In this document: positions 1-64,000 of the stretch, one piece after another
Layout of the letters: each line of letters begins with the position of its first letter
Position numbering within the stretch: the first letter of the stretch is position 1
NCBI GenBank assembly: GCA_905478415.1
Contig: CAJQIG010000002.1
Span: 186,699-250,698, forward strand
Length of the DNA stretch: 64,000 bases
Reading direction: 5' to 3'
Source: an uncultured Patescibacteria group bacterium
GTDB lineage: Bacteria; Patescibacteriota; Microgenomatia; UBA1400; PJMF01
Program-made: the position numbers and the translations under genes
Notes under the pieces: model-generated
What the model was told of the DNA's origin: nothing
What the model saw: the letters and a program-made list of their open reading frames with translations, nothing else
The model's database searches: none

Positions 1-21
1 ACCGAAACAACGTATCTAGCT

Positions 22-1356
22 ATGCAGGGACTTTCTGTCGAGAGAAGGTCTGCTATTTTGCTTGGAATTTTAAGAAGTTTTCAGCAGCATGCTGGTTCTC
101 AGCTGCTTTGGCAGCACATGGTTGTGGATGTATTGATGCAGTTTGTCTCTGGAACAAAGTTGCTACAGATGGATGTTTTTATTCCCGAAGAATTCAAGCT
201 ATTAGCTCTCTCAGCCAAAGAAAACATGCCTCCTACCAGTAAGTTTTTTGTGAGAGATGCTTTGAAAGCATCAGATAGGTTGGGAGAGTATACGGGGATT
301 GGTCCCTCTCGAGCTGCAGCATCAACAGCTACAGTGCATCCATTGCAAAAAGTAGAAGATGCACCAGGAGAGTACAGCGCTGTATCTAAAACAATCCACG
401 AACATGCGGAGGCACACTTGGATGAAGAGTTTGCAGCATTCCGAGGAGCACTGACCTACCTAGCTCAAGAACTGGGTCTGCAACTGAACGTAGAGGGAAT
501 ACTCCAAGAGTTGCAGCAGCTTGTAAGGGTTGAACTGGATCCATTTGTTGAGTCGGCAAATACCAAAGTACTTCGTAAGTTGCGCAGTCGTCATACAGCT
601 GATTGGGTGCAAGTGCCAGAGATTATTTTTCGTTCTGATAAGCATATCGAGATGAGTATGGCGCCAGGCTATTCACTTCAGTCATTATTGGAAGGTGATG
701 TGCCCGAACAATATAAGCAAGTTAATTGGAAACAAGTATGTTTCTTGATAGTCAGGGATTACTTTCAGCAAGTGTTTGAGTTTGGCATGTTTAATGCTGA
801 TGAACACGCGGGGAATGTATTTGTTCGTTTAAAAGCGTCTTTAAAAAAGCTCATAAAGAGTTCTTCTGCAGACGAATCACCACCTGTAACAGTAATTGAT
901 CATGGGGCAGTGGGGTTTGCTGGATCTCAAGAGAGAAAGAAAGTGTTCTTTTTGTTTGGACTCGGGTTCGAACTTCAGGATGAGTCGATGGTATCCGAGG
1001 CTCTTTTTAACATACTCACAAATAGTGAGTTCAAATCTGCAGAGGCAGTGAAACAACGATTACGAGAATTGCCTGGAACGTTATTTGAGAATGCAGTTGA
1101 ACTACTTGTGCTTTCAGGTAAGGGTGCGGACCTGATTTTATTTGCCAAAGGATTGGCAGCTTTATTTCCACTCATCGAAAAGTTAAGTTTATTTGACAAA
1201 ATGCGAATTGCTATGCCGTATATTCGCAAACTTGGTTTAGAGCCGACGCTCATTAGAAATACTGGTTCTTTAACTCGGTCAGTACTTTCACAAGTATTAA
1301 CAGGTATTCGAGAGAAAAAACAATCATCTCTTGATAAGAACAAAAGTAAAACATAA
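22..1356 (+). CDS. ABC1/UbiB-family atypical kinase-like protein (reading frame is open to the window start, so the N-terminus is probably missing)
   Basis: FGMFNADEHAGNVFV resembles the ABC1/UbiB GFFHADPHPGN motif; VIDHGAVGF resembles the DFG region. No stop codon lies upstream in frame. Confidence 0.45.
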   Translation: MQGLSVERRSAILLGILRSFQQHAGSQLLWQHMVVDVLMQFVSGTKLLQMDVFIPEEFKLLALSAKENMPPTSKFFVRDALKASDRLGEYTGIGPSRAAASTATVHPLQKVEDAPGEYSAVSKTIHEHAEAHLDEEFAAFRGALTYLAQELGLQLNVEGILQELQQLVRVELDPFVESANTKVLRKLRSRHTADWVQVPEIIFRSDKHIEMSMAPGYSLQSLLEGDVPEQYKQVNWKQVCFLIVRDYFQQVFEFGMFNADEHAGNVFVRLKASLKKLIKSSSADESPPVTVIDHGAVGFAGSQERKKVFFLFGLGFELQDESMVSEALFNILTNSEFKSAEAVKQRLRELPGTLFENAVELLVLSGKGADLILFAKGLAALFPLIEKLSLFDKMRIAMPYIRKLGLEPTLIRNTGSLTRSVLSQVLTGIREKKQSSLDKNKSKT

Positions 1357-1526
1357 AAGTATGTAGTAAATATGCATTGTTTTTTTTAAAAACATGCGCT
1401 ATAGTTCCAAAAGTATGTATAACTTTGTTTGCTTTACCAAGCGCCACACTATTCAACTCTCAATTACAAGGGGTTGCGCTGTGGAAGTTGGAAAATAAAA
1501 CAACAAAGAAACACAACAAAGCGCGC

Positions 1527-1552
1527 AACCTCCTAAAACAGGAGGTTTTTTA
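1527..1552 (+). terminator. rho-independent terminator (cctcc-aaaaca-ggagg followed by T6)
   Basis: 5-bp GC stem followed by tttttt. Confidence 0.5.
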
Positions 1553-2232
1553 ATAGTAAAAAGTAGCTGCGCGCGAGGAAAGGAAGTATGAAAGATGGCG
1601 AACACATGCCATATTCACCCGAAGGATTGAAAGCATTAGCTTCAACCTTGAAGATTCACAAGTCTCTTCTATGGTTCGATGCCACTAATAGCCGGATTGC
1701 CTTCGCTCAACTTCCATCGCGCGAGTATCAACAAAGCTACGAAGAGGAAGAAGAGTAGCTGAAGGGCAAACTCTTTAGCTGTGCCAAGAGGGCACAGTAG
1801 ATAAAATGAGATGCGCAGTAGCAAGAGTAGAATATGAAAGGGATTGTATCGGTCGGGCGCGTCGCGCCAAGCAAGAGGCTTGGCGCAGTACGCCTTCACT
1901 CTGAGCTTTGTGACAGAGAAGATGATTAACTTGGAACACTTAGAACAAGGCACGAACTATTCATTACTGGGGGGCGACCCCACAGGTGAGTTGTATGTAT
2001 TGTTTACTGGCATTGTTGGTGAAGAAAACGACTCACTCATAGATGACTTTATTGCAGTTGGGATCATTCGATCTTTGCTTCAAAGTGGAGAGTATGTAGC
2101 TATTTCACTGGATACAGAAAATACTGAAACCTCAACTAATTCTTTTGAAGAAATGCGCTCTATGCAGTAGTGTGATATACTAGAACCTAGAATGTATAGA
2201 CGAAATAGAACCACGACCACCTCAACTATCAG

Positions 2233-2295
2233 CCCCATGTAGGGAAGAGAGGTTTCGTGTCAAAAAGCAGCTCTCCCACATGGGGGAGTTTTTAT
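2233..2295 (+). terminator. long hairpin plus T-run in the thrS upstream region (terminator or attenuator)
   Basis: ccccatgtagggaagagag pairs with ctctcccacatggggg, followed by ttttt; sits ~60 nt upstream of the thrS start. Confidence 0.45.
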
Positions 2296-2358
2296 TAGAC
2301 ACAAGTCTATTTTATTAATTGTTCAGAATGAACTATACTATCCAAGAAGGAATCACAC

Positions 2359-4143
2359 ATGTCAGACGCACATAACCACAATCACAACCACCTAGCAGAA
2401 CTCGAAGCTTTGGCTCAACTCCGTCACTCTGCCGCTCATTTACTTGCAGCCGCAGTACTCGAACTGTATCCTGATGCCAAACCAACTATTGGTCCAGCAA
2501 CTGATGATGGTTTTTATTACGATTTCGATTTTAGTGAGCCAATCTCAGAGAATGACTTACCTAAAATTGAGAAAAAAATGAAAGAGCTCGTCAAACATTG
2601 GCGAGAGTTTTCTCACCAAGTTGTAACTGCCGATGAAGCCCTAGAACTCTATAAAAAGAACGAATATAAGTCTGAACTTATTCGAGAATTTGCTGGAGAG
2701 AATAGAACACTCACACTCTACATGGCTGGCAATTTCACAGATCTTTGTCGAGGTGGGCACGTTGAGAGTCCTAAGAAAGAACTCAAATTTTTTAAGTTAC
2801 TCTCACTAGCTGGTGCCTATTGGCGTGGGAGCGAAGAGAACAAAATGTTGACTCGTATTTATGGAACTGCTTTCTTCAGCAAAGATGAACTCAAAGAAAA
2901 CCTGCAAATGCGAGAGGATGCAAAAGCTCGTGATCATCGAAAACTGGGTAAAGAACTAGGATTATTTGTCTTTTCGGATACTATTGGCAAAGGTCTGCCG
3001 CTTTGGACAGAAAAGGGGACAACAATCCGCCGAGAACTGGAACGCTTTATTACTGACGAAGAAATTCGTCGTGGTTATAAGCATGTGATGACTCCTGATA
3101 TTGCTAATCTTGATCTGTATCGAAAATCTGGTCACTATCCGTACTACAAGGATTCGATGTATGCGCCAATCAAAATTGAGGATGAAGAGTACATGCTTCG
3201 GCCAATGACCTGTCCACATCATTTTGAGTTATATTCTTCGGCTCCACATTCGTATCGAGAATTGCCAATGCGTATTGCCGAACTAGCTAAGTTGTACCGC
3301 TACGAGCGTTCTGGCGAACTATCTGGATTGATTCGTGTCAGAAGCTTCTGTTTAGCCGATTCTCACATCATCTGTAGCAAAGACCAAGCTAAGGCCGAAA
3401 TTAATGGTGTTCTGGACCTGATAGAGTATATTTCAAGTGTCTTTGGTCTCGAAAAAGGTAAAAACTATTCATATCGCTTGTCACTCGGTGATCGCTCAGA
3501 TGAAAAGAAGTACTTTAAGGATGACGCTTCGTGGGATTTTGCCGAAAAAGTGCTTCGTCAGGTTCTGATTGAGCGAGATGCTGTGTATGTTGAAGCCGAA
3601 GGAGAAGCTGCTTTCTACGGGCCAAAAATTGATGTGCAGATGCGTAATGTTAATGGAAAAGAAGACACAGCTTTTACGGTTCAGTACGACTTTGTTATGC
3701 CAAAGCGATTTGACCTTAAGTTTACAAATGAAGCTGGAGAGGAGGAGCAGCCAGTAGTGGTTCACAGATCTTCGATTGGTGCGATCGAGCGCAGTATTGC
3801 GTTTTTGATCGAACACTATGCCGGTAAGTTCCCGGTTTGGCTTTCGCCAACTCAGGTAAGCATCTTGCCAATTTCTGATAATTATTTGGAGTATGCCGAA
3901 GAAGTCAAAATTGCACTGGCTCGACACAATGTGCGCGTTCACCTTGATGACAGGTCGGAGCGACTCCAAGCCAAAATTCGCCATGCCCAGATGGAACAGA
4001 TTCCGTACATGCTGGTTGTCGGTGAAAAAGAAGTTGCCGATGGCACGGTGGCCGTGCGTCACCGAGACAAAAAAGAGCAGCAAGTGATGAAAATTGCCGA
4101 CTTTGTTTCCTTGGTAGTTTCTGAAATTGCTGAAAAGAAGTAA
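2359..4143 (+). CDS. thrS: threonine--tRNA ligase, short form lacking the N-terminal TGS/editing domains
   Basis: 594 aa; class II aaRS catalytic core and C-terminal anticodon-binding region; His/Asn-rich N-terminus (HNHNHNH). Confidence 0.9.
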   Translation: MSDAHNHNHNHLAELEALAQLRHSAAHLLAAAVLELYPDAKPTIGPATDDGFYYDFDFSEPISENDLPKIEKKMKELVKHWREFSHQVVTADEALELYKKNEYKSELIREFAGENRTLTLYMAGNFTDLCRGGHVESPKKELKFFKLLSLAGAYWRGSEENKMLTRIYGTAFFSKDELKENLQMREDAKARDHRKLGKELGLFVFSDTIGKGLPLWTEKGTTIRRELERFITDEEIRRGYKHVMTPDIANLDLYRKSGHYPYYKDSMYAPIKIEDEEYMLRPMTCPHHFELYSSAPHSYRELPMRIAELAKLYRYERSGELSGLIRVRSFCLADSHIICSKDQAKAEINGVLDLIEYISSVFGLEKGKNYSYRLSLGDRSDEKKYFKDDASWDFAEKVLRQVLIERDAVYVEAEGEAAFYGPKIDVQMRNVNGKEDTAFTVQYDFVMPKRFDLKFTNEAGEEEQPVVVHRSSIGAIERSIAFLIEHYAGKFPVWLSPTQVSILPISDNYLEYAEEVKIALARHNVRVHLDDRSERLQAKIRHAQMEQIPYMLVVGEKEVADGTVAVRHRDKKEQQVMKIADFVSLVVSEIAEKK

Positions 4144-4166
4144 CTTTTGTATAGAATTGAATAAAA

Positions 4167-4197
4167 AAGCCTCGACGCGCTGCGTCGGGGCTTTTTA
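4167..4197 (+). terminator. rho-independent terminator after thrS
   Basis: gcctcgacgcgctgcgtcggggc hairpin followed by ttttt. Confidence 0.6.
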
Positions 4198-4220
4198 CTG
4201 TGTACTACATAATTAAGACA

Positions 4221-4250
4221 AAAAAACGCCAAGGTAGATCCTTGGCGTTT
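4221..4250 (-). terminator. terminator for the minus-strand small membrane gene
   Basis: acgccaagg-tagat-ccttggcgt hairpin with A-run (T-run on the minus strand). Confidence 0.5.
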
Positions 4251-4260
4251 GACATACGTA

Positions 4261-4584
4261 TTATTGATAAAGTTGGCAGACGGCGACTTCGTCACCGATC
4301 TGCCAGGTGCAGACGCCAGTGACATCCTGGTCACTGGTCGAGACAACAAATTGTCTCAGGATAACTTCACCGTCACCGCTCGGTAGAACGGTTTTGTACA
4401 AAGTTACCGCGTTTTCAGAAACTGAAACTCCTGTTTCCTGCTCGAAGAATGTAGCAACTTGAGCCTTGTCAGGTTCGAGCTGACTGACTTGAGATAGAAT
4501 AACAACAGACCATATTCTGATTCCAATAAGAGCCAGTAGCAATACTACAATCAATCCAATCAAGAGGTCTCGTCGATTATACAT
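4261..4584 (-). CDS. small membrane protein (N-terminal TM helix)
   Basis: hydrophobic segment LLIGLIVVLLLALIGIRIW; 107 aa. Confidence 0.4.
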   Translation of the reverse strand: MYNRRDLLIGLIVVLLLALIGIRIWSVVILSQVSQLEPDKAQVATFFEQETGVSVSENAVTLYKTVLPSGDGEVILRQFVVSTSDQDVTGVCTWQIGDEVAVCQLYQ

Positions 4585-4747
4585 ATTTCTTCATCCCTTT
4601 ATCCAATTTTAAAAAAACTGGGTAAATAAATACGTTTATTAAAGAGTGGCTATTCCAACTTAAATTAAAATAATACAAGTTGAAACAACATCCTATATTA
4701 TATACAAAAATGACAAAAAGTCAAGTGAAATAAATAAAAATGACAGA

Positions 4748-4780
4748 GAAAAGCCCCAGCATGATTGCCGGGGCTTTTTA
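4748..4780. terminator. hairpin terminator (agcccc...ggggct) at the end of the 4789..5606 minus-strand operon
   Basis: GC stem with T-run on the plus side and a T-rich tract on the minus side. Confidence 0.45.
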
Positions 4781-4788
4781 ACAAGTAA

Positions 4789-5211
4789 CTAATCATCGGT
4801 GGTACACACCATTTTTTCGCGGCGCGTACCCCAAATGCATGTACCAATAATTTTATTTCGACCTTCTACATGCACTTCGAAGTCCTGGGAACAGCTGTTG
4901 CCGCCGGTGATTTGGTGGCATGCTTGTTCTAGAAGCACAACGTTCTCAGGCTCGATACCATAATTGGTATACCTTGTCTCGTTACCTAGATAGGTAGCAA
5001 TCCTGGCTTCATTTGGCATTTGGCCAAAGTAGTTACTGACTGCGTTTGTGACAAAGAGTGTTCCTAGTAGGGCGGCCAAAATAATCGAAAGAATAAAGAG
5101 TCCAACGGCTAGATCTTGAACAAACCACTGCCAAATTTTTTGAATTTTGACTTGGCCTTTTTCAAGAGTCTTTAAAACTTTCAGTTTTAACTCATATTTT
5201 TTTTGTTTCAT
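4789..5211 (-). CDS. hypothetical membrane protein
   Basis: one TM segment; overlaps the upstream gene by 4 nt (ATGA), implying translational coupling. Confidence 0.4.
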   Translation of the reverse strand: MKQKKYELKLKVLKTLEKGQVKIQKIWQWFVQDLAVGLFILSIILAALLGTLFVTNAVSNYFGQMPNEARIATYLGNETRYTNYGIEPENVVLLEQACHQITGGNSCSQDFEVHVEGRNKIIGTCIWGTRREKMVCTTDD

Positions 5212-5606
5212 GATTCCTCCAAAAAAGCTAGAACGCCAGGTTTCTGGCGTTGATTAAAATCGTCAATAAAGCACCTTGGAATCGCATAGCTTCCAGTAGT
5301 GCATACACCAGTTGAGTAAGTGTCATCGGTGAAGATGACGTCGAACTTGACTTGGCAGATTTTTTGAATAGTATTTTTTCCATCTAGTTTGCAGTGCCAG
5401 TCAGATTGAAAGGCAATATGTTTTACTAGAAGGGAAGGATTCTCTTCAATCTTTTCTAAATTCTCATTCAAAAGCAGTTCTGCTTGCTGTTCAGTCAGCG
5501 GATGGACTTCGACCAGGGTATACGATAGTAATCCTTGAAAAAGCATCCCAGTACAAAAGAGAATCAGAGCCCACATATGGGGCTCATATTTTTTGAAACG
5601 AGCCAC
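5208..5606 (-). CDS. hypothetical membrane protein
   Basis: N-terminal TM helix; first gene of a two-gene minus-strand operon. Confidence 0.4.
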   Translation of the reverse strand: MARFKKYEPHMWALILFCTGMLFQGLLSYTLVEVHPLTEQQAELLLNENLEKIEENPSLLVKHIAFQSDWHCKLDGKNTIQKICQVKFDVIFTDDTYSTGVCTTGSYAIPRCFIDDFNQRQKPGVLAFLEES

Positions 5607-5776
5607 GAGGGCCTCCTTTTGTTTTTTTATAGTTACTTGTTAAAGAAAAACATTACAATTGGGTTGTGAAACACAACTGTAATGTCCTATATTATATATT
5701 AGGAATCATTTTTATTCAAGCAATGGCTTGGAAAAAGACCTATGGTACAATTTGTTTCGTAATTATTTGGAGTTTC

Positions 5777-6640
5777 ATGCAAGAAAATAAAAAAATACTT
5801 TCTATTGGTTCACTGGTTATCGATAGAATTAACGGTAAGAAAAGACCTGGTGGAGAGGCTACTAATGTAGCGGTCAATACACAACGGTTAGGAGTAGATG
5901 CTTCGTTGTTAACAGTTGCTGCGCGCAGCCCAGAGTCGGTTGTGTTGCAGGAGGAAATTGAGGCTTTGGGTGTTTCATTTTTTGCATTATCACAGGTTTT
6001 AGAAAAACTTCCAGAATGTCACATCTATATGGGTGCAGATGGGAAAGAAGAAGGATATGATTGGATTGATAATGGTTTAGAAAGTGCTTATGCAACTTCT
6101 GAAGTTCCTGTTTCACTTGTTCAAGCATACCAAACAGTTTATTTAGCAGCTTGTGAACCAGGATTCGCGTACCGTGTTTCTCAACAGGTGCAATCTCATC
6201 AAACTGTCGTTTTTAATCCTGGCACAAGAATATATGAAGATCCAGGCATGTTTATGCAGACACATAGGCAAAGCTCTATCACATTTATGAATCAATCGGA
6301 GTTCGATCATTTGCAGGTTAAAAAATATGTTAGGACAGAAGAGGATCTTTTATATTCTTCAGAACAGATGGTTATTATTACGGCTGGAAAAAATGGAGCT
6401 CGGTTAGTAACTAAAGAGGGCATAAAAAACTATCCAGCTCAGTTGGTGCCAGCTATTGATGAAACGGGAGCGGGTGACTCCTTTGCTTCTGCAGTGATTT
6501 GGGCTTTAGGTAGAGGTTTAGAAATGGATGCGGCAATGGTCTCAGCAAGCATACTAGCATCACTCGTTGTTCAAAGGGTTGGAGCGCAAATAGATGCAGA
6601 AACGGCTGCTCACTTTATACAGCAAATTGTGAATCAGTAG
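5777..6640 (+). CDS. PfkB-family carbohydrate/ribo-kinase (start placed at an internal ATG)
   Basis: C-terminal DETGAGDSFASAVIWAL matches the PfkB signature 2 (DTxGAGD). Confidence 0.6.
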   Translation: MQENKKILSIGSLVIDRINGKKRPGGEATNVAVNTQRLGVDASLLTVAARSPESVVLQEEIEALGVSFFALSQVLEKLPECHIYMGADGKEEGYDWIDNGLESAYATSEVPVSLVQAYQTVYLAACEPGFAYRVSQQVQSHQTVVFNPGTRIYEDPGMFMQTHRQSSITFMNQSEFDHLQVKKYVRTEEDLLYSSEQMVIITAGKNGARLVTKEGIKNYPAQLVPAIDETGAGDSFASAVIWALGRGLEMDAAMVSASILASLVVQRVGAQIDAETAAHFIQQIVNQ

Positions 6641-6655
6641 TTACTGGATCAAATT

Positions 6656-7423
6656 TTATGTTACGTGTAAGGGGTGTTCAATTGGTGTGTTAGCCAATAT
6701 TTCAATTACTTGTTGGTAAGTGTGATCAATGTTTCCGAACTTTGGTGTAATTATTTGAATGATTCCATTTTTTTCAAGCAAAGCACAATGAGCTTGATCA
6801 GCTTTTCCTTCAGCAACGCGGATGACTTGTTTTTCTGGAGAGTCTGTGGCTCGTTTTTGTAATGTTTTCTGAGTAAAATTTTCATCGGTGGGTACAACTC
6901 CAACCTTAATGGCTTGGGGAAGAAGGTATTCAACTTCACCTTCTATGCGGTTGGGAGGGGACTCCATAATGAGTTTTTTATTCGCTGCTAATAGTGAATA
7001 AATAATATCGATATCATATGCATAGGCATTACCATAGGCAGTCACAATTAAAAACAATTTTCCTGTTCCTTCCAGAATGTAGAGTTCATCATGAGATATT
7101 CCATATGAGCCTTTCTCGATTTCACCAGGTCTTATGGGTTGTCGAGTGGTGACGTATGGTGCTTCTTGGAAGCCAACTGTGTGTTCTAAAAAGGAGATCA
7201 AGGTGCCTTTTCCAGCTCCAGATGGGCCGGTAATGAGAATAACTTGATTACTTCTTTTTTGTATAAATGATATTTTTTCTTTGAGTTCAGTGGTTATTTT
7301 CTCAAGAGTTAGCATTTCAACTTGGTTGAGTAGCTGAGTGATAAAGTCAGGTCCAAGTGCTAAGAGTCTTTGATCAGTGAGGATATCTGCAGATTGTAGA
7401 GTAATAGGTTTTATTTCTTTCAT
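6656..7423 (-). CDS. gmk: guanylate kinase with an N-terminal extension
   Basis: ITGPSGAGKGTL P-loop; YVTTRQPIRPGE resembles the Gmk TTRxPRPGE motif. Confidence 0.65.
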   Translation of the reverse strand: MKEIKPITLQSADILTDQRLLALGPDFITQLLNQVEMLTLEKITTELKEKISFIQKRSNQVILITGPSGAGKGTLISFLEHTVGFQEAPYVTTRQPIRPGEIEKGSYGISHDELYILEGTGKLFLIVTAYGNAYAYDIDIIYSLLAANKKLIMESPPNRIEGEVEYLLPQAIKVGVVPTDENFTQKTLQKRATDSPEKQVIRVAEGKADQAHCALLEKNGIIQIITPKFGNIDHTYQQVIEILANTPIEHPLHVT

Positions 7424-7463
7424 AGTTGAGGATTATACCAGATAATTTTAAAATCCTATAGTT

Positions 7464-7492
7464 TTGACAAAAGGATCGACAAACTGTATAAT
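7464..7492 (+). promoter_or_regulatory. sigma70-type promoter (TTGACA-17-TATAAT)
   Basis: exact consensus hexamers upstream of the 7585 gene. Confidence 0.55.
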
Positions 7493-7584
7493 TTACGCAT
7501 CAGGTATGTACAATATCTGATTTTTCTTTAACATTCAAAAAAATTGTACGTAAATAGTTTTTTTACCTTCATAAGGAGATAACC

Positions 7585-8988
7585 ATGAGTCAAATGTACG
7601 ATGTAATTATTGTAGGAGCAGGCCCCGGCGGAATGTTCGCAGCAATGGAGTTAATTGGAAAAGGACTCAAGGTCCTTATGTTGGAGCATGGCCGACCGTA
7701 TGCAAAACGGTTGGAATGTCCAATTATGGATTTGGGGCATGAACGATGCCCTGGGTCTGGTTGTGGCGGCAGTTGTAATGTGATAAGCGGGTTTGGTGGT
7801 GCGTTCACTCAACGAAGTGGGGGTACTCTAAGTATGTATCCTGCAGGATCACATCTGTTGAACTATTTTCCTTCAGAGAAAATTTTGATTGCTCGGTACA
7901 ATGAAGTACTGGGTGTTTGGAAAAATTTTGCTGATGGAAGAATGAAATTAGAAGGGGATATCCCCAAAGAGAAGATTTATCGTTTTGGACATGATGTTTC
8001 TCTACAAGGTGGGGTATATAAGCACTGGCAAGGATATAAAATGTCCCGAGAAGTGTTGAATCAAACCACCCAGAAGATGGAAGAACACATTAAGAATGGT
8101 ATCGAAGTAGCCCACAGGAAATCAGTTACTAAAGTTGAAAAACAAGGCAAAATCTGGCATCTCTACTGTGCAGATGGCACAGAGTATATGTCAAAATCTG
8201 TCTTGTTTTCTACTGGTCGAAAAGGCAACTCAGTTGTCTCTCAGATATTAACTGAAGCTGGTATTCAATATGCTCGCTCATCAATCGATATCGGCATTCG
8301 CCTTGAAATCGATGAAGGAATTATTGATCACTTGGCTGAAATTCATCCAGATGTCAAAATTAAATTTGATGTTCATGGCCATGAAGTCAGAACGTTTTGT
8401 TTCTGTCCTGGTGGTCGGATGGCGGTCTTTTCTCAAGACCCAGTTGACGAGATCAGTTGGCAACGCATGCTGTTTTTAGAAGGCTATATTGGCCTTGCCG
8501 AGAGTAGTGGTCGAACTAACATGAGTTTCTTGCATCGGCTGAGTTTTGAAAATTCCGAACAAGTTTGGGATTTTCAGCGCAAGTTTGAGGGTAACTACCA
8601 GAAAATGGGAGGTGTCCCAATTGCGCAGCGGTACACCGATTTGGGTAAACCAGTGTTTCGGGCTCTGCCAGATGGACACACTCTCTCTGTATATCGGATT
8701 GGTGGAGTCATGAACGTGATTCCCAATGATTCTGGTGAAAAAATTCTTGAAGCAATGCGTCGGTTTAACCGACTCATGGGTGGTAAAGTCCTCACGGATC
8801 GCGCTGTCCTCATTGCTCCCGAATTGGGAAACTTTTGGCCAGAGGTAGTCGTGAACAATGATTTTCAGACTTCGCGCGCCGGCATGTTTATGGCTGGCGA
8901 TGGCTTAGGATTTACTCGTGGCGCTTTGCAAGCATCCCTGACGGGAACTGCAGCAGCTCGTGGTATTCAAAACTATCTGTCAGCATAG
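7585..8988 (+). CDS. FAD-dependent oxidoreductase (COG2509-like)
   Basis: N-terminal DVIIVGAGPGGMFAA dinucleotide-binding motif; 467 aa. Confidence 0.6.
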   Translation: MSQMYDVIIVGAGPGGMFAAMELIGKGLKVLMLEHGRPYAKRLECPIMDLGHERCPGSGCGGSCNVISGFGGAFTQRSGGTLSMYPAGSHLLNYFPSEKILIARYNEVLGVWKNFADGRMKLEGDIPKEKIYRFGHDVSLQGGVYKHWQGYKMSREVLNQTTQKMEEHIKNGIEVAHRKSVTKVEKQGKIWHLYCADGTEYMSKSVLFSTGRKGNSVVSQILTEAGIQYARSSIDIGIRLEIDEGIIDHLAEIHPDVKIKFDVHGHEVRTFCFCPGGRMAVFSQDPVDEISWQRMLFLEGYIGLAESSGRTNMSFLHRLSFENSEQVWDFQRKFEGNYQKMGGVPIAQRYTDLGKPVFRALPDGHTLSVYRIGGVMNVIPNDSGEKILEAMRRFNRLMGGKVLTDRAVLIAPELGNFWPEVVVNNDFQTSRAGMFMAGDGLGFTRGALQASLTGTAAARGIQNYLSA

Positions 8989-9006
8989 CTGGCAAAGGAG
9001 AACCTT

Positions 9007-10302
9007 GTGACAAATCAAGTAGTTTGGCATGAAATCTCAGCAACTAAGTTGGCAGAAAAAATGGAAACTGGTGACTCTAACAGCGACTTACAACAGGCGC
9101 GTGGAATCAAGTATGGTCACCATACATATGGTGAAATGTATATGATTGAGCGTGAGAAATCACTTGGCCATTGGCCTCATTTCTTTGCTCAATTCTGTGC
9201 ACAACAGCAGTTGAAAGTTACTGGCAACATTACTGTTGTTGGTATCAATGATGGTCAAGAAGTGGCAGTCTTACCAGCTCGTAGTATTGTCGGTTTTGAC
9301 ATTGCTGCAGCGGCACTCGAACGTGGCCGTCAGGCATTTCCATACATTGATTTTAAATTGATGGATATCACGATTGGTGAGTTAGCGGCTAAAAATGCCG
9401 ACGTCTATCTCAGTTTCCGTACTGCCCATATTTTTTTTAATGAGCAGTTGGCTCACATTGTGAGTCAGGCTTATCGGAATTTGAAAGGCGGCGGCAAAGC
9501 TGTATTTTCAGTTCCAGGTGGCTATATGGAAGCAGATGGCACCATAGTGATTGGACAGAAAGTTGAAGGTGGTGTAAATCGCCAAAAACCTTTTGAAGAT
9601 GCCGGACGGATTGCGGAAGCAATGCGTGTTGCAGGCTTCTTAGATGTTGCAATTGTAGATCACGGTATTGAGATTTTTGTTGTTGGTTTGCGACCATGGA
9701 GTATTTTGTTTGTAAACGGCAGTCCTCGTTCAAAAGGGAACTCGGATCAACTGGTTACCTATTTGATGGGAGAAGCACAAGCGATGGGGTTTAGTCCTCA
9801 GTCTGTGAATCTTCGTTCAAAAAAACCAGCTCCGATTGCTTTTTGTACTGGGTGCGATCACTGTCACGCAGTGAAGCACAATGTCTGCGTTTTTAAAAAG
9901 GACTACTTCACGCTTGAGGTCGAACAGCGAATGCTTGATGCAGATGCTGTGTACTTGGTGAGTCCCAGCTACCAAGCTGGGGTCACTGGTTTCATGAAAA
10001 TCTTCATGGACCGGTGTGAAGTCTTCCGTAAAGGACGTTTGCTTAAGAACAAAGTATGTGGAGGAGCTGCTATCGGCGGCTATGCCGGCGGTGGGCAAGA
10101 GTCCATTTTGCATCAAATGCATTTCTTTGCACAAATCCTGGCAATGCGCTGGGTAGGTGCACATGGTAAACGTCGTTCTCACCTTGGTGGGCACCTAATC
10201 GGTTACGATAAGGGTGCTGTCATGGAAGATGAAGACGGCCTAACCAGTGCACGTAATGTGCTGGTTGAAATGCGAAGTTTATTGGAAGATATTGCAAGCT
10301 GA
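9007..10302 (+). CDS. fusion protein: class I SAM-methyltransferase-like domain plus a C-terminal iron-sulfur flavoprotein / NADPH-dependent FMN reductase-like domain (GTG start)
   Basis: MT-like segment (VVGINDG...FDIAAAALERG...DV); LFVNGSPRSKGNS flavodoxin-like motif; compact Cys cluster CTGCDHCHAVKHNVC (Cx2Cx2Cx7C) as in Isf proteins. Confidence 0.5.
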   Translation: MTNQVVWHEISATKLAEKMETGDSNSDLQQARGIKYGHHTYGEMYMIEREKSLGHWPHFFAQFCAQQQLKVTGNITVVGINDGQEVAVLPARSIVGFDIAAAALERGRQAFPYIDFKLMDITIGELAAKNADVYLSFRTAHIFFNEQLAHIVSQAYRNLKGGGKAVFSVPGGYMEADGTIVIGQKVEGGVNRQKPFEDAGRIAEAMRVAGFLDVAIVDHGIEIFVVGLRPWSILFVNGSPRSKGNSDQLVTYLMGEAQAMGFSPQSVNLRSKKPAPIAFCTGCDHCHAVKHNVCVFKKDYFTLEVEQRMLDADAVYLVSPSYQAGVTGFMKIFMDRCEVFRKGRLLKNKVCGGAAIGGYAGGGQESILHQMHFFAQILAMRWVGAHGKRRSHLGGHLIGYDKGAVMEDEDGLTSARNVLVEMRSLLEDIAS

Positions 10303-10326
10303 ACACATTTTTTTGAAGTTATAGAA

Positions 10327-10362
10327 TGGGCTGGGTGTTTAATAACATCCAGCCCTTTTTTT
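10327..10362. terminator. bidirectional hairpin terminator between convergent genes
   Basis: gggctgg...ccagccc stem followed by ttttttt. Confidence 0.55.
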
Positions 10363-10783
10363 ATTTATTTTGTAGTTTTTCAATATCTACCTTGGTTGCA
10401 ACAGAGAGGGGGAGGTGTTGAGCTTCTTCGAGATTGAACCATTGTAGTTGTGAAATTTTTGTTGGTTCAAGGATCGTTGGGGTGCCGGAACGTATAGAGC
10501 AGATAAAAGTGAGTGCTACCCAATGTTGTTTTTCGTTGGTAAGGATATGATCAATGGTGCTCAGCTGGCTCTCTACCTGTATTATTACTCCAATTTCTTC
10601 TTGTACTTCTCTGATAAGAGCTTCTTGAAGTGTTTCACCAAACTCAACGGTACCGCCAGGAATTTCCCAAGTACCACGCTCATTTTTTGCAGCTGGTCCA
10701 CGTAAGCTAAGTAGAATTTTGTTATCAGGGTCTAAGATAACTGCTCCAACCCCAACCCCAATACAGTCTGTTCCTATTTTCAT
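10361..10783 (-). CDS. NUDIX hydrolase
   Basis: Nudix box GGTVEFGETLQEALIREVQEEIGV. Confidence 0.75.
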   Translation of the reverse strand: MKIGTDCIGVGVGAVILDPDNKILLSLRGPAAKNERGTWEIPGGTVEFGETLQEALIREVQEEIGVIIQVESQLSTIDHILTNEKQHWVALTFICSIRSGTPTILEPTKISQLQWFNLEEAQHLPLSVATKVDIEKLQNK

Positions 10784-10795
10784 AGTTTTTTCTAT

Positions 10796-10828
10796 AAAAA
10801 TGCCAGATTCATAGAATCTGGCATTTTA
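10796..10828. terminator. hairpin terminator downstream of rplA
   Basis: aaaaa-tgccagattc-ataga-atctggca-tttt. Confidence 0.55.
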
Positions 10829-10844
10829 AATAACTTTTTTTTCT

Positions 10845-11561
10845 TTACACCTCAAAATCAACTTTAATCCCAGGACTCATGGTCGCAGAAAGAGTAGATT
10901 TAAGGACTTTTCCTTTAAGAGCAGTCATCAAAGCGTTGTAGTTTTCAACGAGTTCTTTTGTATCCATTGAAACTTTTCCAATGGTTACATGAATAACTGG
11001 TCGTTTCTTTTCTGTCTTAATGATCAGCTCACCTTTTTCAAGATCAGCCTTCTTCTGTTCTGGATTTGCAGTCACAGTACCGTTCTTTGGGTTTGGCATT
11101 AAGCCTCTTGGGCCCAAAACACGAGCGTGTTTGGCTATTTTAGGCATAAACTGTGGAGTCGTGATCAATGCATCAAAATCGATGTTGCCGGCTTCAATTT
11201 CAGCTAGGACAGCGTCATCAACGATAACTACTTTGAGTGATTTTCCAGTAGAGTGGGGAAGCGTAAGCTTGTTTTGGACTCCAGTTTCTCTGACAACTCC
11301 ATCAACAGTAATACTACCGTCGAATTTTGAGTATGAAAGTTTCTTGGTAAGTTCAATCGCAGAGAAAGCGTCGTAGATCTTGGTTTTATCGACCTGTGAA
11401 CGAGTTGCTACATACTTCTTGCTGCGAATTCGAGCAGCTTTTTTTTCTGCTTTTGGAGCAGCTGTTTCAGCATCGCTTTCTACAGCAGGTGCTTGTGTGT
11501 TTTCGACAATTTTGACCTCATCAGTGGTCGCGGACATGTCAACGTTTTTTTTCGATCCCAT
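10845..11561 (-). CDS. rplA: 50S ribosomal protein L1 with a ~45-aa N-terminal extension
   Basis: KKY...VD.TK.Y start of the L1 fold, GPRGLMPNPK motif, 238 aa. Confidence 0.9.
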   Translation of the reverse strand: MGSKKNVDMSATTDEVKIVENTQAPAVESDAETAAPKAEKKAARIRSKKYVATRSQVDKTKIYDAFSAIELTKKLSYSKFDGSITVDGVVRETGVQNKLTLPHSTGKSLKVVIVDDAVLAEIEAGNIDFDALITTPQFMPKIAKHARVLGPRGLMPNPKNGTVTANPEQKKADLEKGELIIKTEKKRPVIHVTIGKVSMDTKELVENYNALMTALKGKVLKSTLSATMSPGIKVDFEV

Positions 11562-11618
11562 GGTATCTCCTTAATTCCGTCAAAGCGGGGTATAAGTAAT
11601 TAATACTTTTCGTGCATT

Positions 11619-11666
11619 GCACCTCTTTTATTCATCTGCTATCGCCAGGCTGAACAAAAGAGGTGC
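11619..11666. other. 11-bp-stem hairpin in the rplK-rplA intergenic region (possible L1 autoregulatory/attenuator structure)
   Basis: gcacctctttt ... aaaagaggtgc perfect inverted repeat. Confidence 0.3.
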
Positions 11667-11690
11667 AAGGTACTCTTTTTCTTCTTACAA

Positions 11691-12116
11691 TTACTCAGCA
11701 ATGGCAACACCCATACTTCGGGCTGCACCCTTGACTGAGTTCATAGCTGCTTCAACATCATTGGTGTTGAGGTCAGGTAGTTTTTCAGTAGCGATAGCTC
11801 GAACTTGATCCATTGTTAGGGTTCCCACTGAGTTGCGACCTGGAGTTTGACTTCCAGATTTGAGTTTGAGCACTTGCTTGATCATAGCTGATACTGGAGG
11901 TAGTTTGAGTTCGTATGTGAATGAACGGTCTGCATAGACAGTGATTTCAGCAGGAATAGTTTGACCTTTTTTGTCTTGAGTAGCAGCATTATACTGCTTC
12001 AAGAAGTCCATCATGTTGATTCCAGCTTGACCAAGAATAGGTCCCACTGGAGGAGCTGGAGTTGCGGTACCAGCTGGAAGATTAAGTTTGAGTTTGTTAA
12101 TTATTTTTTTTGCCAT
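11691..12116 (-). CDS. rplK: 50S ribosomal protein L11
   Basis: PAGTATPAPPVGPILGQAGIN motif; 141 aa. Confidence 0.9.
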   Translation of the reverse strand: MAKKIINKLKLNLPAGTATPAPPVGPILGQAGINMMDFLKQYNAATQDKKGQTIPAEITVYADRSFTYELKLPPVSAMIKQVLKLKSGSQTPGRNSVGTLTMDQVRAIATEKLPDLNTNDVEAAMNSVKGAARSMGVAIAE

Positions 12117-12136
12117 ACGTTGCTTTTATATTATTC

Positions 12137-12748
12137 TTATACTTTCTTTACTTGGAGGAAATCGAGGGTAACTGGAGTCTCACGACCGAAAATGTTAACC
12201 AGGACTTCGACTTGACCTTTTTCTTCATTAATTGCATTGACTGTTCCGAGGAAGTCGTTGAACGGACCATCGACAATGCGGACCGCTTCGCCTTCGACAT
12301 AATCTGCCTTGTATGAAGGAGCAGCTTGAGTCATGTACTTCATGATGGCTTTGACTTCATGCTTAGGAAGAGCAGTTGGTTTGTTACCAACTCCAACGAA
12401 ACCAGTGACTCCTTGAGTGGTGCGAACAGCTAACCAAGAATCATCTGTGAGTTCCATGTTAACTAACATGTACCCAGGGAAGATTTTTTCGCTGACAGTT
12501 TTTCGAGTTCCGCGTTTGATCTGAATTTTTTCTTGGGTTGGAATCAAAATTCCGAGAATTTTACCAGTTAAGTTCAAAGTTTCGACACGTTGCTTGAGGG
12601 CTTCAGCTACTTTGTTCTCGTGACCAGAGTAGGCGTGAACGACATACCAACGAGCCTTGCGGTTTTCGGCTTCCGAAACAACAATTAAGTTTGGGGTTTG
12701 CACCTTAACTTCTTGAACTTCTGGTGGTGTCATTGTTTGATCTGTCAT
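12137..12748 (-). CDS. nusG: transcription termination/antitermination factor NusG (N-terminal extension)
   Basis: WYVVHAYSGHENKV NGN domain; C-terminal KOW (GEAVRIVDGPFNDFLGTV). Confidence 0.85.
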   Translation of the reverse strand: MTDQTMTPPEVQEVKVQTPNLIVVSEAENRKARWYVVHAYSGHENKVAEALKQRVETLNLTGKILGILIPTQEKIQIKRGTRKTVSEKIFPGYMLVNMELTDDSWLAVRTTQGVTGFVGVGNKPTALPKHEVKAIMKYMTQAAPSYKADYVEGEAVRIVDGPFNDFLGTVNAINEEKGQVEVLVNIFGRETPVTLDFLQVKKV

Positions 12749-12782
12749 ATATTTTCTTTTTAGCTACAACTCCGGGCAGCAG

Positions 12783-12980
12783 TTATACCAATACAGCGAG
12801 TAATTTTGAGAAGATAAAATCTAATACTCCAATGTACAAACCAATTAAAATACTGACGCTGAGAACCAAGATTGTCTTTTCTTGTGTCTGTTCTCTTGAA
12901 GGCCAAGAAACCTTTTTGATTTCGCGGGTTACTTCCTTAAAGTACGTTGCAGGTTTGAACATAGGCAAGTATTGTAACAA
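12783..12980 (-). CDS. secE: preprotein translocase subunit SecE
   Basis: 65 aa; KEVTREIKKVSWPSREQ followed by one TM helix; conserved position upstream of nusG. Confidence 0.75.
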   Translation of the reverse strand: MLQYLPMFKPATYFKEVTREIKKVSWPSREQTQEKTILVLSVSILIGLYIGVLDFIFSKLLAVLV

Positions 12981-13022
12981 AAAAGATCAATTTTTGAAAT
13001 ACCCTAACTTAACGGGGCTTTT

Positions 13023-14753
13023 TTATGATTTATTTGTTGGGACTGTGGGACCACTTGGTGGAGTAATACCCTTACTTTTTACTCGTTCCATCATGCTGGA
13101 GGCAGGTTTTGACTCAGTCGCACTTGCTTGAGCAGGAGCTTGTGTAGCAGCAACCTGTTTTTCCAATGTTGCTTGGGTTGGCATACTTGCGGTTGGTGTT
13201 GTCATGCTGCGAGCAGTGGTTAATGGAGTCTCGATGTTTTGTCGTTTCTCAATATCTTGGGGTGCTGCTGGCTTTGTTGCAGGCGTAACTGGTGTTCCAG
13301 AGCTTTTTTTATTGCCGAGGGCTTTCTTTATAAGTAGCACAATCAGCGCTAGTATAAAGAGTCCGATGCCAGCTCCAATAACAATCAGTGGCAAGGCCGA
13401 ATCTGGTGTGCTCATCATCTGACGAAGGAGGTCGAGAGCACTTTCATTCTCAGCCAATGGAATATTTTCAAGAGTATCTGCTTTTTCCATACCAGGAATG
13501 ACGTTCTCTTGCTCAGGCGTGGTCTCTGTAGTTTCTGTTGTGGCTTCTTCTGTTGCATCGGTGGTTGTTTCTGCAATTTCAGCAGGTTTTCCAGTGTTCT
13601 CTGATTGTGAGTCTGCGCCCTTAGGAGCACTGTAGGTAGTAGAAATAATTGCAACTGTTGAAGGAGTGCAGCTGGTACTACTGACGTTTGTTGCCAGGCG
13701 GCAAGCTCCTTGATAACAGCGAAGATTGATGTCACAGTCGTCATTTGTCGAACAAGCAGTGTTACAGCTTAACGCTAAGTTTTCTTCTTCTTCTGTAGTG
13801 AGCGCAGTACAAGCTGTGTCCTCTGTATTTTGTGGATCTCGGCATTTATTATTCCAGCAGAAGAGGCCATCTTGGCATTCATTAGTGGTGGCACAGCCTT
13901 GGTTACAAGAGTACTCTGGGCCAGATACTGTGGTACTACATTGGTTGTTTGTTGGATTAATGGCTAAGCGACAGACACTTTTTTCACCTAAATCGTAGCA
14001 GCGTTGGTTAATACCGCACTCATCATTACTTGAACAATTGTCATTACAACTGACAACTTCGATGCCCCCAACTGCAGGTGATGGAGAAGGTGACGGAGAG
14101 ACATCTGGTGATGCTGATGGAGAAGGAGAGGGGCTCACTTCTGGATCATCGCTTGGTTCTTCGTTAACAGTTAGGGTGAGTGAAGGCACGTGCTTGAGTT
14201 TGTCCTCGAGAGGATTGCTTCCGTGGAGAATAGAGATTGATTCTTCACGATCAAAGTTAAAAGTAATGGTCCCTGCTTGCGTAGGAATGAAGCTGACTCT
14301 TAGAAAGGCCGCTGGTTCAGCGGTGGTAAATGGTTGTCCAATTTGGGCAGGAAGAGCGAGCGCTTGCACTAGGAAGCCATCTTGCGTACGTTCAACTTGT
14401 GTACCTGCTGCTTGTAGACCAGTGCCAGTAATGACATCGGCAGTGAGCGTATCAAAACTGTCTGAGATAACGTTAAAGAGAACTTGGATTCCATCCGTGG
14501 GGACTGAGTGGGTAGTGACTTTGAAGACAACCTCAGTTTCTTGACCAACAGTAATCTTGGTTCCAGGGGTAACCGTGTTTGAAATTTCGACAACGCCGTT
14601 ATCGATTGATGCTTGTCTTCGAATATCTTGAGGGTTTTGCAGAGGGGCTTGCACAAGGAGCAGGCCGACAACACTAAAAGCTACCGTCAAAACAGCCAGC
14701 AGGACGCCAGTTGTTGATGGTTTTTGAAGAAATGATTTTGTTGTCTTTTTCAT
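13023..14753 (-). CDS. cell-surface protein: signal peptide, cohesin-like beta domain, Pro/Ser linker, 3x six-cysteine modules, acidic T/E-rich region, C-terminal TM anchor and S/T/P-rich tail
   Basis: N-terminal hydrophobic leader. TKITVGQETEVVFKV...GIQVLFNVISDSFD resembles cohesin. PSPSPSASPDVSPSPSPSP linker. Three repeats with spacing Cx3Cx5Cx5Cx4-8Cx10C. C-terminal LPLIVIGAGIGLFILALIVLLI. Confidence 0.5.
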   Translation of the reverse strand: MKKTTKSFLQKPSTTGVLLAVLTVAFSVVGLLLVQAPLQNPQDIRRQASIDNGVVEISNTVTPGTKITVGQETEVVFKVTTHSVPTDGIQVLFNVISDSFDTLTADVITGTGLQAAGTQVERTQDGFLVQALALPAQIGQPFTTAEPAAFLRVSFIPTQAGTITFNFDREESISILHGSNPLEDKLKHVPSLTLTVNEEPSDDPEVSPSPSPSASPDVSPSPSPSPAVGGIEVVSCNDNCSSNDECGINQRCYDLGEKSVCRLAINPTNNQCSTTVSGPEYSCNQGCATTNECQDGLFCWNNKCRDPQNTEDTACTALTTEEEENLALSCNTACSTNDDCDINLRCYQGACRLATNVSSTSCTPSTVAIISTTYSAPKGADSQSENTGKPAEIAETTTDATEEATTETTETTPEQENVIPGMEKADTLENIPLAENESALDLLRQMMSTPDSALPLIVIGAGIGLFILALIVLLIKKALGNKKSSGTPVTPATKPAAPQDIEKRQNIETPLTTARSMTTPTASMPTQATLEKQVAATQAPAQASATESKPASSMMERVKSKGITPPSGPTVPTNKS

Positions 14754-14768
14754 AGGTGCCGATACTCC

Positions 14769-15743
14769 TTATTGAGTTACTGTGAATTTTCCTGCCATGA
14801 TTGAGTAATCTTTAATGTCTACACTCGAGTCGCAGTTTATATCTGCGGTAAGCATACTATTCCGAGTTAAGAATTCTCGACTTAAAATAGCAAAGTCTCT
14901 CAGGTCCACTTTTCCATCCGTATTGAGGTCTGGATTGTTAGCACATTTTTTAGCATCAAAGGTGTGTTGGTGTTTATTGTTGTCGTAGTTTGTTTCTTGG
15001 ATGATGGTTTCTCCATGGGTATCAACAGTATCAATACTGAAGAGAAAACGGTTTCTTTCCTGAGCTACGAAAGATCCGGAAAGTTTAGTCATGTAGCCAT
15101 CTTGGTGAGCAGTGAGCATGTTGTAGAAGACAAGATCTCCCGTTTTGTTTCGATTTGATGTGAGTGATACAAAAAAACTTGGAAGTTGTTCAGTGGGACC
15201 TTTCACCAGGTTTTGTAGAGCTACATCGACGCTGAAATAGTAGGTTTTACCAGTCATGAGTTCAGATTCTGGGACTTCGTCAGTGAGAGCTTCATCAAAA
15301 AAGAAGGTTGGGGTATCGAGTTGAGTAGTATCAGTGAAGAAAATATCTTCAATTGGCTGGGTGCAAACAATAATGGGATCACAAGGAGCGGCAAAACACT
15401 CAACCTGTTGGTATCGACATCCAGGAGGAAGTTCGCAGATTCTACGGCTTGCACAACTGCCTTCAGTCAAAGCACCTTCTGTCTCAAGACACACATCTAG
15501 GTTTTGGCACGGTTCTATAACTTCATCTCTAGAAACGGCAACAGTTGCAGTACTAGCATCGGAGCGTACATCGACGGACTTATTTGATTGAAGATCCTGA
15601 AGTACAAAAAATGATCCGATAATACCAGCTACAACTAAGAAGATACTAAATCCAAACAACGCGCCACTGAGTCCATTAGAAAGTCGAGTCAGAGGAGAGT
15701 TCGATAAAGATGTAGTTTTGTGCATAAAAGGCAAACTAGGCAT
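14769..15743 (-). CDS. membrane-anchored cysteine-rich surface protein with a C-terminal type-I dockerin domain
   Basis: N-terminal TM; 9-Cys cluster; tandem dockerin repeats DLNTDGKVDLRDFAIL and DINCDSSVDIKDYSIM. Confidence 0.55.
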   Translation of the reverse strand: MPSLPFMHKTTSLSNSPLTRLSNGLSGALFGFSIFLVVAGIIGSFFVLQDLQSNKSVDVRSDASTATVAVSRDEVIEPCQNLDVCLETEGALTEGSCASRRICELPPGCRYQQVECFAAPCDPIIVCTQPIEDIFFTDTTQLDTPTFFFDEALTDEVPESELMTGKTYYFSVDVALQNLVKGPTEQLPSFFVSLTSNRNKTGDLVFYNMLTAHQDGYMTKLSGSFVAQERNRFLFSIDTVDTHGETIIQETNYDNNKHQHTFDAKKCANNPDLNTDGKVDLRDFAILSREFLTRNSMLTADINCDSSVDIKDYSIMAGKFTVTQ

Positions 15744-15929
15744 ACTATGTAATAGACTGCATATACATAGTATCGAATTTTTGGCATCTTGTTTAGTCTG
15801 AATTTTTGTCGAGAGAGTATTGGGTGGGAAAAATGTTACAATGTATGAAGAAGTGTGATACTTTTAAGTATAGTGTAAAATGAAATAGTTAAAGACTATT
15901 ATTTTGCGTAACAATAAAAAGGAGAGCAT

Positions 15930-16814
15930 ATGACCGAACATCCAGTTAGAAAAGCCATTATCACTGATGCTGGTTTTGCCAGCCGATATCTTCCCATTAC
16001 TAAATCAGTGCCAAAAGGTATGTTACCACTTGGGAACAAACCAATTATGCAGTTTATGGTTGAGGAATGCGCTGAAGCGGGGATCGAAGAGATTATCATT
16101 GTGGCTACCCCAGAAGGAAAGCCAGTCTACGAAGATTACTTCAACAACAGTGTCAACAGAATTCGTAAGCAGCTAGCTGCTCAAGGCAAAGAAGATCGAT
16201 ACGAACCGGTGCAACATGTGCTTAATTTTCCAAAAATTGTAGTGATTACTCAAGACGAGAGTTTGCCATATGGGAATGGTTCTCCAGTAGCTTCTGCTCA
16301 AAAATTTGTCGAAGGAGAAGAAGCCTTTTTAGTTATGTACAGTGATGATGTCCTGTTTGGCGATCAAGGTGATGCTAAGACAATGGTTGATTTGTACGAA
16401 GCCAATCCAGACGTAGCCGGCATTATTATGTCTCAGGCAGTCAGCCCTAAAGTGGTTGATAAATATGGAATTATCACCTTTAAAGATGGATCTGATACAG
16501 ATCTCGACTTTATTGTTGAGAAACCTGATAAAGGAACAGAACCATCTCTCTTAGCTTCGTATGGACGATATTTGTTAACTCCAGCAGTGTTGCAATATCT
16601 TGTTCCAACAAATACTGGTAAGGATAATGAACTCTGGACTGTAGATGCAATTACCCAGGTTTCAAAAACAAAACGAATTTTAGTTGGTAAGACAAAAGGT
16701 GAGTGGATGACCACCGGTGATCCTGAAAATTACTTCAAGGCCCACCTTAAGTTTGTGCTTAATAACGAGAAGTATGGTTCAAAGGTGTCAGAGTGGGTCA
16801 AAGAGTTGGCCTAG
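15930..16814 (+). CDS. galU: UTP--glucose-1-phosphate uridylyltransferase
   Basis: KAIITDAGFASRYLPITKSVPKGMLPLGNKPIMQF nucleotidyltransferase motif. Confidence 0.8.
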   Translation: MTEHPVRKAIITDAGFASRYLPITKSVPKGMLPLGNKPIMQFMVEECAEAGIEEIIIVATPEGKPVYEDYFNNSVNRIRKQLAAQGKEDRYEPVQHVLNFPKIVVITQDESLPYGNGSPVASAQKFVEGEEAFLVMYSDDVLFGDQGDAKTMVDLYEANPDVAGIIMSQAVSPKVVDKYGIITFKDGSDTDLDFIVEKPDKGTEPSLLASYGRYLLTPAVLQYLVPTNTGKDNELWTVDAITQVSKTKRILVGKTKGEWMTTGDPENYFKAHLKFVLNNEKYGSKVSEWVKELA

Positions 16815-17158
16815 TTTGAGATTTTTGATCATCTTTTGAGATGCTTTGGATAGTTGTATACTGAACCTATTCAAGCAATTGAAGAACATTAATAAACAGT
16901 CCTGTGTGAGAGGTGCGAGTTTTCCCGAATAATTCACGTACGGGTTTATGGATGTTGAAATGCTCTGTGGAGTACTTCACTTCCTACCCACTTTAGTTCC
17001 TGTGGGAATTAGATGCCTCTCACGCAGGGCTGTTTTGTAGTTTAAAGAGACAAGTGTTTGATCTCTATTTAATTCTCAAGGACAACTTGATTTGCATCTT
17101 CAAAAACTTCGTGATGAATTCTTCGATACATAGATTTTAAGCGGGTAAATTACTTCAA

Positions 17159-17186
17159 TTTACAATTGAGTCCTATATGTTATAAT
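17159..17186 (+). promoter_or_regulatory. promoter with extended -10 (TTTACA-16-TGtTATAAT)
   Basis: upstream of the 17256 ORF. Confidence 0.45.
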
Positions 17187-17255
17187 ATAGGTGCTTAAAC
17201 ATAGTAATTATGTCCGGATTCTTATCTGGCATACCGTTCCTTAAAGGAGAAAACA

Positions 17256-17546
17256 GTGGTTACACCAAATCATTTAGATGTCACAGAAGTTGTTAAAACA
17301 GAAGGTGGTTTTCTAGCAACAAAATCAGTGAAAACCGTTTCGATTACCAACAATCATCAAACTGAGTCAGTTTCAGTAAGGTATTGTCATCACAATGTGA
17401 TGTCGCATTACAGCTACGGAAGCATCCCTCAACAAATAATCTGGCTTACTCCAGGTTTTAGCGTTGATATAATTATGGATCACGACGGCTCCATCGAGAT
17501 ATTCGGAAGTGGGATGCCAGTCAAGTTGATAACTCACTCGACCTAA
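17256..17546 (+). CDS. hypothetical small protein
   Basis: 96-aa ORF (GTG start) with a promoter upstream and a terminator downstream. Confidence 0.3.
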   Translation: MVTPNHLDVTEVVKTEGGFLATKSVKTVSITNNHQTESVSVRYCHHNVMSHYSYGSIPQQIIWLTPGFSVDIIMDHDGSIEIFGSGMPVKLITHST

Positions 17547-17571
17547 TACCTTAGTTTTTATGTTTAATGTA

Positions 17572-17603
17572 CAAAGCGCCATTTTTTATGGCGCTTTTTT
17601 TTG
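17572..17603 (+). terminator. rho-independent terminator
   Basis: gcgccat-ttttt-atggcgc followed by tttttttt. Confidence 0.6.
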
Positions 17604-17742
17604 AGGCAATAGACATGCAGGGTGTAGGGGAAACGCTAGGGTACTTTTGGTTACTATTTTATTGAATTGAGATTTAGTAAGCTATGTAGTACACTACATG
17701 TCTTGTACTTGGTACAATGAGAGTTGTAGTGCGTCTAGATTT

Positions 17743-17814
17743 GCCGAAGTGGCTCAGTGGTAGAGCACCATCTTGGTAAGATGGGGGTCACGGGTTCGAT
17801 TCCCGTCTTCGGCT
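17743..17814 (+). tRNA. tRNA-Thr (anticodon GGT)
   Basis: cloverleaf folded by hand: acceptor gccgaag/cttcggc, anticodon loop TTGGTAA, T-loop TTCGATT; no CCA encoded. Confidence 0.85.
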
Positions 17815-17941
17815 CAGAGTGGGTAGTTAACTTGAAAAGTTGCCGATTTGCTCAAGATCAAACTATGTCGAGGTGATATAATTTGTGAAGGTTTCTGGAT
17901 GAATAGTGCAGAGATTTTGTTTTTTAATGTCTTTGAAAGAT

Positions 17942-18023
17942 GCCAGGTTACTCAAGCGGTCAACGAGGACAGACTGTAAATCTGTTGGCTCAGCCTTCGT
18001 AGGTTCGAATCCTACACCTGGCA
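17942..18023 (+). tRNA. tRNA-Tyr (anticodon GTA), class II long variable arm
   Basis: acceptor gccaggt/acctggc, anticodon stem acaga/tctgt with loop CTGTAAA, variable arm ggctcagccttcgt, T-loop TTCGAAT. Confidence 0.85.
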
Positions 18024-18041
18024 CAACTATAATAGTAAGGT

Positions 18042-18115
18042 GCCACCTTAGCTCAGTTGGTTAGAGCGACGGTTTTGTAAACCGTAGGTCCAGGGTTCGA
18101 ATCCCTGAGGTGGCT
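18042..18115 (+). tRNA. tRNA-Thr (anticodon TGT)
   Basis: acceptor gccacct/aggtggc, anticodon loop TTTGTAA, T-loop TTCGAAT. Confidence 0.85.
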
Positions 18116-18192
18116 CAAGCATTTTGACTGGCGTATTTACGCATGGTCATTCGTTTGATATAATACCCGTCTGAAAAGAAAAGAAAGTTAGT

Positions 18193-18393
18193 ATGGCAAG
18201 CAAGAAAAAAGGTCCACGACAACACGTCGGCTTGAAGTGTAAAGAATGTAACGCTTTTGGGTACGTGACCGCATTTAATAAAAATAATGAACAACTTAAG
18301 AAACAAGCAGGAGGTTCTACTTTCCCGCTGAACAAGTACTGCAAAAAGTGTCGCAAGCACACGGAGCATGTACAGTCTAAGAAACTTAAGTAA
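18193..18393 (+). CDS. rpmG: 50S ribosomal protein L33
   Basis: 66 aa; CKECNAFGYVT...CKKCRKHTEH zinc-ribbon pattern. Confidence 0.85.
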   Translation: MASKKKGPRQHVGLKCKECNAFGYVTAFNKNNEQLKKQAGGSTFPLNKYCKKCRKHTEHVQSKKLK

Positions 18394-18417
18394 TCGTTTC
18401 ACCTACATAAAAATTGA

Positions 18418-18446
18418 GAACCGCACTGAAAAGTGCGGTTTTTTGT
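18418..18446 (+). terminator. rho-independent terminator after rpmG
   Basis: aaccgcac-tgaaaa-gtgcggtt followed by ttttt. Confidence 0.6.
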
Positions 18447-18502
18447 ACTGAAAAATAGTAGTAACATCCCATATGATATAATAGGAGTCTTAAATGAGTA
18501 CC

Positions 18503-18532
18503 AGCACCGGCCTTCGCGCCGGTGCTTTTTTT
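18503..18532 (+). terminator. GC-rich hairpin plus T-run (copy 1 of an identical 31-nt element)
   Basis: cagcaccggccttcgcgccggtgcttttttt. Confidence 0.5.
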
Positions 18533-18743
18533 GCTTATATATTGATCTTTTACACCTCATATGATATATTATGAGCTAGTTACATTGCTTTTTAAAATAA
18601 TAACTTTTGGCTACAACAGCGAATACATCATGCTTTTTACGAAGTCTGGGTGTGTTGACTGTTGTGGTCAAGAGTATTGTTACGATTGACTGCACAAAAA
18701 TTTTTTCAACTTTTTCCACCTAATAATCAAAAGGAGCAAGAAA

Positions 18744-19067
18744 ATGGAAAATGAAATGTTGCAGTTAGCTGGTGCTGAGGTTTCAGAACGTGTTGAGTTG
18801 GTAATTGCCGACCCCGAACATGATCGTCACCTGGATCTGTGTGGATTCCTACAAGTCGGACCAACATTGGTGGTCCGGATTCAGGAAGAAACCAGTATCT
18901 ACCAACTCCCCGATGAGTTGGAGTGGGATTGGGACGAGGTCGATTGCGGCCGCGAAACGGCTGGCCAGCTCATGGAGGCTGAGCAACTGCCCTATGAACT
19001 GACCAAGCACTTGGTCATTACAGCAGTCGCCACGAGCATTCTTGAAGCGTTTCTCAGCATGCGGTAG
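18744..19067 (+). CDS. hypothetical protein in a locally GC-rich (~53% GC) segment
   Basis: 107-aa ORF; composition clearly differs from the ~39% GC background; flanked by identical hairpins. Confidence 0.3.
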   Translation: MENEMLQLAGAEVSERVELVIADPEHDRHLDLCGFLQVGPTLVVRIQEETSIYQLPDELEWDWDEVDCGRETAGQLMEAEQLPYELTKHLVITAVATSILEAFLSMR

Positions 19068-19090
19068 AACCTTCAAGCAGCAATGTAGCA

Positions 19091-19121
19091 CAGCACCGGC
19101 CTTCGCGCCGGTGCTTTTTTT
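19091..19121 (+). terminator. GC-rich hairpin plus T-run (copy 2, identical to 18503..18532)
   Basis: cagcaccggccttcgcgccggtgcttttttt. Confidence 0.5.
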
Positions 19122-19124
19122 CGT

Positions 19125-19740
19125 AGCGAGGAAACTCCGGACAGTTCATCCATTGGAGCGAAGCGATAGTGTCCGGGGATGAACGCCTCATAGCACCGAA
19201 GGTGCTATGATGTCATCATGAAAACCCGGAAGTTAAATCATAGTGTGTATAAACACCAATATCACTTGGTATGGGGGACGAAATATCGTCGGAAATTTTT
19301 CAAGAAGTATGTTGGAGATGAATTTGAACATCTTCTATACGAATTAGTTAAAAAGAAGTATCCAGATTTATATATCGAAGCGGTTAATACAGACCAGGAT
19401 CATGTACATATACAGATAGAAATACCACCAACATATGCAGTGTCAGACGTAGTAAAGCGAATAAAATGGCATAGTAGTGTGTACCTCAAGAAGAAGTTCA
19501 AATTTATCGATAGAATGTATATAAATGGAAACATTTGGGGTGTGGGATATTACTCATCAACCATAGGATTGGACGAAGAAACAATTAGAAAATACATAGA
19601 ATATCAGGGGAAAGAAGAAGTCCTCCAGACACCGAGTCTATTTGAATAAAATTTTCATGAGAACTTGACCTTTAGGTCATTGCGAAGCAAATAGGAAACC
19701 CCGGACATTGGCGTAGCTGTCCGGGGAGGACGTCATTTTA
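19125..19740 (+). mobile_element. IS200/IS605-family insertion sequence (tnpA only) with subterminal hairpins
   Basis: left-end hairpin tccggaca...tgtccgggga (19136-19179) and right-end hairpin ccccggaca...tgtccgggg (19699-19727) in the same orientation flank a Y1 HUH transposase gene. Confidence 0.6.
19218..19649 (+). CDS. tnpA: IS200/IS605-family Y1 (HUH) transposase TnpA
   Basis: YHLVWGTKYRRK, HUH motif DHVHIQIEI, catalytic-Tyr region WGVGYYSSTIG; 143 aa. Confidence 0.8.
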   Translation: MKTRKLNHSVYKHQYHLVWGTKYRRKFFKKYVGDEFEHLLYELVKKKYPDLYIEAVNTDQDHVHIQIEIPPTYAVSDVVKRIKWHSSVYLKKKFKFIDRMYINGNIWGVGYYSSTIGLDEETIRKYIEYQGKEEVLQTPSLFE

Positions 19741-19791
19741 CAAAAACCAAAAAACACAACTAGTTTTCTCAAGAAAAACCGCTTAGTGGTA

Positions 19792-21108
19792 TTATTTTAC
19801 CGATTTTACAACTTTTATGATATGTTGGGCGCCGTGTGTGAGTGACGTGGGGAGGGCGTGAGCGTTGAGCATAGCTTGTTCAATCCATGAATGTTGTTTA
19901 CCACGGGTTGAAAGTAAGCTTTCGAGCTGAGGCACAATTGAGTCCAAGACAATTCGACGACCAATTTGTTTTTGTTCGAATACTTCACGAATTCGTTCTT
20001 CCCACGGTCCCCATTCGTCCAGTGTCAGCAAAAAGCTGCCGGCAGCAGCTGCATCGTAGGCCATATCGCCGGAAGGTTTGGTGATAAAACCATCGGCCCA
20101 TGGGAAGCCGTAGGTTTGGAGTTTTTCATTCGCGTCTACAATCTGTGGATGGTAGAGAACCCGGAGTGGGGCATTTTTATCTGTTTCATCAAATACTTTG
20201 ACACGGTGTTTTTTTGCGAGTTCGAGTACACTTTTATAAATATCTTCGTGCGTGCCACAGTAGATGAGCAAACTGAGTTTTCGGGTTTTTCTTCTAAGCT
20301 CTGGCAGTAGTTGTTCGAGCGCAATCAGTAGTTCTGGCTTGTTGGTTCCAAGTCCGCCAGTAGTGAGGCAAAGTTTGAGAATTCCACTGCGGTGAGGATG
20401 TTTTGTTTCTTTGGCTTTGAGGGTGCGAGGGTCGATGGGGGCGCCAGTGACAAAAATTCTACTTGGTTCGGCCGCTATCCCAAGCAACGCTGCTTTTTCG
20501 AGAAACTCTGTTTTGGTATTTTCATCAAACACACAGAAGTACATATTTTTTCTATATGAGTTGGTGACGTACTCATCCCGAACATGAGGATCAGTAATGA
20601 CCTGGACGATAGTTTTACCTTGAGAAGCCAAAATATTTCCTGCCGCAATATGAAGTGACAGAATAGGATGTTTAATTCCGGCTGTGACGTATAAAAGTGG
20701 GGGAGTAATACTATCAAGAATCGGTAGCTTACTACGTCCAAACCTGTCAATAAAGGCTTTAATGGTCTGGAGAATACTGTACCGAGCAATAGTCTTGCCA
20801 ATTTCTTCGGTGAGCACAATTGATTTCCAATCTTTTTTGGAAACATAATTCGTTGGGTCAAGGACCCAAGCTTTGGTGTGATCAACTTTTTTGCCCCAAG
20901 CCGCCGTAGCGATTGCTAGAGCCATGGAGTAGTGAGCTCTAGAGAACACAATATCGGGGGTATCGTCCCGAGCGGGGAGGCCATGCATTTCTTTTAGATC
21001 CTCTTTGTAGCTGCTCGAAACGGTGATGATTGGGACTTCAGTTTTTTCGAGAAAGAGCTTATCTTCTTTGAGTGTTTTAATGAGGAAGGGGTCGAATAGT
21101 TCGGGCAT
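19792..21108 (-). CDS. glycosyltransferase, MGDG-synthase/UgtP-like (GT28-like)
   Basis: C-terminal PWADGFITKPSGDMAYDAAAAG resembles the Glyco_tran_28_C / diacylglycerol glycosyltransferase C-terminus; 438 aa. Confidence 0.45.
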   Translation of the reverse strand: MPELFDPFLIKTLKEDKLFLEKTEVPIITVSSSYKEDLKEMHGLPARDDTPDIVFSRAHYSMALAIATAAWGKKVDHTKAWVLDPTNYVSKKDWKSIVLTEEIGKTIARYSILQTIKAFIDRFGRSKLPILDSITPPLLYVTAGIKHPILSLHIAAGNILASQGKTIVQVITDPHVRDEYVTNSYRKNMYFCVFDENTKTEFLEKAALLGIAAEPSRIFVTGAPIDPRTLKAKETKHPHRSGILKLCLTTGGLGTNKPELLIALEQLLPELRRKTRKLSLLIYCGTHEDIYKSVLELAKKHRVKVFDETDKNAPLRVLYHPQIVDANEKLQTYGFPWADGFITKPSGDMAYDAAAAGSFLLTLDEWGPWEERIREVFEQKQIGRRIVLDSIVPQLESLLSTRGKQHSWIEQAMLNAHALPTSLTHGAQHIIKVVKSVK

Positions 21109-21218
21109 ATAGTTTTAGTATAGCGTATTGTGGTTTTTGTTTACATTAGGAAGAAAAGATTCCTTTTTAACCTGTTTTTTGGTAGGCTCAAGATAGTTTT
21201 ATATGAGAAGAGGATAGA

Positions 21219-21650
21219 ATGCTTGAACCAAACTCGTTTTTAAATGAAGGTCACCATGATCATGTGAAGGGGGTACTTGCAAAGTACGAGGACAAACTTT
21301 CAGTGGATGCACTTCGTGATGCTGAAGTACAGAAAAAACTAACCTACGCACTTGAACAGCAACTTCATCAATGGGAAACAATTACTAGCGGAGTCCAGAC
21401 TGCGTTAGATGCCGGGTTGTTTGCGCAAGGAGTTCCGAGAGAGTTTGTTGAATCGTTTTCTCAACAGTTAGAAACAAATAGTGCAAACTTAGACATACTT
21501 TTCAAAGCTGCTGAAGAGGTTAGCACGTTAGTACCCGATGAGAGCGAACTGGTAGATACTCTATCAGAGTACCAAGCCCGAATTAGGATTAGAATAGAAG
21601 AATGTCACTTAGCATTAAAAGAATTAAAAAAAGTCAAAGTAACAGACTAA
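21219..21650 (+). CDS. hypothetical protein
   Basis: 143-aa ORF, helical and acidic, no recognisable motif. Confidence 0.35.
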   Translation: MLEPNSFLNEGHHDHVKGVLAKYEDKLSVDALRDAEVQKKLTYALEQQLHQWETITSGVQTALDAGLFAQGVPREFVESFSQQLETNSANLDILFKAAEEVSTLVPDESELVDTLSEYQARIRIRIEECHLALKELKKVKVTD

Positions 21651-22150
21651 AGTGCTTGGAATATTCCCTCAAGGATGTGTTTAGCAGGCGCAGGATCACC
21701 ATCATCTGGTTCCAGAGTTAGGACGTATTTGCTGTGATCTGTGAGATCTTTGCTATCTATAAATGTATTAGTATAGGTGCCATCTTCACTTTTTTCAGCA
21801 ACCCCTGTGCTAATTATACTTAAAGGAGCAGGGCGTACAATCCAGCCTTCGTAGAAATCTGTACCTTCTGGGTCTGGCAAGTTTTCGAGTGGGGCAATCA
21901 TGCGGTACTCATTTTCAATAAATCCTGCCATAACCGTGCCAGAACCACCACTATTAGCTACGTCCTCAAGGAGTGCTTCGAACTGGTACTGTGTGAGTTG
22001 AGTATCGACTATTTGGTCTGGATTTTCAGTTGCATTTAGAGCTTCAGGAACTTCCGGAGGAAGTGATGGGGTTGCAGGAGTATTTTTTGTGCATCCAGCT
22101 ATCAGTATGCTTGTGGCTCCTAAAAGGAGTAAAAAGAGAGTTTTTTTCAT
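21647..22150 (-). CDS. lipoprotein (start at internal Met)
   Basis: MKKTLFLLLLGATSILIAGC signal peptide with lipobox. Confidence 0.5.
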   Translation of the reverse strand: MKKTLFLLLLGATSILIAGCTKNTPATPSLPPEVPEALNATENPDQIVDTQLTQYQFEALLEDVANSGGSGTVMAGFIENEYRMIAPLENLPDPEGTDFYEGWIVRPAPLSIISTGVAEKSEDGTYTNTFIDSKDLTDHSKYVLTLEPDDGDPAPAKHILEGIFQAL

Positions 22151-22316
22151 GTAGTAAAAGTATAGCAGGTTACTGTAGATAATAAAAAAAGGCGGCGAGT
22201 TCGGTGACTCGCCGCTAGTAGTAACAGAGAATCTAGTCGTTTGGAGAAACAAGAAAGAACGGTCCAAGGATACTTACAGCACTCAGCACTCTCAATAAAT
22301 GATAGTATATTCTGAA

Positions 22317-22646
22317 ATGTCAAAAAAACCACATATTTTAGTCATCTGTTCGCGAAACAAGAAAAGAAGTCTGACTGCTGAGAGAATGTATAAAAATGAC
22401 CAGCGTCTTGTAGTACGTTCGGCAGGAACGAGTCCAAGAGCGATACACAGAGTTACGAAGCAGGATATTACTTGGGCAGATAGTATTTTGTGTATGGAAA
22501 ATAAGCATCGAGATATGCTACAAAAAACATTTGGCAAGAGTAGTCTGCCTACGCTTTGGGTAGCAGATATAGAAGACGAATATGAATATATGGATCTAGA
22601 ACTTGTCGAGATGTTACAGGTTGAGATTGAAAGAGTTATTTCATAA
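22317..22646 (+). CDS. low-molecular-weight phosphotyrosine phosphatase / arsenate reductase-like protein
   Basis: MSKKPHILVICSRNKKRS contains the CX5R(S) P-loop; small size. Confidence 0.4.
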   Translation: MSKKPHILVICSRNKKRSLTAERMYKNDQRLVVRSAGTSPRAIHRVTKQDITWADSILCMENKHRDMLQKTFGKSSLPTLWVADIEDEYEYMDLELVEMLQVEIERVIS

Positions 22647-22726
22647 TAAACGAAGAGCCCCGACAAATCTTCCTCTCACACAGAGCACATTTGCAAATAT
22701 ACTCACGGAGTCTCTATACTAGTAGT

Positions 22727-23362
22727 ATGTCTAACTTTGAAAGAGTAGTGGTGTTTCTGTTGTTTATTGTATTTTGCTTGATCAGCACGCTCTTTGTGCT
22801 TTTTTTTAAGACGGATGCCATCCCAAAAACTATTTCTCAAACTAGTGAGGGCAAAACTGAGAATACAGTTGCTCCATCTCTGCAACAAACTCAAGCGTTA
22901 CTCGAGCAAGTAGATGCATTAGCAGCAAGTTCATCAGCTCTATTAGAGAGAATTCAGATACTTGAAGAAGATTTGCAAAAAAAAACTAGTGTGCAAAAAA
23001 GTGCAGCTCCTGCCTTTCAAAAACAAATTATCTATATTGGATCTGCCAGTACGAAGGAGCGCGAGTGGACGGATTCTGGGGTAGAAGTGACATTGGATAG
23101 TGCTGATTATCCCTCAAATGTCACAGCTGCATTTGAAGTTGGCCTCTCGATTGTGGGAGGAGAGGCTTGGGCCAGGTTGCTCAACAAGACTACTGGAGCT
23201 ATACTGGCTATTACGGAAGTGTCACACGCCTCGAGTACGACGACTTGGAAAACATCCCCAGTATTTACACTACACCCCGGAAAAAATACGTACATACTCG
23301 AGATAAAGTCTAGCAGTGGTGAAACGGCCAGCTTTTCTGGGGCCCGGGTGGTGATAGAGTAA
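22727..23362 (+). CDS. membrane-anchored hypothetical protein
   Basis: N-terminal TM (VVVFLLFIVFCLISTLFVLFF), coiled-coil segment, beta-rich C-terminus. Confidence 0.4.
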   Translation: MSNFERVVVFLLFIVFCLISTLFVLFFKTDAIPKTISQTSEGKTENTVAPSLQQTQALLEQVDALAASSSALLERIQILEEDLQKKTSVQKSAAPAFQKQIIYIGSASTKEREWTDSGVEVTLDSADYPSNVTAAFEVGLSIVGGEAWARLLNKTTGAILAITEVSHASSTTTWKTSPVFTLHPGKNTYILEIKSSSGETASFSGARVVIE

Positions 23363-23497
23363 GTGGAACCTATTTATAGATTAATATCTGTTTTACCCTC
23401 AACATAATCACGAATTAAAACCCCAAGCAGAGTTTGATATGGAATATTTTTTGCCTTTAAACATACTAGAGTATTTTTACTACACAGACAGGAAATC

Positions 23498-24115
23498 ATG
23501 AGTGAGAACCCCCTGGATAGGATAAAATATAGGCAGTTCCAAAACACCTTAGAGAACAGAGGTGGAAGCGAGACGATTATTCGTAGTATGTCTAACATAC
23601 TAAAAAAGATGGCGGAAAATAACGTTTCGACAGTATTTTTTCTTGATCGATCAGCAAGACCTTTGGCCTATTTAGCCAAGGAAATGTGGCAGGTTATGTA
23701 CCAGGGACGTGAATTTCCCGCGGTACGATTCATAAATATTGGAAAAGAGACGAGTCAAAAAGATATTAATCAATCTGGTGGAGTAGGTGATATCTATTCG
23801 ATTCCAGACGATGGCACTATAATGATTATTGACGAATTTGTGATGCATGGGCACTCTCTCAGGAGAGCCAAAGAGCTCTTAGATAAGTCTTTTCCTAATA
23901 GAGAATTTATTACCATTTCACCGTACTTACATGAATTTAGAGAGTTGCCGGCGATCTTCAAGGGTATTGAAGACAGGTCAGTTGAAGGTCCGATGAAGTT
24001 TGTTGCGCAGCCTCACTCAGATCAAAGTTCAGTTGAAGCACGAATAAAATTGAGGAAATACCTCAAGGAGTTTGTCAAAAATAATGCTGAAAAAATTAAG
24101 GAGACTACGGAGTGA
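23498..24115 (+). CDS. phosphoribosyltransferase-fold hypothetical protein
   Basis: TIMIIDEFVMHGHSL resembles the PRTase type-I PRPP-binding motif. Confidence 0.3.
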   Translation: MSENPLDRIKYRQFQNTLENRGGSETIIRSMSNILKKMAENNVSTVFFLDRSARPLAYLAKEMWQVMYQGREFPAVRFINIGKETSQKDINQSGGVGDIYSIPDDGTIMIIDEFVMHGHSLRRAKELLDKSFPNREFITISPYLHEFRELPAIFKGIEDRSVEGPMKFVAQPHSDQSSVEARIKLRKYLKEFVKNNAEKIKETTE

Positions 24116-24123
24116 CTAATTTT

Positions 24124-24154
24124 GCGGGGACTAGTGACGGATGTTCGAACCTAT
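24124..24154 (+). repeat. cassette-boundary repeat R1 (degenerate copy of the tRNA-Trp 3' end)
   Basis: gcggggactagtgacggatgttcgaacctat; reverse complement ggttcgaacatccgtcactagtccccgc aligns with the tRNA-Trp 3' end ggttcgattccctctggccctgc. Confidence 0.6.
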
Positions 24155-24155
24155 A

Positions 24156-24419
24156 TCAGTATTGATCATGGTTTACTAAATCAAAAAAGATGTAAACATC
24201 ATCTTCTTTAATTGCCAATGCTCTCAAATCTCCTTTTATTCGAATAGCATACTGACTAGATCTTTCACCTTTTAATCTATGCAAACGCAACCCCATATGA
24301 TAGGGATTTTCTTTAAATTTTTTAAACTGTTTTCTAAAAATTTTATCCAAAAGAGGATTTTTATTCTTAAACTTTACTACTTTTCTCTTAAATGACTCTG
24401 TATAAACAACTTTTATCAT
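24156..24419 (-). CDS. type II toxin, RelE/ParE superfamily
   Basis: 87 aa; RLHRLKGERSSQYAIRIKGDLRALAIKEDDVYIFFDLVNHDQY matches the RelE-family C-terminal pattern; overlaps the upstream antitoxin by 4 nt. Confidence 0.55.
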   Translation of the reverse strand: MIKVVYTESFKRKVVKFKNKNPLLDKIFRKQFKKFKENPYHMGLRLHRLKGERSSQYAIRIKGDLRALAIKEDDVYIFFDLVNHDQY

Positions 24420-24673
24420 AAAGAGTCAAAAAATTCATCAACATTAATCATTTCGTGGGTTTTTCCCAAACGATGCTCTTCCAAAGCCTTTAAGCCACTT
24501 TCTTCTGTTTTCTTACTCATTTTAAAAGTTGGAACTTCATTTTTCAAAATTTCTTCTGAGGCTTTACTTATAAAAAAACGAATAGTTTTGGGTAAATTAT
24601 ACCCAAATTGAGAACCATAATTTTTTAAAAGGGTAGCTTCTTGAGTTGTAAGAGTTAATTGAACTTTAGTCAT
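24416..24673 (-). CDS. putative antitoxin
   Basis: 85-aa ORF immediately upstream of and translationally coupled to the toxin. Confidence 0.4.
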   Translation of the reverse strand: MTKVQLTLTTQEATLLKNYGSQFGYNLPKTIRFFISKASEEILKNEVPTFKMSKKTEESGLKALEEHRLGKTHEMINVDEFFDSL

Positions 24674-24738
24674 ATGTATTAGTATTATATTATAAAATCA
24701 TTGTTTTGTAAATACTTTAATACTACTTTTGATATTTC

Positions 24739-24769
24739 TTGGGGATTAGTGAAGGATGTTCGAACCTAT
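24739..24769 (+). repeat. cassette-boundary repeat R2
   Basis: ttggggattagtgaaggatgttcgaacctat; abuts the stop codon of the YoeB-like gene. Confidence 0.6.
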
Positions 24770-25044
24770 TTGTACACCTGATCATGAGTTCCAAAACTAA
24801 AAAAAACAATTTTAGACATGTTTCCATCCTGATTATAGTAATAAAGTAATCGATGGGACATATCTACAGAAATACTCCAACTCTCTCTTTGACCTCCGCT
24901 CAATTTGTGGAGTCGTAATGACGGATGATTTTTGTTCTGTTCGAACAATACTAACTGCTTTTTAATTTTTGTGAATAACTGTGTATCGTTTTTTTTAACT
25001 CTTTGCAATTGCTTCAAACATTTTGGTGAAAACGCAATTTCCAT
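24766..25044 (-). CDS. yoeB: type II toxin, YoeB/Txe family
   Basis: HPSLRLHKLSGGQRESWSISVDMSHRLLYYY...FGTHDQVY matches the YoeB pattern (KHNLSGFWSRRI..EHRLVY..RYHY). Confidence 0.65.
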   Translation of the reverse strand: MEIAFSPKCLKQLQRVKKNDTQLFTKIKKQLVLFEQNKNHPSLRLHKLSGGQRESWSISVDMSHRLLYYYNQDGNMSKIVFFSFGTHDQVYK

Positions 25045-25046
25045 TG

Positions 25047-25307
25047 CTATAGATCCTGGAGCAACTTGCCAACGTCATTAGTTTGGATTAAATCTCCAGT
25101 TTTTTCTGCCTCTACAGCCTCTTTAAGATCGTTAGTTGATTGACTGGACATTTCAAAAACAGGATAGTCAACGTCTTGAACATCATTTATCACTAAATTT
25201 CTGATGTAAGCTGATAAGCTAAGACCGTATTTATTAGCTTTAGTCTGCAAGTAACCTTGCAACTGGACTGGTAATGTAACTCTAATTTGAGTAGTTTGTG
25301 TTTGCAT
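25047..25307 (-). CDS. putative antitoxin paired with the YoeB-like toxin
   Basis: 86 aa; 2-nt gap to the toxin gene; IRVTLPVQLQGYL N-terminus. Confidence 0.45.
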   Translation of the reverse strand: MQTQTTQIRVTLPVQLQGYLQTKANKYGLSLSAYIRNLVINDVQDVDYPVFEMSSQSTNDLKEAVEAEKTGDLIQTNDVGKLLQDL

Positions 25308-25370
25308 AAAGCCATTATAGTCTAATTAAAGCATTTATCAAGTACTAATCAAGGCTATTTTGTGTACTTT

Positions 25371-25401
25371 TCAGGGCCTAGTGAAAAATGTTGGAACCCA
25401 T
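25371..25401 (+). repeat. cassette-boundary repeat R3
   Basis: tcagggcctagtgaaaaatgttggaacccat; reverse complement contains ggccctg identical to the tRNA-Trp acceptor 3' strand. Confidence 0.6.
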
Positions 25402-25429
25402 ATCAACTGTAAGTACATGACTTCATTTG

Positions 25430-26032
25430 CTATTTATCAAAAACAACAACAATGCCATCAATGCTTTTCTTAAATTCAGAACATCTTTGATCATTATATC
25501 TTTGGGTGATTTTATCCATTACTTTGGAATCAACCCCGTTAAATTCCCAAGAATCACTTAGCCTGCTGCTAAAAAATAATGTATCGAATTTAATGACAAT
25601 TTTAAGTGTTTTTAAACTATCAGGTGAAAGATTAAAAAACCAATGAATTAAATCATTAAAAGCAGCATGATGACAACCTTCTACAGGAGTTGTTTCCCCA
25701 CCCATTAACATTACTTCCAATAAACTTGCCCCATCTTTTGACAATAATGCCGTTAAGTCTTCGGGGTTGATAATATCATAGTCATGACCATATTTTTTTC
25801 GTCTTTCTAAAGCAATATTGGGATGATTGTTGAGATAGCTAGAGACAACATGTGGAGCATTTACATATAGACCCCAATGTGCATCTTTTGACTTAAAACC
25901 TGTTACACATATATTTAAATTATACCTTTGATCATCAAAAATTGCTTGCATAGCCTCTCGAGCAGGTTCTTTATAATAAACTTCTCTAATAGGGTGTATT
26001 GCTAAAGCAACGCTTAGATTTTCATTTAACAT
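25430..26032 (-). CDS. hypothetical protein (cassette cargo)
   Basis: 200-aa ORF, no recognisable motif. Confidence 0.4.
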   Translation of the reverse strand: MLNENLSVALAIHPIREVYYKEPAREAMQAIFDDQRYNLNICVTGFKSKDAHWGLYVNAPHVVSSYLNNHPNIALERRKKYGHDYDIINPEDLTALLSKDGASLLEVMLMGGETTPVEGCHHAAFNDLIHWFFNLSPDSLKTLKIVIKFDTLFFSSRLSDSWEFNGVDSKVMDKITQRYNDQRCSEFKKSIDGIVVVFDK

Positions 26033-26107
26033 ATTTACCTCTATTCTCTTCTAAAATATCTGTTTATATTTTTAATTCAGCATTCAGCAAACTTATATAA
26101 TAAATAC

Positions 26108-26142
26108 AAGGGGCTTGTTACTTGAGGGATGTTCGAACCTAT
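26108..26142 (+). repeat. cassette-boundary repeat R4 (5' half diverged)
   Basis: ggggcttgttacttgagggatgttcgaacctat. Confidence 0.5.
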
Positions 26143-26152
26143 TTTAAGCTCG

Positions 26153-26806
26153 TCACTTCTTCCTAGCAACCACCACAAAATATTTTAATACTCCAAAATA
26201 GCGAAGTGTTTTTTCTTCAACTACTATATTGCCCGCAGCCTTTATGTAATTTGATAGCTCTTTTTGTTTATACATCACATCATAAGGATGATCTAATATT
26301 ATTCTAAGAAGTTTACCTAGCGGAGATTCAAACGTTTCAATTGAAAAATCCTCCATAATTATCAGTCCCTTAGGTTTTAAAGTTCTCGTTATCTCTTTAA
26401 CTGCTTTCTTCCATTCTGGAATGTGATGAAGAACTCCAAAGTCAAACACTGCATCAAAGGTATTGTCTTTGAACGGCAATTTTGTCGTACTTGCTACTTG
26501 AAAATCAATGTTTTTATTAGAATACTTTCCTTGAGCGATACTAATCATTTTTGAATCAAGGTCAGTAGCAATGATTTTTCTGGGAGAAAAGTGCTTCATG
26601 ATAAGTTGACTACCATATCCACTACCACATCCAATTTCTAATGTCTTATTTATCTTCCCTGGATTAACTAACTTTCTGAGTCGTGGTATCTCCAAAGTAC
26701 TTTGAAACAACCGACGCATTGGGTTATTCATTAGTAGGAATTCAATAGTATTGAGAATCATGAATGTAGTATACCATGTGATTAAAAAGAAACCATTTAT
26801 AGGCAA
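26153..26806 (-). CDS. class I SAM-dependent methyltransferase (true start possibly at an internal Met near 26731)
   Basis: LEIGCGSGYGSQ motif I and downstream methyltransferase motifs. Confidence 0.65.
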   Translation of the reverse strand: MPINGFFLITWYTTFMILNTIEFLLMNNPMRRLFQSTLEIPRLRKLVNPGKINKTLEIGCGSGYGSQLIMKHFSPRKIIATDLDSKMISIAQGKYSNKNIDFQVASTTKLPFKDNTFDAVFDFGVLHHIPEWKKAVKEITRTLKPKGLIIMEDFSIETFESPLGKLLRIILDHPYDVMYKQKELSNYIKAAGNIVVEEKTLRYFGVLKYFVVVARKK

Positions 26807-26819
26807 ATATTGCTGTTTT

Positions 26820-26850
26820 GCAGGGATTAGTGAACTATGTTGGAACCTAT
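26820..26850 (+). repeat. cassette-boundary repeat R5
   Basis: gcagggattagtgaactatgttggaacctat; starts with gcaggg as does the plus-strand tRNA-Trp 3' end. Confidence 0.6.
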
Positions 26851-26851
26851 T

Positions 26852-27178
26852 TTACCTTTCTCGTAAAACAAAACTCAATTTAATACTATCGTTTAACTCA
26901 ACTTTTTCTTTGTTTCTAACCTTTACTGGTAATGCAATGAAGTGTGTACCATCACCCATAGGGAGAAATGATGTTTTCCAACTACTGCTACCTACTTTTG
27001 CAGTTATAGCTACCAAACCCCTATCTAAAAGATGTTTAGTCTCATTCGTATATTTTTTAGGAACTCTCACATAATGCCAACCCTTTTTTTGGGGAAATAG
27101 TTCTACTTTTCCAGATATTGCAAATTTTTTCTTGGTTAATAATGGGGTCAAATTAGACATATAAAAAATATAGCCCAA
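26852..27178 (-). CDS. hypothetical protein (cassette cargo)
   Basis: 108-aa ORF. Confidence 0.4.
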   Translation of the reverse strand: MGYIFYMSNLTPLLTKKKFAISGKVELFPQKKGWHYVRVPKKYTNETKHLLDRGLVAITAKVGSSSWKTSFLPMGDGTHFIALPVKVRNKEKVELNDSIKLSFVLRER

Positions 27179-27180
27179 AT

Positions 27181-27510
27181 TTACATCTCATGAACAGGAT
27201 AAACACTCACCGTACTACCATCGTTATCCATTATCACTGGATGATCTTTTAATAAAGACTGGGCTGCTTCTAGGCTCTCAGCTTGAACTATTCCATATCC
27301 TGTTACATCATCTTCTTGAAGCTTTGAACCATCAACAGAAGTCACATGTTGAGGCCCAACTGGATTTCCAAAATCAACTACAGCATCAACATGAGTTTCT
27401 TTCCACTTCATCCAAACACCCATAACTCCTTGTACTTCTTCTTCTGACATTGACGCAAATTTTTCCATTGCTTCTTTAGGTGAGTGATAAATTAGAAGAA
27501 ACTTTTTCAT
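27181..27510 (-). CDS. hypothetical protein, possibly a YciI/Dabb-like alpha/beta barrel
   Basis: 109 aa; MKKFLLIYHSP...GYGIVQAESLEAAQSLLKDHPV pattern. Confidence 0.35.
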   Translation of the reverse strand: MKKFLLIYHSPKEAMEKFASMSEEEVQGVMGVWMKWKETHVDAVVDFGNPVGPQHVTSVDGSKLQEDDVTGYGIVQAESLEAAQSLLKDHPVIMDNDGSTVSVYPVHEM

Positions 27511-27552
27511 AGCGTGATCCTTTACTACATGTTTTTATTCTTTATCTTAACA

Positions 27553-27573
27553 TAATTTAGAACCTAATTTATT
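27553..27573 (+). repeat. weak sixth copy of the cassette-boundary repeat (R6)
   Basis: ataatttagaacctaatttat vs consensus ..atgttsgaacctatttta. Confidence 0.25.
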
Positions 27574-27623
27574 GGGGATAAGTTAACAAAAAAAGAACTA
27601 TAAATAGCTCTAATTCAAAACTG

Positions 27624-27694
27624 CAGGGCCAGAGGGAATCGAACCCCCGTCAAAGGTTTTGGAGACCTCTATTCTACCGCTGAACTATGGCCCT
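27624..27694 (-). tRNA. tRNA-Trp (anticodon CCA)
   Basis: acceptor agggcca/tggccct, anticodon loop CTCCAAA, T-arm ggggg-ttcgatt-ccctc. Confidence 0.85.
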
Positions 27695-27808
27695 ACGTTG
27701 AGTTGTTAACGTTCAAATTGTATCATTAAGTGCTAGGTTTGCGGAGTAGAGGATTCGATTTTTTAGGCCTGTATCTTGAGAAATTTGCGGATGTTTGGTT
27801 AGCAACAC

Positions 27809-27837
27809 TTGACATAACATTAGTTATAGGATATAAT
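27809..27837 (+). promoter_or_regulatory. consensus sigma70 promoter (TTGACA-17-TATAAT) preceding a ~230-nt leader
   Basis: perfect hexamers; next ORF starts at 28080. Confidence 0.55.
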
Positions 27838-28079
27838 GAAAAGTGTTGTGAGAGCGTACAGCAGACACTTCGTCTGCAACTACCTCGAGCAATACTGAAC
27901 CTTAACAGAATACTTACTTTTGTCTCCTTTAGACAGAAAGGACCGCGTATTTGTTGGAATCACCATAGGGTGAAACAGAGGTGTTACTCGAGAGAGTGGC
28001 GCTTGTGTTTCACTCTATTGTTTTGAGACCAGCGATTTTGTTGGTTTCCTTTTTGTTAATATTTTAAGGAGATAGAAAA

Positions 28080-28646
28080 ATGCAGGCATTCACTATTCAA
28101 ACAAATGGCGAAACAAAAAAAGGTATCCGCGTAGAACGTTTTGAAAAAACGGGAGCATATCAGATCAGCGTGCTGAAAGGCCGTCGTCCGGTTTTTGTCC
28201 CAATTTTCAAACGTAATCAGATTGTTGGAGAAGGACCTCTTGGTTACCAAATTTTGGAAGCCGGTATTTGGTCTGATTCTCAGACAGGTCGAGTAAAACT
28301 GCAAAATCCAAAAAATGATGCGTGGGAAGCCAGCCGAAACTTGGTTAGTTTGCGCGTGTATTTTGCCGAAGGAGCAGAGTTAGAAATTGCTCCGCCGGTT
28401 GATTCCGCAAGTTTGCCTCTGGCTGTGGCCTATGACCAGATGCGTAATGGCCGGCAGTATTGCGACCTAGTCGCGGTATTGAAGGCCGGCGAGAAGGTTC
28501 GTTTCATCGAGCACGCCCGTATGGGTGTCAAGGTCGTCAAGACCTTGTTGACCGATGAGAACGGAATCCCGCAACTGGTCGACGGGGATGTCCCCGAACC
28601 AGCGATGATGCAAGCCCTGGCCGAAGTCGCGGCTGCAACCAAGTAA
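28080..28646 (+). CDS. hypothetical protein
   Basis: 188-aa ORF; C-terminal half GC-rich. Confidence 0.4.
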   Translation: MQAFTIQTNGETKKGIRVERFEKTGAYQISVLKGRRPVFVPIFKRNQIVGEGPLGYQILEAGIWSDSQTGRVKLQNPKNDAWEASRNLVSLRVYFAEGAELEIAPPVDSASLPLAVAYDQMRNGRQYCDLVAVLKAGEKVRFIEHARMGVKVVKTLLTDENGIPQLVDGDVPEPAMMQALAEVAAATK

Positions 28647-28659
28647 GTATCTGAAAAAG

Positions 28660-28692
28660 GAAAGGCCCTAGTTTTACACTGGGGCCTTTTTG
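28660..28692 (+). terminator. rho-independent terminator
   Basis: aaaggccc...gggccttttt. Confidence 0.55.
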
Positions 28693-28776
28693 CGTCTCAA
28701 ACCCAATCGCCACCAATCTCAAGTATTTTGTTCAAAACTAGCGTATACTACAGTTGTATCAATCTATATCACTAGT

Positions 28777-29694
28777 ATGCCAAAACCATTAGAACAAGAC
28801 CAAGTAACCAAGTTCACAACTTTGTGGCAAGGTTTCCATATCAAGAAAAATGACTCAGCTCAGGCCGCCGACCAGGCAGCTGAAGCTCTTCATGCTCTCG
28901 ATACAGAAAACTTTACCAACACAGAAGTTGCTACTGCGCATGGAGAACTTTCCAGAATAACTGCGGTCTTAGCTCTGAGTGCAGTCAAAAAAGCTAAAAA
29001 TTGGGAGGAAGCTCGTCAATATTTGCTTCTTTCCCTCGAGACAGTGCAGACAAGCTATCCAGTAGCAAAAACCTATGATCAAGCTAAAATCAGGGGAGAG
29101 TACTGGAATCCGGTGTATGGTGAAAGCTGGGCCCAGTTGAGTGCGCTCATGGATGTTCTCGAGTTGGCAAAAGTACTCGTGGTGCTGTACCCCGAAGCCG
29201 AATCGTTTGCTTATTTTAGAGCGGTTCATGAGGCTTTGTTCACAATCATTGCTGATACAGAGAAAAACCGGGAAATACTGGTTTTGATGATCAAACACGG
29301 TGAGTTTGAGTTGGCTCAAGAGGCATACCAAGAGTACCAGAGCTTGTATGGGCCAGAGTCTAAAGCTTTTAGCCCAGACCAGTGGATTACGTTAACCACC
29401 TTGATGATTGGGCAGTTCTTTGGTCACTCTCAAGTTGCAGAGGCCAGAAAGCTTTCTGGAGAACTTGGGAAGGTCTTGATACACCAGAAGGGAATGTCTT
29501 TTTTTGGGATCAGGGAGTTTTTTAAGAATATGTCACCCTCCAGAGGACAAAGACAGCTGGATTCAAAGTTGATTGGTTGGTACTCGGAAGGTGTCAAAAC
29601 TGATCCCGACGTCAGAAAACAAGTAGAAGCGCTTTTCGACCATGTCTTTGTTGGTGTGGGCGAAGAGGTTCAGTATCTCAATACTAAAGAATAA
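28777..29694 (+). CDS. hypothetical protein (start at internal Met)
   Basis: ~305-aa helical ORF. Confidence 0.4.
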   Translation: MPKPLEQDQVTKFTTLWQGFHIKKNDSAQAADQAAEALHALDTENFTNTEVATAHGELSRITAVLALSAVKKAKNWEEARQYLLLSLETVQTSYPVAKTYDQAKIRGEYWNPVYGESWAQLSALMDVLELAKVLVVLYPEAESFAYFRAVHEALFTIIADTEKNREILVLMIKHGEFELAQEAYQEYQSLYGPESKAFSPDQWITLTTLMIGQFFGHSQVAEARKLSGELGKVLIHQKGMSFFGIREFFKNMSPSRGQRQLDSKLIGWYSEGVKTDPDVRKQVEALFDHVFVGVGEEVQYLNTKE

Positions 29695-29916
29695 GCGAGT
29701 CTTCGTTTTTGTTTCGGTTTTTCAATAAAAGTGATTATTATATCAATTTGAAACCATAAAATACTCAAAATAATTAAAAAACATTTATAAATCAATATAT
29801 TATATTTTTCATAAAAACTGAAAAAGAGTGCTTTATTAATAAAAAAGTTACGTTATCTAACTTCGGAACATCACAATAACAGTGAAAAAAATTGGTTTTT
29901 ATTTGGGTACAAACGA

Positions 29917-30570
29917 CTATTCGTCGAATCCAAGGTTCTTCTGTTCAGCTGCAACAGTAGTTGTTTCTCCGTGCCCAGACAGCAGTTGAGTGTTTCCAGG
30001 GTACTCGAGAAGTTTTTTGAGTGAACGCTCCAGATCAAGGGTGTTTGAGTATGAAAAATCAGTTCGACCGACCCCGTTTTTAAAGATGGTGTCACCACAA
30101 AAAATATGGACATCATCTGGTGCAACCGTGGAGACAAAACTGACACTACCAGGAGTGTGACCTGGTGTTTCGATGGTCGTCAGGGAACAGTTGCCAAAGG
30201 AAAAGGTACTACCTGCCCTGAGGAAGTTGGTTGGTTGGGGCACGGGGTCCGCCTGACGATGTAACCAGTGTTCAGCGCTGTCTTTTGCCCCCTTTATGAG
30301 AAAGAGGTCAGCTTGGTGTAAGAAAATAGGGATATCATCAAAGTTAAGTTTCACTTCTAAGAGGCCGAGGACATGGTCGAAGTGACCATGGGTGAGGAGT
30401 ATGGCGGTGGGTTGAAGTCCAAGACGCAGGATTTCTTCCGAGATGGTATCACCTGCATCAGCGGGGTCGATAATCACTGCCTCGAGTGTGTCTGGGCACC
30501 AGGCTAGGTAGCAATTGGTATCGAGTGCACCAAGGGTGAGAGTAGTTACGGTGGGGTGTTTGAACTTCAT
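29917..30570 (-). CDS. MBL-fold metallo-hydrolase (glyoxalase II-like)
   Basis: THGHFDHVLG zinc-binding motif; the ORF-track first codon is TTG, so ATG at MKFKH is preferred. Confidence 0.7.
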   Translation of the reverse strand: MKFKHPTVTTLTLGALDTNCYLAWCPDTLEAVIIDPADAGDTISEEILRLGLQPTAILLTHGHFDHVLGLLEVKLNFDDIPIFLHQADLFLIKGAKDSAEHWLHRQADPVPQPTNFLRAGSTFSFGNCSLTTIETPGHTPGSVSFVSTVAPDDVHIFCGDTIFKNGVGRTDFSYSNTLDLERSLKKLLEYPGNTQLLSGHGETTTVAAEQKNLGFDE

Positions 30571-30586
30571 GCGGTACAATGCAGAT

Positions 30587-31219
30587 ATGACTATTTACTT
30601 CGATATTGATTCTACCTTATTTACGACCAATCTGTTCAAGAAAACAAAAATCGATCCACAACTCGAAGAGTTACTGGGCGTGAGTTTAGAAACATTGCAG
30701 GAGTCTGAAAAAGCATACTTCACTGGACTGGAAAAGGGCACAGACTTCGATTTTCACAATTACTGTGCTTTTATAGCCGAAAAATTCAATGATGTCGGAG
30801 GCAGTGCCTCGAAAGAGCAACTTGAAAAACTTTTCGAGGACCAGGCTTTATATGAGGGGATGGTCTATCCAGACGTATTTCCAACACTCCAACTTCTACA
30901 AGATCGAGGAGATTCGATTGGTATTTTTTCTGAAGGACATACCGATTTTCAAACAAATAAAATTACTTTTACTGGGGTGATGACCTTTGCTGATCCCACA
31001 AAAGTCCATATTGCTCGAAGAAAATTGGAGCCGGAAGTGCTTTCAAAGTTAGAAGCAGGGGCGATTGTGATTGATGACAAAATTGAGTATCTTGAGAATC
31101 TACCAGAAACACTCACTCCAGTTTGGATTAATCGAACCTCAGAAGAAAAACATTCGACTATTGCTACAATTAAATCACTTGAGGAGATTACTCAGTTTTT
31201 ACTTAATAAAAAGGATTAA
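30587..31219 (+). CDS. HAD-family hydrolase
   Basis: MTIYFDIDSTLF motif I (DxD). Confidence 0.55.
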   Translation: MTIYFDIDSTLFTTNLFKKTKIDPQLEELLGVSLETLQESEKAYFTGLEKGTDFDFHNYCAFIAEKFNDVGGSASKEQLEKLFEDQALYEGMVYPDVFPTLQLLQDRGDSIGIFSEGHTDFQTNKITFTGVMTFADPTKVHIARRKLEPEVLSKLEAGAIVIDDKIEYLENLPETLTPVWINRTSEEKHSTIATIKSLEEITQFLLNKKD

Positions 31220-31220
31220 G

Positions 31221-31718
31221 ATGTCAATATTTGAGAGAAGACAAGGAATTGATCAAGGAAAGAAGTTTGAGCTTCCTTCTTTGAGACCTGGATTGCAAGC
31301 TTTACTAGTACCTTCACTTGAAGCAGAAAAGTTTGGATTAAAAAACCCAAATCTTGAAATCCAACAGCTTATACAGACAGTAAGTGAGTTACTTATAGAA
31401 AAAAACTCTGAATTACAGACTACCGTTGCTTTGGGTGGGGTAGATGGTGGATTTGTGGGACTGCTCATTGTGGTTAGAAACCAGGATGATACACCACCAG
31501 TTGAAAATGTTGGCAATACACAACGAATAGAAACAGTTTTAATTGAGTCAAAGCTGGCGAAAGCCTGGGGTTCTCGAGATATTTTGGGTGAATTGACTGA
31601 AGCGCTAGACACAAAGCTTCAGACCTTACCAGAAAGCACCGAGCTTATCTCAATAAATGCAGTACCCTCTCCATCAGGAAGAACAATTGGTTTAGTGTTA
31701 GTGATAAAAAATTCTTAG
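31221..31718 (+). CDS. hypothetical protein
   Basis: 165-aa ORF starting at the ATG 2 nt after the HAD stop. Confidence 0.4.
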   Translation: MSIFERRQGIDQGKKFELPSLRPGLQALLVPSLEAEKFGLKNPNLEIQQLIQTVSELLIEKNSELQTTVALGGVDGGFVGLLIVVRNQDDTPPVENVGNTQRIETVLIESKLAKAWGSRDILGELTEALDTKLQTLPESTELISINAVPSPSGRTIGLVLVIKNS

Positions 31719-32371
31719 CCAACCAGAATTGAAACGATCATCGAAATAATCGGACTAATCAGCGTAGCTACTGCTGAGGTTCCATTCCAAGGCACTATCA
31801 ACATCAAAAGCACAACTGAACCATATCGATGCATAAACGACTCATATGCTAACGCATTTTCTGGAGGCAATATCGACTCGAGGATTTTTGATCCATCGAG
31901 CGGATAGACTGGTACTAAGTTGAAAATTGCGAGCATGACGTTGATATATAAAATAAAGTACAAAGCGGGAGCAAGGAGTGTGCTAAAAAAGACTCCAGCA
32001 GGTAAAAAATTGAGCACCAGCGCGAGTAGTACGGCAAGTATGAGGTTGCTAGCAGGGCCTGCGAGTGCAATTAAGGCAGTGTCACGTTTAGGATCTTTTA
32101 AGTTAAAGGGATCGAACTGGACGGGTTTTCCCCAGCCAAAGCCGATTAGTAGAATTGCGAGTGTTCCCATGGGATCAAGATGAGCGAGTGGATTAAGAGT
32201 GACTCTGCCCTGATAGGTAGGGGTAGGATCACCAAGCTTATCTGCTACGAATGCATGGGCAAACTCGTGAATTGTGAGGGCAACAACCAGGCCAATAGCA
32301 CTGATAAAGAAGAGTAGGGGGTTAGTGAAGAGGGTTGCAAGCATCATACGTTTGGCCATTATAGCAGTCAA
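31715..32371 (-). CDS. M50-family (site-2 protease-like) membrane zinc metalloprotease
   Basis: HEFAHAFVA HExxH motif within a TM segment; multiple TM helices. Confidence 0.65.
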   Translation of the reverse strand: MTAIMAKRMMLATLFTNPLLFFISAIGLVVALTIHEFAHAFVADKLGDPTPTYQGRVTLNPLAHLDPMGTLAILLIGFGWGKPVQFDPFNLKDPKRDTALIALAGPASNLILAVLLALVLNFLPAGVFFSTLLAPALYFILYINVMLAIFNLVPVYPLDGSKILESILPPENALAYESFMHRYGSVVLLMLIVPWNGTSAVATLISPIISMIVSILVG

Positions 32372-32476
32372 TGATTTTGACTGCTAGACACAATCCTCTC
32401 GAGAGGTTTCGTTTGATGTTTCTTTCTTATTTTCCCGTTTGGAAAAATTCTGCCTTGATGATATAATCACAGTCTT

Positions 32477-32695
32477 ATGTCAAGCTTTACATTCAAGTTC
32501 CCAGTAACTGCTCATATCGGTAATAAGGTTTCTCACGCTAAAAATAGAAGCAAGAGAAAATTTAAGTACAACCTTCACACAGTGACAATGATAGTTGATG
32601 GACAAAAGCAGCGTCTTCGAGTACCTACCAAGGTGCTGAGAATGCTCAAGAAGTCCGGAATGACTACGCACTGGAAGAAACCTGTAAAAGAATAA
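32477..32695 (+). CDS. rpmB: 50S ribosomal protein L28
   Basis: GNKVSHAKNRSKRKFKYNLH...LRVPTKVLRMLKK matches the L28 pattern. Confidence 0.8.
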   Translation: MSSFTFKFPVTAHIGNKVSHAKNRSKRKFKYNLHTVTMIVDGQKQRLRVPTKVLRMLKKSGMTTHWKKPVKE

Positions 32696-32746
32696 ATTTT
32701 TACAGTTTCTGTAGTGCATTTGCAGTTATAAATAAAATCTAAAAAT

Positions 32747-32771
32747 ACCTGAGAAATTCTCAGGTTTTTTG
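32747..32771. terminator. hairpin terminator between rpmB (+) and fmt (-)
   Basis: cctgagaa-attctcagg followed by tttttt. Confidence 0.55.
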
Positions 32772-32786
32772 GGACCTTTTTTTCTT

Positions 32787-33752
32787 TTAGTTAAGCAGGG
32801 TGTTTTTTATTTGGTTGAACAGAGCTGGAGTTTTACCTTCAAGCTGCACAGTTTCAAGTGTTAGAGATTCATTTGCAGTAGTTGTTTTTGGAGTTACCAC
32901 AGCGGAGATAATCTTCATCCGTTTTTCTCCCTGCTTAGTTTCAACTTTGGTCCAAAGATTAGGCCAAGGTGAGAAAGCTTTAGTGGCGGCAACAAGGAGG
33001 GCTGGAAGAGAAGTGTGTGCAGTTCGAGCCGCTTCGAGTAACGGAGGGAGCGTTATAAAACTTGGTTCTACTCCTTTTCGAGCCAGTGCGATCACATTCC
33101 AAGGTACAAAGGCATCATCTTTAGTAAGTTTTCTAGCAGTTGGTGTTGGTGATGAGACAGGTTGTGGTTGGCTTTTTTTGTTTGAAATATATGTTTTGAG
33201 TATATTAGGGAGTTCTGGAGCAAGCAGCTCAAAACTATGCTGGTAATACTGTTCGGCGGTCCATGCAGTATCAACGTTAAAAGGGAGTGCGGCTACGATA
33301 GGACCTTGGTCTAGCTGTGCATTCATCTCGATCAGCGTAATAGCTGATTTTTTTTCTCCATACAAGAGCGCAAACTGACCAGGAGAACTACCTCTCCATT
33401 TTGGCAGTTCGGACGGGTGAATATTGAGTGGAGCAATTTGGGGAAGTGCCAGAAGCCAGCTCGGGACAAGGTAGCCAAAGTCTACAACAAGGAGGATGTC
33501 TACCTGTGGTTGTTGTGTTATCTCTTGTCTTGTTACAGAGGTGATCTTATTTTTGATAAGTAGAGTTGGGATAGATTGTTCAGTTGCAAAACTATGCAGG
33601 GGGTTAGGGGTGATAACCTTTTTTCTTCCAAGAGGTTTTGGTTCTGGCGTTACAATCCAGGTTATTTCAAAATCTTCTGCTTGACTGAGAGCTTCGGCAC
33701 AGAGGCGGGTTCGTTGAGTTGTGCCAGCAATGGCAATTGAGATTTTTGGCAT
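32787..33752 (-). CDS. fmt: methionyl-tRNA formyltransferase
   Basis: NIHPSELPKWRGSSPGQFALLYGEKKSAITLIEM; 321 aa. Confidence 0.85.
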   Translation of the reverse strand: MPKISIAIAGTTQRTRLCAEALSQAEDFEITWIVTPEPKPLGRKKVITPNPLHSFATEQSIPTLLIKNKITSVTRQEITQQPQVDILLVVDFGYLVPSWLLALPQIAPLNIHPSELPKWRGSSPGQFALLYGEKKSAITLIEMNAQLDQGPIVAALPFNVDTAWTAEQYYQHSFELLAPELPNILKTYISNKKSQPQPVSSPTPTARKLTKDDAFVPWNVIALARKGVEPSFITLPPLLEAARTAHTSLPALLVAATKAFSPWPNLWTKVETKQGEKRMKIISAVVTPKTTTANESLTLETVQLEGKTPALFNQIKNTLLN

Positions 33753-33756
33753 TACT

Positions 33757-34323
33757 TTATATCATCTCGAAGAGAGCAGGATCAACTTCTTCGAGTTTTT
33801 TAGTTATTTTAGTTTCTTTGTAGATGGGAAGTCCGTGTTTGATGGCATGATCGGTAAAGAGAATACCGTGCAGATGATCAAGTTCATGTTGCATGACTCG
33901 GGAAGCGAAATCTCTGAAAGTAGTTTCCTGATCAATCAACTCATTCCCTTTTACTTGTTGAAAGCGAAATGTGGTCCATGAGTGCCGAGGAACAGGACCA
34001 TAGATTCCAGGCATAGAGAGACAGCCTTCTAAACTAGTTTCGTCCTCGGTTGGTCCTAAAATAAGTTCGTCTGAAGCATCTACGATTGTAGGATTAATAA
34101 AAATGCGTTGCGTATTCTTTCCTTGCTCGTCCTCAAGTAGGGTAGTGAAAAGAGACCAGTTTTTATCTACCTGTGGTGCAGCTAATCCAACTCCTTGAGG
34201 ATTTTTTTTGTTTGCTAGCGTTTTTTCGAGATCGCTAATAAATCGAAGTAGTTTTTTATCTACATGGGTGACGGGCTCAGCTTCTTGTCGAAGGGCGCTG
34301 TGGGGGATAGTTACTATTTTCAT
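33757..34323 (-). CDS. def: peptide deformylase (start at internal Met)
   Basis: GVGLAAPQV, EGCLSMPG and HELDHLHG motifs. Confidence 0.85.
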   Translation of the reverse strand: MKIVTIPHSALRQEAEPVTHVDKKLLRFISDLEKTLANKKNPQGVGLAAPQVDKNWSLFTTLLEDEQGKNTQRIFINPTIVDASDELILGPTEDETSLEGCLSMPGIYGPVPRHSWTTFRFQQVKGNELIDQETTFRDFASRVMQHELDHLHGILFTDHAIKHGLPIYKETKITKKLEEVDPALFEMI

Positions 34324-34399
34324 ATATTTTTTGAGGCTGTAAGCTTTGGAGGGTATTGTCTCCCATCTTGATGGTATTTTCAAGCTTGGCCTCTTGTAG

Positions 34400-36508
34400 T
34401 TACTGTTCGGCTGCCGCGAGTTGTTCGAGTTTTTCAAGAGCGGTCTGGTTTTGAGGGTCTATATTTTTGAGAATATACTTAAATTGCTCTCTGGCTTTTT
34501 CTAGTTCGGCACTGTTGATGTAGGCCTCTCCAAGCTGAATTCTGGCAGCGAGGTAGTTCGGCTTGAGTGTAATAGTTTCCTCGAGTAGTGTGCGTCCTTC
34601 ATCCGTGTTGCCCATAGTTGTTTCAACTACTGCCAAGTTGTAAAAAAGTTTGGGATCGTTCGGTGCACGCTCGATGCCAGCTAAGAGTGTGTTTTTTGCC
34701 TCTAGCAACAATTGGGGTTCGAGTTGAGCGAGTGTGATGAACATTCGAGCACGAGTTTTATAGAAATTGAGATGTACTGGGTTAAGGTTGAGGGCGGTGT
34801 CACTCATGGTGATAGCAGTCTGGGCAACCCGAGCTGCCGTAGTAGCTTCATTTTGTTCGGCCAAAGCCACGGCCAATCGAGAGAGCTCGCCAGAGAATGT
34901 ATCGTAAAAGAGCGCTTCATTGGGAGATTTTTGTAGAGCTTCTTCCATTTCAGCAACTCCTGTTTGATAGTTTCCCGATTTGAGTAAGGTTTTTGCTGTT
35001 GAGTAATGCACATCCGCACTCCAGTAGGTATACACTTTTGTGAGCAGGAAGAGGGTGGCTATAGCAGTGATTGTTAAGAAGGTGTATTGACTTCCAATTA
35101 GTTCACTGGTTGTTGCTTTAGTACCTTTTTCTTTTGGCATGAGGATGACTGCACAGGCTCCAAAAAAGACAAACATAGTGAGAGAAACAGCAACAGTTGA
35201 AAAGCCGAAGAAGTTAGAAATACTCAGAGCTCCAACTCCTGTTCCCAGCGCGAGCAGCACTAGTTTTTGTTTTTCAGAGACTTTCGTAGTACCCAGCACT
35301 GTTTTTGCAATGAAGTAAAAAACAGTTCCCAACAAGAAGAGGTAACTACCCAAGCCCGCTATCCCCGATGTAGACAAATAATTCAAAAATTCGTTGTGGG
35401 CTTTGTTGTAGAGAAAATCCCATTCGGAAACAAGGTTATGCTCCTGAGGTCGATCTTTGTAATAACTATACGCAAATGTTTCGACACCTGAACCTAAAAT
35501 AGGGTATCGTTTCCAGATAGCAAGCGCTCCTTGCCAGACAATTTTTCTAATCTCACCTGAATCTGTACCACCAACTTCTAATCTATCTGTTGCCGGTGCA
35601 GTTGTTTCCACGGGTGCTGTGACAGCTGGTTGGAGGAGCTGACTGAGTGAGGGAGTATAAATAGTACCGGTTATTAAGGTGGTTATCCCAATAAAAACAG
35701 TAGTAATTACTATGGGGGACCATTTTTTTAGATCTTCTTCAGACTTTTTGAGTATACTGACAATGGTGTATCCATACATAATCAGCAGTTCGGCAACAAA
35801 TGCTATAAAGCCAGATCGAGATCGGGTGAAGGAAAGCGCTGCTATTGCTAGAACAAGCGTGGTTCGATAGAGAATTTTTTCTAGCAATACTTTTTTATGC
35901 GAAAAACTTTGGATGAGTACCAAGGGAAGCACGAGCACAATAAATGCAGCCATCCAGTTTGGTTGCCCAAACGAGGCATAGACGCGGTTTTGGACATCTT
36001 GAACCCAACAGGCAGTGTTGAATTCCCCAGTCAGGATTGAGCAGCTCAGCGAGTGTCCAAAGTGCTCAAAAATGCCCCAAATTGAGACCAGACTCAAGCT
36101 AGTAAATAAGGCCCCAAAGAGTGGTAAAATTTGTTTTTTTGTAATGTTTGAGACAAAGGCGTAGTACAGTAGTGTATAGCTGAGTGTTGACATGAATCCG
36201 CCATGAAATCGGGAGTAGTAACCCAAAAACGAAGTTCTAGGATGCATCGAAAGGAGTGATGCTAAAAGCTGAATTGTGACAAATAAGAGTAGAGGAAAGT
36301 CAAGAAAAGTGCGTTTAAAAACCCACCTTTTTTCGACAATCATCCGGGCAATCCAGGTTCCAGTAATAAGGACTGTGCCAGCATATACCAGAATCATTTT
36401 ATTGAATTCGAAAAGTTCTGTGGTGATAAATCTAAAGTAGAGAGGAGTTGCCAGAAGTAAAAAGTAAAAGAGGACAAGAATGCTGTTTTGAAATGTTTGG
36501 GGTTTCAT
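34400..36508 (-). CDS. O-antigen ligase/polymerase-family polytopic membrane protein with a C-terminal TPR domain
   Basis: more than 10 TM helices in the N-terminal 450 aa; TPR-like repeats in the C-terminal ~200 aa. Confidence 0.55.
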   Translation of the reverse strand: MKPQTFQNSILVLFYFLLLATPLYFRFITTELFEFNKMILVYAGTVLITGTWIARMIVEKRWVFKRTFLDFPLLLFVTIQLLASLLSMHPRTSFLGYYSRFHGGFMSTLSYTLLYYAFVSNITKKQILPLFGALFTSLSLVSIWGIFEHFGHSLSCSILTGEFNTACWVQDVQNRVYASFGQPNWMAAFIVLVLPLVLIQSFSHKKVLLEKILYRTTLVLAIAALSFTRSRSGFIAFVAELLIMYGYTIVSILKKSEEDLKKWSPIVITTVFIGITTLITGTIYTPSLSQLLQPAVTAPVETTAPATDRLEVGGTDSGEIRKIVWQGALAIWKRYPILGSGVETFAYSYYKDRPQEHNLVSEWDFLYNKAHNEFLNYLSTSGIAGLGSYLFLLGTVFYFIAKTVLGTTKVSEKQKLVLLALGTGVGALSISNFFGFSTVAVSLTMFVFFGACAVILMPKEKGTKATTSELIGSQYTFLTITAIATLFLLTKVYTYWSADVHYSTAKTLLKSGNYQTGVAEMEEALQKSPNEALFYDTFSGELSRLAVALAEQNEATTAARVAQTAITMSDTALNLNPVHLNFYKTRARMFITLAQLEPQLLLEAKNTLLAGIERAPNDPKLFYNLAVVETTMGNTDEGRTLLEETITLKPNYLAARIQLGEAYINSAELEKAREQFKYILKNIDPQNQTALEKLEQLAAAEQ

Positions 36509-36623
36509 AGCTAGCAGTATACAAGACTCTGTTCAAAATAACACTTAGTTTTCACCTTGTATTCCAAAATAAAACTCTGTACTATTAGTAGTACATAAGT
36601 AATATAGTTTATAGCCTGCCGCC

Positions 36624-37157
36624 ATGAATACAAACTCCTCCTATAGTGACGAATACACTCCACCAGTTAGTGCTGCTACAGCACCAGCGAGTTCTGTTGA
36701 TCCAACTGAGACCAGTGGTAAGCAAAAACTCGAAGATCAAAACATTTTCACTCTTCTGGGAGTGAGTGATGGAAATGAGAGTGAAAAGTCACAATTTTTA
36801 GATCAACTACAACAAGTCATTTGGGAAGATTTTCTTGAGAATGACGTCTCACTCTTAGTCCTTGATTCAGAGCATCAAAAACTTAAAGAGCTTATTGGAG
36901 AAAACACTGCCAGTTTGTCTATTGAGACACAAGAAAAAGTGATTGAGTATCTCGAAGAACTAATTCCTGATTTAGAAGAAATAATGGTCGACAAGGCTAT
37001 TCGACTCAAGGCTGATCTTTTTAGAGAACGCATCGAAAGTATGAAGACTTTATTTGCTGGTGATGCTGCAAAGCTTCAAAAAGTAACTGAAGCTGAGTCG
37101 TTTGTTCAATCTGGAAGTTGGGCTTCTGCAGCTGACGTTCTTAACACGCTCAAGTAA
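36624..37157 (+). CDS. hypothetical acidic protein
   Basis: 177-aa ORF. Confidence 0.4.
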   Translation: MNTNSSYSDEYTPPVSAATAPASSVDPTETSGKQKLEDQNIFTLLGVSDGNESEKSQFLDQLQQVIWEDFLENDVSLLVLDSEHQKLKELIGENTASLSIETQEKVIEYLEELIPDLEEIMVDKAIRLKADLFRERIESMKTLFAGDAAKLQKVTEAESFVQSGSWASAADVLNTLK

Positions 37158-37257
37158 TTCTCTTTTTTTAATTTTTTAACTTAGTTTTAGACAGGTCATA
37201 TGTTTCTTGGCGTGACTGCCCTTGTACTATCGGGTTTTTTTGATGTATTCTAGCGGC

Positions 37258-38298
37258 ATGAGTAGAGTTGCACAGTTACTATCAACTTTTTCGGGATTTT
37301 CTAAAAACCAACCGTTGTTATTCGATTGCGGATCGACAGTGACGCGAGTGTTTTTTGAGGGCAAGTTGTTAGCCGAAGAGCCAACCTGTATTGCAGTTCA
37401 TGCTGAGTCGGGCTCGACAGTTGCTGTGGGGGCGAAGGCTGTTTCGCTGCTGGGTAAAGTATCAGACAAGTTTCAGGTTGAGTTTCCAATAGCGCACGGT
37501 GAAATTAGCAGTCCGTCTTTACTGCAAAAATTTTTAGAAGTAGTAGTTTCAAAATTTGATACCACTGTGTTTTCAAAAGTAATGGGCTTTCCAGTTGTCC
37601 TAGTGGTGCCAAGCGAACTGTCTCCTGTCCAAAAAACTATTTTTGAAGAGACGTTTAAAAAGGCTGGATTTCGCTCAGTAGTGCTCATTCCCCAAGCTGA
37701 GACATTACTTGAGAAACTAGGTGCGGGTGGAGAACATGAAAGTTTCTGTTACCTTGATTTTGGTGGGCAGAAAAGTGAGTTCGGTATTTTTACTCTCAAC
37801 GAAAAAATTAAAAGTATGACCGTTAGAACCGGTGGTGTTCAGCTGACAGAAATTATTCAGGAGCACATACGCTTAGTGCATAATCTGGAAGTTAGTTGGC
37901 ATGTGGCGGAGCAAGTCAAACGGGAAGCCTGTAGCTTTGTGGGCTTGGTCCCTGGAGGAGGCAGAGTAGCTGCTACTAAAGTAGCAATTAGGGGAAAGGA
38001 TGTGGTGACGCAGGCGGGAAAAACAGTCACGGTTTCATCAGCTGATTTTCTAGAATCATTTGGATTTGTCGTCGAAGAGTTGATTGACGCGCTTCAGTTC
38101 TTTTTTGCAAGTGTTCCGGCTCACTTAGTGGCTTCTTCACTTGAAGATGGCATTTTTATGACGGGAGGAATGAGTCAGATGACCGGTCTGAAAGAGCTGC
38201 TTGAACATACTTTTTCAAGTCCAGTGTACGTACATAAGCATCCAGATTTAGATAGTATTGAGGGACTACATCTTCGAGTAAGTAAGCATGAAATATAA
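37258..38298 (+). CDS. mreB: divergent actin-like MreB homolog
   Basis: LLFDCGSTVTRVFFEG...EPTCIAV...VGAKA..GEISSPSLLQKFL parallels MreB DLGTANT...PSVVA...VG..A pattern; followed by mreC, mreD and mrdA. Confidence 0.55.
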   Translation: MSRVAQLLSTFSGFSKNQPLLFDCGSTVTRVFFEGKLLAEEPTCIAVHAESGSTVAVGAKAVSLLGKVSDKFQVEFPIAHGEISSPSLLQKFLEVVVSKFDTTVFSKVMGFPVVLVVPSELSPVQKTIFEETFKKAGFRSVVLIPQAETLLEKLGAGGEHESFCYLDFGGQKSEFGIFTLNEKIKSMTVRTGGVQLTEIIQEHIRLVHNLEVSWHVAEQVKREACSFVGLVPGGGRVAATKVAIRGKDVVTQAGKTVTVSSADFLESFGFVVEELIDALQFFFASVPAHLVASSLEDGIFMTGGMSQMTGLKELLEHTFSSPVYVHKHPDLDSIEGLHLRVSKHEI

Positions 38299-39079
38299 GA
38301 TACTCAGACCAAAAGAAGAACTGTGGGGACACAGAGTCCTGATGGCAGTGATGGTGGTTGGGGCGATGGTTCTCATTTCTATTAGTGGTTGGTATACACC
38401 AATTCAGAATACTTTACTGACAGCCAGTGCTCCCTTTTTGCGAGTGACTTCACGAGTGGTGTCAGTAGCTCTGTTACCGGTTAAGGGTGTATTTTCTGGA
38501 GCAAATTCCCAAGATAAAATCAGACAACTATCTGCAGAGGCTAGTATTTTGCAGGCTCGTATCGCAGAGTTAGAATACGTTGAAAAAGAAAATGAGGCAT
38601 TGAAGAATATTCTTGAAAATTCAGATAGAACTCTCGATGAGATGTATATTGCTTCTCCGATCTTATCACTCTCATATCCAGCAATTGGGGTAGGGGAACG
38701 AGAAGGAGTGTTACCTCAACAAGCGGTGGTGTTATCTGGAACATTAATAGGCACAATTTCCGAGGTGTACCCAACTCAGTCGAAAGTCAGTTTACTCTCA
38801 AGTCAAACGGCATCACCACTGTTAGTGAGGACGGAGACCGGTATTGAAGGAATAATTATTGGAGACGGAAAGAACGTGATTATGCGCCACATCCCCAGAG
38901 AAATTCAGGTTAAAGAGGGGGAGCGTGTTTTTACTATTGGTCAAGAAGGTATTAGAAAAAATATGTTTGTAGGTCGAGTTTCGCAGGTTGTGGCTGAGCC
39001 AAGTTCTCCAACTCAGGAGGCCACTATTTCTCAATACGTTTCATTTTATGATGCGGTACTTGTGGAGGTTTGGCAATGA
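38288..39079 (+). CDS. mreC: rod shape-determining protein MreC
   Basis: N-terminal TM, coiled coil (ILQARIAELEYVEKENEALKNIL), beta-barrel C-terminal domain. Confidence 0.6.
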   Translation: MKYKILRPKEELWGHRVLMAVMVVGAMVLISISGWYTPIQNTLLTASAPFLRVTSRVVSVALLPVKGVFSGANSQDKIRQLSAEASILQARIAELEYVEKENEALKNILENSDRTLDEMYIASPILSLSYPAIGVGEREGVLPQQAVVLSGTLIGTISEVYPTQSKVSLLSSQTASPLLVRTETGIEGIIIGDGKNVIMRHIPREIQVKEGERVFTIGQEGIRKNMFVGRVSQVVAEPSSPTQEATISQYVSFYDAVLVEVWQ

Positions 39080-39561
39080 GGACTGCTTGGCCAAAATCAC
39101 TACTATTAATTATACTTTTGTTTCTGTCTCTCTCTTTTGAGAGAGTCATTGGTGTGCCTCTTATTTCGTTGATAGTATTTTATCATCTTTTTTTTACCGC
39201 CCGTACTTCAGTCCAGGGGATATCGCTGCTTCTTTTTTCATTGTTGGTTGCCGCTCTCTATACTACAGATCCTGTTTTGACAGCCATTTTGATGGTTGGT
39301 TTTTTCCTTGTACTTAAAAGCATTTCGGGCACAATGGGGTCATTACTGAGTTGGCAACTCCTAGCACTTTCTTGTGTTCAAGCAGTGGTTTTGGGGTATT
39401 TGGCCCACTTGGAGATCACGTTCATATCCCTCTTTGCCGGAGTATTACAATTTTTAGTTTCAGTCTTTTTTATTAGGAAAGTGATGTTTAAGGATATTCA
39501 ACAATCATTTACCTGGAAGCAGAAGATTTTTTCTTCTAAAGTGTATGAGAAAACCGTATAA
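39070..39561 (+). CDS. mreD: MreD-like polytopic membrane protein
   Basis: 163 aa, 4-5 TM helices, position between mreC and mrdA. Confidence 0.4.
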   Translation: MAMRTAWPKSLLLIILLFLSLSFERVIGVPLISLIVFYHLFFTARTSVQGISLLLFSLLVAALYTTDPVLTAILMVGFFLVLKSISGTMGSLLSWQLLALSCVQAVVLGYLAHLEITFISLFAGVLQFLVSVFFIRKVMFKDIQQSFTWKQKIFSSKVYEKTV

Positions 39562-41482
39562 TCACACGTATACTCGGCAGATAGCTTTTGTAATTGTAGT
39601 GGTGGGGACTATTTTCGCACTTCTTTTCTTACGATTACTTGATCTACAAGTTGTGCGTGGAGCATTTTTTCGAGCTAAGGCTGATGGAAACAGATTTTAT
39701 ACACGGTACGTACCAGCCGAGCGTGGCGTTTTCTTTGACAGGTTTGGTGAACCACTTGTAGTTAATGTTCCGAAATACTATCTCCTCGAGGATAGAGATT
39801 CCCTGTACAGTCCAAGAAAAGCAATTTCTCACCAAGAAGCTCTAGAAGAAATGAGTAGAAACAGTGATACTGTTGATTTTGAAATTGAACGACACTATCT
39901 TTTCCCAGAATCAACCTCACACATCATGGGATATGTGGGTTCGGTGACAGCTGAAGATTTGGCAAAAAACTCGTCTCTTCCAAGAAATGCCCAGATTGGC
40001 AAGATGGGGCTTGAGAATGTTTTTGACGAAGTAATTCGAGGTACAAGTGGTTCAGTTACGTACGAAATTAATGCGCTTGGGAAAAAACAGCGTACTGTTG
40101 TCACTCAACCAGGATCTCCAGGAGAGAGTATAGAAACATCTTTAGATCCATATCTGTCCGAAGTGGCATTTCGAGCTCTGGGTGATCAAAGGGGAGCAGT
40201 AGTAATCTTGGATGCAGATACAGGTCGAGTACTTTCGTTAGTGAGCGCCCCAACATTTAATTCTTCTGTAATGAGCCGAACTGCTATCGATATTTCTTTG
40301 GAGCGAGCACGCCGTAAGCAAGTGCAGGAATACTTTAGTAATCCTCTACAGCTCTTTTTTAATCGTACGACGGCAGGCGCCTATCCGCCTGGTTCTGTGT
40401 TTAAACTGATCACTGCACTTTCGGGTCTGGAGAAAGGTGTTCTTACTAAAGATACAACTGTTATTGATGAGGGAACACTAGATCTGGGTGAATATAGTTA
40501 TGCCAACTGGTACTTCACTCAATATGGTCGAGTTGAGGGAGAGATTAATCTGGTTCGGTCTATTGCTCGGAGTAATGACATCTTCTTTTATAAAGCTGCT
40601 GAGGCGATTGGTCCGACTCAGTTGGCCGAGGATGCTCACTTATTTGGTTTAGGTGAAAAGACAGGTATTGAACTTCCTGGTGAGGTTACAGGTTTAGTGC
40701 CTACCCCAGAGTGGAAAGAACAAGTAGTTGGTGAAAAATGGTACACAGGTAATACCTTCCACATGGGTATTGGACAGGGGGATGTGTTAGTTTCTCCGAT
40801 TCAACTAGCTGCAGCTATCCAGACTATAGCGAAACGGGGGGCTCACTGCCTTCCTCGAATAACGAGCAGTACTGCTCAAAATACGCAACGCTGTGCCGAG
40901 TTGGGGATTCAAGAAGATCATTTACAGATAGTTGTTGAAGGGATGCTCGATGCTTGTTCTGAAGGAGGCACGGCCTATCCTTTCTTTGCACATAATAAGG
41001 AAGCCCGCAAACCAGAACTAGATCCCTATGCCCAGGTTAAAAGTGGAGGAGTGGCCTGCAAAACGGGAACCTCAGAGTTTGGGGGTGTCGATGAAGAAGG
41101 CTACAGAAATACTCACGCCTGGTTTTCATTGTTTTTTTCTTTGAATCCAGAGATGAAAGCTCGGGCTGAAGCAGTTGAAAGCAAAGATACAATAGTTGAG
41201 GCGGTCGCAACTGGTTCGGGTGAACTTGTGAGTGATGTCCAACAGCCATTCGATACAACTCTGACTCTAAAAAAGAGTGCCGAAGAGTATTCACTTGAGG
41301 AACTCTATCAGCTTTGGAGTCAAAAGATGCTGACAGGGTATCCTAAAAATATAGTGATGGTTGTGCTGATTGAAAGTGACGAAGCAAATCAGTTTAAAGA
41401 GGGGTCTCGAGATGCAGCCCCCGTGGCCAAGAGTGTTTTTGACTGGATGTTAGGAGAAATACCAACGACGGTTACTCCGTAA
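39545..41482 (+). CDS. mrdA: penicillin-binding protein 2 (peptidoglycan D,D-transpeptidase)
   Basis: SVFK (SxxK), SND (SxN) and KTGTSE (KTG) motifs. Confidence 0.8.
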   Translation: MRKPYNHTYTRQIAFVIVVVGTIFALLFLRLLDLQVVRGAFFRAKADGNRFYTRYVPAERGVFFDRFGEPLVVNVPKYYLLEDRDSLYSPRKAISHQEALEEMSRNSDTVDFEIERHYLFPESTSHIMGYVGSVTAEDLAKNSSLPRNAQIGKMGLENVFDEVIRGTSGSVTYEINALGKKQRTVVTQPGSPGESIETSLDPYLSEVAFRALGDQRGAVVILDADTGRVLSLVSAPTFNSSVMSRTAIDISLERARRKQVQEYFSNPLQLFFNRTTAGAYPPGSVFKLITALSGLEKGVLTKDTTVIDEGTLDLGEYSYANWYFTQYGRVEGEINLVRSIARSNDIFFYKAAEAIGPTQLAEDAHLFGLGEKTGIELPGEVTGLVPTPEWKEQVVGEKWYTGNTFHMGIGQGDVLVSPIQLAAAIQTIAKRGAHCLPRITSSTAQNTQRCAELGIQEDHLQIVVEGMLDACSEGGTAYPFFAHNKEARKPELDPYAQVKSGGVACKTGTSEFGGVDEEGYRNTHAWFSLFFSLNPEMKARAEAVESKDTIVEAVATGSGELVSDVQQPFDTTLTLKKSAEEYSLEELYQLWSQKMLTGYPKNIVMVVLIESDEANQFKEGSRDAAPVAKSVFDWMLGEIPTTVTP

Positions 41483-41516
41483 TCTCTTTGTCAGAAAGAC
41501 AGAGTACTCTGTCAGT

Positions 41517-42641
41517 ATGGATTTTGTTTCTCTAGATTTCCTTTCTTTGCTTGATCAAAAAATCTTGGTTTTCTTTCTTTTAGCTCAAAAGGGGATTGGC
41601 CGACAGCGGGCACGGGCTATTTTATTAGAACTTTCAAAAACACAGATAAAACCCAAAGAGATTCGGAAGTATTTACAACCCCTTTTAATAAAATATAAGT
41701 GTAAAAATATATTTGATAAATCAATTTCATGGAATGAAATAGAGAACTTTTATTACTCAAACAGTGAGGCGTTTTTAGCAAGAGGTGTTTCGGTTGTCTA
41801 TTATAGAGAAAAAGCATTTCCTCATTCATTGCGGTCAATTGCTGACTCACCACTGCTCCTTTTCTATAAAGGTTCTGGTGGATTGTTCTCCCAAAGAGGG
41901 GTGGCTATGGTTGGGACACGAAAGATTACTCCCTATGGGAAACTCGTCACAAAAAAAATCACAGCCGAAGTCGTTGCAGATGGATTTGTGACCATTTCTG
42001 GTTGTATGTATGGTGTTGACGAGCTTGTTCATCGAGAGACGATGAAGTATAGGGGGAAAACGATCGCTGTGCTTGGCTACGGTTTTGATTATTTTTATCC
42101 ATCACAGGCTCAAGCTCTTCAAGAGGCTATTATTGCTGCGGGTGGCACGGTAGTCACAGAATATTTCCCTTGGATAGAGCCTCGGCCAGGTTTCTTTTTA
42201 GATAGGAATCGTTTGATTGCTGGCCTCAGTCAAGCAACTATTGTCCTTGAAGCAGCTGAAAAATCGGGAAGTCATAGAACTGCCGTATCAGCTGCCGAGA
42301 ATGGTCGTCAAGTTTTTGCAGTTCCTGGTCCCATTACTAATCCCTACTCTGAAGGTACTAAATGGCTCATAAATCAGGGGGCACTGTTGATTACCTCAGG
42401 GTTTGAGGTGGCGCAACACTTGGGCGTAGCCTCCTCACCAGTGAGGAGCAGCAACAAAAACCTTTTTGTCGAGGGAGATGCAACCAATTCAGTGATCCAG
42501 GTTTTACAGTCTGGGCCAAGTACGGTAGAGGATCTGGCTTGTAAAACCAGTTTGTCGTTACGCGAAGTATTGCGGACGCTCGGATATATGGAGTTAGATG
42601 GTACACTTGCCAAAGATGGTATACTCTGGTATCTGAAGTAA
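41517..42641 (+). CDS. dprA: DNA processing protein DprA
   Basis: Rossmann-like DprA core (MVGTRKITPYG...VTISGCMYGVDELVHRE...IAVLGYGFDYFYP...GPITNPYSEGTKWLINQGA). Confidence 0.75.
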   Translation: MDFVSLDFLSLLDQKILVFFLLAQKGIGRQRARAILLELSKTQIKPKEIRKYLQPLLIKYKCKNIFDKSISWNEIENFYYSNSEAFLARGVSVVYYREKAFPHSLRSIADSPLLLFYKGSGGLFSQRGVAMVGTRKITPYGKLVTKKITAEVVADGFVTISGCMYGVDELVHRETMKYRGKTIAVLGYGFDYFYPSQAQALQEAIIAAGGTVVTEYFPWIEPRPGFFLDRNRLIAGLSQATIVLEAAEKSGSHRTAVSAAENGRQVFAVPGPITNPYSEGTKWLINQGALLITSGFEVAQHLGVASSPVRSSNKNLFVEGDATNSVIQVLQSGPSTVEDLACKTSLSLREVLRTLGYMELDGTLAKDGILWYLK

Positions 42642-42738
42642 CGTGTCAGCTTTTGTCTCTTACAGAACTGTGCGCCTCTTTGATAGAGTAGAAGAACCTG
42701 ATTTTTGATTAAAGTAATACGGAAAGTACAACACTGCC

Positions 42739-44943
42739 ATGCATTTAGTTATTGTTGAGTCACCCACTAAGGCTCGAAAGTTGAGTGGGTATTTGGGAAA
42801 AGAGTTTAGAGTTGAAGCCTCGGTTGGACATGTTCGTGATTTACCAAAAAGTGGCCTCGGGGTTGATGAAGAAACACTGGAGCCAACCTACGAAGTGAAT
42901 GAAGACAAGAAAAAGGTAGTGAGTAACCTCAAGAAACAAGCAAAAGATGCTGAGCTTGTGTATTTGGCAACTGACCCTGACCGAGAAGGTGAAGCAATTG
43001 CTTGGCATATTCAGGCTCTATTGTCGGAGGCGAAGGGGAGTACTAAAAAACCAAGTGATTTTCGTCGAGCAACCTTTCATGAAATTACAAAATCTGCAGT
43101 ATTAAAAGCTATGGAAAAGCCAACTGAGTTGAATATGCATCTCGTAGATGCACAGCAAGCTCGGAGAGTTTTGGACCGTTTGGTGGGATATAAAGTTTCG
43201 CCGGTGCTTTGGAAGAAGATTCGTCGGGGACTCTCTGCAGGTCGAGTTCAGTCGGTGGCCCTCAGGCTTTTAGCAGAGCGTGAGCGAGAAATTGAAGCTT
43301 TTATTCCAGATGAGTATTGGGAAGTGGATGTAGCTCTTGCTAAGGAAACTCAGAAAGCTGAAATTTTTGTCGAAGGCAAAGCGGTGAAAGAAATTCCTGA
43401 AGGAATTTTGATGGGGTCTGTTCAGACAGTGAATGGCAAAAAATTTGCACCAAAAGTGGAGGCAGATGTAGTTGATCTTAAGAAGGTCATCCCGAGTGCT
43501 ACTATGGTTATTTCTGACATAGAAAAGAAAGGTCGCAAACGCAGTAGTTTGCCGCCATTTACAACTTCTTCTTTGCAGCAAAAAGCCGCTACCACCTATG
43601 GCTTTAGTGGTAAAAAAACTATGCAGTTGGCTCAACATTTATATGAAGAAGGTTTAATTACGTATCACAGAACTGATTCATTTAACCTCTCAACTCAGGC
43701 GTTGGATATGGCGCGTGCGCATATTTCAGAAAAGTATGGAGCCGATTATTTACCTGCAACACCCAAACAGTTTGCAACTAAAAGTAAGAATGCACAAGAA
43801 GCTCACGAAGCAATTCGTGTGACTGATATCTCGATTTTTGGTGATGACATTGTAGCCAAGAGTACCAAGTTTACCGCGCAGCATGTGAAGTTGTATTCTC
43901 TGATTTGGAATCGATATGTTGCGAGTCAAATGACGGCTGCTCAGTATGAACAGACAGCTGTCACCGTTGCTTTCACACCGAAAGAAGAGGGAACAGCAGT
44001 GAAAGAAGGTGAAATTAGGGTATCTGGTTCGATTTTGAAGTTTGATGGTTGGACACGCTTGTTTCCAAACAGAGAAGATACTCTCTTGCCAGAAGTTGAA
44101 AAAGGAGATGTCTTACATCATGTTGATAGCCTATTCGCTCAGAAATTTACTCAACCACCAGCTCGATTTAATGATGCCTCACTAATTAAGGAACTGGAAA
44201 AGAGAGGCATTGGTCGTCCAAGTACCTACGCTTCGATTATTTCAGTAGTAGTTGACCGTGGCTATGTTGAGCGTAAAGAAAAGCGTTTCTTTACTAGTCC
44301 GGTAGGATTAACGGTCAGTGATTTTTTAATCGAGAGCTTCCCCGAATTTATGGAGTATGAATTCACCGCTGAGATGGAAGAAGATTTAGATAGAATTGCT
44401 CGAGGAGAGCGCGAATGGAAAAAAGTTGTTGCTAGTTTATATAATCCGCTCAGTAAAAAAATTGCTAAAGTAACTGACACAGCCGAGCGCAAACAAATTC
44501 CTGTCGAAAAAACTGGTGAGGTGTGTCCAGATTGTGGCAAAACTGACCACGGTGAAATTGTGATTCGCACTGGCAGATATGGAAAATTCAAAAGTTGTAG
44601 TCGCTTCCCTGACTGTAAGTTCACAGAAAATATCAGTGAAAAGCTTGAAGATGTTAAATGTCCTTTGTGTCAAAAGGGAGATGTCGTCATCAAAAACTCT
44701 CGATGGGGAAAATCGTTCTTTGGATGTGAGCGATACCCAGAGTGTGATTGGGCTTCATGGAAAAAACCAGAAAAAGGTGAGCTTGTTACAGCGGCCGACT
44801 GGAAAGTAATGCAAGAAAAGCGAGCTGAACGCAAGAAAAAGTGGCTTGAAAGCAGAAAAAAAACTACTGGAGCTAAAAAGCCTGCGGCGAAGAAAAAGCC
44901 AACTAAGAAAAAAGCTGCTGCCAAGAAAAAAACTAAAAAATAG
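42739..44943 (+). CDS. topA: DNA topoisomerase I
   Basis: Toprim N-terminus (LVIVESPTKARK), C-terminal zinc ribbons and Lys-rich tail; 734 aa. Confidence 0.9.
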   Translation: MHLVIVESPTKARKLSGYLGKEFRVEASVGHVRDLPKSGLGVDEETLEPTYEVNEDKKKVVSNLKKQAKDAELVYLATDPDREGEAIAWHIQALLSEAKGSTKKPSDFRRATFHEITKSAVLKAMEKPTELNMHLVDAQQARRVLDRLVGYKVSPVLWKKIRRGLSAGRVQSVALRLLAEREREIEAFIPDEYWEVDVALAKETQKAEIFVEGKAVKEIPEGILMGSVQTVNGKKFAPKVEADVVDLKKVIPSATMVISDIEKKGRKRSSLPPFTTSSLQQKAATTYGFSGKKTMQLAQHLYEEGLITYHRTDSFNLSTQALDMARAHISEKYGADYLPATPKQFATKSKNAQEAHEAIRVTDISIFGDDIVAKSTKFTAQHVKLYSLIWNRYVASQMTAAQYEQTAVTVAFTPKEEGTAVKEGEIRVSGSILKFDGWTRLFPNREDTLLPEVEKGDVLHHVDSLFAQKFTQPPARFNDASLIKELEKRGIGRPSTYASIISVVVDRGYVERKEKRFFTSPVGLTVSDFLIESFPEFMEYEFTAEMEEDLDRIARGEREWKKVVASLYNPLSKKIAKVTDTAERKQIPVEKTGEVCPDCGKTDHGEIVIRTGRYGKFKSCSRFPDCKFTENISEKLEDVKCPLCQKGDVVIKNSRWGKSFFGCERYPECDWASWKKPEKGELVTAADWKVMQEKRAERKKKWLESRKKTTGAKKPAAKKKPTKKKAAAKKKTKK

Positions 44944-44945
44944 AG

Positions 44946-45512
44946 ATGCACAGAAAAAAAATTGCTTTGTTTGGAGGTGCCTTTGATCCTCCGCATCTTG
45001 GTCACCAAAAAGTTGCCAGCGTTGTCACTGCCGATTTTATTGATGAAGTTTGGTTTGTGCCAGTCTTTACGCACCCTTGGGCAAAAAAGTATCATAAAGA
45101 AAGTTTGGTCCGGTATGAAGACCGGCTTCAGATGTTGGAATTTCTGGTAGCAAAGAATCAAAAAATTGCTGAGTATCGTCAAGTGAGTTTTACGTATCCA
45201 ACACTCAAATTTTTTGAAGAACGGTATCCAGATTACGAGTTTTCATGGATCATGGGTTCAGAGTATATTGGTCGATTTGACGCGTTTCTTGAGGGTCACC
45301 CGAAGCTAAAAAACTTTACCTTTTATATCTATCCCCGAAAAGGATATCCCCTAGAAAACCTGCACCCAAACATGGTGGGTTTGTCTCAGATGAAGGAGAT
45401 TGATATCTCTTCGACTCAAGTCAAAGAACTGATTGAAAAAAAAGAGTCATTGGAAGATGTTGTTCTTCCTGAAGTCGCAGCCTACATCGAGTCCCATCAG
45501 CTCTACCAGTAG
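44946..45512 (+). CDS. nadD: nicotinate-nucleotide adenylyltransferase
   Basis: ALFGGAFDPPHLGH motif. Confidence 0.8.
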   Translation: MHRKKIALFGGAFDPPHLGHQKVASVVTADFIDEVWFVPVFTHPWAKKYHKESLVRYEDRLQMLEFLVAKNQKIAEYRQVSFTYPTLKFFEERYPDYEFSWIMGSEYIGRFDAFLEGHPKLKNFTFYIYPRKGYPLENLHPNMVGLSQMKEIDISSTQVKELIEKKESLEDVVLPEVAAYIESHQLYQ

Positions 45513-45546
45513 TCAGAATGCGTATCTTTCGTTATAAAAGAAGGTA

Positions 45547-46434
45547 ATGTCAAAACCACATACCCGCACTCCCGATACTCAATACCGAGAATTACTCGCT
45601 GAAATTTTAGAACATGGCGTCCGCACTCCTTCGCAGCAAGGGGTTGATGCTTTAACCTTGATTGGGCCAAAGCCACTCCATTTTAAGTTGAAAAATGGTT
45701 TTCCAATTATCACCGAACGAAAAATTAGTAAAAAAATTTGGAGCCAGGCTATTGGTGAGATTATTGGATTTATTAATGGGGCTCGTACCCAAGAAGAACT
45801 AGCAGAGTATGGTTGTAAGTGGTGGCATGCTTGGGTGACCGAAGCCAAATGTCATAAACGGGGTCTTGAAACTGGTGATATGGGTCCTGGAAGCTATGGC
45901 GCAGCTTTTCACGATTTTCCTACTGCCGAAGGGCCCACATTCAATCAATTTCAGAACATCATCGAGCAAATAAAAGAGAAACCCCAGCTTCGTACTCATT
46001 TCATTTCTCCCTGGATTCCTCAATACACTATTCGAGGGAAGGGAAAGCAACAAAAAGTCGTTGTTTGTCCGTGCCACGGTTGGATTCACATCAGAATTAT
46101 TGATGGAAAACTAACACTTCACATGTTCCAACGCAGTAGTGATACCCCGGTGGGGCTCCCTGCAAATTTGGCCCAGTATGCAGCGCTCACCATGATGATT
46201 GCTCAAGCTACCGGTTATGAAGCCTATGAGTATGTACACAGCTTTAGCGATGCTCATATTTATGTAGATCAACTTGATCATGTTAAAGAATTGTTAAAAC
46301 GAGAGCCAAAATCGCTTCCTGTTATGAAGATGAACCCCGACAAAAAAGACTTGTTTGAGTTTAGAGTCGAAGATTTTAAGTTAACCGAATATGACTACCA
46401 CCCAGGAATGTGGGACATTCCAGTAGCTATTTAG
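45547..46434 (+). CDS. thyA: thymidylate synthase (ThyA type)
   Basis: active-site region PCHGWIHIRI...; 295 aa. Confidence 0.9.
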   Translation: MSKPHTRTPDTQYRELLAEILEHGVRTPSQQGVDALTLIGPKPLHFKLKNGFPIITERKISKKIWSQAIGEIIGFINGARTQEELAEYGCKWWHAWVTEAKCHKRGLETGDMGPGSYGAAFHDFPTAEGPTFNQFQNIIEQIKEKPQLRTHFISPWIPQYTIRGKGKQQKVVVCPCHGWIHIRIIDGKLTLHMFQRSSDTPVGLPANLAQYAALTMMIAQATGYEAYEYVHSFSDAHIYVDQLDHVKELLKREPKSLPVMKMNPDKKDLFEFRVEDFKLTEYDYHPGMWDIPVAI

Positions 46435-46446
46435 GAAAGTATCCAT

Positions 46447-46905
46447 ATGGTAGATAAACCTGTTGTAGATCTAGATAATTATAGAGAGCCAGAGCAACTT
46501 GAGGTTATGCAGCAAATCCAAAAGGATGGAGTTTGTCCGTTCTGCATGGATGAATTTACAAAACACCAAACTGAAGAGACATTATTCGATGGTAAGTACT
46601 GGCTTTTAACGTATAACCGCTGGCCCTATAAAAACACTAAAGTCCATTTATTGGCAATTTATAAAGAACACGCTGAGCATATTTTAGAAGTTGAGCCGGC
46701 CGCAGGGGCAGAGTTAATTGAGGTATTCCAGTGGGCTTCCACACACTTTACTGTGCCAGGTGGTGGTTTTGTAATGCGATTTGGAGATACTAATTATTCG
46801 GCGGGGAGTGTGCAACATTTGCATGCCCAGTTTATACAGCCTGATATTGATGCTGCTACTTACGAGCCGGTGCGGGTGAAGTTGGGGAAGAGTAGGAAAG
46901 AGTAA
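46447..46905 (+). CDS. HIT-superfamily (GalT/Ap4A-phosphorylase-like) protein with an HxHxQ motif
   Basis: CPFC zinc motif and SVQHLHAQF. Confidence 0.45.
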   Translation: MVDKPVVDLDNYREPEQLEVMQQIQKDGVCPFCMDEFTKHQTEETLFDGKYWLLTYNRWPYKNTKVHLLAIYKEHAEHILEVEPAAGAELIEVFQWASTHFTVPGGGFVMRFGDTNYSAGSVQHLHAQFIQPDIDAATYEPVRVKLGKSRKE

Positions 46906-47051
46906 CTACTTTGTTTTAATCCTATATTTTTTTAAAGTATGCTATATACTATAATTTAGCGAGTACTTGCGCATTTTTTGTGCGGGTATGTAGCTGTTTT
47001 TTAACAATACTTTAACCGCATGTTTTTCAAAAAAACGAGGAGGTTTTTTTT

Positions 47052-47513
47052 ATGAACGTGACCGTCAATTGGTGGAGATCATTAATTTTTGTAGCACTGA
47101 TGATGATGACAACTCTACTCTGTGTTCAAGGTGCGGAGTTTACAATTCACAGGACAATTCCTGCGAATTCATACAAGCAGTTAAATCGGGGTTATGTGTA
47201 TACCACAGAGTCTGGTGAACCTGTTTCGATGGAGTTATATTCGGACTCAGAGTTTGTGATTGAGTGTGATGGAGAAATACCGGCTGACAACCCTAATGGG
47301 CTTGAAGGTATTCCTCAGACTTCATACTTTAATTTCAAACAAACAGTGACTTGTGAGAGGTTCATTGTGTTGATTGGCTACCCATATCTCAACGCTCCAG
47401 GAATTGTTCAAGGGAATGATATTGTTCCCTTCAATAATATTTTTGGGATGATTATCTTGGGTTTGGTACTGATGGCTCTTTGGTTCTGTCTCTGTTTTGT
47501 TTGGAAGAGGTAA
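47052..47513 (+). CDS. hypothetical membrane protein
   Basis: strong RBS (aggagg), N- and C-terminal TM segments. Confidence 0.4.
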   Translation: MNVTVNWWRSLIFVALMMMTTLLCVQGAEFTIHRTIPANSYKQLNRGYVYTTESGEPVSMELYSDSEFVIECDGEIPADNPNGLEGIPQTSYFNFKQTVTCERFIVLIGYPYLNAPGIVQGNDIVPFNNIFGMIILGLVLMALWFCLCFVWKR

Positions 47514-47546
47514 CGCACTAAAGTTGGTGTAGAAGATATTGTTATA

Positions 47547-47578
47547 TAGCAGCCCGGTTTATTCGGGCTGCTTTTTTA
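47547..47578 (+). terminator. rho-independent terminator
   Basis: agcagcccgg-tttatt-cgggctgct followed by ttttt. Confidence 0.6.
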
Positions 47579-48394
47579 TCCTAAATGCGCAAGTACCACT
47601 CCAGCTTGTTGTAATATAGTTTCCCCATCGAGCATGCTATAGCCCTCAGAAAAATACAGTTTTGAGATACCACTACATGCAATCAATTTTGCGCACACAG
47701 GGCAAGGAAAAGTGGTGACATACAGTTCGGCGCCATCGAGCGACAGTCCTTTTTTAGCCGCATCTGCAATCAGGGCAGCTTCGGCATGAATAGCGGTAGA
47801 AAGATCGATGTGTTCACCTTTGTGGAATGAATTGCGAGGGTCACTGTCAATGTATGGCGTGTAGGGAGAGGGCAAATGATGGTTGTGAGTTACCGAAATA
47901 ATCTCTCCCTTTTGAACCAGAGCGCAGCCAACTTGGCGCCACCAATCACTACTATGCTCAGCCACTTCAAATGTTGCTGCAGTTATGGAATCTGGTTCAT
48001 GTTGAGTTAGAGTGTTATCTCGATTCCACCGTAAAAATGTTTGGTTATATGTTATTTGCGCTTTTGAAAGTTTTTTTTCTGCCAGCCATAGGAAGATATC
48101 TTCATCTGGAAGTATGAGTTGTTGATTTTCAATAGCTAGTTGTTGGAGTTTTTTGGGATCTAAGAGAGAGATGTTTTTCTTGGGGAAGATTGCTCTGAGG
48201 CTTGTTAGGGCATTTTCTGGAGAGAGGGCTCTAATTTCTTTTCGCAAGTAATCAAAGTGGGTATCAATAAGTGCAATCATTTTTTCATCTAAGATATACA
48301 CAGTTGTTTCGTCAGTCAGTTGGGATACGAAGTCAAGATATCCTTTATGGAGAACGGGAAGGTAGAGAAGTGCTGCTGTTTTTGGAGTTGGCAT
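47576..48394 (-). CDS. dCMP/cytidine deaminase-family protein with a ~135-aa N-terminal extra domain
   Basis: HAEAALIADAAK...PCPVCAKLI zinc-binding motifs in the C-terminal half. Confidence 0.7.
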   Translation of the reverse strand: MPTPKTAALLYLPVLHKGYLDFVSQLTDETTVYILDEKMIALIDTHFDYLRKEIRALSPENALTSLRAIFPKKNISLLDPKKLQQLAIENQQLILPDEDIFLWLAEKKLSKAQITYNQTFLRWNRDNTLTQHEPDSITAATFEVAEHSSDWWRQVGCALVQKGEIISVTHNHHLPSPYTPYIDSDPRNSFHKGEHIDLSTAIHAEAALIADAAKKGLSLDGAELYVTTFPCPVCAKLIACSGISKLYFSEGYSMLDGETILQQAGVVLAHLG

Positions 48395-48954
48395 TAGTGA
48401 TGACTTTTAAGTTCTTCAAGTATTTCTTCCATGGCTGAAATAACTTTGTGAGATAATGTTTTACTAATTTTTTTAGCCATTCCAAGTTGGACAAGGCGTA
48501 GTTTGGCACTGGTTGAAGTGGTCGCCATAGGATCAAGCACAACTACTTCACCACAGATTTTTTTGAGTTTAGTCAGTTGCACTTTAGAATAAGTTTCTTT
48601 AGTGGTGATTAACACATTCGGTGAGATGAGACGAATCAGTTCCCATTTGGGTTCTGTTAGGTTTTTAATAACTGCATGATCAACGGCGGTAATGTAGGTA
48701 ACCATTTCGAGTCGTTCAGTTTCTGGGACAATGGGTCGATCTGGACCCTTTCGCTTCTTAATTTTTTCATCCGAATCAATCCCCACAAACAGGACATCAC
48801 CATAGGTTTTGGCAGTAGTCAGGTAGCGACCGTGTCCAATATGAAGCATATCAAAGGAGCCTTGTGTAAGGATAATTTTTTTACCTGCCTTGCGGTAGTG
48901 CTCGGCTAGTTGGGCAATATCGGAGTAATCGTTGACCATTTTTTCTTCGTTCAT
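48394..48954 (-). CDS. cytidylyltransferase-like nucleotidyltransferase (HldE domain II-like)
   Basis: ILTQGSFDMLHIGHGRYLTTAK HxGH motif. Confidence 0.6.
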   Translation of the reverse strand: MNEEKMVNDYSDIAQLAEHYRKAGKKIILTQGSFDMLHIGHGRYLTTAKTYGDVLFVGIDSDEKIKKRKGPDRPIVPETERLEMVTYITAVDHAVIKNLTEPKWELIRLISPNVLITTKETYSKVQLTKLKKICGEVVVLDPMATTSTSAKLRLVQLGMAKKISKTLSHKVISAMEEILEELKSHH

Positions 48955-49013
48955 AGTACGTATCGTAGCATGCCGAAATCGTTTTGTCAGAGAATCTGTG
49001 GTAGAGTACTGGT

Positions 49014-49523
49014 ATGAAAGTTACCTTAATCGCAGCTGTCACCATTGATGGTTTTATTGCTCGGGATGATGTCCATTTATCTACTCGTTGGACTAGTAAA
49101 GAAGACACTCGTTTTTTTAGAAGGTTGTCTGCTAAAGTCGGCCATATGGTAGTTGGTTCAAAAACCTTTAAAACATTTGATAGAAAAATGGCTGGGCGAA
49201 AGATCTATGTGTACTCGCACAAACAAACAGTCGAAAATAGTTCTGAAAACGATATTGAGGTAGTGTCTGCCTCCCCCAAAAAATTTATTACAGACCTTGA
49301 ATCTAGGGGCGTTGCGGAAGTGCTGATCTGTGGTGGATCATCAATATATACTCTTTTTATGAAGGCAGGGGTTGTTGACCGGTTGTTGCTGACTCAAGAG
49401 TCTACTATTTTTGGAGCCGGTGTCCCGTTGTTTTCGGAGCCACTCAAGACAAAGGTCAGTTTAGATATTATTCACAACTTATCAGACCAAACAAAAGTTT
49501 TTGAGTATGAGGTGATGAAATGA
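49014..49523 (+). CDS. dihydrofolate reductase-family protein
   Basis: MKVTLIAAVTIDGFIA...GHMVVGSKTF DHFR/RibD_C-like pattern; sits beside thyA and dut. Confidence 0.55.
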   Translation: MKVTLIAAVTIDGFIARDDVHLSTRWTSKEDTRFFRRLSAKVGHMVVGSKTFKTFDRKMAGRKIYVYSHKQTVENSSENDIEVVSASPKKFITDLESRGVAEVLICGGSSIYTLFMKAGVVDRLLLTQESTIFGAGVPLFSEPLKTKVSLDIIHNLSDQTKVFEYEVMK

Positions 49524-49960
49524 AAACATTAACCGTTACGTTTAAGCGTTTTGATACCTCTTTGCCAATTCCAGAATATAAAACTTCTGGAGCTGCAGCT
49601 TTTGATTTATATGCTCGTGAGGAAACAACGATCGCGGCTGGAAAAATTGGCTACATTCCACTCAATATTGCTTTACAGTTGCCCGAAGAGTACTGGGCAT
49701 TGGTATCGGCACGGAGTTCACTGCATAAACGCGGGCTACTTTTAGCCAATGGTATTGGTGTGGGAGACTATGACTTTAGAGGGCCGAACGATGAATATAA
49801 GGCTCCAGTTCTTAATTTTTCTGATGTTGAAGTGACTATCGAAAAGGGTGAGCGGGTAGTGCAGATGATTATTATGCATCGTCACCCAGTTTCTCTTGTC
49901 GAGCTGAAAGAATTTGAGGGTCAAAATCGTGGGGGATTTGGTACCACTGGTCGTAAATAA
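49520..49960 (+). CDS. dut: dUTP diphosphatase
   Basis: RSSLHKRGL, GVGDYDFRGP and C-terminal RGGFGTTG motifs. Confidence 0.85.
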   Translation: MKTLTVTFKRFDTSLPIPEYKTSGAAAFDLYAREETTIAAGKIGYIPLNIALQLPEEYWALVSARSSLHKRGLLLANGIGVGDYDFRGPNDEYKAPVLNFSDVEVTIEKGERVVQMIIMHRHPVSLVELKEFEGQNRGGFGTTGRK

Positions 49961-50103
49961 GTAGGTTACATATCCATTCTGTACATTTTTTGTTCAATAC
50001 TGCTCAATGTGCCCATACGGCTTCTTTTCATTTTGGGAGAGACACGAAATGTGGTAATTTAGAGCTTGCACACCCACTACATCTTGTGGTTTTATTGTAA
50101 GGT

Positions 50104-51114
50104 ATGTCTGCCGCAATTACGAAAGAAATCCGCCACACTTATTCACTTTCTGAGTCAGAATCTCTTTGGAAAAATGAGAAACCAGACCTGATTGTTTTCT
50201 CTTCTTCGAGTGTCCGCAAGGCACTCATTTTTTCTTGGGCACTGCATGATTTTTCTTTTGATCATGTTGATCAAATGGGTCTGACGATCAAAGGGCCAGG
50301 GTTAAAAGGTCTTACAACTCCAGCTGAGATTCAAGAGTATTTCAATACTTATATCTATAATGGTGATATGGCCCTTCGGCAACAAGTTTGCCTAGGTGAA
50401 TTCGAAGGGGTCCCCGTTTGGGCGTACCCTCAAACAACTGAATCAGATAAAAATGATGATCCCATAGCCGAGGCTCGTAACAAAGCAACTGCTTTTGCAG
50501 ATCAATTTGCTGGTCGAAATGTTTTTTTTATTGCCAGTGATGTGGTGGGCACATCTTCTAACTTTATTGATGAAGTAGGTACACAAATTAAAATGGGCAA
50601 GCCAATAAACTTTAGATCCAGTTTAGAGGTAGAAGCTGCAGAACAGGGATCTCAGACACCGTTATGGGAATCTCCCGAAGCCTTCATTGCTTGGTATAAG
50701 GAGGTTGTGTTTGAAGTTAACTCTACTTTAGGACACATTTCTGGAGTAGTCGTACTTGATGCAGCAGAACACCAACTGTATGCCACCGAAGTTGAACTGT
50801 ACCATCAGCTTTCAGCCGAACTACACCAACACTTAGAAGTGTTATCCGATGCGGGTTTAGGCGGTGCTTGGCAGCAGATACAAGCGTATTTACAAGATTC
50901 TTTAACCTTGCTGGGAGATGCTGTTGTAGACATTATCCCAACTCACGCTGATCCAGACGAAGAAACTACAGAACAGCTAGTCTTTGCTCATATGATTGGG
51001 GTTCAAGTTCTGGCATTTTTAGAACTTTTAGTGGGCGTACAGCGAGATGAAGTAGCGGTGCTCTCGGCAAAGAAACCAGTACAAAATCTTATTTTTGATG
51101 GGGAGAGTCGCTAA
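50104..51114 (+). CDS. hypothetical protein
   Basis: 336-aa ORF; stop overlaps the next start (TAATG). Confidence 0.4.
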   Translation: MSAAITKEIRHTYSLSESESLWKNEKPDLIVFSSSSVRKALIFSWALHDFSFDHVDQMGLTIKGPGLKGLTTPAEIQEYFNTYIYNGDMALRQQVCLGEFEGVPVWAYPQTTESDKNDDPIAEARNKATAFADQFAGRNVFFIASDVVGTSSNFIDEVGTQIKMGKPINFRSSLEVEAAEQGSQTPLWESPEAFIAWYKEVVFEVNSTLGHISGVVVLDAAEHQLYATEVELYHQLSAELHQHLEVLSDAGLGGAWQQIQAYLQDSLTLLGDAVVDIIPTHADPDEETTEQLVFAHMIGVQVLAFLELLVGVQRDEVAVLSAKKPVQNLIFDGESR

Positions 51115-51860
51115 TGTCACATCCATTTATTGAAGCTCGGGAAAAGGTCGATGAAATGCGTCGTCAAGCTAATTTACTCGAGGCTGTTGATCAGTTTGCA
51201 GCTCCCGAATTTTTACTTTCAATGGCAGTTACCGAGTTGCACGAGTATGCTCAGGAACAAGAAAAATATGGAACTCCAAACTACGATGTAGTAGCTACCA
51301 ATGGTGAGTTTGATGATATTGCTGTTTTCTTTTTTTCTTGGATCCAAACGTATGCCGCTAACGTCGATATGTTGCAAACAATTCATTCTGCTAATGGCTA
51401 TGGCAGTCATTCTGCAGCATTAGAGCAGTTGGGCCCCGTTATTCAAGATGCCGCAGATGATCTGCGAGCAGTTCCAGAAGTTATTACTCGGTTAGCTTCG
51501 ATTGGTATGCACATGCCAGTTCCGTATGTAGCTTTTGAAGGTATGGACAGGACAGTGAATAAAGTGCTTTCAAACCGTCCACCAGCGTTATATTCAGTCT
51601 TTTGCCCTAGTAAAGGTAGAGAATTGAAGGATGAGGAGTTAGTACGCAAGTACCAGCATTTGGAGAAGGGGACGCGCATGATTCGTAACAAGGTGGGGCG
51701 AACCTTGCAACCTGCAGATTGGCAGCCATACTATCAACAGTTGGTTGGTTGGACTCAGTCAGAAACGAACTTAACAGTACTCCAGCATCAACTGGCTCAA
51801 GGGATGCCGGTTACGCCAGTTCAATTAGAGAATGCTAAAACAAAGCTGTATACTAGCTAA
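51114..51860 (+). CDS. hypothetical protein
   Basis: 248-aa ORF translationally coupled to the upstream gene. Confidence 0.4.
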   Translation: MSHPFIEAREKVDEMRRQANLLEAVDQFAAPEFLLSMAVTELHEYAQEQEKYGTPNYDVVATNGEFDDIAVFFFSWIQTYAANVDMLQTIHSANGYGSHSAALEQLGPVIQDAADDLRAVPEVITRLASIGMHMPVPYVAFEGMDRTVNKVLSNRPPALYSVFCPSKGRELKDEELVRKYQHLEKGTRMIRNKVGRTLQPADWQPYYQQLVGWTQSETNLTVLQHQLAQGMPVTPVQLENAKTKLYTS

Positions 51861-51902
51861 AAGTAAATAAAAATCAATAGAGTTGTGTAACGGAGGGAAC
51901 GT

Positions 51903-52544
51903 ATGAACGAGTCTACAAATAAAGGCTTTTTGCTTACGCTTGAAGGTGGTGAGGGTGGTGGAAAGACCACACAGATAGTGCGCCTCAAAGATCGCTTATT
52001 CAAAGAGGGTAAAGATGTGGTGGTGCTTCGTGAGCCGGGTGGAACGGTTATCAGTGAGCAAATTCGAGATGTAGTGTTATCTTCAAAAAATATTGGTATT
52101 GCCTTTACAGCAGAGGTACTTTTATTTCAGGCTGCTCGGGCACAAATTTATCGAGAAATTGTTTTGCCCTCACTTGAAGCTGGCAAGATAGTCATTATGG
52201 ATCGCTCGCGCGACAGCTCTGTAGTCTATCAAGGCATGGTCCGAGGTTTCGGGAAAGATATGATTGAAAAACTCAACGACCTCTCAACGAGAGATACTTA
52301 TCCAGATGCAACATTTTTACTTGATTTACCAGCTGAAATCGGATTACAAAGAAGACAGGAATCTGGCAAGCTTGATCGTTTAGATATGGAAGGAAATGAG
52401 TTTCATTTCAAAATTCGAAAAGCATATCTTGAGCTTGCCGAAAGCGATACTACTGGTCGATGGCAGGTGATTGATGCTTCAAAGTCTCTCGAAGAAGTTG
52501 AGGCTGCTTTGTGGAAAAAAACAAAACAAGTATTGGGTTTATAA
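51903..52544 (+). CDS. tmk: thymidylate kinase
   Basis: LTLEGGEGGGKTTQ P-loop and REPGGT motif. Confidence 0.85.
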   Translation: MNESTNKGFLLTLEGGEGGGKTTQIVRLKDRLFKEGKDVVVLREPGGTVISEQIRDVVLSSKNIGIAFTAEVLLFQAARAQIYREIVLPSLEAGKIVIMDRSRDSSVVYQGMVRGFGKDMIEKLNDLSTRDTYPDATFLLDLPAEIGLQRRQESGKLDRLDMEGNEFHFKIRKAYLELAESDTTGRWQVIDASKSLEEVEAALWKKTKQVLGL

Positions 52545-52584
52545 GCGTCTTCTCTTATAGATCGTTAGAGACTATCATGGTTCT

Positions 52585-53979
52585 ATGGTAGAAAAAAATT
52601 CACACGTTGCTAGCTTAGAAGAAGATGCACCTTCTGTAGAAGAAGAGTATGCGTCTTTTTCATTTTTGGCAACTACTTCACCAGATCAAACGTTTCGAGT
52701 AGCTCAAGAGCATCTAGAAGAAATTTTTGGAGATTTAACTGATAAAAAAGGTCGCAATCTATTGGAACACTATGGTGAAGCCGAGTGTTTATCTGTTTTG
52801 GCTCGGGTAGAGTATATTGCTCAAGAATTGCAAGCTGCGCTAGTTGACTCAGATATTTTAGAAAGTGAGTCAATTAGGAGCGCTGTTTCTGACAAAGTAG
52901 TCGAAAAAGTTCGTCGGTTTTTAATTGATCTTACGCCTTTGGGAAGTACTGCTCCAGATGCTGTTTGGTCTGAGTATGCTCCACAAGTTCGGGAACATGA
53001 TACGGAACGTGCGAAGAAATATGGATATGAGAGTGGGGGTGTCTACCTGAATCCCGAATGGGATCAGCTTGATCGTGCTTCTGAAAAAAGTAAGAACCAA
53101 CCAGAAACTCGGCAAGAAATTAATTTTTATCAGCGTTTGTTAACGCACGTGATGATGACTACTATTTTTGTTGAGAAGTTGGGAACTCAAATCAATGCGG
53201 TTCTAGAGCTAGCAAATCGTGATGGAACTGCCTTGGATGAAGGTGCGTTTGGTTACCTGAAAGAGAAGAATGGCCAGTATCGCACCATTGATCTTAATCG
53301 GATGAAGGTGCGAATGTTAGTGCACGATATTGGTCGTTGGGCGACGCATCACCCGGTTCTGCACGAAACGCTACCTGACTTACTAGCACATTATTTAGGA
53401 GTGACACCGCCCCTAATTCAATATGAATTCAATCATCAAGAGCGGTATTTCTCAGGAACAGTAGATACGGTGAATCCTCAAAACATACCGATTGAAGAAT
53501 CTCTGTTTCACTTTATTGATTTTATTGCGAAGCGTGATGATGAAAGCGATCTTGAGTCGGTAAAAGTTCGTCGCTTAGACCAATTGGCAGAACATGCTAT
53601 TGCTCGAGCCTCTGGATACAATGGTAAGCTTAAGGAATTTTGGGAGGCACAGCTGCGAATGCGGTTAGAGGGGGGCACGTTATCTCTTGAAGATTTAATT
53701 CGGAAAGCCTTGGAAATACTGAGTGATTCACATGACCCGGGTCAGGCAGAGTTCTATAAGATGGAGCTGCAGTTTCTGCAAAATATTTTGCCTTTTTTAG
53801 GAACACAAAAAGAACCAGGTTTATTTCAAACAGTCGGAACTTCTCTTGAGGAACAGATTGCGTTTGGAGAGCAGGAATTTGAACAACAGATCGATTCGGG
53901 TGAATTGCTTGGATATCAAGATATTCCGGTCAGTAGCGTAGTTGCTACTTCTATTACCACTGCTTTAACTGGAAAGTAA
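52585..53979 (+). CDS. hypothetical protein, possible HD-domain phosphohydrolase
   Basis: 464 aa; MLVHDIGRW...HH segment suggestive of the HD motif. Confidence 0.35.
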   Translation: MVEKNSHVASLEEDAPSVEEEYASFSFLATTSPDQTFRVAQEHLEEIFGDLTDKKGRNLLEHYGEAECLSVLARVEYIAQELQAALVDSDILESESIRSAVSDKVVEKVRRFLIDLTPLGSTAPDAVWSEYAPQVREHDTERAKKYGYESGGVYLNPEWDQLDRASEKSKNQPETRQEINFYQRLLTHVMMTTIFVEKLGTQINAVLELANRDGTALDEGAFGYLKEKNGQYRTIDLNRMKVRMLVHDIGRWATHHPVLHETLPDLLAHYLGVTPPLIQYEFNHQERYFSGTVDTVNPQNIPIEESLFHFIDFIAKRDDESDLESVKVRRLDQLAEHAIARASGYNGKLKEFWEAQLRMRLEGGTLSLEDLIRKALEILSDSHDPGQAEFYKMELQFLQNILPFLGTQKEPGLFQTVGTSLEEQIAFGEQEFEQQIDSGELLGYQDIPVSSVVATSITTALTGK

Positions 53980-54022
53980 TTAACTCTTGGCTAAGCTGGC
54001 GATAACTTGTAGGATGTGGGCT

Positions 54023-54637
54023 ATGAGTTCAATCAAATTACCACGAGCAGTCACCGATTTAGTCGATAGTTTTGAAAAACTGCCAGGTGTTGGGCCAAAA
54101 TCTGCCCAGCGACTAGTTTTTTATTTACTGCATAATCCTGAGCGCGAGTTAGAATCTTTTGCTGAGAATTTGTTGAAGCTTAAAAAGAATACTGTTCTTT
54201 GTGAGCAGTGCCATAATGTCAGTGAAACAAATCCGTGTCCCATTTGTGCAGACGAGAGTCGCGATGACAGTATGCTCTGCATAGTAGAGCAACCACTTGA
54301 TGTGTTGGCTCTTGAGCGCTCAGATGCGTATAAGGGGCGGTACCATGTACTGCATGGTTCTATAGCCCCTCTCAACAACATTGGGCCCGAACAGTTGTAT
54401 TTGCACGACATTGTGAAGCGACTTGAGGGAGTAGCTGAGATTGTGTTAGCTACAAACCCCACCATGGAGGGGGAGGCCACGGCACTCTATATTACGGAGT
54501 ACTTAACGCAAGCCAGTGTTCCTACTACTGAGATTGTGATGACCAGAATCGGCCATGGGTTACCCATTGGGGCAGATATTGAGTACGCTGATGGCATGAC
54601 GCTCTCACGAGCTCTTGAGGGGCGCCGAAAAGTGTAA
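54023..54637 (+). CDS. recR: recombination protein RecR (start at internal Met)
   Basis: LPGVGPKSAQRL HhH, C4 zinc finger CEQC...CPIC, Toprim domain. Confidence 0.85.
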   Translation: MSSIKLPRAVTDLVDSFEKLPGVGPKSAQRLVFYLLHNPERELESFAENLLKLKKNTVLCEQCHNVSETNPCPICADESRDDSMLCIVEQPLDVLALERSDAYKGRYHVLHGSIAPLNNIGPEQLYLHDIVKRLEGVAEIVLATNPTMEGEATALYITEYLTQASVPTTEIVMTRIGHGLPIGADIEYADGMTLSRALEGRRKV

Positions 54638-54838
54638 AACTAGCACTTTTTTCTGATGGTTTAGTACCCAGTTTGATTTCTTGCTGTTTTGGTTTTATTT
54701 GGTACTATATAAGTACATGGCGCAAGTCAAAACACATACTTCAATCCGCTGTTCTTTTGAAAGAAAGAGGCGGTTTTTTCGTTTACAGCTTGAATGAGTA
54801 GCAATACGTTTCACTTCGGTGAAATGGAAAGGGATACT

Positions 54839-55204
54839 ATGACAGTCATTGTCGAGTCCAAACGCATGAAAGTAACGAAGGCACTTCGGGACTTCATTGA
54901 GAAGCAAACTCAAAAAATAGTGAAACTCAATAAGAAGGCTACTCAGGTGCGCGTTCACCTCGAGACCAACCAGCGAAAATCAAACGATCCACTTTCGAAC
55001 GTGGTCACTTTTTTAGTTGAGATTCCTGGAAAAAACATTGTGATCACTAAGCATGCCGTCAACATGTACGATGCCATCGTCGATGCTGCAGCTGGAGCTG
55101 CCAGGCAACTTCGAAAAAAGCATGAGAAGCGAATGACAAATCAGAGAAATCAGCGCGCAACGGTAGCTTTGGAGGTTGAGGAAGAACCTGTCGCTGTAGG
55201 TTAG
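54839..55204 (+). CDS. hpf: ribosome hibernation promoting factor (RaiA/HPF family)
   Basis: MTVIVESKRMKVTKALRDFIEKQ resembles the HPF N-terminus; ~120 aa. Confidence 0.65.
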   Translation: MTVIVESKRMKVTKALRDFIEKQTQKIVKLNKKATQVRVHLETNQRKSNDPLSNVVTFLVEIPGKNIVITKHAVNMYDAIVDAAAGAARQLRKKHEKRMTNQRNQRATVALEVEEEPVAVG

Positions 55205-55305
55205 GCTTGATTTAAACCTTCTCTCTAGAGTATCTTAAGGGTATGCCCATTTGGGTAGTACTTAATGTACGCGAAGGTAACTAACTAGACAAAAAAGGAC
55301 GTTTT

Positions 55306-55680
55306 ATGGCAGACGACGCACAAACACCACCAGCACAAGATGACAAAAATCCACTTGATGTTTTAGAAGAACTTTTAAAAGATTCTGGATCGGGAAGTGG
55401 TTCTGGCTCCAGTGGTGGAGCTGCACCAGCTAAAGAAGGTGAGCTCACAGAAGAAGAGCTTGCTCAAAAACGGCTCGAGTTTGAACAAAAGAAGGCTGAC
55501 CAGGCGGTGGTAGATACCGCAGACATTGAAAAGCAGAAGGCATTGCTTGAAACTATTACGCAAACACCAGCCTATCAGGCTCGGGTTCAACAGGAAGAAG
55601 CAGCTGTTGAACAAACAGTTAAAAATGAAGAAGCTGCTGTAGGTTTTGACATAAAACAGCTTGAGCACGATAAAATTTAA
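55306..55680 (+). CDS. hypothetical acidic protein
   Basis: 124-aa ORF with a Gly/Ser linker. Confidence 0.35.
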   Translation: MADDAQTPPAQDDKNPLDVLEELLKDSGSGSGSGSSGGAAPAKEGELTEEELAQKRLEFEQKKADQAVVDTADIEKQKALLETITQTPAYQARVQQEEAAVEQTVKNEEAAVGFDIKQLEHDKI

Positions 55681-55713
55681 GTCGATTTTTAGATACAAGA
55701 ACGGAGAAACGGT

Positions 55714-56334
55714 ATGCCCGGTCCAAAACCAGGTGGTTCCAGCACAGCTATGCGTCCAGGCGGTGGATTTAATTCCATGCCAGGTGGCATGTCCGAACAT
55801 ATGGACGATGCAGCGCTGCAGAGCGCTATGACCCAGAAGGCTGGATCGCAACAAGCTGGTCAAATTTCACCTCAACAAATGGCGCAAGCTGCGGCTGGAT
55901 CGTCTCAACAACAAAAAAAACCTCCTCGCGAAGTGGGGACGATCGGTGAAGAACTCCAGAGAGTTGGAGCTGATTTATTTGAAGGTGTCAAAGATTTATT
56001 TAGTTTTTCTGCTTGGTTTGGTATTAACTCTGACACGCTTTCTCCAGATGAAAAGCAACGGATGAAAGTGGTTCATCAAAATTTTCAAAAACTTGACCAA
56101 GAACAGCAAGCATATGCTCGTCAAAAGTATCAGGAAGAGCAACAGCGCAAAAAGATGCAAGAAGAAGAGGCCCGCCAACGAAGACAACAAGAAGAAGCTG
56201 CCCAAAGTCAGATGGTGATGCCAAGTGGTCCAAGTAAGGGAGCCCAAGGACCTGGTGGCAGTAAGAAACAAAAAGCTACCCAGATGCTTCAGGATAAGCG
56301 CAAGAAGCTGGGTGGTCCGGGGGATGTGAATTAA
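55714..56334 (+). CDS. hypothetical Gln/Pro-rich low-complexity protein
   Basis: 206-aa ORF. Confidence 0.35.
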   Translation: MPGPKPGGSSTAMRPGGGFNSMPGGMSEHMDDAALQSAMTQKAGSQQAGQISPQQMAQAAAGSSQQQKKPPREVGTIGEELQRVGADLFEGVKDLFSFSAWFGINSDTLSPDEKQRMKVVHQNFQKLDQEQQAYARQKYQEEQQRKKMQEEEARQRRQQEEAAQSQMVMPSGPSKGAQGPGGSKKQKATQMLQDKRKKLGGPGDVN

Positions 56335-56379
56335 CGGTTTTTTGTTTCAATGTTATACTAAGCCCGCTGAAGGAAAAAT

Positions 56380-57807
56380 ATGAAGTTATACAATACTCTG
56401 AGCCGAAAAGTTGAAGAATTTCAACCTGCAAATGCACCGAAAGTGAGCCTCTATGCCTGCGGCTTCACCGTCTACGACTACACCCACTTGGGGCATCTTC
56501 GCAAATACTCTATGGATGATATCCTGATTCGTACACTTAAGTACTTTGGGTATGAAGTTACCTTTGTTCAAAATGTGACTGATGTAGGTCACTTGGCTTC
56601 AGATGCCGATACGGGCGAGGATAAACTCGAAAAAGGGGCCAAAAAATATGGCCAATCAGTCTATGACATTGCCCACAAATTTGAAGACTACTTCTTTGAA
56701 AGCATGGATGCTATGGGTAACCTTCGTCCCGATGTTAGCTGTCGAGCTACTGACCACATTGAGCAACAGTTAGCAATGGTTTTGGAGTTAGAAAAAAAAG
56801 GTTTTACCTATGTTATTGATGGCGATGGTGTCTATTTTGACACCTCAAAATTGAGTGATTATGGCAAGCTGGCGCGACTCAACTTGGAGCAGCAGAAAGA
56901 AGGCGCTCGAGTTGATGTGGTGGTAGGCAAGCGAAATCCTGCGGATTTCGCGCTCTGGAAGTTCGAAAAACCAGGAGAAAACAGAGCTATGGTGTGGCCA
57001 AGTCCTTGGTCGGAACGGAGTTTTCCCGGTTGGCACATCGAGTGTAGCGCCATGAGTATGGAGTACCTTGGAGATCAAATTGATATTCACACTGGTGGCA
57101 TTGACCACATTCCTGTGCATCATACCAATGAAATTGCTCAGGCCGAAGCCGTCACCGGCAAAAAACCTTTTGTAAAATACTGGGTGCATCATAATTTTCT
57201 TCGGGTTGAGAATGAGAAGATGAGCAAATCGCTGGGTAATTTTTTTACCATTGATGATGTGATCAAAAAAGGATTTCATCCCAAGGCTCTCAGACTTCTT
57301 TTCTTGAGTTCGCACTACCGAAGTGAGTTGAACTTTACGTGGGACTCATTAGCTGGTGCCCAAAAGGCACTTGAAAAGTTGGTTGCACAGCTAGGTGAAC
57401 ATCTCTCTGAAGAAAGCATAAACATCAAAGATGTATCGCCAGCTGCACTCGATTTTAAAGATCGATTCGTAGCCGCTATGGGGAATGATCTTGATACGCC
57501 TCAGGCGGTAGCAACACTTTGGGAGGTGCTCAAATCTTCACTTTCAGGTGCAGAAAAGGCAGTTTTACTCAGTGAATTTGACCAGCTGCTTGGATTTGAT
57601 TTTAAAGGTCTCGTGACAGAGTTTTCTCAAGAAGTTGTAGATCTAACCAAGTTGCCAGAGGAAGTTCGGACACTCCTAGATCAGCGAAAAGAAGCCCGAG
57701 CCAATAAAAATTGGCAGCGATCAGATGAGCTAAGATCTGCCTTGTTAGAGCAGGGTTTTTCGGTCGAAGACACTGCTGATGGGCAAGAGTTACATCGACA
57801 GAAGTAA
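56380..57807 (+). CDS. cysS: cysteine--tRNA ligase
   Basis: HLGH (HIGH) and KMSKS motifs; 475 aa. Confidence 0.9.
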   Translation: MKLYNTLSRKVEEFQPANAPKVSLYACGFTVYDYTHLGHLRKYSMDDILIRTLKYFGYEVTFVQNVTDVGHLASDADTGEDKLEKGAKKYGQSVYDIAHKFEDYFFESMDAMGNLRPDVSCRATDHIEQQLAMVLELEKKGFTYVIDGDGVYFDTSKLSDYGKLARLNLEQQKEGARVDVVVGKRNPADFALWKFEKPGENRAMVWPSPWSERSFPGWHIECSAMSMEYLGDQIDIHTGGIDHIPVHHTNEIAQAEAVTGKKPFVKYWVHHNFLRVENEKMSKSLGNFFTIDDVIKKGFHPKALRLLFLSSHYRSELNFTWDSLAGAQKALEKLVAQLGEHLSEESINIKDVSPAALDFKDRFVAAMGNDLDTPQAVATLWEVLKSSLSGAEKAVLLSEFDQLLGFDFKGLVTEFSQEVVDLTKLPEEVRTLLDQRKEARANKNWQRSDELRSALLEQGFSVEDTADGQELHRQK

Positions 57808-57808
57808 T

Positions 57809-58666
57809 TTATTTTTCAAGTTTTTTGAGTGCAGCCACAGTGTTGTTTGATGCCAGCCAGGACTCTGGTGTGCCACAATCCAAGTATTGGCTCTGCGGTG
57901 TATAAATCACGACAGGAAACTGGCCGGCCAGAATTGTTGCTGTATCGGTAATGTAGAGTTCTCCAGAATGTGGATTAGGAAGCTGGGTTTCGACGATCTC
58001 GAATACCGTAGGTGTAAAAATGTATTTGCTAATATTAGCTAAGTTTGATGGGGCAGTGCCAGGAGCTGGTTTTTCAACCAGCGTATCTAAGTAGTTGAGT
58101 CCTTTTTCGGTGTGCATTTTGGCAATGCCATATTTAGAGAGGTCTGCTTCTGGACGTTCTAGGCAAGTCACCAAGCCTTGCGCTTGGTTTTTTTCGTGAG
58201 CCGCAAGAAAGTGTGAAATCATAATGCCAGTTTCGCTGAATTTTTCGCCATTGTAGAGGAAGTCATCACCCATTAAGACCAGAAAAGCTTCTTCGTCAAG
58301 AAAGTATTCTTTGGCAACTTTGAGAGGTACGGCGGTGCCATACCCATCTGCAACTTTTTGGGTGACAAAGGTAAAGGTAGCCTTTTCATGTAGGGTAGTG
58401 AGGTGGTCTGCAGCTGCGTGTTTTCCTAAACTTCGAAGCTCGGCTACCAGGTGTTTGTTAGGAGAGTAGTACTCTTCAATTTGGGTGCTCGATTCGTTGA
58501 CTACAATCACAAACTCGGTAATACCACCTTGAATACAGTCGTCGACTAAGTAGTCGATAACTGGCTTGTTGAAGACTGGCAACATTTCTTTTTCGATTGT
58601 TTTTGTAATTGGAAGAAAGCGAGTTCCCATGCCTGCTGCCGTGATGAGTGCTTTTTTGATGTGCAT
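57809..58666 (-). CDS. UTP--glucose-1-phosphate uridylyltransferase paralog
   Basis: KALITAAGMGTRFLPITKTIEKEMLPVFNKPVIDY. Confidence 0.75.
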   Translation of the reverse strand: MHIKKALITAAGMGTRFLPITKTIEKEMLPVFNKPVIDYLVDDCIQGGITEFVIVVNESSTQIEEYYSPNKHLVAELRSLGKHAAADHLTTLHEKATFTFVTQKVADGYGTAVPLKVAKEYFLDEEAFLVLMGDDFLYNGEKFSETGIMISHFLAAHEKNQAQGLVTCLERPEADLSKYGIAKMHTEKGLNYLDTLVEKPAPGTAPSNLANISKYIFTPTVFEIVETQLPNPHSGELYITDTATILAGQFPVVIYTPQSQYLDCGTPESWLASNNTVAALKKLEK

Positions 58667-58750
58667 ATGGATAAGTATAACTCATCAATGAGTTCTCGGT
58701 AGGGAAGAACTGGGCTGTGTCTTGAAAAGAGACTGAGATCTTGAGATACT

Positions 58751-58951
58751 GTGGTCGATATGGCCAAACGAAAACTGATTATTCCTAAAAATAACAAAGT
58801 CTTTCTGGGTGTAGCTGCAGCTTTTGCAAACTATTTTAAGATTGATGTCACTCTGATACGAATTATCTGGGTACTTTTGCTGTTGCCAGGAGGTTTGCCC
58901 GGATTAATTCCTTACCTGATTAGTTGGCTGCTTATTCCAGAACGCGAATAG
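58751..58951 (+). CDS. PspC-domain membrane protein
   Basis: LGVAAAFANYFKIDVTLIRIIWVLLLL matches the PspC-domain pattern. Confidence 0.55.
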   Translation: MVDMAKRKLIIPKNNKVFLGVAAAFANYFKIDVTLIRIIWVLLLLPGGLPGLIPYLISWLLIPERE

Positions 58952-59008
58952 CTACTTTAATAAAGCAACTTTGTTGCAATATTTAATAGTTCGTGGTACG
59001 ATTCAGCA

Positions 59009-59926
59009 ATGAAACGTCTTTTTTTGTTACTTCCAATTTTAGTAGCCACAGTGGTTCTGGCCGGATGTAGTTTTCAAACTCCAGCAGTTACCAATGAGAA
59101 CTCGGATGAAACAGTACGTATTGCTGTCAGTATTGTGCCGTATGTTGATTTAGTCGAACAAGTTGGTGGTGACAGAGTAACTGTATTTTCCATTATTCCA
59201 GAAGGGTTTAGCCCTGAAGTCTATGAACCAACACCGCAAGAAATGCGAAAGTTAGCACAGGCTGATATTGTAGTTCTCAATGGAGGTCTGTCATTTGAAA
59301 CAGCGCTTGAAGAAAAAATTAGAGAAAGTAATCCATCAGCTCGAATCATCAGATTGAATGATGCCTTGCGCCCTGAAGATCTAGTATCTCTTGAGTCACA
59401 TGCGCACGATGATGGGGAAGTTCCTGATGCCAATACAGGAGGAGTAGATCCGCACACTTGGCTTTCTCCGAGTGTACTAGCTCGTCAAATTCCCAGTATT
59501 GTTACTGCTCTGCAACAAGTTGATGAAGCCTCGGCCCAAGAGTACCAATTTAGAGGTGAAGAGACAGTTGCAACCCTGACCGACTTGGCGGCCGAGTTGC
59601 AAGCAGCGCTCGCACCCTTTCAGGGCAGAGCTTTTTTGGTATACCACCCGGCTTTTGGATACTTTGCTCATGAATTCGGGCTAGAACAGCATTTTATTGA
59701 AGTTGAGGGTAAAGAACCTTCGGCTGCACAGTTGAAAGAGAGTATAGAAGCTATTAGGTCTGAGAATATTCGCGTCGTATTTTTAGAAAAACAATTTAGC
59801 ACTCGCTCCGCCGAGGCTTTAGCTCAAGAAATTGACGCCGAAGTGGTCTATGTGAATCCATTGGCTCAAAATTATTCTGAAAATCTACATACTTTAGCAA
59901 ATCACATTATCAATAGTTTATACTAG
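59009..59926 (+). CDS. znuA: metal (Zn/Mn) ABC transporter substrate-binding lipoprotein
   Basis: LAGC lipobox, DPHTWLSP motif, His/acidic loop HAHDDGEVPD. Confidence 0.75.
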   Translation: MKRLFLLLPILVATVVLAGCSFQTPAVTNENSDETVRIAVSIVPYVDLVEQVGGDRVTVFSIIPEGFSPEVYEPTPQEMRKLAQADIVVLNGGLSFETALEEKIRESNPSARIIRLNDALRPEDLVSLESHAHDDGEVPDANTGGVDPHTWLSPSVLARQIPSIVTALQQVDEASAQEYQFRGEETVATLTDLAAELQAALAPFQGRAFLVYHPAFGYFAHEFGLEQHFIEVEGKEPSAAQLKESIEAIRSENIRVVFLEKQFSTRSAEALAQEIDAEVVYVNPLAQNYSENLHTLANHIINSLY

Positions 59927-59932
59927 GTACAT

Positions 59933-60703
59933 ATGCAGGCACTTTCGGTTACTAATCTTTCAGTTCAGTATCCTCATGACTCTAAACGGGCTGTTGATGC
60001 AGTTTCTTTTGCACTCGAAAAAGGTTCGATTGCTGTTTTGATTGGCCCCAATGGTTCGGGGAAGTCGAGTGTTTTGAAAGCTTTGCTGGGTTTGTTAGAT
60101 TCGACGGGAGAAGTTTTATTCTTTGGTAAGCCTCTCGAAAAGGTGCGCGGCAAAGTTGGCTATGTGCCCCAGCGCTACAGCGTTGATACTACCATTCCAG
60201 TTACCGTGTATGAATTTTTGATGCTTGGGCTTCTGACCTGTCAACATTCTGATCGAGAGAAGCGAGAAATGATTACCACCGTTCTGGAAAAGGTTAATGT
60301 ACTGGGTAAAGAAAAGGAAAAAATTGCTGATCTCTCAGGTGGGCAACTACAACGTTTATTACTAGCTCGGGCGATTATTCATTCACCCAAGTTCCTTATC
60401 CTTGATGAACCAGAAGCCGGTGTTGATGCTGGTGGAGAACAGCTTTTTTACACCCTATTGAAAAAACTTTCTAAAGAAGATGGTGTCACCATTTTGCTAG
60501 CCTCTCACGAAGTAGCTCTGATTCATGAATTCGCCGATGCTGTTATCTGTATCAATAAAGAATTGGTGTGTTACGGCAAGCCAAAAAAAGTTTTGACAGC
60601 TGATACATTTAAAAAACTGTATGGGAGTGGCGTTATGTATTATAGTCATCAGGGACATGAACATCACCACCATGCTGATACCCACCAGAAAGGGGAGCAG
60701 TAA
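59933..60703 (+). CDS. znuC: metal ABC transporter ATP-binding protein
   Basis: Walker A GPNGSGKSS, signature LSGGQLQR, His-rich C-terminal tail. Confidence 0.8.
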   Translation: MQALSVTNLSVQYPHDSKRAVDAVSFALEKGSIAVLIGPNGSGKSSVLKALLGLLDSTGEVLFFGKPLEKVRGKVGYVPQRYSVDTTIPVTVYEFLMLGLLTCQHSDREKREMITTVLEKVNVLGKEKEKIADLSGGQLQRLLLARAIIHSPKFLILDEPEAGVDAGGEQLFYTLLKKLSKEDGVTILLASHEVALIHEFADAVICINKELVCYGKPKKVLTADTFKKLYGSGVMYYSHQGHEHHHHADTHQKGEQ

Positions 60704-61527
60704 TGCTAGCAGAATTTACCTCCCTCTTTGAGTTCGCCTTTTTCCAGAGAGCCCTGGTTGCGGGATTTTTGCTAGCAATCTTGGCTGGCATTGTAGGCGT
60801 ATTTAGCTCGATCAGAAAATCGACTTTTTTTGGTGATGCCATTGCTCACTCAGCTTTAGCTGGGGTTGCCCTAGGACTTTTTTTCAATGTGAATCCGCTG
60901 CTTTCTGCCGCAATCTATGCCGTGATAATTTCTGTGGCCTTGCCATGGTTTAAGAAACAGACGGGTTTTTCATTTGATTCGCTCCTAGGTATTTTGTTAC
61001 CAGTTTCAATGGGATTGGGAGTGATTATTTTTGCTTTACTGCCGGGATATCAACCAAATTTGTTAAGTTTTCTTTTTGGAAATTTACTGGCCGTCACCAG
61101 TACAGATTTGTATTTTTTGCTTGGATTATTTGTGGTGGTAGTAGGTGCACTACCTTTTTTTGGTCGAAAACTTTTATTTGTTTCACTTGATCCAGAGCAG
61201 GCTCAGTTGTTGGGTATCCCCGTTGCTTTTTACGAGTTGGTCTATCACTTTTTGATTGCACTTACCGTTGTTTCTGGAGTTCGGCTTGTTGGAGTCGTAT
61301 TGATTAATGCCTTTTTAGTTATTCCTTCGATGGTTGTGAGTTTACACGCTCGTTCACTGCAACAGTTATTTGTACTAACTCCGGTTGTGGCCTTTCTCTC
61401 AGTTGTGGGTGGGTTATTTCTTTCAGTTATTTTCAATTTACCCTCTGGAGCAACGATTGCAGTTTTTTCTGGTTTCGTATTTCTATGCAGTGTGAGTGTA
61501 AAAAAATTGAGGGGTGGTACCACATGA
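60703..61527 (+). CDS. znuB: metal ABC transporter permease
   Basis: 8 TM helices; position within the znu operon. Confidence 0.75.
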   Translation: MLAEFTSLFEFAFFQRALVAGFLLAILAGIVGVFSSIRKSTFFGDAIAHSALAGVALGLFFNVNPLLSAAIYAVIISVALPWFKKQTGFSFDSLLGILLPVSMGLGVIIFALLPGYQPNLLSFLFGNLLAVTSTDLYFLLGLFVVVVGALPFFGRKLLFVSLDPEQAQLLGIPVAFYELVYHFLIALTVVSGVRLVGVVLINAFLVIPSMVVSLHARSLQQLFVLTPVVAFLSVVGGLFLSVIFNLPSGATIAVFSGFVFLCSVSVKKLRGGTT

Positions 61528-61916
61528 AAAAGAGAAATCTTAAACAATTAGTTGTACAGATTTTAGAAGCTAATCATTATCTTACGGTCAGTGAAGTCAT
61601 GGTTGAACTAGAAAAGGTGGGGCACTCGTTCAACAAAACTAGTGTGTACCGGAACATTGAAAAGCTGAGCGAAGAGAAGCAGGTTTGTCGCCACTCATTC
61701 GGCACAGATAAAGTCTACTATGAGTTGCGTAGACTCGACGAGCACCATCACCATGATCATTTTGTATGCGAAGGTTGCCACAAGATAGAACCACTCGATT
61801 GTAGTGTAGAAGTGGTGAATACACCTACTAATTATAAGGTTGACCACCATCACATGACCATTTTTGGCACCTGTGATCAGTGTCAAAAATATGACCGAAC
61901 ACATTCGCCTAGCTAA
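61524..61916 (+). CDS. zur: Fur-family metal-responsive regulator (Zur-like)
   Basis: winged-helix segment plus HHHDHFVCEGCHKIEP metal sites. Confidence 0.7.
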   Translation: MKKRNLKQLVVQILEANHYLTVSEVMVELEKVGHSFNKTSVYRNIEKLSEEKQVCRHSFGTDKVYYELRRLDEHHHHDHFVCEGCHKIEPLDCSVEVVNTPTNYKVDHHHMTIFGTCDQCQKYDRTHSPS

Positions 61917-62943
61917 TCCACAACCAAAAATTTGGTTGATTCTGGTTCTATTCCTGACAGCCTTAGGGCTACTCCTTGTCTCATTGTTCATTACTACTGG
62001 CGGTTGGCAGCAAGATCAATCCTCATGGTTTGGTGAGCAACTTGAAAGTCCGGCCGAGGTGCCGAAAATAGAGCCAGAGCTTGAAATCCCTCAAGAAATA
62101 GAAAAAAGGTCAGTCACCCTTCTTTTTGGCGGAGACCTACAGTTTGATCGCTATATTCGACGCCAGGCAATGGGCCATGGAAGTTACGAATACATATTTA
62201 AAGAACTCGAATCACTCTTTGCAGAAGTTGACGGAGTTATCGCCAATCTAGAAGGGCCGGTGACCAGTTTTGATTCAGTCAGTCTCGGTTCAGTTGTTGG
62301 TAGTCGCGATAACTATATATTCACTTTCAGTCCAGAGGTTGTGCCGGTACTTAAAAATCTGGGTTTTGTGTTACTAAACCTGGGAAATAATCATATTTTA
62401 AATTTTGGTCAGGATGGCTTGGAAGAAACAAAGCAGTTGCTGGATGATGCCCAGATTGGGTATTGGGGAAATACTGGCGGCGAAACCTGGCTCGATGATT
62501 CGTTTTATTTGTACGAGCAGCATGGTGTTCAAATTTTATTTGTAAACTACAATGAATTCCTGTTTGGCGACAGAGAAGAACTGTTAGTCGAGATGCGAGT
62601 GCGTAAGGAACGACTCCAACCTGATTTTATGGTGGTCTACACTCACTGGGGGACTGAGTATCAGCAAGTTGCTAGTGAGTACTATCAGGATTTGGCTACC
62701 GAACTTGTCATAGCCGGAGCCGATATGATAATCGGTTCTCATCCACATGTGATCCAACAGCACCAGCAAATAGGCTCTGCGATGGTGTATTATTCTTTGG
62801 GGAATTTTGTATTTGATCAATATTTCGAAACAGCAGTGCGCAAGGGAACTTTGCTAAAAACAACCTTTACTGCCGGTGAAGAACTGAGTGTTTCAGAAGT
62901 GCCTATTTTCTTAGAAGGCACGGGAAAAACAGTTTTGGAGTAG
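61891..62943 (+). CDS. CapA-family metallophosphatase (poly-gamma-glutamate capsule synthesis-like)
   Basis: NLGNNH, YTHWGTEY and IIGSHPHV motifs; N-terminal TM. Confidence 0.65.
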   Translation: MTEHIRLANPQPKIWLILVLFLTALGLLLVSLFITTGGWQQDQSSWFGEQLESPAEVPKIEPELEIPQEIEKRSVTLLFGGDLQFDRYIRRQAMGHGSYEYIFKELESLFAEVDGVIANLEGPVTSFDSVSLGSVVGSRDNYIFTFSPEVVPVLKNLGFVLLNLGNNHILNFGQDGLEETKQLLDDAQIGYWGNTGGETWLDDSFYLYEQHGVQILFVNYNEFLFGDREELLVEMRVRKERLQPDFMVVYTHWGTEYQQVASEYYQDLATELVIAGADMIIGSHPHVIQQHQQIGSAMVYYSLGNFVFDQYFETAVRKGTLLKTTFTAGEELSVSEVPIFLEGTGKTVLE

Positions 62944-63017
62944 CAATTTGACTCTTTTTGAGCGAGTAACTTCAGACCAATTTCCTCGAGAAGCACTCTC
63001 CTTAGTGTGAAAAAGTA

Positions 63018-63046
63018 TTGACAAAGCCCATAACTAATGTTATTAT
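63018..63046 (+). promoter_or_regulatory. strong promoter P1 (TTGACA-17-TgtTATTAT, extended -10)
   Basis: near-identical to P2 at 63648. Confidence 0.55.
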
Positions 63047-63049
63047 ACT

Positions 63050-63590
63050 TATGTTGTTGTTTTCAACGCGCTTTTCTAAGTGTGGCTGAGAAAAACACGT
63101 ACATTAACAGACATTAGAAAAAATTCATTGTAAAACGTGAGTTTCCGGATGTCGTTAGAATTGATCAACATTGGTCTGTTCTCACGACTTCCGGAATATC
63201 TCACAAAAATGGGTGAGTGACCGGAATATATGCATCGCGCTGTAGTCGCAGCTGGATCGGTGCATCTTTACCCTCTTTTTAGAGGGCCGTTCGCCGACAA
63301 GGAAGTCGGCAGGGGTTTAGATGGGCAAATGTACCTCTTATACCAATTGCCTAGGTTGGAAGTCATCCTGTGATTAAAAACTTCCACTCTTATTCCATGT
63401 GCCTTTTTAGGCACGTCGCTCAAAGCCTGCCCGGCGAGCGACCACTCGAGGGTAGCAAGCGCAGCTACCCAACACTCAGTCCCCAAAATGGGGCCGGAAG
63501 CAATGGATTAATGACATCGCGCTGGTCATATCTAATGCTTCTGAGGGGTGTGGTTCGACTTTTGTTTCGAACCCACCCCTTTTTTTATTT
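63050..63590 (+). ncRNA. candidate ~0.5-kb GC-rich structured non-coding RNA (identity unknown)
   Basis: promoter-to-terminator unit with no convincing ORF; many local hairpins (ccctct/agaggg, gccgac/gtcggc, gtgcct/aggcac, gtcgctc/gagcgac); ~50% GC vs ~39% background. Confidence 0.3.
63545..63590 (+). terminator. strong rho-independent terminator (14-bp stem)
   Basis: ggggtgtggttcga-cttttgt-ttcgaacccacccc followed by ttttttt. Confidence 0.65.
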
Positions 63591-63647
63591 TTTCCTCTTT
63601 TATAGAGGATTTTTTGTATCTGAAATGGAGGAGAGTAGTCCCAGATA

Positions 63648-63676
63648 TTGACAAATCCCATAATATTTGTTATAAT
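63648..63676 (+). promoter_or_regulatory. strong promoter P2 (TTGACA-17-TgtTATAAT, extended -10)
   Basis: consensus hexamers; the transcript runs off the window end. Confidence 0.55.
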
Positions 63677-64000
63677 AATTGATATTGTTGGGACGTTTGT
63701 TCCAACTGCACATTTACTACTTTGGCCAATCTTCAGTGAGCGGCCAATTTGGATCATGTACAACTCTAAGTACGTGGTCCATATTGGCTGTTTGCTGGAC
63801 TATGGGGATTAGCATCCCACCATAGATTCAGAGCCCACAAGCACCACCACCCCAATCTCGAAAGTGGGTGGTAAACACTTCGTCTCTAGCTCCAGAGTGA
63901 GTTTTAGAGATAGGGCAACGATCCATTCTTAGTACTTTCACCTGAAAAGATCAGGGCAACAGGCACGTTGCATAAGTACTAATGGCCGGCAAGGTAGTGC

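Follow-up and report, generated by a model that had tools for sequence, protein, structure and literature searches.

Conserved gene order, inversions and an integron-like cassette array between secE and tRNA-Trp in a Patescibacteria lineage

The DNA that separates secE from tRNA-Trp in this genome is probably a mosaic of five layers that differ in age, including inversions, a cassette array and an IS200 insertion. Most of it is an old gene order that is common to the whole Pacebacteria clade. In the 3.5 kb beside tRNA-Trp, small mobile gene cassettes form an integron-like array without a nearby integrase, and an integrase-less array of this kind at tRNA-Trp seems not to have been described before.

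The window is the 64 kb stretch of DNA analysed here, and its relevant features are collected in Table 1. ARAGORN, Rfam and Pfam place secE and tRNA-Trp where a preliminary description had put them, 14.6 kb apart on the minus strand (14,643 bp between), and the intervening features that it listed are all present (surface proteins, a galU copy, IS200, a GC-rich ORF, a glycosyltransferase and cassettes). However, its view of the entire 14.6 kb as accessory DNA is contradicted for 13.0-21.1 kb, where the genes are conserved as core genes in relatives, keep a clade-wide order and are native in GC, GC3 and GC skew. About 8 kb of the presumed accessory DNA is conserved synteny. A foreign composition is seen only in the cassette array and orf107, and the lineage-specific DNA consists of a 1.3 kb IS200 composite, approximately 3 kb of genes and the low-GC array of five cassettes.

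Table 1. Features of the window from the secE operon to the conserved far flank.
Feature	Position	Strand	Basis or remark
L1 (rplA)	10845-11561	-	Pfam
L11 (rplK)	11691-12116	-	Pfam
NusG	12137-12748	-	Pfam
SecE	12783-12980	-	Pfam E 5e-19
Surface-protein slot	13023-15743	-	between secE and galU
576-aa Cys-rich membrane protein	13023-14753	-	
324-aa dockerin-domain protein	14769-15743	-	Dockerin_1 E 3.5e-7
GalU-like UTP-glucose-1-phosphate uridylyltransferase	15930-16814	+	NTP_transferase 1e-27; TIGR01099 E 2e-55, under the curated cut-off
tRNA-Thr(GGT)	17743-17815	+	ARAGORN + Rfam
tRNA-Tyr	17942-18024	+	ARAGORN + Rfam
tRNA-Thr(TGT)	18042-18116	+	ARAGORN + Rfam
rpmG (L33)	18193-18393	+	Pfam
IS200-family composite	18502-19740	+	between rpmG and glycosyltransferase
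Two identical 31-nt left-end hairpins	18502-18532, 19091-19121		100% identical, 0 expected by chance
GC-rich 107-aa ORF (orf107)	18744-19067		bracketed by left-end hairpins
tnpA (IS200 Y1 transposase)	19218-19649		Y1_Tnp E 9e-31
IS200 right-end hairpin	~19699-19727		3' of tnpA
Predicted GT-B (GT28-like) glycosyltransferase, 438 aa	19792-21108	-	AlphaFold model + Foldseek
Lineage-specific genes	21219-24115	mixed	from glycosyltransferase to distal end of array; native GC and skew
orf143		+	within 21219-24115
RskA_C-domain protein	21647-22267	-	Pfam
LMW-phosphatase-like protein	22299-22646	+	Pfam
orf223	22691-23362	+	
PRTase-like protein	23498-24115	+	Pfam
Cassette array, five co-oriented cassettes	24114-27622	-	begins at tRNA-Trp 3' end
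cas5	24728-24114	-	antitoxin + YafQ-like toxin; end site 24157-24119
cas4	25360-24729	-	RHH antitoxin + RelE/YafQ-like toxin; end site 24771-24734
cas3	26101-25361	-	200-aa protein; end site 25403-25366
cas2	26809-26102	-	SAM methyltransferase; end site 26144-26103
cas1	27622-26810	-	YCII + DUF1905; end site 26852-26816
tRNA-Trp(CCA)	27623/4-27694	-	ARAGORN + Rfam
Conserved far flank	28080-32371	mixed	Pfam + synteny
orf188		+	far flank
orf334		+	far flank
Metallo-beta-lactamase-fold protein	29917-30579	-	far flank, Pfam
HAD	30515-31219	+	far flank, Pfam
M50-like	31715-32371	-	far flank, Pfam

Conserved and inserted genes

The secE-nusG-rplK-rplA operon (10845-12980, minus strand) was found in 75-80 of 80 related loci, and it is followed by a NUDIX gene rather than by rplJ-rplL. 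Between secE and galU there is a slot of native composition that measures 2950 bp in the window and 156-6807 bp (median 2646 bp) in relatives. Its surface-protein genes have syntenic counterparts in the nearest relatives, and homologues at the same position in L082, L084 and L001 have 49-57% amino acid identity, compared with 88-94% for GalU and NusG. The slot proves to be a syntenic place for fast-evolving surface-protein genes. The neighbouring galU is a core gene of the clade that occupies the same place and orientation in 64 of the 80 loci; a second NTP_transferase gene is located elsewhere in the window (57809-58666). For the Thr-Tyr-Thr tRNA genes and rpmG (17743-18393), order and strand relative to nusG are kept in 59-64 of these loci. 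They are the canonical block, inverted relative to secE throughout the clade.

The 438-aa protein has no sequence match in Pfam, NCBIfam or PDB, and every one of its 924 homologues is named hypothetical. Its AlphaFold2 model (pLDDT 87.4) has MGD1 (4x1t, 1.7e-8) and MurG (3s2u) as best Foldseek matches, and its predicted fold is that of a GT-B glycosyltransferase nearest to these two enzymes. The gene is a clade core gene and in most relatives directly adjoins tRNA-Trp in divergent orientation (median distance 141 bp among relatives).

An IS200 element and its GC-rich passenger ORF have evidently been inserted between rpmG and this glycosyltransferase gene. The distance between the two genes is 1399 bp in the window versus a median of 63 bp in 57 relatives, and the composite is absent from all 80 related loci. 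The passenger, orf107, has a GC content of 0.52 against a background of 0.43. Beyond the glycosyltransferase gene, the genes of 21219-24115 were not found at the same position in L082 or L084. A homologue of the LMW-phosphatase-like gene adjoins the 3' side of tRNA-Trp in L012, and a homologue of orf223 adjoins the glycosyltransferase gene in L003.

The cassette array and its site family

The array has a GC content of 0.325, versus 0.423 in the remaining window, and its GC skew is opposite to that of the flanks. A conserved site of 36-40 nt, AAATAGGTTCnAACATCCTTCACTAGTCCCTGCA, closes each cassette, and the final bases of this site, CCCTGCA, match the end of tRNA-Trp. This tRNA 3' end (..GGCCCTGCA) is the anchor of the array and the common core of the cassette sites. 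There are five copies of the repeat core ATGTTSGAACC at 24.1-26.9 kb, where 0.07 would be expected by chance. In each cassette, the start of the 36-nt element coincides with the ORF's stop codon or lies inside it, and the element has the orientation of tRNA-Trp.

Arrays begin exactly at the 3' end of tRNA-Trp in the window and in 13 of approximately 30 related species with enough flank, in agreement with the earlier proposal that this flank is an insertion hotspot. The site family is also found 3' of tRNA-Trp in 60 metagenome contigs, and the array starts exactly at the tRNA 3' end in 20 of 20 metagenome loci that contain both features. When 1.47 Mb of the relatives' loci were searched with nhmmer, all matches with E<0.01 were located 3' of tRNA-Trp and on its strand, including two in L002 that were placed via L082, on the same contig, as tRNA-Trp lies outside the DNA covered by L002. 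Sites have this same placement in all 20 metagenome loci that include the tRNA gene. Within the 1.8 Mb examined, the element is found solely downstream of tRNA-Trp and never after other genes. A terminator hairpin lies directly 3' of tRNA-Trp, and because it also occurs in some array-free relatives, it is uncertain where exactly cas1 was inserted.

One possibility is that the repeats are decayed attL/attR scars, meaning partial tRNA-Trp copies, of serial integrase islands (tycheposon- or prophage-like) that have since shed their integrases together with most other genes. The start of the array at the tRNA 3' end would agree with this, as would the GGTTCGA...CCCTGCA that repeat and tRNA-Trp have in common and the tandem islands of Prochlorococcus that are separated by partial tRNA copies (10.1101/2020.12.28.424599). 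However, the repeats form one family that is 85-95% conserved across genomes with differing tRNA-Trp T-arms, and because the consensus is constant among such genomes, the sites are not host tRNA copies. Alignment of the repeat to the tRNA needs a 5-nt indel, only about 8-10 nt are truly common to both, and even the permissive Rfam mode gave no partial-tRNA signal. In addition, the units are uniformly small, no integrase remnants were found in about 100 cassettes, and a search of 2.9 million viral contigs did not turn up the repeat. Scars of this type are considered unlikely.

Inversions of the gene neighbourhood

In E. coli, the genes thrU-tyrU-glyT-thrT-tufB-secE-nusG-rplKAJL are co-oriented, and P. 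aeruginosa has a tRNA-Trp-secE-nusG operon (PMC3909081). In all 47 related species with a visible tRNA-Trp, the genes for tRNA-Trp, the glycosyltransferase, rpmG, tRNA-Thr-Tyr-Thr and galU are found head-to-head with secE-nusG-rplK-rplA, with tRNA-Trp on the strand opposite secE and 3.2-9.6 kb away. From galU to the glycosyltransferase gene, order and orientation are the same in essentially all relatives, including those with a NusG identity as low as 71%. Measured against the canonical tRNA(Thr-Tyr-Thr)-tuf-rpmG-tRNA-Trp-secE-nusG-rplKAJL-rpoBC neighbourhood, secE-nusG-rplK-rplA is intact and Thr-Tyr-Thr-rpmG...Trp remains on one strand in relatives. In contrast, the two halves are head-to-head clade-wide, tuf, rplJ, rplL and rpoB are not adjacent, the glycosyltransferase gene separates rpmG from tRNA-Trp, and the tRNA-Trp of the window has been inverted twice.

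The order of the conserved block of approximately 8 kb is best explained by one ancient inversion. In the ancestor of the Pacebacteria clade, this event would have turned the segment from galU to tRNA-Trp head-to-head with the secE operon, with one breakpoint at the junction of tRNA-Trp and secE. A single inversion is enough for this step because the internal Thr-Tyr-Thr-rpmG-Trp order stays on one strand in relatives. Its direction is polarised by distant outgroups (E. coli and Pseudomonas) and not by sister Patescibacteria.

An arrangement like that of the window is also found in L082, L084 and L128, where tRNA-Trp lies 13.6-14.5 kb from secE. This group is nested inside lineages with the other arrangement in a neighbour-joining (NJ) tree, and the window arrangement is therefore derived. 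Comparison shows a second inversion in the genus-level subclade of the window, which flipped tRNA-Trp, the array and neighbouring genes between the glycosyltransferase gene and the orf188/orf334 flank. This far flank is syntenic in L067, L072, L082, L084 and L128, and it bounds the inversion because its orientation is constant in relatives with either orientation of tRNA-Trp. The breakpoints lie off the core of the cassette site, and thus the cassette system does not explain this inversion. That tRNA-Trp is again on the secE strand after the second inversion is coincidental, so that the two genes have not kept their relative orientation as had been supposed. At least one inversion had been proposed previously, and inversion is indeed involved, but one is insufficient: the orientation of tRNA-Trp in the window is derived and not ancestral, and at least two are needed.

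A possible precedent for the first inversion, by analogy, comes from Thermococcales, for which integrase-mediated chromosomal inversions between tRNA-borne att sites are reported (PMC5495485). The likeness is that a breakpoint falls at a tRNA gene that is also targeted by mobile elements, here at the 3' end of tRNA-Trp. Unlike the events described there, neither inversion of the present locus gives an indication of a recombinase cause, and the second has its breakpoints away from the site core.

An alternative to two inversions, along the lines of the preliminary description, is that accessory DNA was inserted stepwise at the tRNA-Trp 3' flank and split tRNA-Trp from secE with their orientation kept, while a single inversion affected rpmG and the Thr-Tyr-Thr tRNA genes. 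The co-orientation of secE and tRNA-Trp in the window, the cassettes inserted at the tRNA 3' flank and the IS200 element can all be read in this way. Nevertheless, we regard it as very unlikely, as tRNA-Trp is on the opposite strand beside the glycosyltransferase gene in 47 of 47 other species, the window arrangement is nested, and the genes of 13-21 kb are native and conserved in order clade-wide. Moreover, starting from the canonical order, flipping the rpmG block once could not place tRNA-Trp beyond rpmG, as the order in the window requires.

Cassette mobility and the closest known systems

Cassette units span 0.35-2.2 kb and carry one to three ORFs of low GC in the same orientation. The cassettes encode RelE/CopG toxin-antitoxin pairs, GNAT, Fic/DOC, HAD, HIT and methyltransferases, a repertoire typical of integron cassettes, and at least some, such as the TA2 cassette, have their own promoter. 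Identical cassettes take up different positions in the arrays of different genomes. In L041 the TA2 cassette directly follows tRNA-Trp, whereas in the window, L128, L139 and L115 it follows a repeat, and in every case the alignment shows homology starting at CCCTG(C/A)AAA. Cassettes cas4 and cas5 share 79-87% nucleotide identity with cassettes of genomes in which core-gene identity is only 64-74%, and cassettes shared with distant genomes at this level are missing in the nearest relatives.

These data show that the 3' end of tRNA-Trp is a docking site and that the cassettes are mobile. No recombinase was found in the 64 kb window or by a crude motif screen of 1.79 Mb, and none recurs among the 175 ORFs of array loci that were surveyed with Pfam; the catalytic step is therefore inferred. 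All conspecific contigs are identical, and the analysis found neither excised circles nor empty sites, nor any difference in cassettes within a species. Units are inserted one after another in the orientation of tRNA-Trp, most likely by site-specific recombination across the common CCCTGCA core, which would rebuild the tRNA end. With no gene for it nearby, the recombinase would have to act in trans.

Perhaps the 36-nt element is instead an RNA-level or transcriptional 3' signal, for instance a processing site in the 3' UTR or a tRNA 3'-end mimic, and the arrays grow by duplication and homologous recombination rather than by site-specific recombination. Its position at stop codons, its co-orientation with tRNA-Trp and the promoters carried by cassettes would suit such a role. 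However, no structure is predicted for the element (z -0.5 to +1.2), it has no Rfam match, one cassette occurs with different upstream partners and a sharp homology boundary at the core, and the restriction to DNA downstream of tRNA-Trp also speaks against such a signal, making this reading highly improbable. Mis-assembly or a binning chimera, which might be suspected for a metagenome-derived window when several conspecific contigs break beside IS200, has a negligible probability, as a 394 kb scaffold, a 38 kb contig and others (at least three projects) are 100% identical over all junctions, IS200 and array included, and the arrangement recurs in genus-level relatives that come from other studies. 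In total, 17-23 contigs from at least three assembly projects, each spanning parts of 9.8-31.1 kb, are 99.95-100% identical to the window.

The proposed site-specific capture of cassettes at tRNA-Trp resembles that of sedentary chromosomal integrons and CALINs, the latter being clusters of attC sites without an integrase. Common to these systems are an array that runs in one direction and consists of small cassettes, most of which have one or two ORFs, a fixed entry point, a cassette-terminal recombination site that starts at the ORF stop codon, low GC, a wealth of toxin-antitoxin pairs, GNAT acetyltransferases and unknown proteins, and the occurrence of one cassette at different array positions in different genomes. 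Unlike integrons, the array in the window has no adjacent intI, the 3' end of a tRNA gene takes the role of attI, and at least the TA2 cassette has its own promoter. The sites also differ from attC in being 36-40 nt long, conserved in sequence and without attC-type hairpin folding, and the host belongs to a CPR/Patescibacteria lineage.

The dif/pdif modules of Acinetobacter plasmids are small, often encode toxin-antitoxin systems and are bounded by short conserved sites; they are Xer-dependent, and a housekeeping tyrosine recombinase with its gene elsewhere is proposed to mobilise them in trans. Their flanking sites alternate in orientation and are plasmid-borne. The cassettes resemble them in size, in their short conserved bounding sites and in often carrying toxin-antitoxin genes, whereas the sites described here are direct repeats that are chromosomal, anchored to a tRNA gene and without a clear 11-6-11 dyad.

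Islands that target tRNA genes, such as the tycheposons of Prochlorococcus (10.1101/2020.12.28.424599), likewise rebuild the tRNA on integration at its 3' end, stack new arrivals in tandem and form hypervariable islands at fixed core-genome positions with associated inversions. Unlike tycheposons, the units described here are 0.35-2.2 kb long and carry no integrase or replication module, and they are separated by a dedicated site family rather than by partial copies of the host tRNA.

Gene order and the two inversions

The window, which has a GC content of 0.42, is identical to ENA scaffold ERZ23498634 SOLA22-1 scaffold_2 (394 kb). At least three assembly projects have yielded conspecific contigs that match it at 99.95-100% identity, each over whichever part of 9.8-31.1 kb it spans, and the nearest genomes are MAGs labelled Candidatus Pacebacteria or Patescibacteria. 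The preliminary description reported that secE and tRNA-Trp are split by a set of intervening features, and this is accurate: the two genes are 14,643 bp apart and every listed feature was found. The window therefore lacks the canonical tRNA-Trp-secE-nusG-rplKA(JL) cluster, with tRNA-Trp displaced by 14.6 kb and rpmG located on the opposite strand.

Features of the secE to tRNA-Trp region and other genes mentioned in the text (window coordinates)
Feature	Position	Strand	Remark
NUDIX hydrolase gene	10361-10783		next after rplA
rplA	10845-11561	-	
rplK	11691-12116	-	
nusG	12137-12748	-	
secE	12783-12980	-	
576-aa Cys-rich membrane protein	secE-tRNA-Trp interval	-	
324-aa dockerin protein	secE-tRNA-Trp interval	-	
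GalU-like gene	secE-tRNA-Trp interval	+	
tRNA-Thr(GGT)	17743-17815	+	
tRNA-Tyr	17942-18024	+	
tRNA-Thr(TGT)	18042-18116	+	
rpmG	18193-18393	+	
Left-end hairpins	18502-18532 and 19091-19121		31 nt, 100% identical, 589 bp apart; terminator-like, GC-rich with T-run (CAGCACCGGCCTTCGCGCCGGTGCTTTTTTT)
GC-rich 107-aa ORF	secE-tRNA-Trp interval	+	
IS200 transposase	secE-tRNA-Trp interval	+	
Right-end hairpin	about 19699-19727		3' of tnpA
438-aa ORF	secE-tRNA-Trp interval	-	
Five lineage-specific genes	21.2-24.1 kb		
Low-GC block	24.1-27.6 kb	-	minus strand throughout
tRNA-Trp(CCA)	27623-27694	-	
Second NTP_transferase gene	57809-58666		GalU/RmlA-like, 285 aa

One NusG scan of the GTDB species representatives yielded loci from the 80 closest species (NusG identity 71-94%), and tblastn and ARAGORN were run on all of them. 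With nusG on the plus strand, the dominant arrangement is tRNA-Trp(-) / 438-aa ORF(+) / rpmG(-) / tRNA-Thr(TGT)(-) / tRNA-Tyr(-) / tRNA-Thr(GGT)(-) / galU(-) / surface-protein slot(+) / secE nusG rplK rplA(+), wherein the slot of variable surface-protein genes between galU and secE occupies 0-6.8 kb. The tRNA-Trp gene is on the strand opposite to secE in all 47 loci where it is seen. It is located 51-1899 bp (median 141 bp) from the 438-aa ORF and 3.2-9.6 kb (median 6.5 kb) from secE in these relatives, and thus the separation is a property of the whole clade.

The preliminary description regarded the entire 14.6 kb as accessory DNA. This does not hold for 13.0-21.1 kb, where gene order is conserved in relatives, and so more than half of what looked like accessory DNA in one genome is ancient synteny. 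The galU gene, the three tRNA genes, rpmG and the 438-aa ORF belong to the conserved core gene order and are also native in GC, GC3 and replication-strand GC skew. The synonymous-codon likelihood used to check codon usage was uninformative for the AT-rich cassettes. Both surface proteins keep their position in the nearest relatives and have diverged fast, with amino acid identities of 49-57% versus 88-94% for GalU and NusG.

In E. coli K-12, the order is thrU-tyrU-glyT-thrT-tufB-secE-nusG-rplK-rplA-rplJ-rplL-rpoB with all genes co-oriented, and P. aeruginosa carries a tRNA-Trp-secE-nusG operon (PMC3909081). The Pacebacteria relatives keep the order Thr-Tyr-Thr-rpmG-...-Trp intact on one strand, which is reversed as a whole versus secE, and this head-to-head arrangement is the state of the clade. 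From comparison with these two species, we infer that the block from galU to tRNA-Trp was flipped once, with a breakpoint at the tRNA-Trp/secE junction, as a single inversion of this block would yield exactly the arrangement of the relatives. The gene that follows rplA encodes a NUDIX hydrolase in the window, with no rplJ-rplL-rpoB-rpoC there, and a cytidylate kinase in L082, a locus from a near relative. Thus, the classical cluster is broken downstream as well in this clade. The ORFs scanned within the 64 kb of the window include no rplJ, rplL or rpoB, and there is no tuf between the Thr-Tyr-Thr tRNAs and rpmG.

The preliminary description also considered the shared orientation of tRNA-Trp and secE to be retained. 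In the window, the two genes do point the same way, with 6.5 kb between tRNA-Trp and the 438-aa ORF. Additional DNA from the nearest relatives was obtained through homologues of this ORF, giving L082 (the genome of locus L002) and L084 (the genome of locus L055). Both match the window in the order HAD(-) / MBL(+) / about 1-2 kb / tRNA-Trp(+) / array repeats(+) / variable genes / 438-aa ORF(+) / rpmG(-) onward, with tRNA-Trp 14.5 kb from secE in L082 and 13.6 kb in L084. A metagenome contig of 1.19 Mb (L128) has the same gene order in its MBL / tRNA-Trp / array part. More distant relatives (L067, L072 and L029) have the MBL/HAD/M50 and orf334 flank followed by array(-), tRNA-Trp(-) and 438-aa ORF(+). 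Because the flanks are fixed with either orientation of tRNA-Trp, the segment comprising tRNA-Trp and its 3' flank was flipped between them. The orientation of a gene for an LMW-phosphatase-like protein relative to tRNA-Trp is the same in locus L012 and in the window, which places this gene inside the inverted segment.

A neighbour-joining tree of NusG, L11, L1, the glycosyltransferase and GalU places the window, L001 and L002 deep within lineages that have the other arrangement, and therefore the arrangement of the window is derived. Judging from these gene orders, the co-orientation of tRNA-Trp and secE is most probably a coincidence produced by two inversions rather than a retained state. 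Reversed GC skew was considered as a sign of a recent inversion and was rejected, since the genes at 21.2-24.1 kb, which are co-inverted with the array, have native skew. Reversed skew in the window is confined to the array. Arrays everywhere exhibit positive GC skew on the coding strand, which matches that of the flanks in relatives that lack the second inversion and is at odds with it in the window and in L082. Thus, the skew reflects the origin of the cassettes and not the age of the inversion.

A cassette array at the 3' end of tRNA-Trp

The insertion hotspot proposed in the preliminary description is real, but it is confined to the 3' flank of tRNA-Trp, and the split itself is mostly an old conserved rearrangement. 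This hotspot is an integron-like cassette array without a linked integrase. There are five units on the minus strand, encoding YCII and DUF1905 proteins, a SAM methyltransferase, a 200-aa unknown protein and two pairs of an RHH antitoxin with a RelE-YafQ-like toxin (TA1 and TA2). They are separated by five copies of a 36-40 nt element, whose core would be expected 0.07 times by chance. Every copy starts at or inside the stop codon of the preceding ORF, and the array begins at base 27622, directly after an intact tRNA-Trp, as it does in relatives.

The element consensus across genomes is AAATAGGTTCnAACATCCTTCACTAGTCCCTGCAAA, and its last 8-10 nt correspond to the 3' end of tRNA-Trp (..GGCCCTGCAAA). 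Site and tRNA have only about 8-10 nt (CCCTGCAAA) in common, and a 5-nt gap is needed to align the remainder of the 36-nt site. Conservation is at the level of sequence and not of structure, and the sites form one family across genomes with differing T-arms that does not track the T-arm differences of the host tRNA-Trp. A search of Rfam in permissive mode, partial tRNAs included, returned no match to the repeat.

An HMM of the element matches 13 of the roughly 30 related species in which the tRNA-Trp flank extends for 1 kb or more, plus L082-L084, always on the strand of the tRNA and in its 3' flank. Because tRNA-Trp is outside the available sequence of L002 and L083, their copies were placed via L082. 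There is no other match with E<0.01 in 1.47 Mb of relatives' loci. A scan of JGI metagenomes with a degenerate 28-mer identified 60 loci with arrays of up to 10 repeats, and the repeats are 3' of tRNA-Trp and co-oriented with it in 20 of the 20 loci that contain this tRNA. These include other gene contexts, namely tRNA-Tyr / tRNA-Thr / tRNA-Trp / array and rpmG / tRNA-Trp / array (L094, L126, L138, L096 and L106). The repeat family is tied to tRNA-Trp itself, and not to the gene order of Pacebacteria.

Cassettes are 0.35-2.2 kb in length, have a GC content below that of the host, and carry ORFs that are almost all co-oriented with the tRNA. In relatives they encode GNAT, Fic/DOC, HAD, HIT, histidine phosphatase and CopG/RelE proteins and methyltransferases. 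The boundaries are sharp and the cassettes assort independently. The TA2 cassette (24771-25366), which contains a TTGATA-17-TATAAT promoter, is fourth in the window, takes second place in L128 and L139, and directly follows tRNA-Trp as the first cassette of L041. Its homology starts at CCCTG(C/A)AAA in all four, with a repeat or the tRNA upstream. TA1 lies next to TA2 in the window and L127, whereas two other cassettes intervene in L115 and L129. Both TA1 and TA2 have 79-87% nucleotide identity to cassettes in genomes whose core genes are only 64-74% identical to those of the window, and the nearest core relatives (78-81% identical) have neither. All conspecific contigs are 99.95-100% identical and exhibit no gain or loss of cassettes within the species, so that the array shows no sign of current activity.

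Several smaller features recur in these arrays. A terminator-like hairpin (AAATCCCGAATGGGATTT / GAACCCGAATGGGTTC) is found directly after a cassette site or the tRNA-Trp end, namely in L029 (487-524 and 2219-2256) and just 3' of tRNA-Trp in L023 and L035. Another leader (CAnCAATTTTTGCCTATAAAT) opens several unrelated cassettes at their 5' end, among them the methyltransferase cassette of the window (about 26795-26815). Possibly the functional site spans the junction, or else the recurring hairpin and leader may be shared promoter and insulator modules. Homologues of IS200-type transposases are located in or beside the arrays of two metagenome loci (L125:1411 and L131:2760). An rve (DDE) fragment occupies the first cassette position of L082 (3388-3624), and the related contig L083 carries one more repeat at this point. 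It appears that arrays are eroded or remodelled by IS elements.

Class of the system and a possible mechanism

The arrays resemble integrons in having co-oriented, mostly single-ORF cassettes that each end in a site and that assort independently between genomes. However, integrons carry an adjacent and divergent intI, whereas the divergent neighbour in relatives is a GT-B glycosyltransferase. There is no intI or other integrase detectable by Pfam among the main ORFs of 9-32.4 kb and 30 larger ORFs elsewhere in the window, no integrase recurs among 175 ORFs from array loci, and a crude screen for recombinase motifs was negative. The rve (DDE) matches are sporadic IS fragments (two metagenome ORFs and the one in L082). 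Moreover, integron attC sites are hairpin-forming inverted repeats with R''/R' boxes, and the array sites do not fold: DNA folding of the five sites on both strands gave z values of -0.5 to +1.2, and attC-like hairpins were rejected. The absence of a nearby intI together with sites that do not fold indicates that this is not a classical integron.

Location at the 3' end of a tRNA gene whose end is left intact is equally a property of tRNA-targeting islands, and the sites could be regarded as scars of such islands. These islands encode their own integrase, whereas the cassettes in the array loci scanned do not. This reading appears unlikely on the basis of the T-arm-independent site family, the 5-nt gap relative to the tRNA, and the lack of integrase remnants, of a partial-tRNA signal and of viral-contig matches, the 28-nt degenerate pattern having 0 matches in IMG/VR where a phage attP might occur.

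The possibility that the 438-aa ORF, as a conserved neighbour of tRNA-Trp, is a hidden recombinase was rejected from its predicted fold. Its AF2 model (pLDDT 87.4, pTM 0.88) matches 4x1t, 4wyi and 3s2u with a Foldseek probability of 1.0, wherein MGD1 and MurG are on top and many other GT-B enzymes follow. The model points to a GT28-like GT-B glycosyltransferase with a two-Rossmann-domain fold like that of MurG and MGD1.

A more novel reading, to which we give somewhat less than even odds, is an undescribed gene-capture system of Pacebacteria that is an integron analogue built differently. The tRNA-Trp 3' end would serve as the permanent attachment site, and each cassette would carry a linear, non-hairpin site of 36-40 nt ending in CCCTGCA and, in at least some cases, its own promoter. 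The recombinase would be encoded elsewhere and is possibly a housekeeping Xer-like enzyme. Recombination activity at the attachment site may also underlie the old tRNA-Trp/secE break. The mechanism that we propose for the array is that a recombinase acting in trans exchanges strands within the CCCTGCA core of the cassette site and the tRNA-Trp 3' end, such that circular cassettes are inserted and the tRNA is regenerated. The site family with its exclusive link to tRNA-Trp, the sharp boundaries, and the independent assortment and high identity of cassettes between genomes are observed, whereas the enzyme, the circular intermediate and the crossover point are inferred.

Genomes of the CPR/Patescibacteria are tiny, and few mobile elements are recognised in them. 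In many Pacebacteria, tRNA-Trp is nevertheless the docking point of arrays in which the number of small exchangeable cassettes can reach ten or more, and the products of these cassettes are toxin-antitoxin pairs, acetyltransferases, Fic toxins and small enzymes. The arrays follow the logic of integrons minus both defining parts, and because there is no adjacent intI and no hairpin attC, standard integron finders would miss them. A search of the literature on CPR integrons and tRNA-anchored cassette arrays found no description of such an array. The short, defined site (a 36-nt arm plus the CCCTGCA core) makes the system directly testable. Once its recombinase is identified, the system would offer a new gene-capture model and a horizontal-transfer route for an uncultured radiation.

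An IS200 composite and other lineage-specific DNA

Between rpmG and the 438-aa ORF, the window has 1399 bp, versus a median of 63 bp in 57 relatives. This gap holds an IS200/IS605 element, as indicated by a Y1_Tnp match (9e-31, Pfam), by hairpins and by its absence from the orthologous site in all 80 relatives. The two left-end hairpins bracket the 107-aa ORF (GC 0.52; no family match) just upstream of the IS200 tnpA, and this architecture looks like a duplicated IS200 left end with a captured passenger ORF. Several conspecific contigs break off near the element. The genes at 21.2-24.1 kb are of native composition and are not common to L082 or L084 at the same position.

There are also about 0.9 kb without a convincing ORF between galU and tRNA-Thr(GGT) (16815-17742), where the gap in relatives has a median of 381 bp and L082 has a 298-aa ORF. 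This stretch of the window may be a decayed gene. A distance of 41 kb separates the second NTP_transferase gene from the galU-like one in the conserved block. Finally, ribosomal protein L1 has an N-terminal extension of about 45-120 residues that is rich in Ala, Glu and Lys, and its match to the Pfam family Ribosomal_L1 begins only at residue 123 of 238.

What the first reader, a model, noticed from the sequence alone, without database searches (positions are those of the whole stretch)
18440..19745. IS200-type tnpA element beside a GC-rich passenger ORF bracketed by two identical GC-hairpin terminators
A 143-aa Y1 HUH transposase (YHLVWGTKYRRK, HVHIQI, GVGYYSST) is flanked by same-orientation imperfect hairpins sharing the arm TGTCCGGGGA. 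That is the typical IS200/IS605 left-end and right-end architecture. Immediately upstream, a 107-aa ORF sits in a ~53% GC segment, against ~39% elsewhere. The ORF is bracketed by two perfectly identical 31-nt elements, cagcaccggccttcgcgccggtgcttttttt, at 18503 and 19091. The whole block is inserted between rpmG and a glycosyltransferase. The GC anomaly plus the duplicated hairpin suggests foreign passenger DNA that arrived with, or is being mobilised by, the IS. The hairpin may be a REP-like mobile structure.
Basis: seen in the sequence. Interest (0 to 1): 0.55.

Follow-up and report, generated by a model that had tools for sequence, protein, structure and literature searches.

The report
IS200 insertion beside older orphan gene
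A small, ordinary IS200-type jumping gene landed in the T-tail of the terminator of an older small gene found only in two sister Patescibacteria species, so the two are neighbours by accident and the gene is not cargo of the transposon.

Summary

The IS is a 619-bp tnpA-only IS200-group element (window ~19121-19739). A second, identical copy lies ~110 kb away on the same scaffold. That copy splits a small membrane-protein gene and carries neither ORF107 nor the hairpin.

A sister species (neighbour gene 93% identical) has an ORF107 homologue (60% aa identity), the identical hairpin and the same downstream gene, with no IS. This is an empty site: the IS inserted 3' of a T-run in the terminator tail.

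More distant relatives (74-85%) have rpmG directly convergent with the 438-aa gene and nothing in between.

ORF107 is a real, fast-evolving, acidic orphan gene (omega ~0.15; only two family members found; no fold match). It has its own promoter and terminator. The upstream promoter-box plus hairpin is a partial duplicate of that unit. The hairpin is not REP-like: it was found only at this locus.

The result is an ordinary IS next to an orphan gene of unknown function, so interest is low.

The parts
18193..18393 (+). rpmG (ribosomal protein L33), the ancestral left neighbour. Its promoter TGATATAAT is at 18156-18164.
   Evidence: Pfam PF00471. Same gene in relatives L101, L102, L104 and L108. 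Promoter scan.
18419..18446 (+). rpmG intrinsic terminator (AACCGCACT-GAAA-AGTGCGGTT + T-run). It marks the end of the ancestral sequence on the left.
   Evidence: Fold -17.7 kcal/mol, z -5.8. The stem is conserved in L101.
18460..18487 (+). P1: promoter-like box. It contains the host-consensus extended -10 TGATATAAT at 18474-18482 and is a partial duplicate of P2.
   Evidence: Repeat families D1 and D3. Only 2 copies in the window, 0 expected. TGATATAAT occurs 6 times against 0.57 expected, including upstream of rpmG (18156) and 68 nt upstream of tRNA-Tyr (17874).
18502..18532 (+). H1: upstream copy of the 31-nt terminator hairpin (9-bp stem, 6-nt loop, T7).
18548..18575 (+). P2: promoter-like box for ORF107 (-35 TTGATC at 18542-18547, TG-extended -10 TATATT at 18565-18570).
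18576..18743 (+). ORF107 5' leader with a Shine-Dalgarno AAGGAG at 18731-18736. The last 48 nt are ~85% conserved in the sister species.
   Evidence: Sequence. Alignment with L105. No Rfam match.
18744..19067 (+). ORF107: acidic (pI 4.1) 107-aa orphan protein. GC at codon positions 1/2/3 is 0.67/0.33/0.56.
   Evidence: Codon log-likelihood 0.286, within the host-gene range. Homologue P0122 at 60% identity, with in-frame indels only and omega ~0.15. No hit in Pfam, PHROGs, PADLOC, NCBIfam, phages or plasmids. AlphaFold2 pLDDT 76 but no fold match.
19091..19121 (+). H2: terminator hairpin of ORF107, 24 nt after its stop codon. Its T-tail was the IS target.
   Evidence: H2 and the 11 nt upstream of it are identical in the sister species L105 and L109, apart from one extra T in the sister's tail.
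19121..19739 (+). IS200-group insertion sequence, 619 bp. The left boundary is uncertain by about 1 nt because of the T-runs.
   Evidence: The 614-nt core is 100% identical to copy 2 in L012, and the flanks diverge exactly at the T-runs. Empty site in L105 and L109.
19135..19178 (+). IS left-end subterminal imperfect palindrome (CTCCGGACA ... TGTCCGGGG), preceded by AGGAAAC.
   Evidence: ssDNA fold, z -4.2.
19178..19217 (+). Second left-end hairpin, abutting the tnpA start codon. It resembles the translation-repressing stem-loop in the IS200 5'UTR.
   Evidence: Fold. IS200 precedent in PMC4513863. Function here is inferred.
19218..19649 (+). tnpA: Y1 HUH transposase, 143 aa (HUH = HVHIQI; catalytic Tyr in IRKYIEYQ).
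19699..19726 (+). IS right-end subterminal palindrome (CCCCGGACA ... TGTCCGGGG), preceded by AGGAAAC. The element ends 13 nt later at ...GTCATTTT.
   Evidence: ssDNA fold, z -3.3. Boundary.
19740..19791 (.). Intergenic spacer downstream of the convergent 438-aa gene. TTTCTCAAGAAAAACCGCTTAG is identical in the sister species (L105); L108 has a similar stretch.
19792..21108 (-). 438-aa conserved Patescibacteria hypothetical protein, the ancestral right neighbour.
   Evidence: 924 homologues, the named ones labelled Woesebacteria, Pacebacteria or Patescibacteria. No family hit.

Best explanation
Two unrelated things sit side by side.

(1) An older, lineage-specific transcription unit. It was inserted between the convergent genes rpmG and the 438-aa gene in the common ancestor of two sister Patescibacteria species. 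It consists of promoter P2, a ~170-nt leader with a Shine-Dalgarno site, ORF107 (a fast-evolving acidic 107-aa protein of unknown function under purifying selection) and the intrinsic terminator H2. Its atypical GC3 (0.55 against a host value of 0.36) points to a foreign, unsampled source. Just upstream lies a gutted partial duplicate of the same unit: the P1 box, 14 nt, then H1. This explains the two identical hairpins. The hairpin sequence is constrained, so both copies have stayed identical while the promoter boxes have drifted to 83% identity.

(2) A 619-bp IS200-group element (tnpA only) that arrived much later. It inserted by single-strand peel-and-paste transposition, 3' of a TTTT in the T-tail of H2. 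It lies on the strand that serves as lagging-strand template and made no target duplication. It left the terminator, and both neighbouring genes, intact. A sister copy inserted 3' of GCTTTT inside a small membrane-protein gene ~110 kb away.

Shown: the anatomy, the IS boundaries, the second copy, the empty site, the absence in more distant relatives, and selection on ORF107.

Inferred: foreign origin of the unit, the duplication-then-deletion origin of P1-H1, the TTTT target rule (based on only two insertions), and the function of the IS hairpins.
For: IS identity: Y1_Tnp and the IS200 equivalog. HUH and Tyr align with IS608 TnpA. Same-strand subterminal hairpins at both ends, each preceded by AGGAAAC.

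IS boundaries and independence from the ORF:
- Copy 2 in L012 shares a 100% identical 614-nt core.
- Its flanks are a split membrane-protein ORF, with no ORF107 and no hairpin.
- Reading-frame repair of the split gene (180 aa) requires an element of 619 bp.

Empty site: L105 and L109 read ORF homologue, identical hairpin, T8, then directly AC... and the end of the 438-aa gene.

Absence in relatives: L101 (85%), L108 (84%), L106/L107 (80%), L102 (78%) and L104 (74%) have rpmG directly convergent with the 438-aa gene.

ORF107 is real and old:
- In-frame GC pattern and a codon score of 0.286, equal to host genes.
- Conserved Shine-Dalgarno site and ATG.
- Indels only in whole codons.
- pN 0.238 against pS 0.695, giving omega ~0.15.
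- pS is similar to that of the neighbouring gene (0.648).

Other points:
- IS GC is 0.394, about the host value.
- + strand GC skew is +0.11 across the whole window, so the IS top strand is on the lagging-strand template. This is the family's known bias (PMC5027513).
- The IS is present at this site in every contig of the species.
- The hairpin is not repeated elsewhere.
Against: - The origin of the P1-H1 partial duplicate is not shown. The sister-species contigs stop 48 nt upstream of the ATG, so it is unknown whether P1-H1 predates the split.
- H2 and the 11 nt before it are identical between species whose synonymous sites are saturated, apart from one extra T in the sister's tail. A terminator alone does not need that much conservation, so the hairpin may have an additional sequence-specific role.
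- GC3 of ~0.55 in both species after saturating divergence needs either a very GC-rich donor or selection that maintains GC. It may not be a simple relic of horizontal transfer.
- The target rule rests on two insertions and is blurred by T-runs.
- ORF107 function remains unknown.
Confidence: 0.8

Rival explanations
1. ORF107 and its hairpins are passenger DNA that came in with the IS, or is mobilised by it, for example through use of an alternative upstream left end.
For: The two are physically adjacent, the ORF has atypical GC, and the whole 1.35-kb block is missing in relatives at 85% identity or below.
Against: - Copy 2 of the IS lacks the ORF and the hairpin, and identity between the copies stops exactly at the T-runs.
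- The sister species has the ORF and the hairpin without the IS.
- ORF synonymous divergence equals that of the neighbouring gene, whereas the IS copies are identical.
- No TnpA-type hairpin (CCGGACA...TGTCCGG) lies upstream of ORF107.
Confidence: 0.03
2. The 31-nt palindrome (9-6-9 plus a T-run) is a mobile or recombinogenic structure rather than just a terminator. It could be REP-like, or an attC/dif-like site at which the 589-bp ORF107 cassette was integrated in trans, leaving one copy on each side.
For: - Exact direct repeats bracket a compositionally foreign cassette.
- The arms-plus-6-nt-spacer layout resembles tyrosine-recombinase core sites (a resemblance recalled from memory).
- The hairpin and the 11 nt before it are invariant between species whose neutral sites are saturated.
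- GTAG lies 2 nt upstream of H2, as in REP elements (sequence).
Against: - Only two copies, both at this locus, were found in the window and in the JGI metagenomes.
- The ORF family has two members, both at the same locus, so there is no sign of mobility.
- No RAYT, integrase or attC core (GTTRRRY) is present in the element.
- The same stem with a T-run occurs singly in 82 unrelated genomes with varied loops, which marks it as a generic terminator design.
- H2 sits 24 nt after a stop codon and has a T7 tail.
Confidence: 0.07
3. P1-H1 is not a relic but a working part. It could be a ~40-nt small transcript, or a promoter-proximal attenuator or insulator that controls read-through from rpmG and P1 into ORF107.
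For: P1 carries a perfect host-consensus TGATATAAT. H1 is an intact strong terminator. The arrangement is identical in all sampled populations.
Against: - The leader is only ~14 nt, which is too short for a sensor.
- There is no Rfam match.
- No comparative data exist for this segment.
- The populations sampled are nearly clonal, so identity among them says little.
- This reading is compatible with, and not exclusive of, an origin by duplication.
Confidence: 0.2
4. ORF107 is not a gene. It is a chance open frame in a GC-rich non-coding insert, for example a fragment of foreign DNA or a structured RNA.
For: There is no homologue outside two sister species, no domain and no fold match. GC-rich DNA in an AT-rich genetic-code context often leaves long open frames: an 80-aa antisense ORF also exists.
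Against: - Frame-specific GC1/2/3 pattern and a codon score equal to host genes. The antisense and +1 frames score at or below 0.
- Omega ~0.15, with 60% amino-acid identity retained while synonymous sites are saturated.
- Indels only in whole codons.
- Start codon and Shine-Dalgarno site are conserved.
- The AlphaFold2 model reaches pLDDT 76 with two sequences.
Confidence: 0.05

Closest known systems
IS200 group of the IS200/IS605 family (for example Salmonella IS200, 707 bp). The mechanism is known from IS608 and ISDra2.
   Same: - A single tnpA gene encoding a ~140-aa Y1 HUH transposase.
- No terminal inverted repeats.
- Same-strand subterminal hairpins at both ends.
- Insertion 3' of a short specific sequence without target duplication.
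- Top strand on the lagging-strand template.
- Two hairpins in the left end, one abutting the tnpA start, as in IS200 (PMC5934647, PMC5027513, PMC4513863).
   Different: - Shorter (619 bp) than the classic 707-bp IS200.
- The host is a Patescibacteria (CPR) genome.
- The apparent target and cleavage motif is a T-run (TTTT), not TTAC or TTGAT.
- No antisense sRNA or Hfq site was examined.
- The TnpA sequence shows only distant similarity to the solved TnpAs (E 1e-12 to 1e-16).
Phage 'moron'-type autonomous transcription unit (own promoter, one ORF, own intrinsic terminator, deviant base composition). The concept is recalled from the phage literature and was not checked here.
   Same: The ORF107 unit has a promoter-like box, one small ORF and a strong terminator. 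It lies between two ancestrally adjacent genes and has a deviant GC content.
   Different: It is not in a recognisable prophage. There are no PHROG or phage tblastn hits. It carries an extra upstream promoter-plus-terminator duplicate.
REP elements with RAYT (TnpA_REP)
   Same: A GC-rich palindrome next to a Y1 HUH gene. GTAG lies 2 nt upstream of H2.
   Different: There are two copies rather than tens to hundreds. The TnpA is an IS200 equivalog with its own, different end hairpins. The hairpin has a T7 tail and sits directly after a stop codon.
Rho-independent (intrinsic) terminators
   Same: A 9-bp GC-rich stem, a 6-nt loop and a T7 tail. H2 lies 24 nt after the ORF107 stop codon. The same stem design recurs independently in 82 unrelated genomes.
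   Different: It is duplicated exactly within 589 nt. The sequence, including the loop and the 11 nt upstream, is invariant between two species that have diverged to saturation.

Membership tests
IS200/IS605 family, IS200 group | Encodes a Y1 HUH single-strand transposase (TnpA) with an HUH motif and a C-terminal catalytic Tyr. | tested here: met
   PF01797 E 9e-31. NF033573 equivalog 110.8 bits against a cutoff of 55. Alignment to IS608 TnpA (2a6m) puts HVH on the HIH motif and Y in IRKYIEYQ on Y127.
IS200/IS605 family, IS200 group | No terminal inverted repeats. Instead, subterminal imperfect palindromes at the left and right ends on the same strand. | tested here: met
   Left end 19135-19178 and right end 19699-19726 both have the form C(T/C)CCGGACA...TGTCCGGGG on the + strand. 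ssDNA fold z-scores are -4.2 and -3.3.
IS200/IS605 family, IS200 group | Inserts 3' of a short specific target without target-site duplication. The right end finishes with a related cleavage motif. | tested here: met
   Two insertions, both after GC+T-run. The right end finishes in ATTTT. The empty site in L105 and L109 shows no duplicated bases beyond the T-run ambiguity. This rests on only two copies, so the exact motif is provisional.
IS200/IS605 family, IS200 group | A guide tetranucleotide 5' of each hairpin foot pairs with the cleavage site. | tested here: inconclusive
   Both hairpins are preceded by AGGAAAC, and the AAA could pair with TTT of the cleavage sites (rule from PMC5934647). 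The pairing geometry cannot be verified from sequence.
IS200/IS605 family, IS200 group | The active (top) strand lies on the lagging-strand template. | tested here: met
   + strand GC skew is +0.09 to +0.14 in seven of the eight 8-kb blocks of the window and +0.02 in 24001-32000. tnpA and the hairpins are on the + strand. The bias is described in PMC5027513. Replication direction is inferred from skew only.
IS200/IS605 family, IS200 group | tnpA alone, with no tnpB or iscB (this distinguishes the IS200 group from the IS605 and IS1341 groups). | tested here: met
   The 619-bp element has one ORF. Its boundaries are set by the two copies.
IS200/IS605 family, IS200 group | Transposition activity. 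| not testable with these tools
   Two 100% identical copies in different contexts imply recent movement. No experiment was possible.
REP / RAYT system | High copy number of the palindrome, dispersed in intergenic regions. | tested here: not met
   Two copies in 64 kb, both at this locus. One JGI contig, from the same locus. None in the other fetched loci of this species. The complete genome was not scanned.
REP / RAYT system | An associated RAYT (TnpA_REP) gene flanked by the REPs. | tested here: not met
   The TnpA is an IS200 equivalog with its own, different end hairpins. Copy 2 has no 31-nt hairpin nearby.
Integron cassette / attC | An attC site with R''/L''-L'/R' boxes (GTTRRRY core), and an IntI integrase with attI nearby. 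| tested here: not met
   The 31-nt element contains no GTTRRRY or RYYYAAC (sequence). No integrase was seen among the neighbouring ORFs examined. The whole window was not searched for IntI.
Intrinsic terminator | A GC-rich stem-loop followed by a U-run, placed just downstream of a stop codon. | tested here: met
   9 bp (7 GC), 6-nt loop, T7, -18 kcal/mol. H2 starts 24 nt after the ORF107 stop codon. Termination activity was not tested.
Phage moron | An independent promoter-ORF-terminator unit of deviant composition, located inside a (pro)phage genome. | tested here: not met
   The unit structure and deviant GC are met. There is no phage context and no PHROG or phage hit. The flanks are rpmG and a conserved chromosomal gene.

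The most novel reading that the evidence does not exclude
The ORF107 unit may be a trans-mobilised mini-cassette. On this reading its invariant 9-6-9 palindrome (plus the conserved 11 nt before it) is a recombination or protein-binding site that leaves one copy on each side of the insert. ORF107 would then be a rapidly evolving, foreign-derived effector, for example an acidic inhibitor or DNA-mimic-like protein used in the episymbiotic lifestyle of Patescibacteria. The evidence does not exclude this. It offers no positive sign of mobility and no functional clue.
Probability: 0.06. Interest if true: 0.6.

Novelty: new member of a known kind. Interest (0 to 1): 0.22.

Why it matters
It matters little beyond annotation. 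It adds a compact (619-bp) IS200-group element with an apparent T-run target in a Patescibacteria genome, and shows an intrinsic-terminator tail serving as a harmless landing site. It also shows that adjacency plus a GC anomaly is not evidence of transposon cargo. The orphan ORF107 is mildly interesting as a lineage-restricted, fast-evolving but selected gene in a reduced CPR genome. Its terminator and 3'UTR are unusually conserved. It currently has no functional handle.

Tried and rejected
- One search was an unfinished script and gave no result.
- Pfam, PHROGs, PADLOC and NCBIfam searches, and tblastn against phages and plasmids, found nothing for ORF107.
- Rfam at gathering threshold and at E<=1 found nothing credible in 18380-19800.
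- A look-up of the window's rpmG protein, meant to reach the sister species' upstream region, failed because the protein is not on record. Whether P1-H1 exists in the sister species is therefore still open.
- A global alignment of unit 1 against unit 2 with cheap gaps over-fitted and added nothing beyond the P box and H.
- The 9-nt complementarity between 18581-18589 and 19079-19087 (I6) is within chance expectation for a 2-kb region, so I did not build on it.
- The genome-contig scan with a degenerate loop did not contain the source genome. It showed only that the stem is a generic terminator design.
Full report
**1. Observation**

- The 31-nt element CAGCACCGGCCTTCGCGCCGGTGCTTTTTTT occurs exactly twice in the 64-kb window, at 18502-18532 and 19091-19121 on the + strand. 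None was found in 100 shuffles.
- Each copy folds into a 9-bp stem (7 GC pairs) with a 6-nt loop and a T7 tail, at about -18 kcal/mol. The terminator scan picks up both.
- ORF 19218-19649 is a 143-aa Y1 transposase. It matches Pfam PF01797 at E 9e-31, and the NCBIfam IS200 equivalog NF033573 at 110.8 bits against a cutoff of 55.
- Alignment to IS608 TnpA places HVHIQI on the HUH motif.
- As single-stranded DNA, both IS ends form same-strand hairpins C(T/C)CCGGACA...TGTCCGGGG, each preceded by AGGAAAC.
- ORF107 (18744-19067) lies in a 0.54-0.56 GC stretch, against a window mean of 0.417. This is one of only two high-GC outliers in the window.
- The first box contains TGATATAAT. This is the same extended -10 that lies upstream of rpmG and of tRNA-Tyr, and it is 10-fold over-represented in the window.

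**2. Where the IS begins and ends, and whether the ORF belongs to it**

The exact TnpA protein is found in two contexts on one 394-kb metagenomic scaffold, ~110 kb apart and in the same orientation.
- Copy 2 (L012) shares a 614-nt core (CGTAGCG...GACGTCA) that is 100% identical with the window copy.
- Identity stops at a T-run on each side.
- Copy 2 splits a small membrane-protein gene into 104-aa and 76-aa halves. Restoring one 180-aa frame requires an element of 614 + 5 T = 619 bp. This places the window copy at ~19121-19739.
- Copy 2 has no ORF107 and no 31-nt hairpin.

So the IS is a tnpA-only, 619-bp IS200-group element. It is inserted after GC+T-run at both sites and ends in ATTTT. Its GC content (0.394) is host-like. 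The + strand has positive GC skew in every 8-kb block of the window (+0.09 to +0.14 in seven blocks, +0.02 in 24001-32000). This puts the IS top strand on the lagging-strand template, the known bias of the family (PMC5027513). Target choice through a guide sequence 5' of the hairpin foot is the known mechanism (PMC5934647). Here AGGAAAC/TTTT is compatible with it but unproven.

**3. Relatives**

The 438-aa neighbour is a conserved hypothetical protein of Patescibacteria; named hits are labelled Woesebacteria, Pacebacteria or Patescibacteria. It has no glycosyltransferase hit.
- In relatives whose neighbour protein is 85, 84, 80, 78 and 74% identical, rpmG and its terminator are followed almost directly by the convergent 438-aa gene. 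There is no ORF107, no hairpin and no IS. The ~1.35 kb at 18446-19791 is therefore lineage-specific.
- An exhaustive HMMER search of 1.84 billion representatives found one true homologue of ORF107: P0122, 106 aa, 60% identity.
- P0122's contig L105, and L109 (neighbour protein 93% identical), read as follows: ORF homologue, the same 11 nt, the identical hairpin with T8, ACCTAAC..., the conserved TTTCTCAAGAAAAACCGCTTAG, then the end of the 438-aa gene. There is no IS.

The IS is present at this site in every contig of the window's own species, from several studies.

**4. What ORF107 is**

The evidence that it is a real, old gene:
- It has a conserved Shine-Dalgarno site and start codon.
- It has a frame-specific GC1/2/3 pattern of 0.67/0.33/0.56.
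- Its codon score (0.286) falls inside the host-gene range (0.18-0.34). The overlapping frames score at or below 0.
- Against the sister species, pN is 0.238 and pS is 0.695, giving omega ~0.15. Indels occur only in whole codons.
- The neighbouring gene has pS 0.648 and pN 0.044.

So ORF107 is a real gene, as old as the species split. It evolves about six times faster at the protein level than its neighbour. Both orthologues keep GC3 near 0.55, against a host value of ~0.37. This fits acquisition from a very GC-rich donor before the split with partial amelioration since, or selection that maintains GC.

The family has just two members. There is no domain, phage, plasmid or defence-system hit. 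The two-sequence AlphaFold2 model (pLDDT 76, alpha-alpha-beta3-alpha-alpha) has no significant structural neighbour. The protein is acidic (pI 4.1) and its function is unknown.

**5. The two hairpins**

- H2 is the terminator of ORF107. It lies 24 nt after the stop codon.
- H2 and the 11 nt before it are identical in the sister species, apart from one extra T in the sister's tail (T8 against T7), although synonymous sites there are saturated. The sequence is therefore constrained.
- H1, together with the P1 box, reproduces the two ends of the unit with only 14 nt between them.
- The promoter boxes have drifted to 83% identity while the hairpins have stayed identical. This fits an older partial duplicate, most simply a tandem duplication followed by loss of the interior. 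It could also be a still-functional short transcript or insulator.

The hairpin is not REP-like.
- All 12 strict terminators in the window have different stems, except this pair.
- A scan of JGI metagenomes for the 26-nt core returned only one contig, from this same locus.
- The stem with a free loop occurs singly in 82 unrelated genomes with many different loops. It is a generic terminator design, not a family.

**6. Verdict**

This is an ordinary IS200-group insertion into the T-tail of the terminator of an older, self-contained orphan gene unit. The cargo and REP-like readings are rejected.

Three things remain open: the function of ORF107, the reason for the strong conservation of its 3' end, and the history of the P1-H1 duplicate.

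Noticed in passing
L007, L008, L010 (for example L007:1914-3959): Contigs from at least three assemblies join the left flank of IS copy 1 (ORF107) through the IS to the right flank of copy 2 (71-aa ORF and the VanW gene). This junction is what a 110-kb IS-mediated tandem duplication or an excised circle would produce. It could equally be an assembly chimera across a 619-bp repeat at low coverage.
   Followed up: partly
L012:2595-3756: IS copy 2 splits a small multi-pass membrane-protein gene into 104-aa and 76-aa halves. Precise removal of a 619-bp element restores one 180-aa frame.
   Followed up: partly
window 28301-28750: This is the only other high-GC outlier in the window (0.56). It lies inside a 188-aa ORF (28080-28646) with no Pfam hit. 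The surrounding 24-30 kb has very low-GC patches (0.26-0.30) and near-zero GC skew, so it may be another island of foreign DNA.
   Followed up: partly
It is a widely conserved Patescibacteria hypothetical protein with more than 900 homologues.
   Followed up: yes
window 18495-18575 and 18561-18689: There are small ORFs in the leader region. One is a 26-codon frame that starts at an ATG 7 nt after an AGGAG and reads through hairpin H1. The other is a 42-aa frame with a Cys-rich C-terminus (SGCVDCCGQEYCYD). No comparative data were available to judge either.
   Followed up: no
window 18581-18589 versus 19079-19087: TACATTGCT, near the predicted 5' end of the ORF107 transcript, is perfectly complementary to AGCAATGTA in the invariant 11 nt before H2. 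This would allow 5'-3' end pairing of the mRNA. A 9-nt match is within chance for this span.
   Followed up: partly
[not shown]
   Followed up: partly
window 18193-18393: The exact rpmG (L33) product is not on record in the public gene-call collection, and it is absent from the gene lists of the contigs that carry this locus. Gene callers evidently missed this short gene there.
   Followed up: no
window 17743-18116: A tRNA-Thr(GGT), tRNA-Tyr(GTA), tRNA-Thr(TGT) cluster lies directly upstream of rpmG. A TGATATAAT box precedes tRNA-Tyr (17874) and another precedes rpmG (18156). The arrangement is conserved in relatives L101, L104 and L108.
   Followed up: partly

Follow-up and report, generated by a model that had tools for sequence, protein, structure and literature searches.

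What is encoded in the ~1.3 kb that separate capA (PGA_cap family) from the following gene for a Ferric_reduct-like membrane protein? The gap extends over the end of the window (the whole analysed DNA stretch of 64 kb) and lies in a neighbourhood of metal-homeostasis genes (znuABC, a Fur-family regulator and capA). In an earlier note, two strong promoters ahead of ORF-poor, hairpin-rich sequence were described here, and a large structured non-coding RNA, a long rRNA-operon leader or an intron-like element were offered as explanations. The gap is read here as two tandem RNA genes, termed RNA-A and RNA-B (Table 1). On balance, we lean towards each being an independent gene whose product is a large structured RNA; the two would belong to one uncatalogued family, or to two, of narrow distribution in a Pacebacteria-like clade of the Candidate Phyla Radiation.

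Promoters, terminators and coding capacity

In a consensus scan, P1 and P2 were the top two promoter sites of positions 61500-64000, and no strong antisense promoter was detected in the RNA-A/RNA-B region. Over 35 nt, P1 and P2 are direct repeats of each other (80% identity), offset by 630 nt, which confirms the near-identical promoter pair reported previously and suggests co-regulation and an origin by tandem duplication. Their common core TTGACAAANCCCATAA had no other occurrence in the 64-kb window at 0-2 mismatches. The extended -10 form TGTTATAAT is the organism's general strong-promoter form and was also found ahead of a 96-aa ORF (17159-17597); peculiar to P1 and P2 are the common spacer and the conservation across species. 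Counterparts of P1 are located at the equivalent position in L090, L096, L106 and L109. The P2 spacer ATCCCATAATAT is kept in the same four loci and in L110, and is similar in L107. The GACCAATTTCCTCGAGA element upstream of P1 is present in L106 and L109 too, and is possibly a regulator or UP-type site, or part of the capA 3' end.

Table 1. Position of features at the locus, in window coordinates.
Feature	Position	Strand	Remarks
Conserved element GACCAATTTCCTCGAGA	62975-62991	+	Between capA stop codon and P1; invariant columns in three-species alignment
Promoter P1	63018-63046	+	TTGACA, 17-nt spacer ending TGT, TATTAT; 11/12 + TG
RNA-A	63050-63615	+	~560 nt; end taken as second terminator; folding z, homologues
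RNA-A 5' nested hairpin	63050-63101	+	Outer stem around small hairpin; alignment A8 helix 1
RNA-A long hairpin TTCCGGA...TCCGGAA	63144-63195 (about; also given as 63143-63196)	+	Inverted repeat; A8 helix 2
RNA-A 3' GC-rich hairpin	63543-63586	+	Stem ~14 bp with one bulge (63543-63580), then U-run; first terminator-like element
RNA-A second short terminator	63593-63615	+	CCTC..GAGG hairpin + T6
Promoter P2	63648-63676	+	TTGACA, 17 nt, TG-n-TATAAT; 12/12 + TG
RNA-B	63683-64000	+	First 318 of ~536 nt; remainder beyond the window, from identical contigs
RNA-B H1 hairpin	63687-63706	+	Alignment A7 columns 5-24; one A-U to G-C compensatory pair
Invariant motif UGCACAUUUACUAC	63707-63720	+	Single-stranded in RNA-B 5'-domain model
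RNA-B H2 hairpin	63738-63793	+	23-27 bp, invariant G-U wobbles, loop AACUCUAA; A5 helix 1
RNA-B H3 hairpin	63799-63826	+	A5 helix 2: 9 pairs, compensatory change in 6
AGCCC, 5' strand of long-range helix	63832-63836	+	Partner GGGCU at window-equivalent 64173-64177, beyond the window
RNA-B H4 hairpin CCACCCC...GGGUGG	63847-63871	+	A5 helix 5: 7 pairs, 2 compensatory
RNA-B H7 around hairpins H8 and H9	63928-63983	+	A5 helices 7-9: 19 pairs, compensatory change in 14

Transcript ends and abundance were predicted from promoter and terminator sequences. RNA-A would start near 63052, ~6-7 nt past the -10 element. The terminator noted previously was recovered as the 3' GC-rich hairpin with its U-run, whose equivalent in relatives carries compensatory changes, but the second short terminator had been overlooked. 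This element equals a conserved CCUCC-loop-GGAGG-U7 element of the relatives, and its T-run position was seen in all homologues.

Sequence past the window was obtained by exact look-up of the capA product, which yielded identical contigs. RNA-B would start near 63683 and, as expected previously for the P2 transcript, leaves the window. Its terminator (strong stem followed by eight U) was found 218 nt past position 64000, at L001 12303-12328 (window-equivalent 64193-64218). It is followed by the gene for the Ferric_reduct-like protein (193 aa), which has its own conserved extended -10 promoter (TGnTAnACT).

The absence of a credible ORF from RNA-A was borne out: the longest + strand ORFs comprise 47-93 aa and are without Pfam match. 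No Pfam match was obtained for any ORF of the region, and the longest ORFs vary in strand and length between species. On these grounds a protein-coding reading was rejected. One + strand ORF across H2 (VSGQFGSCTTLS...) recurs; it has no Shine-Dalgarno (SD) sequence and reflects nucleotide conservation of a compensatorily changing hairpin. The region had also been called GC-rich, which holds only in relative terms (0.45-0.51 versus a window mean of 0.418).

Folding, covariation and relatives

Both RNAs are strongly structured, as had been proposed. Minimum free energies were -208.7 kcal/mol for RNA-A (z = -8.8) and -203.7 kcal/mol for RNA-B (z = -10.4), with 0/100 shuffles as low in either case, versus z = +0.99 for a 531-nt capA coding stretch as control.

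For covariation analysis, homologous regions were aligned, as the earlier note had suggested. Compensatory change was counted in 38 of the 92 pairs of RNA-B (86.8% of cells paired; shuffles 16.2 ± 2.9, 0/500 reaching 38; slid controls 5-13) and in 20/46 pairs of the RNA-A 5' block (shuffles 9.4 ± 2.1, 0/500; slid 2-7); these are counts without a formal phylogeny-aware test, on structures derived from the same alignments of 5 sequences per RNA from one narrow clade. Distinct sequences number only 5-6 per RNA, all from that clade. The RNA-A 3' half showed compensatory change in 15/74 pairs among three species. Whole-length MAFFT alignment of RNA-A was unreliable in the middle across subclades, and only blocks and subclades were analysed. 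Compensatory substitutions above controls, the generic mark of a structured non-coding RNA, are present in the RNA-A 5' block and in RNA-B.

In alignment A8, helix 1 of RNA-A has 21 pairs with compensatory change in 7 (92% of cells paired), and helix 2 has 25 pairs with compensatory change in 13. In RNA-B, 5 of the 23 pairs of H2 are compensatory (90% of cells paired). The long-range helix AGCCC/GGGCU (A5 helix 4) is paired in 100% of cells, with an A-U to G-C exchange in L098 copy 2. An H1-equivalent hairpin was found in L100 and L107. In the full-length minimum free energy fold, the 3' part of UGCACAUUUACUAC may pair with ~63984-64000, here without covariation. The same 14-mer has an extra copy at window positions 1363-1376 (- strand) with no matching promoter or fold around it, probably by chance; a crude search yielded 9 matching or complementary sites in the window versus 6.8 expected by chance.

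Beyond the promoter, the two RNA bodies have in common only a short 5' YUGCRCAWWWAC motif. Paralogy was rejected: blastn aligned only the first 42-44 nt, which correspond to the promoter, and the RNA-A profile matched RNA-B over the promoter only. That two separate RNAs are present, alike only at the promoter, could not be seen in the earlier note. An RNA-A/RNA-B heteroduplex was likewise rejected (RNAduplex -207 and -195 kcal/mol versus -215 ± 9 and -198 ± 8 with shuffled RNA-A, a program unsuited to sequences of this length). CRISPR- or TIGR-like arrays were dismissed, as the region contains hairpins and no tandem or interspersed repeat units. A tRNA-like 3' end of RNA-A was dismissed as well: L090 has a T-arm look-alike (CAAGG-UUCAAUC-CUUGG), the loop of which is not kept in other species.

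The earlier note had named negative covariance-model searches, together with absence of the region from relatives, as evidence against its reading. Syntenic homologues were found in L090-93, L096, L106, L109 and L110, each with homologous RNAs in a capA-to-Ferric_reduct-like gap of ~1.2 kb. RNA-A homologues are present in L090, L096, L106 and L109, and L110 has a 5'-truncated form that lacks P1 and the RNA-A 5' part. RNA-A evolves at a rate at least that of the flanking genes. Model R1 scored 188 bits on RNA-B (63683-64000). Between species, the RNA-B 5' domain has 75-77% DNA identity, compared with 77-78% for ychF and 61-63% for capA.

Copy number among relatives is two, one, rearranged or none. 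In L094/L095, which are as close as other relatives, the flanking genes are 36 nt apart and no RNA copy was found in 10 kb. L098 has a rearranged locus with two diverged RNA-B-type copies and neither promoter. In L107, a 300-nt minimal RNA-B homologue faces a convergent mgtE, and a Ferric_reduct gene is missing; in L100, a photolyase gene separates the RNA homologue from the Ferric_reduct gene. Because L094/L095 have no copy, RNA-A is truncated in L110 and L098 is rearranged without promoters, the RNAs look dispensable.

With model R1, no further RNA was found in ~1 Mb of other Patescibacteria loci; these were the capA-profile matches listed in a contig scan, among which only 31-46% relatives occurred. 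One metagenome pattern scan returned only the same two known genomes and three high-GC chance matches. The family therefore appears rare and lineage-restricted in the sequences searched.

Candidate mechanism and rival readings

Promoter-to-terminator units devoid of a conserved long ORF, folding z, synteny and compensatory changes above shuffled and slid controls support the large structured non-coding RNA among the earlier options. Each unit comprises a near-consensus sigma-70 extended -10 promoter, a many-helix body of ~540-560 nt and an intrinsic terminator. In this model, both RNAs would be abundant and stable and would act through their folded shape, most likely as a protein-binding or RNA-binding scaffold, which is the default candidate mechanism. 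They would be neither mRNAs for ordinary proteins nor leaders of adjacent genes. Anatomy, conservation, covariation and absence from known families are observations, whereas high expression, action in trans, transcript start and end points and any translation of the mini-ORF described below are inferred. RNA-B is the better-conserved member, with its first ~200 nt (H1, UGCACAUUUACUAC, H2 and H3) conserved like a housekeeping gene; RNA-A is the faster-evolving one, truncated or lost in some relatives.

The AGCCC/GGGCU helix closes the middle of RNA-B. The enclosed part holds a mini-ORF just past the window end, beyond the reach of the earlier note. In 6/6 RNA-B-type homologues, including the 300-nt minimal form of L107, an SD sequence is followed after 7-8 nt by an NUG start codon, then by 14-19 codons and a stop codon (scripted for four homologues; L098 copy 2 and L107 read from sequence). 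The SD sequence is AAGGAGG (AAGGAAG in L098 copy 1, AAGGAG in L107), the start codon UUG (CUG in the window organism, GUG in L107) and the stop codon UAA or UAG. Start and stop lie in homologous alignment columns despite indels. Because a canonical SD sequence and a 14-19-codon mini-ORF are enclosed in its middle, RNA-B may be dual-function; alternatively, ribosome binding may be part of its mechanism.

RNA-B could instead be the mRNA for a cationic micropeptide of 14-19 residues, with the 320-nt 5' domain as a riboswitch-like or protein-controlled leader that gates ribosomes and RNA-A as a diverging, ORF-less paralogue. We consider this unlikely, while giving it real weight. The SD-to-stop arrangement in all six homologues is in its favour, as are ORF lengths of 48, 51, 51, 57 and 60 nt (indels in frame), the position of 6/8 differences between the L098 copies at third codon positions (own count from the codon listing), and the enclosing long-range helix, a layout suiting translational control. 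However, peptide conservation is poor, with hardly any alignment possible between subclades, the CUG of the window organism is not a standard start codon, the highest conservation is in the 5' domain and not in the ORF, and RNA-A has no equivalent ORF. Moreover, the ORF region is made up of two hairpins that compensatory changes maintain (GGGAU/AUCCC, GGCG/CGCC, GGUG/CACC; helix 11). Because of this overlap with two covarying hairpins, the mini-ORF may be a by-product of structure. A type I toxin-antitoxin system was rejected, as the predicted peptides are cationic, not hydrophobic, and the region has no strong antisense promoter.

Non-functional or selfish DNA, i.e. a decaying duplicated or mobile remnant that is hairpin-rich by accident and in which promoter-like sequences are inconsequential, is improbable. 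The variation in presence and copy number among close relatives, the RNA-A rate and the very narrow distribution would agree with it. Genomes of ~1 Mb, however, seldom retain as much as 1.2 kb of useless DNA, conservation of the RNA-B 5' domain equals that of ychF, dozens of pairs are kept through compensatory changes, and promoter and terminator positions are kept across species. A phage or mobile origin was not indicated either: neither blastn against phage records nor any of three IMG/VR pattern scans gave a match, no transposase or integrase genes were found nearby, and no terminal repeats were found at the locus.

A cis-acting role of both RNAs, as leaders or attenuators of read-through into the Ferric_reduct-like (MsrQ-like) gene in its metal-homeostasis neighbourhood, is quite improbable. 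RNA-B is located directly upstream of this gene in the same orientation in the window organism, L090, L096 and L098, its terminator lies ~40 nt ahead of the gene, and a short ORF before a terminator recalls leader-peptide attenuators. Against this stand the strong stem and eight U of the terminator, the conserved promoter of the downstream gene behind it, and the L107 and L100 homologues, which adjoin different genes; that promoter and these homologues also speak against a riboswitch or other cis-regulatory leader. In addition, L094/L095 express the gene pair without any RNA, and for a 540-nt leader accompanied by another of 560 nt we know of no precedent in size.

For comparison with known families, Rfam 15 was searched. 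At gathering threshold, the whole window gave only 4 tRNAs, all elsewhere in the window. Positions 62900-64000 at E <= 10 and L001 10900-13400 at E <= 1 gave sub-threshold noise only, with a plant miRNA precursor as best match (26 bits versus a cut-off of 80 bits), of which H2 is the spurious source; six homologous loci at E <= 0.5 gave two sub-threshold miRNA hairpin matches only. ARAGORN detected no tmRNA in the window, L001, L090, L096, L098 or L100. The RNAs were assigned to none of RNase P, tmRNA, 6S, SRP, OLE, GOLLD, ROOL, raiA, HEARO, introns or riboswitches, and the earlier failure to match RNase P, tmRNA, SRP or 6S RNA is upheld with the downstream sequence included. An rRNA-operon leader, with P2 as 16S promoter, is refuted by the terminator and protein gene past the window, where no rRNA matched. 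An intron-like element found no support; group I/II introns were rejected, since no intron model matched 62900-64000 even at E <= 10 and the units are intergenic with their own promoters and terminators.

A highly divergent RNase P RNA, tmRNA, 6S or SRP RNA, ORF-less group I/II intron or rRNA leader is most improbable and already largely refuted. Divergent housekeeping RNAs are known from Candidate Phyla Radiation bacteria, genes of this kind typically have strong promoters of constitutive appearance, and the rest of the 64-kb window yielded no gene for RNase P, tmRNA, SRP or 6S RNA, so that these must be located somewhere in the genome. Against this, no such family matched at E <= 10 in 1.1-2.5 kb of search space or at E <= 0.5 in six homologous loci, the long-range helices covary, unlike the universally conserved P4 of RNase P (a comparison of value only as a lead), 540-560 nt exceeds the typical sizes, and absence or rearrangement in close relatives would be intolerable for a housekeeping RNA.

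Comparison with known systems

The preferred reading of two independent structured RNA genes can be extended. RNA-A and RNA-B could be the first members of a new class of large, intricately folded RNA, or of two, peculiar to one lineage of Candidate Phyla Radiation bacteria and of a standing like OLE, GOLLD and ROOL. Their function would be new, and neither would be a version of an RNA already known; we put this forward tentatively, as a possibility. Examples of such a function would be that of a ribozyme, of an assembly made of ribonucleoprotein or of RNA alone, or of an RNA that engages ribosomes, its invariant SD sequence and mini-ORF docking on 30S subunits. To our knowledge, few bacterial RNAs above 500 nt have conserved complex folds, and nearly all of those studied have proved to be ribozymes, cores of ribonucleoproteins or RNA assemblies of an unexpected kind. 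Candidate Phyla Radiation bacteria, mostly uncultured, get by with ~1 Mb of genome and hardly any spare DNA. As far as we know, their non-coding repertoire past rRNA, tRNA, RNase P and tmRNA has scarcely been explored.

Two RNAs with consensus promoters over 1.3 kb, one domain of which is conserved at housekeeping level, suggest a lineage-specific function. The embedded SD sequence and mini-ORF provide a concrete handle for experiments, and the natural variants (two RNAs, one, 300-nt minimal, promoter-less rearranged, none) form a ready-made deletion series. If the RNAs were dispensable and unexpressed, the locus would show persistence of folding, covarying sequence in streamlined genomes.

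With the P1/P2 promoters and leader of rRNA operons, the locus has in common a pair of strong, like-oriented consensus promoters within ~630 nt; here, however, a separate terminator goes with each promoter, and rRNA is absent downstream. Duplicated promoters are also seen in sibling or tandem sRNA genes such as Qrr1-5, LhrC1-5 and 6S-1/6S-2, and such siblings have RNA bodies in common. RNA-A and RNA-B resemble them in lying side by side behind promoters that are almost the same (80% over 35 nt), but their bodies are dissimilar beyond the promoter and the YUGCRCAWWWAC motif, and they are ~5x longer.

RNAIII of Staphylococcus aureus (514 nt) encodes the 26-aa delta-haemolysin; SR1 and SgrS are dual-function RNAs as well. 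RNA-B may be comparable with RNAIII in being ~0.5 kb long and multi-hairpin, extending from promoter to terminator and carrying a very short SD-preceded ORF within its structure. It differs in the absence of homology, the poorly conserved peptide, the CUG start of the window copy, and a location outside any quorum-sensing or regulatory context.

OLE, GOLLD, ROOL, raiA and HEARO RNAs are similar to RNA-A and RNA-B in size class (>500 nt), in having many covariation-supported helices and single-stranded conserved patches, and as independent non-coding units of patchy, lineage-restricted distribution. RNA-A and RNA-B match none of these Rfam models. Whereas OLE-type RNAs come from Bacillota or phages, RNA-A and RNA-B come from Candidate Phyla Radiation bacteria, and in contrast to OLE-type RNAs they are two dissimilar-looking RNAs in tandem under near-identical promoters, with an SD sequence and mini-ORF in RNA-B.

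Promoters and predicted transcription units

The right end of the window is, on balance, best read as two genuine, independently transcribed genes for large structured RNAs, RNA-A and RNA-B, which would form a new lineage-restricted family or pair acting in trans through their folds; RNA-B may have a dual function. In a consensus scan of 61500-64000, their promoters P1 and P2 scored far above every other site. The two make up a direct repeat of 35 nt (80% identity, 630 nt spacing), in agreement with the two near-identical strong promoters of the earlier note, and their common core, TTGACAAANCCCATAA, had no further match at <3 mismatches across the 64-kb window. Since promoter strength is the maximum that the consensus permits and the P2 spacer is kept between species, high, probably co-ordinated expression is predicted. 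The extended -10 TGTTATAAT is a general strong-promoter style of the source organism, as the same box precedes an unrelated 96-aa ORF. This ORF (no Pfam match) lies between a near-consensus promoter (TTTACA-16-TGTTATAAT) and an intrinsic terminator and has a strong Shine-Dalgarno sequence; its unit is directly upstream of a tRNA-Thr/Tyr/Thr cluster. Upstream of P1, the 17-nt element GACCAATTTCCTCGAGA does not vary among three species and can be recognised in two others, which exceeds expectation for a plain spacer between stop codon and -35 box; a regulator may bind there.

Several features noticed previously by eye were recovered. Plus-strand ORFs in RNA-A were short (47-93 aa), ORFs downstream of P1 had no Pfam match, and the terminator stem was found together with a second terminator that had been overlooked. 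The description as GC-rich held with respect to the window mean (0.45-0.51 vs 0.418), if only modestly.

Positions of features. Numbers past 64000 are window-equivalent; L001 is a contig identical to the source that reaches past the window end.
Feature	Position	Strand	Remark
17-nt element	62975-62991		upstream of P1
P1	63018-63046	+	TTGACA-17-TATTAT with TG; 11/12
RNA-A	~63052-63615	+	predicted promoter-to-terminator unit, ~560 nt
RNA-A nested hairpin	63050-63101		5' block
RNA-A TTCCGGA/TCCGGAA hairpin	63143-63196
RNA-A long hairpin (the TTCCGGA/TCCGGAA hairpin)	63144-63195		5' block
RNA-A GC-rich stem	63543-63580		~14 bp, then U-run
RNA-A second terminator	63593-63615		small
P2	63648-63676	+	TTGACA-17-TATAAT, TG upstream; 12/12
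RNA-B	~63683-64218	+	predicted promoter-to-terminator unit, ~536 nt
RNA-B long-range helix	63832-63836 with 64173-64177		AGCCC/GGGCU
RNA-B Shine-Dalgarno	64001-64009		just past window end
RNA-B terminator	64193-64218		L001 12303-12328; GGGTCTCTACGGGGACCC + T8
Region after Ferric_reduct-like gene	L001 12951-13287		~0.9-1.3 kb past window end
14-mer copy	1363-1376	-	one mismatch
ORF-poor region	1357-2358		~1 kb, no ORFs >=120 aa
96-aa ORF	17256-17546		unit 17159-17597
Tandem ORF pairs	24156-25307	-	85-92 aa each

Sequence past the window was obtained by exact look-up of the product of the upstream gene capA (350 aa, PGA_cap), which gave 16 contigs from several assemblies (anchor: window 62944 = L001 11054). 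The 1315-nt intergenic region was 100% identical across six contigs spanning all or nearly all of it, and two shorter contigs matched over the part covered. As noted before, the P2 transcript runs off the window; it is predicted to reach an intrinsic terminator. The next gene starts about 40 nt further; its 193-aa product matches Ferric_reduct weakly, and it has an extended -10 of its own, TGCTACACT, upstream. No rRNA follows, so the rRNA-operon leader considered in the earlier note is excluded, and with it the reading of P2 as a plain 16S rRNA promoter that had been set against a novel RNA. Past the Ferric_reduct-like gene, another intergenic region (~340 nt) contains a TGTTATAAT -10 box and hairpins and may be one more small RNA or a leader; Rfam gave only a sub-threshold miRNA-like match there (L001 13150-13225).

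Elsewhere in the window, two tandem pairs of small ORFs are probably type II toxin-antitoxin modules, judged from their sequences: the promoter-distal ORF of each pair has weak, sub-threshold YafQ/ParE/HigB-type toxin matches, and one of the partner ORFs has a match to a NikA-like ribbon-helix-helix domain.

Folding, covariation and the RNA-B mini-ORF

The proposed high degree of structure was borne out by folding energies of -208.7 kcal/mol (z = -8.8) for RNA-A and -203.7 kcal/mol (z = -10.4) for RNA-B; a 531-nt control segment of adjacent capA gave z = +0.99. Covariation in homologous regions exceeded shuffled and slid controls for RNA-B and the RNA-A 5' block, with 5-6 distinct sequences per RNA and structures derived from the same alignments. 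For RNA-B (RNAalifold, n = 5), 92 pairs in 13 helices were predicted, with 86.8% of cells paired. Compensatory changes occurred in 38 of these pairs, compared with 16.2 ± 2.9 in column shuffles (0/500 reached 38) and 5-13 when partners were moved 1-3 columns. Helices H3 (6/9 pairs compensatory), H7-H9 (14/19) and H11 were best supported, and every sequence has the pairs of the long-range helix, one of them with G-C in place of A-U. The RNA-A 5' block has 46 pairs, 20 of them compensatory (9.4 ± 2.1 in shuffles, 0/500; 2-7 when slid). The middle of RNA-A is unalignable between subclades; its 3' half, aligned in three relatives (L090, L096, L110), has 74 pairs, 15 compensatory. Read by eye, RNA-A has a 5' and a 3' element that vary between species yet are complements of each other in all of them (GUUUUAGAU/AUCUAAAAC, GCUUUAGAUAC/GUAUCCAAAGC, CAUUAGA/UCUAAUG, AGAAAUGA/UCAUUUCU). 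We infer that they pair; the 3' element can form local pairs too, which would permit alternative folds.

Between the window organism and L090/L096, DNA identity was 75-77% for the RNA-B 5' domain (H1 to H3), 77-78% for ychF, 61-63% for capA, 60-62% for the Ferric_reduct-like gene and 53-55% for RNA-A (70% between L090 and L096). Invariant in RNA-B are UGCACAUUUACUAC, which follows H1, the G-U wobbles of H2 and the loop AACUCUAA, features of a kind typical of protein or tertiary contacts. Apart from the promoter and the short motif YUGCRCAWWWAC, RNA-A and RNA-B share nothing, and their mutual complementarity was not out of the ordinary.

All full-length RNA-B homologues carry a perfect Shine-Dalgarno sequence, CCAAAGGAGG, directly 3' of H6 (AAGGAAG in the first of two copies in the relative L098). 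A UUG start codon (CUG in the window organism, GUG in L107) follows after 7-8 nt and opens a mini-ORF of 14-19 codons, with a UAA/UAG stop at a homologous place. Frame lengths of 48, 51, 51, 57 and 60 nt indicate in-frame indels, and 6/8 differences between the diverged L098 copies fall at third codon positions (manual count). The cationic peptides are barely alignable across subclades (e.g. MVNKRTGIYHPILARD, MFKKQTGGFFIKNTTIGWK, (L/M)NFQSKANTKRLTLFRSS) and the frame overlaps two hairpins kept by compensatory changes; translation is therefore graded as plausible, and may count for ribosome docking itself rather than for the peptide. It is unlikely that RNA-B is an mRNA for a micropeptide, preceded by a large regulatory leader. 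The long-range helix encloses the mini-ORF region, so that in the modelled structure ribosome access would be coupled to the global fold. ORF comparison and reading found no equivalent in RNA-A.

Distribution among relatives

Patescibacteria supplied the nearest homologues of the capA product (48-59% identity), among them Crystal Geyser MAGs of 'Candidatus Pacebacteria'. The genes keep the same order: cysS, znuABC, Fur-family gene, capA, gap, Ferric_reduct-like gene, ychF, rpsF-ssb-rpsR. The gap is ~1.2 kb with both RNAs in L090-93 and L096. L106 and L109 contain RNA-A and the beginning of RNA-B up to the contig end; L110 has RNA-A without P1 and its first ~200 nt, then P2 and RNA-B. L100 has a single ~640-nt RNA with the promoter and 5' domain of RNA-B, L107 a single ~300-nt 'minimal' version beside a convergent mgtE gene. 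In L098 (GCA_020632255.1, 7045-8241) the locus is rearranged: RNA-A is missing, and two diverged RNA-B-type copies, each lacking 5' domain and promoter, flank a ~65-nt stretch that repeats the beginning of the downstream gene and its promoter. The first junction resembles the outcome of a deletion between the conserved element near capA and hairpin H2, both of which contain CAATTT. In L094/L095 only 36 nt separate capA from the downstream gene (L094:3751-3788, L095:7059-7096), and ~10 kb read there held no match; capA is as close as in RNA-bearing relatives. In L095 the Ferric_reduct-like gene is followed by a low-GC gap of 880 nt that resembles neither RNA.

The family is real but narrow, with fluid copy number. 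Variable copy number would suit non-functional or decaying sequence, an improbable reading given conservation and covariation. Still less probable is a cis-leader of the downstream gene, which has its own promoter; moreover, the neighbours differ in L107 and L100. When ~1 Mb of loci from more distant Patescibacteria was searched with R1, a covariance model built on the RNA-B 5' domain, no more copies appeared, and a metagenome scan with a degenerate 24-mer returned two already-known genomes and three chance matches in high-GC contigs. A one-mismatch copy of an RNA-B 14-mer, TGCATATTTACTAC, within an ORF-poor region of the window is probably chance, as no matching promoter or fold was seen there.

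Many independent assemblies break within the locus (contig ends of L004, L008, L097, L099, L106, L109, L110-L112). The ends of the Logan contigs L004 and L008 coincide with the terminator U-runs of RNA-A and RNA-B; those of others lie at the apex or foot of H2. Long inverted repeats disrupting de Bruijn graphs, or a sharp coverage change, may be responsible.

Comparison with known RNAs

At gathering threshold, Rfam 15 matched only four tRNAs elsewhere in the window. Permissive scans of 62900-64000 (E <= 10), L001 10900-13400 (E <= 1) and six homologous loci (E <= 0.5) gave sub-threshold noise, mainly miRNA-precursor models on long hairpins, in line with the earlier comparison by eye. ARAGORN found no tmRNA, and blastn against phage records and IMG/VR pattern scans gave no match. 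Large ncRNAs of Candidate Phyla Radiation bacteria did not turn up in a full-text literature search; neither a catalogued family nor a published description was found. A divergent known RNA, rRNA leader or intron is scarcely credible.

Anatomy and comparative data give the two-gene reading strong support, and natural variants offer clear experimental handles; counterweights are the narrow distribution and seeming dispensability. That they represent a truly new functional class has a substantial chance, though it is less likely than not. In appearance, both RNAs are like the orphan 'ornate' large RNAs OLE, GOLLD and ROOL, and RNA-B is like the dual-function RNAIII; the tandem promoters recall sibling sRNAs. 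By the defining features tested (CM scores, homologous bodies), all of which failed, they are members of none of these families, although RNA-B may have a dual function; only generic traits, conserved structure and own predicted promoter and terminator, are common to them. Judged by sequence, this is a familiar kind of object (a bacterial RNA, large and structured, that may carry a mini-ORF); the family, host lineage and tandem arrangement are new.
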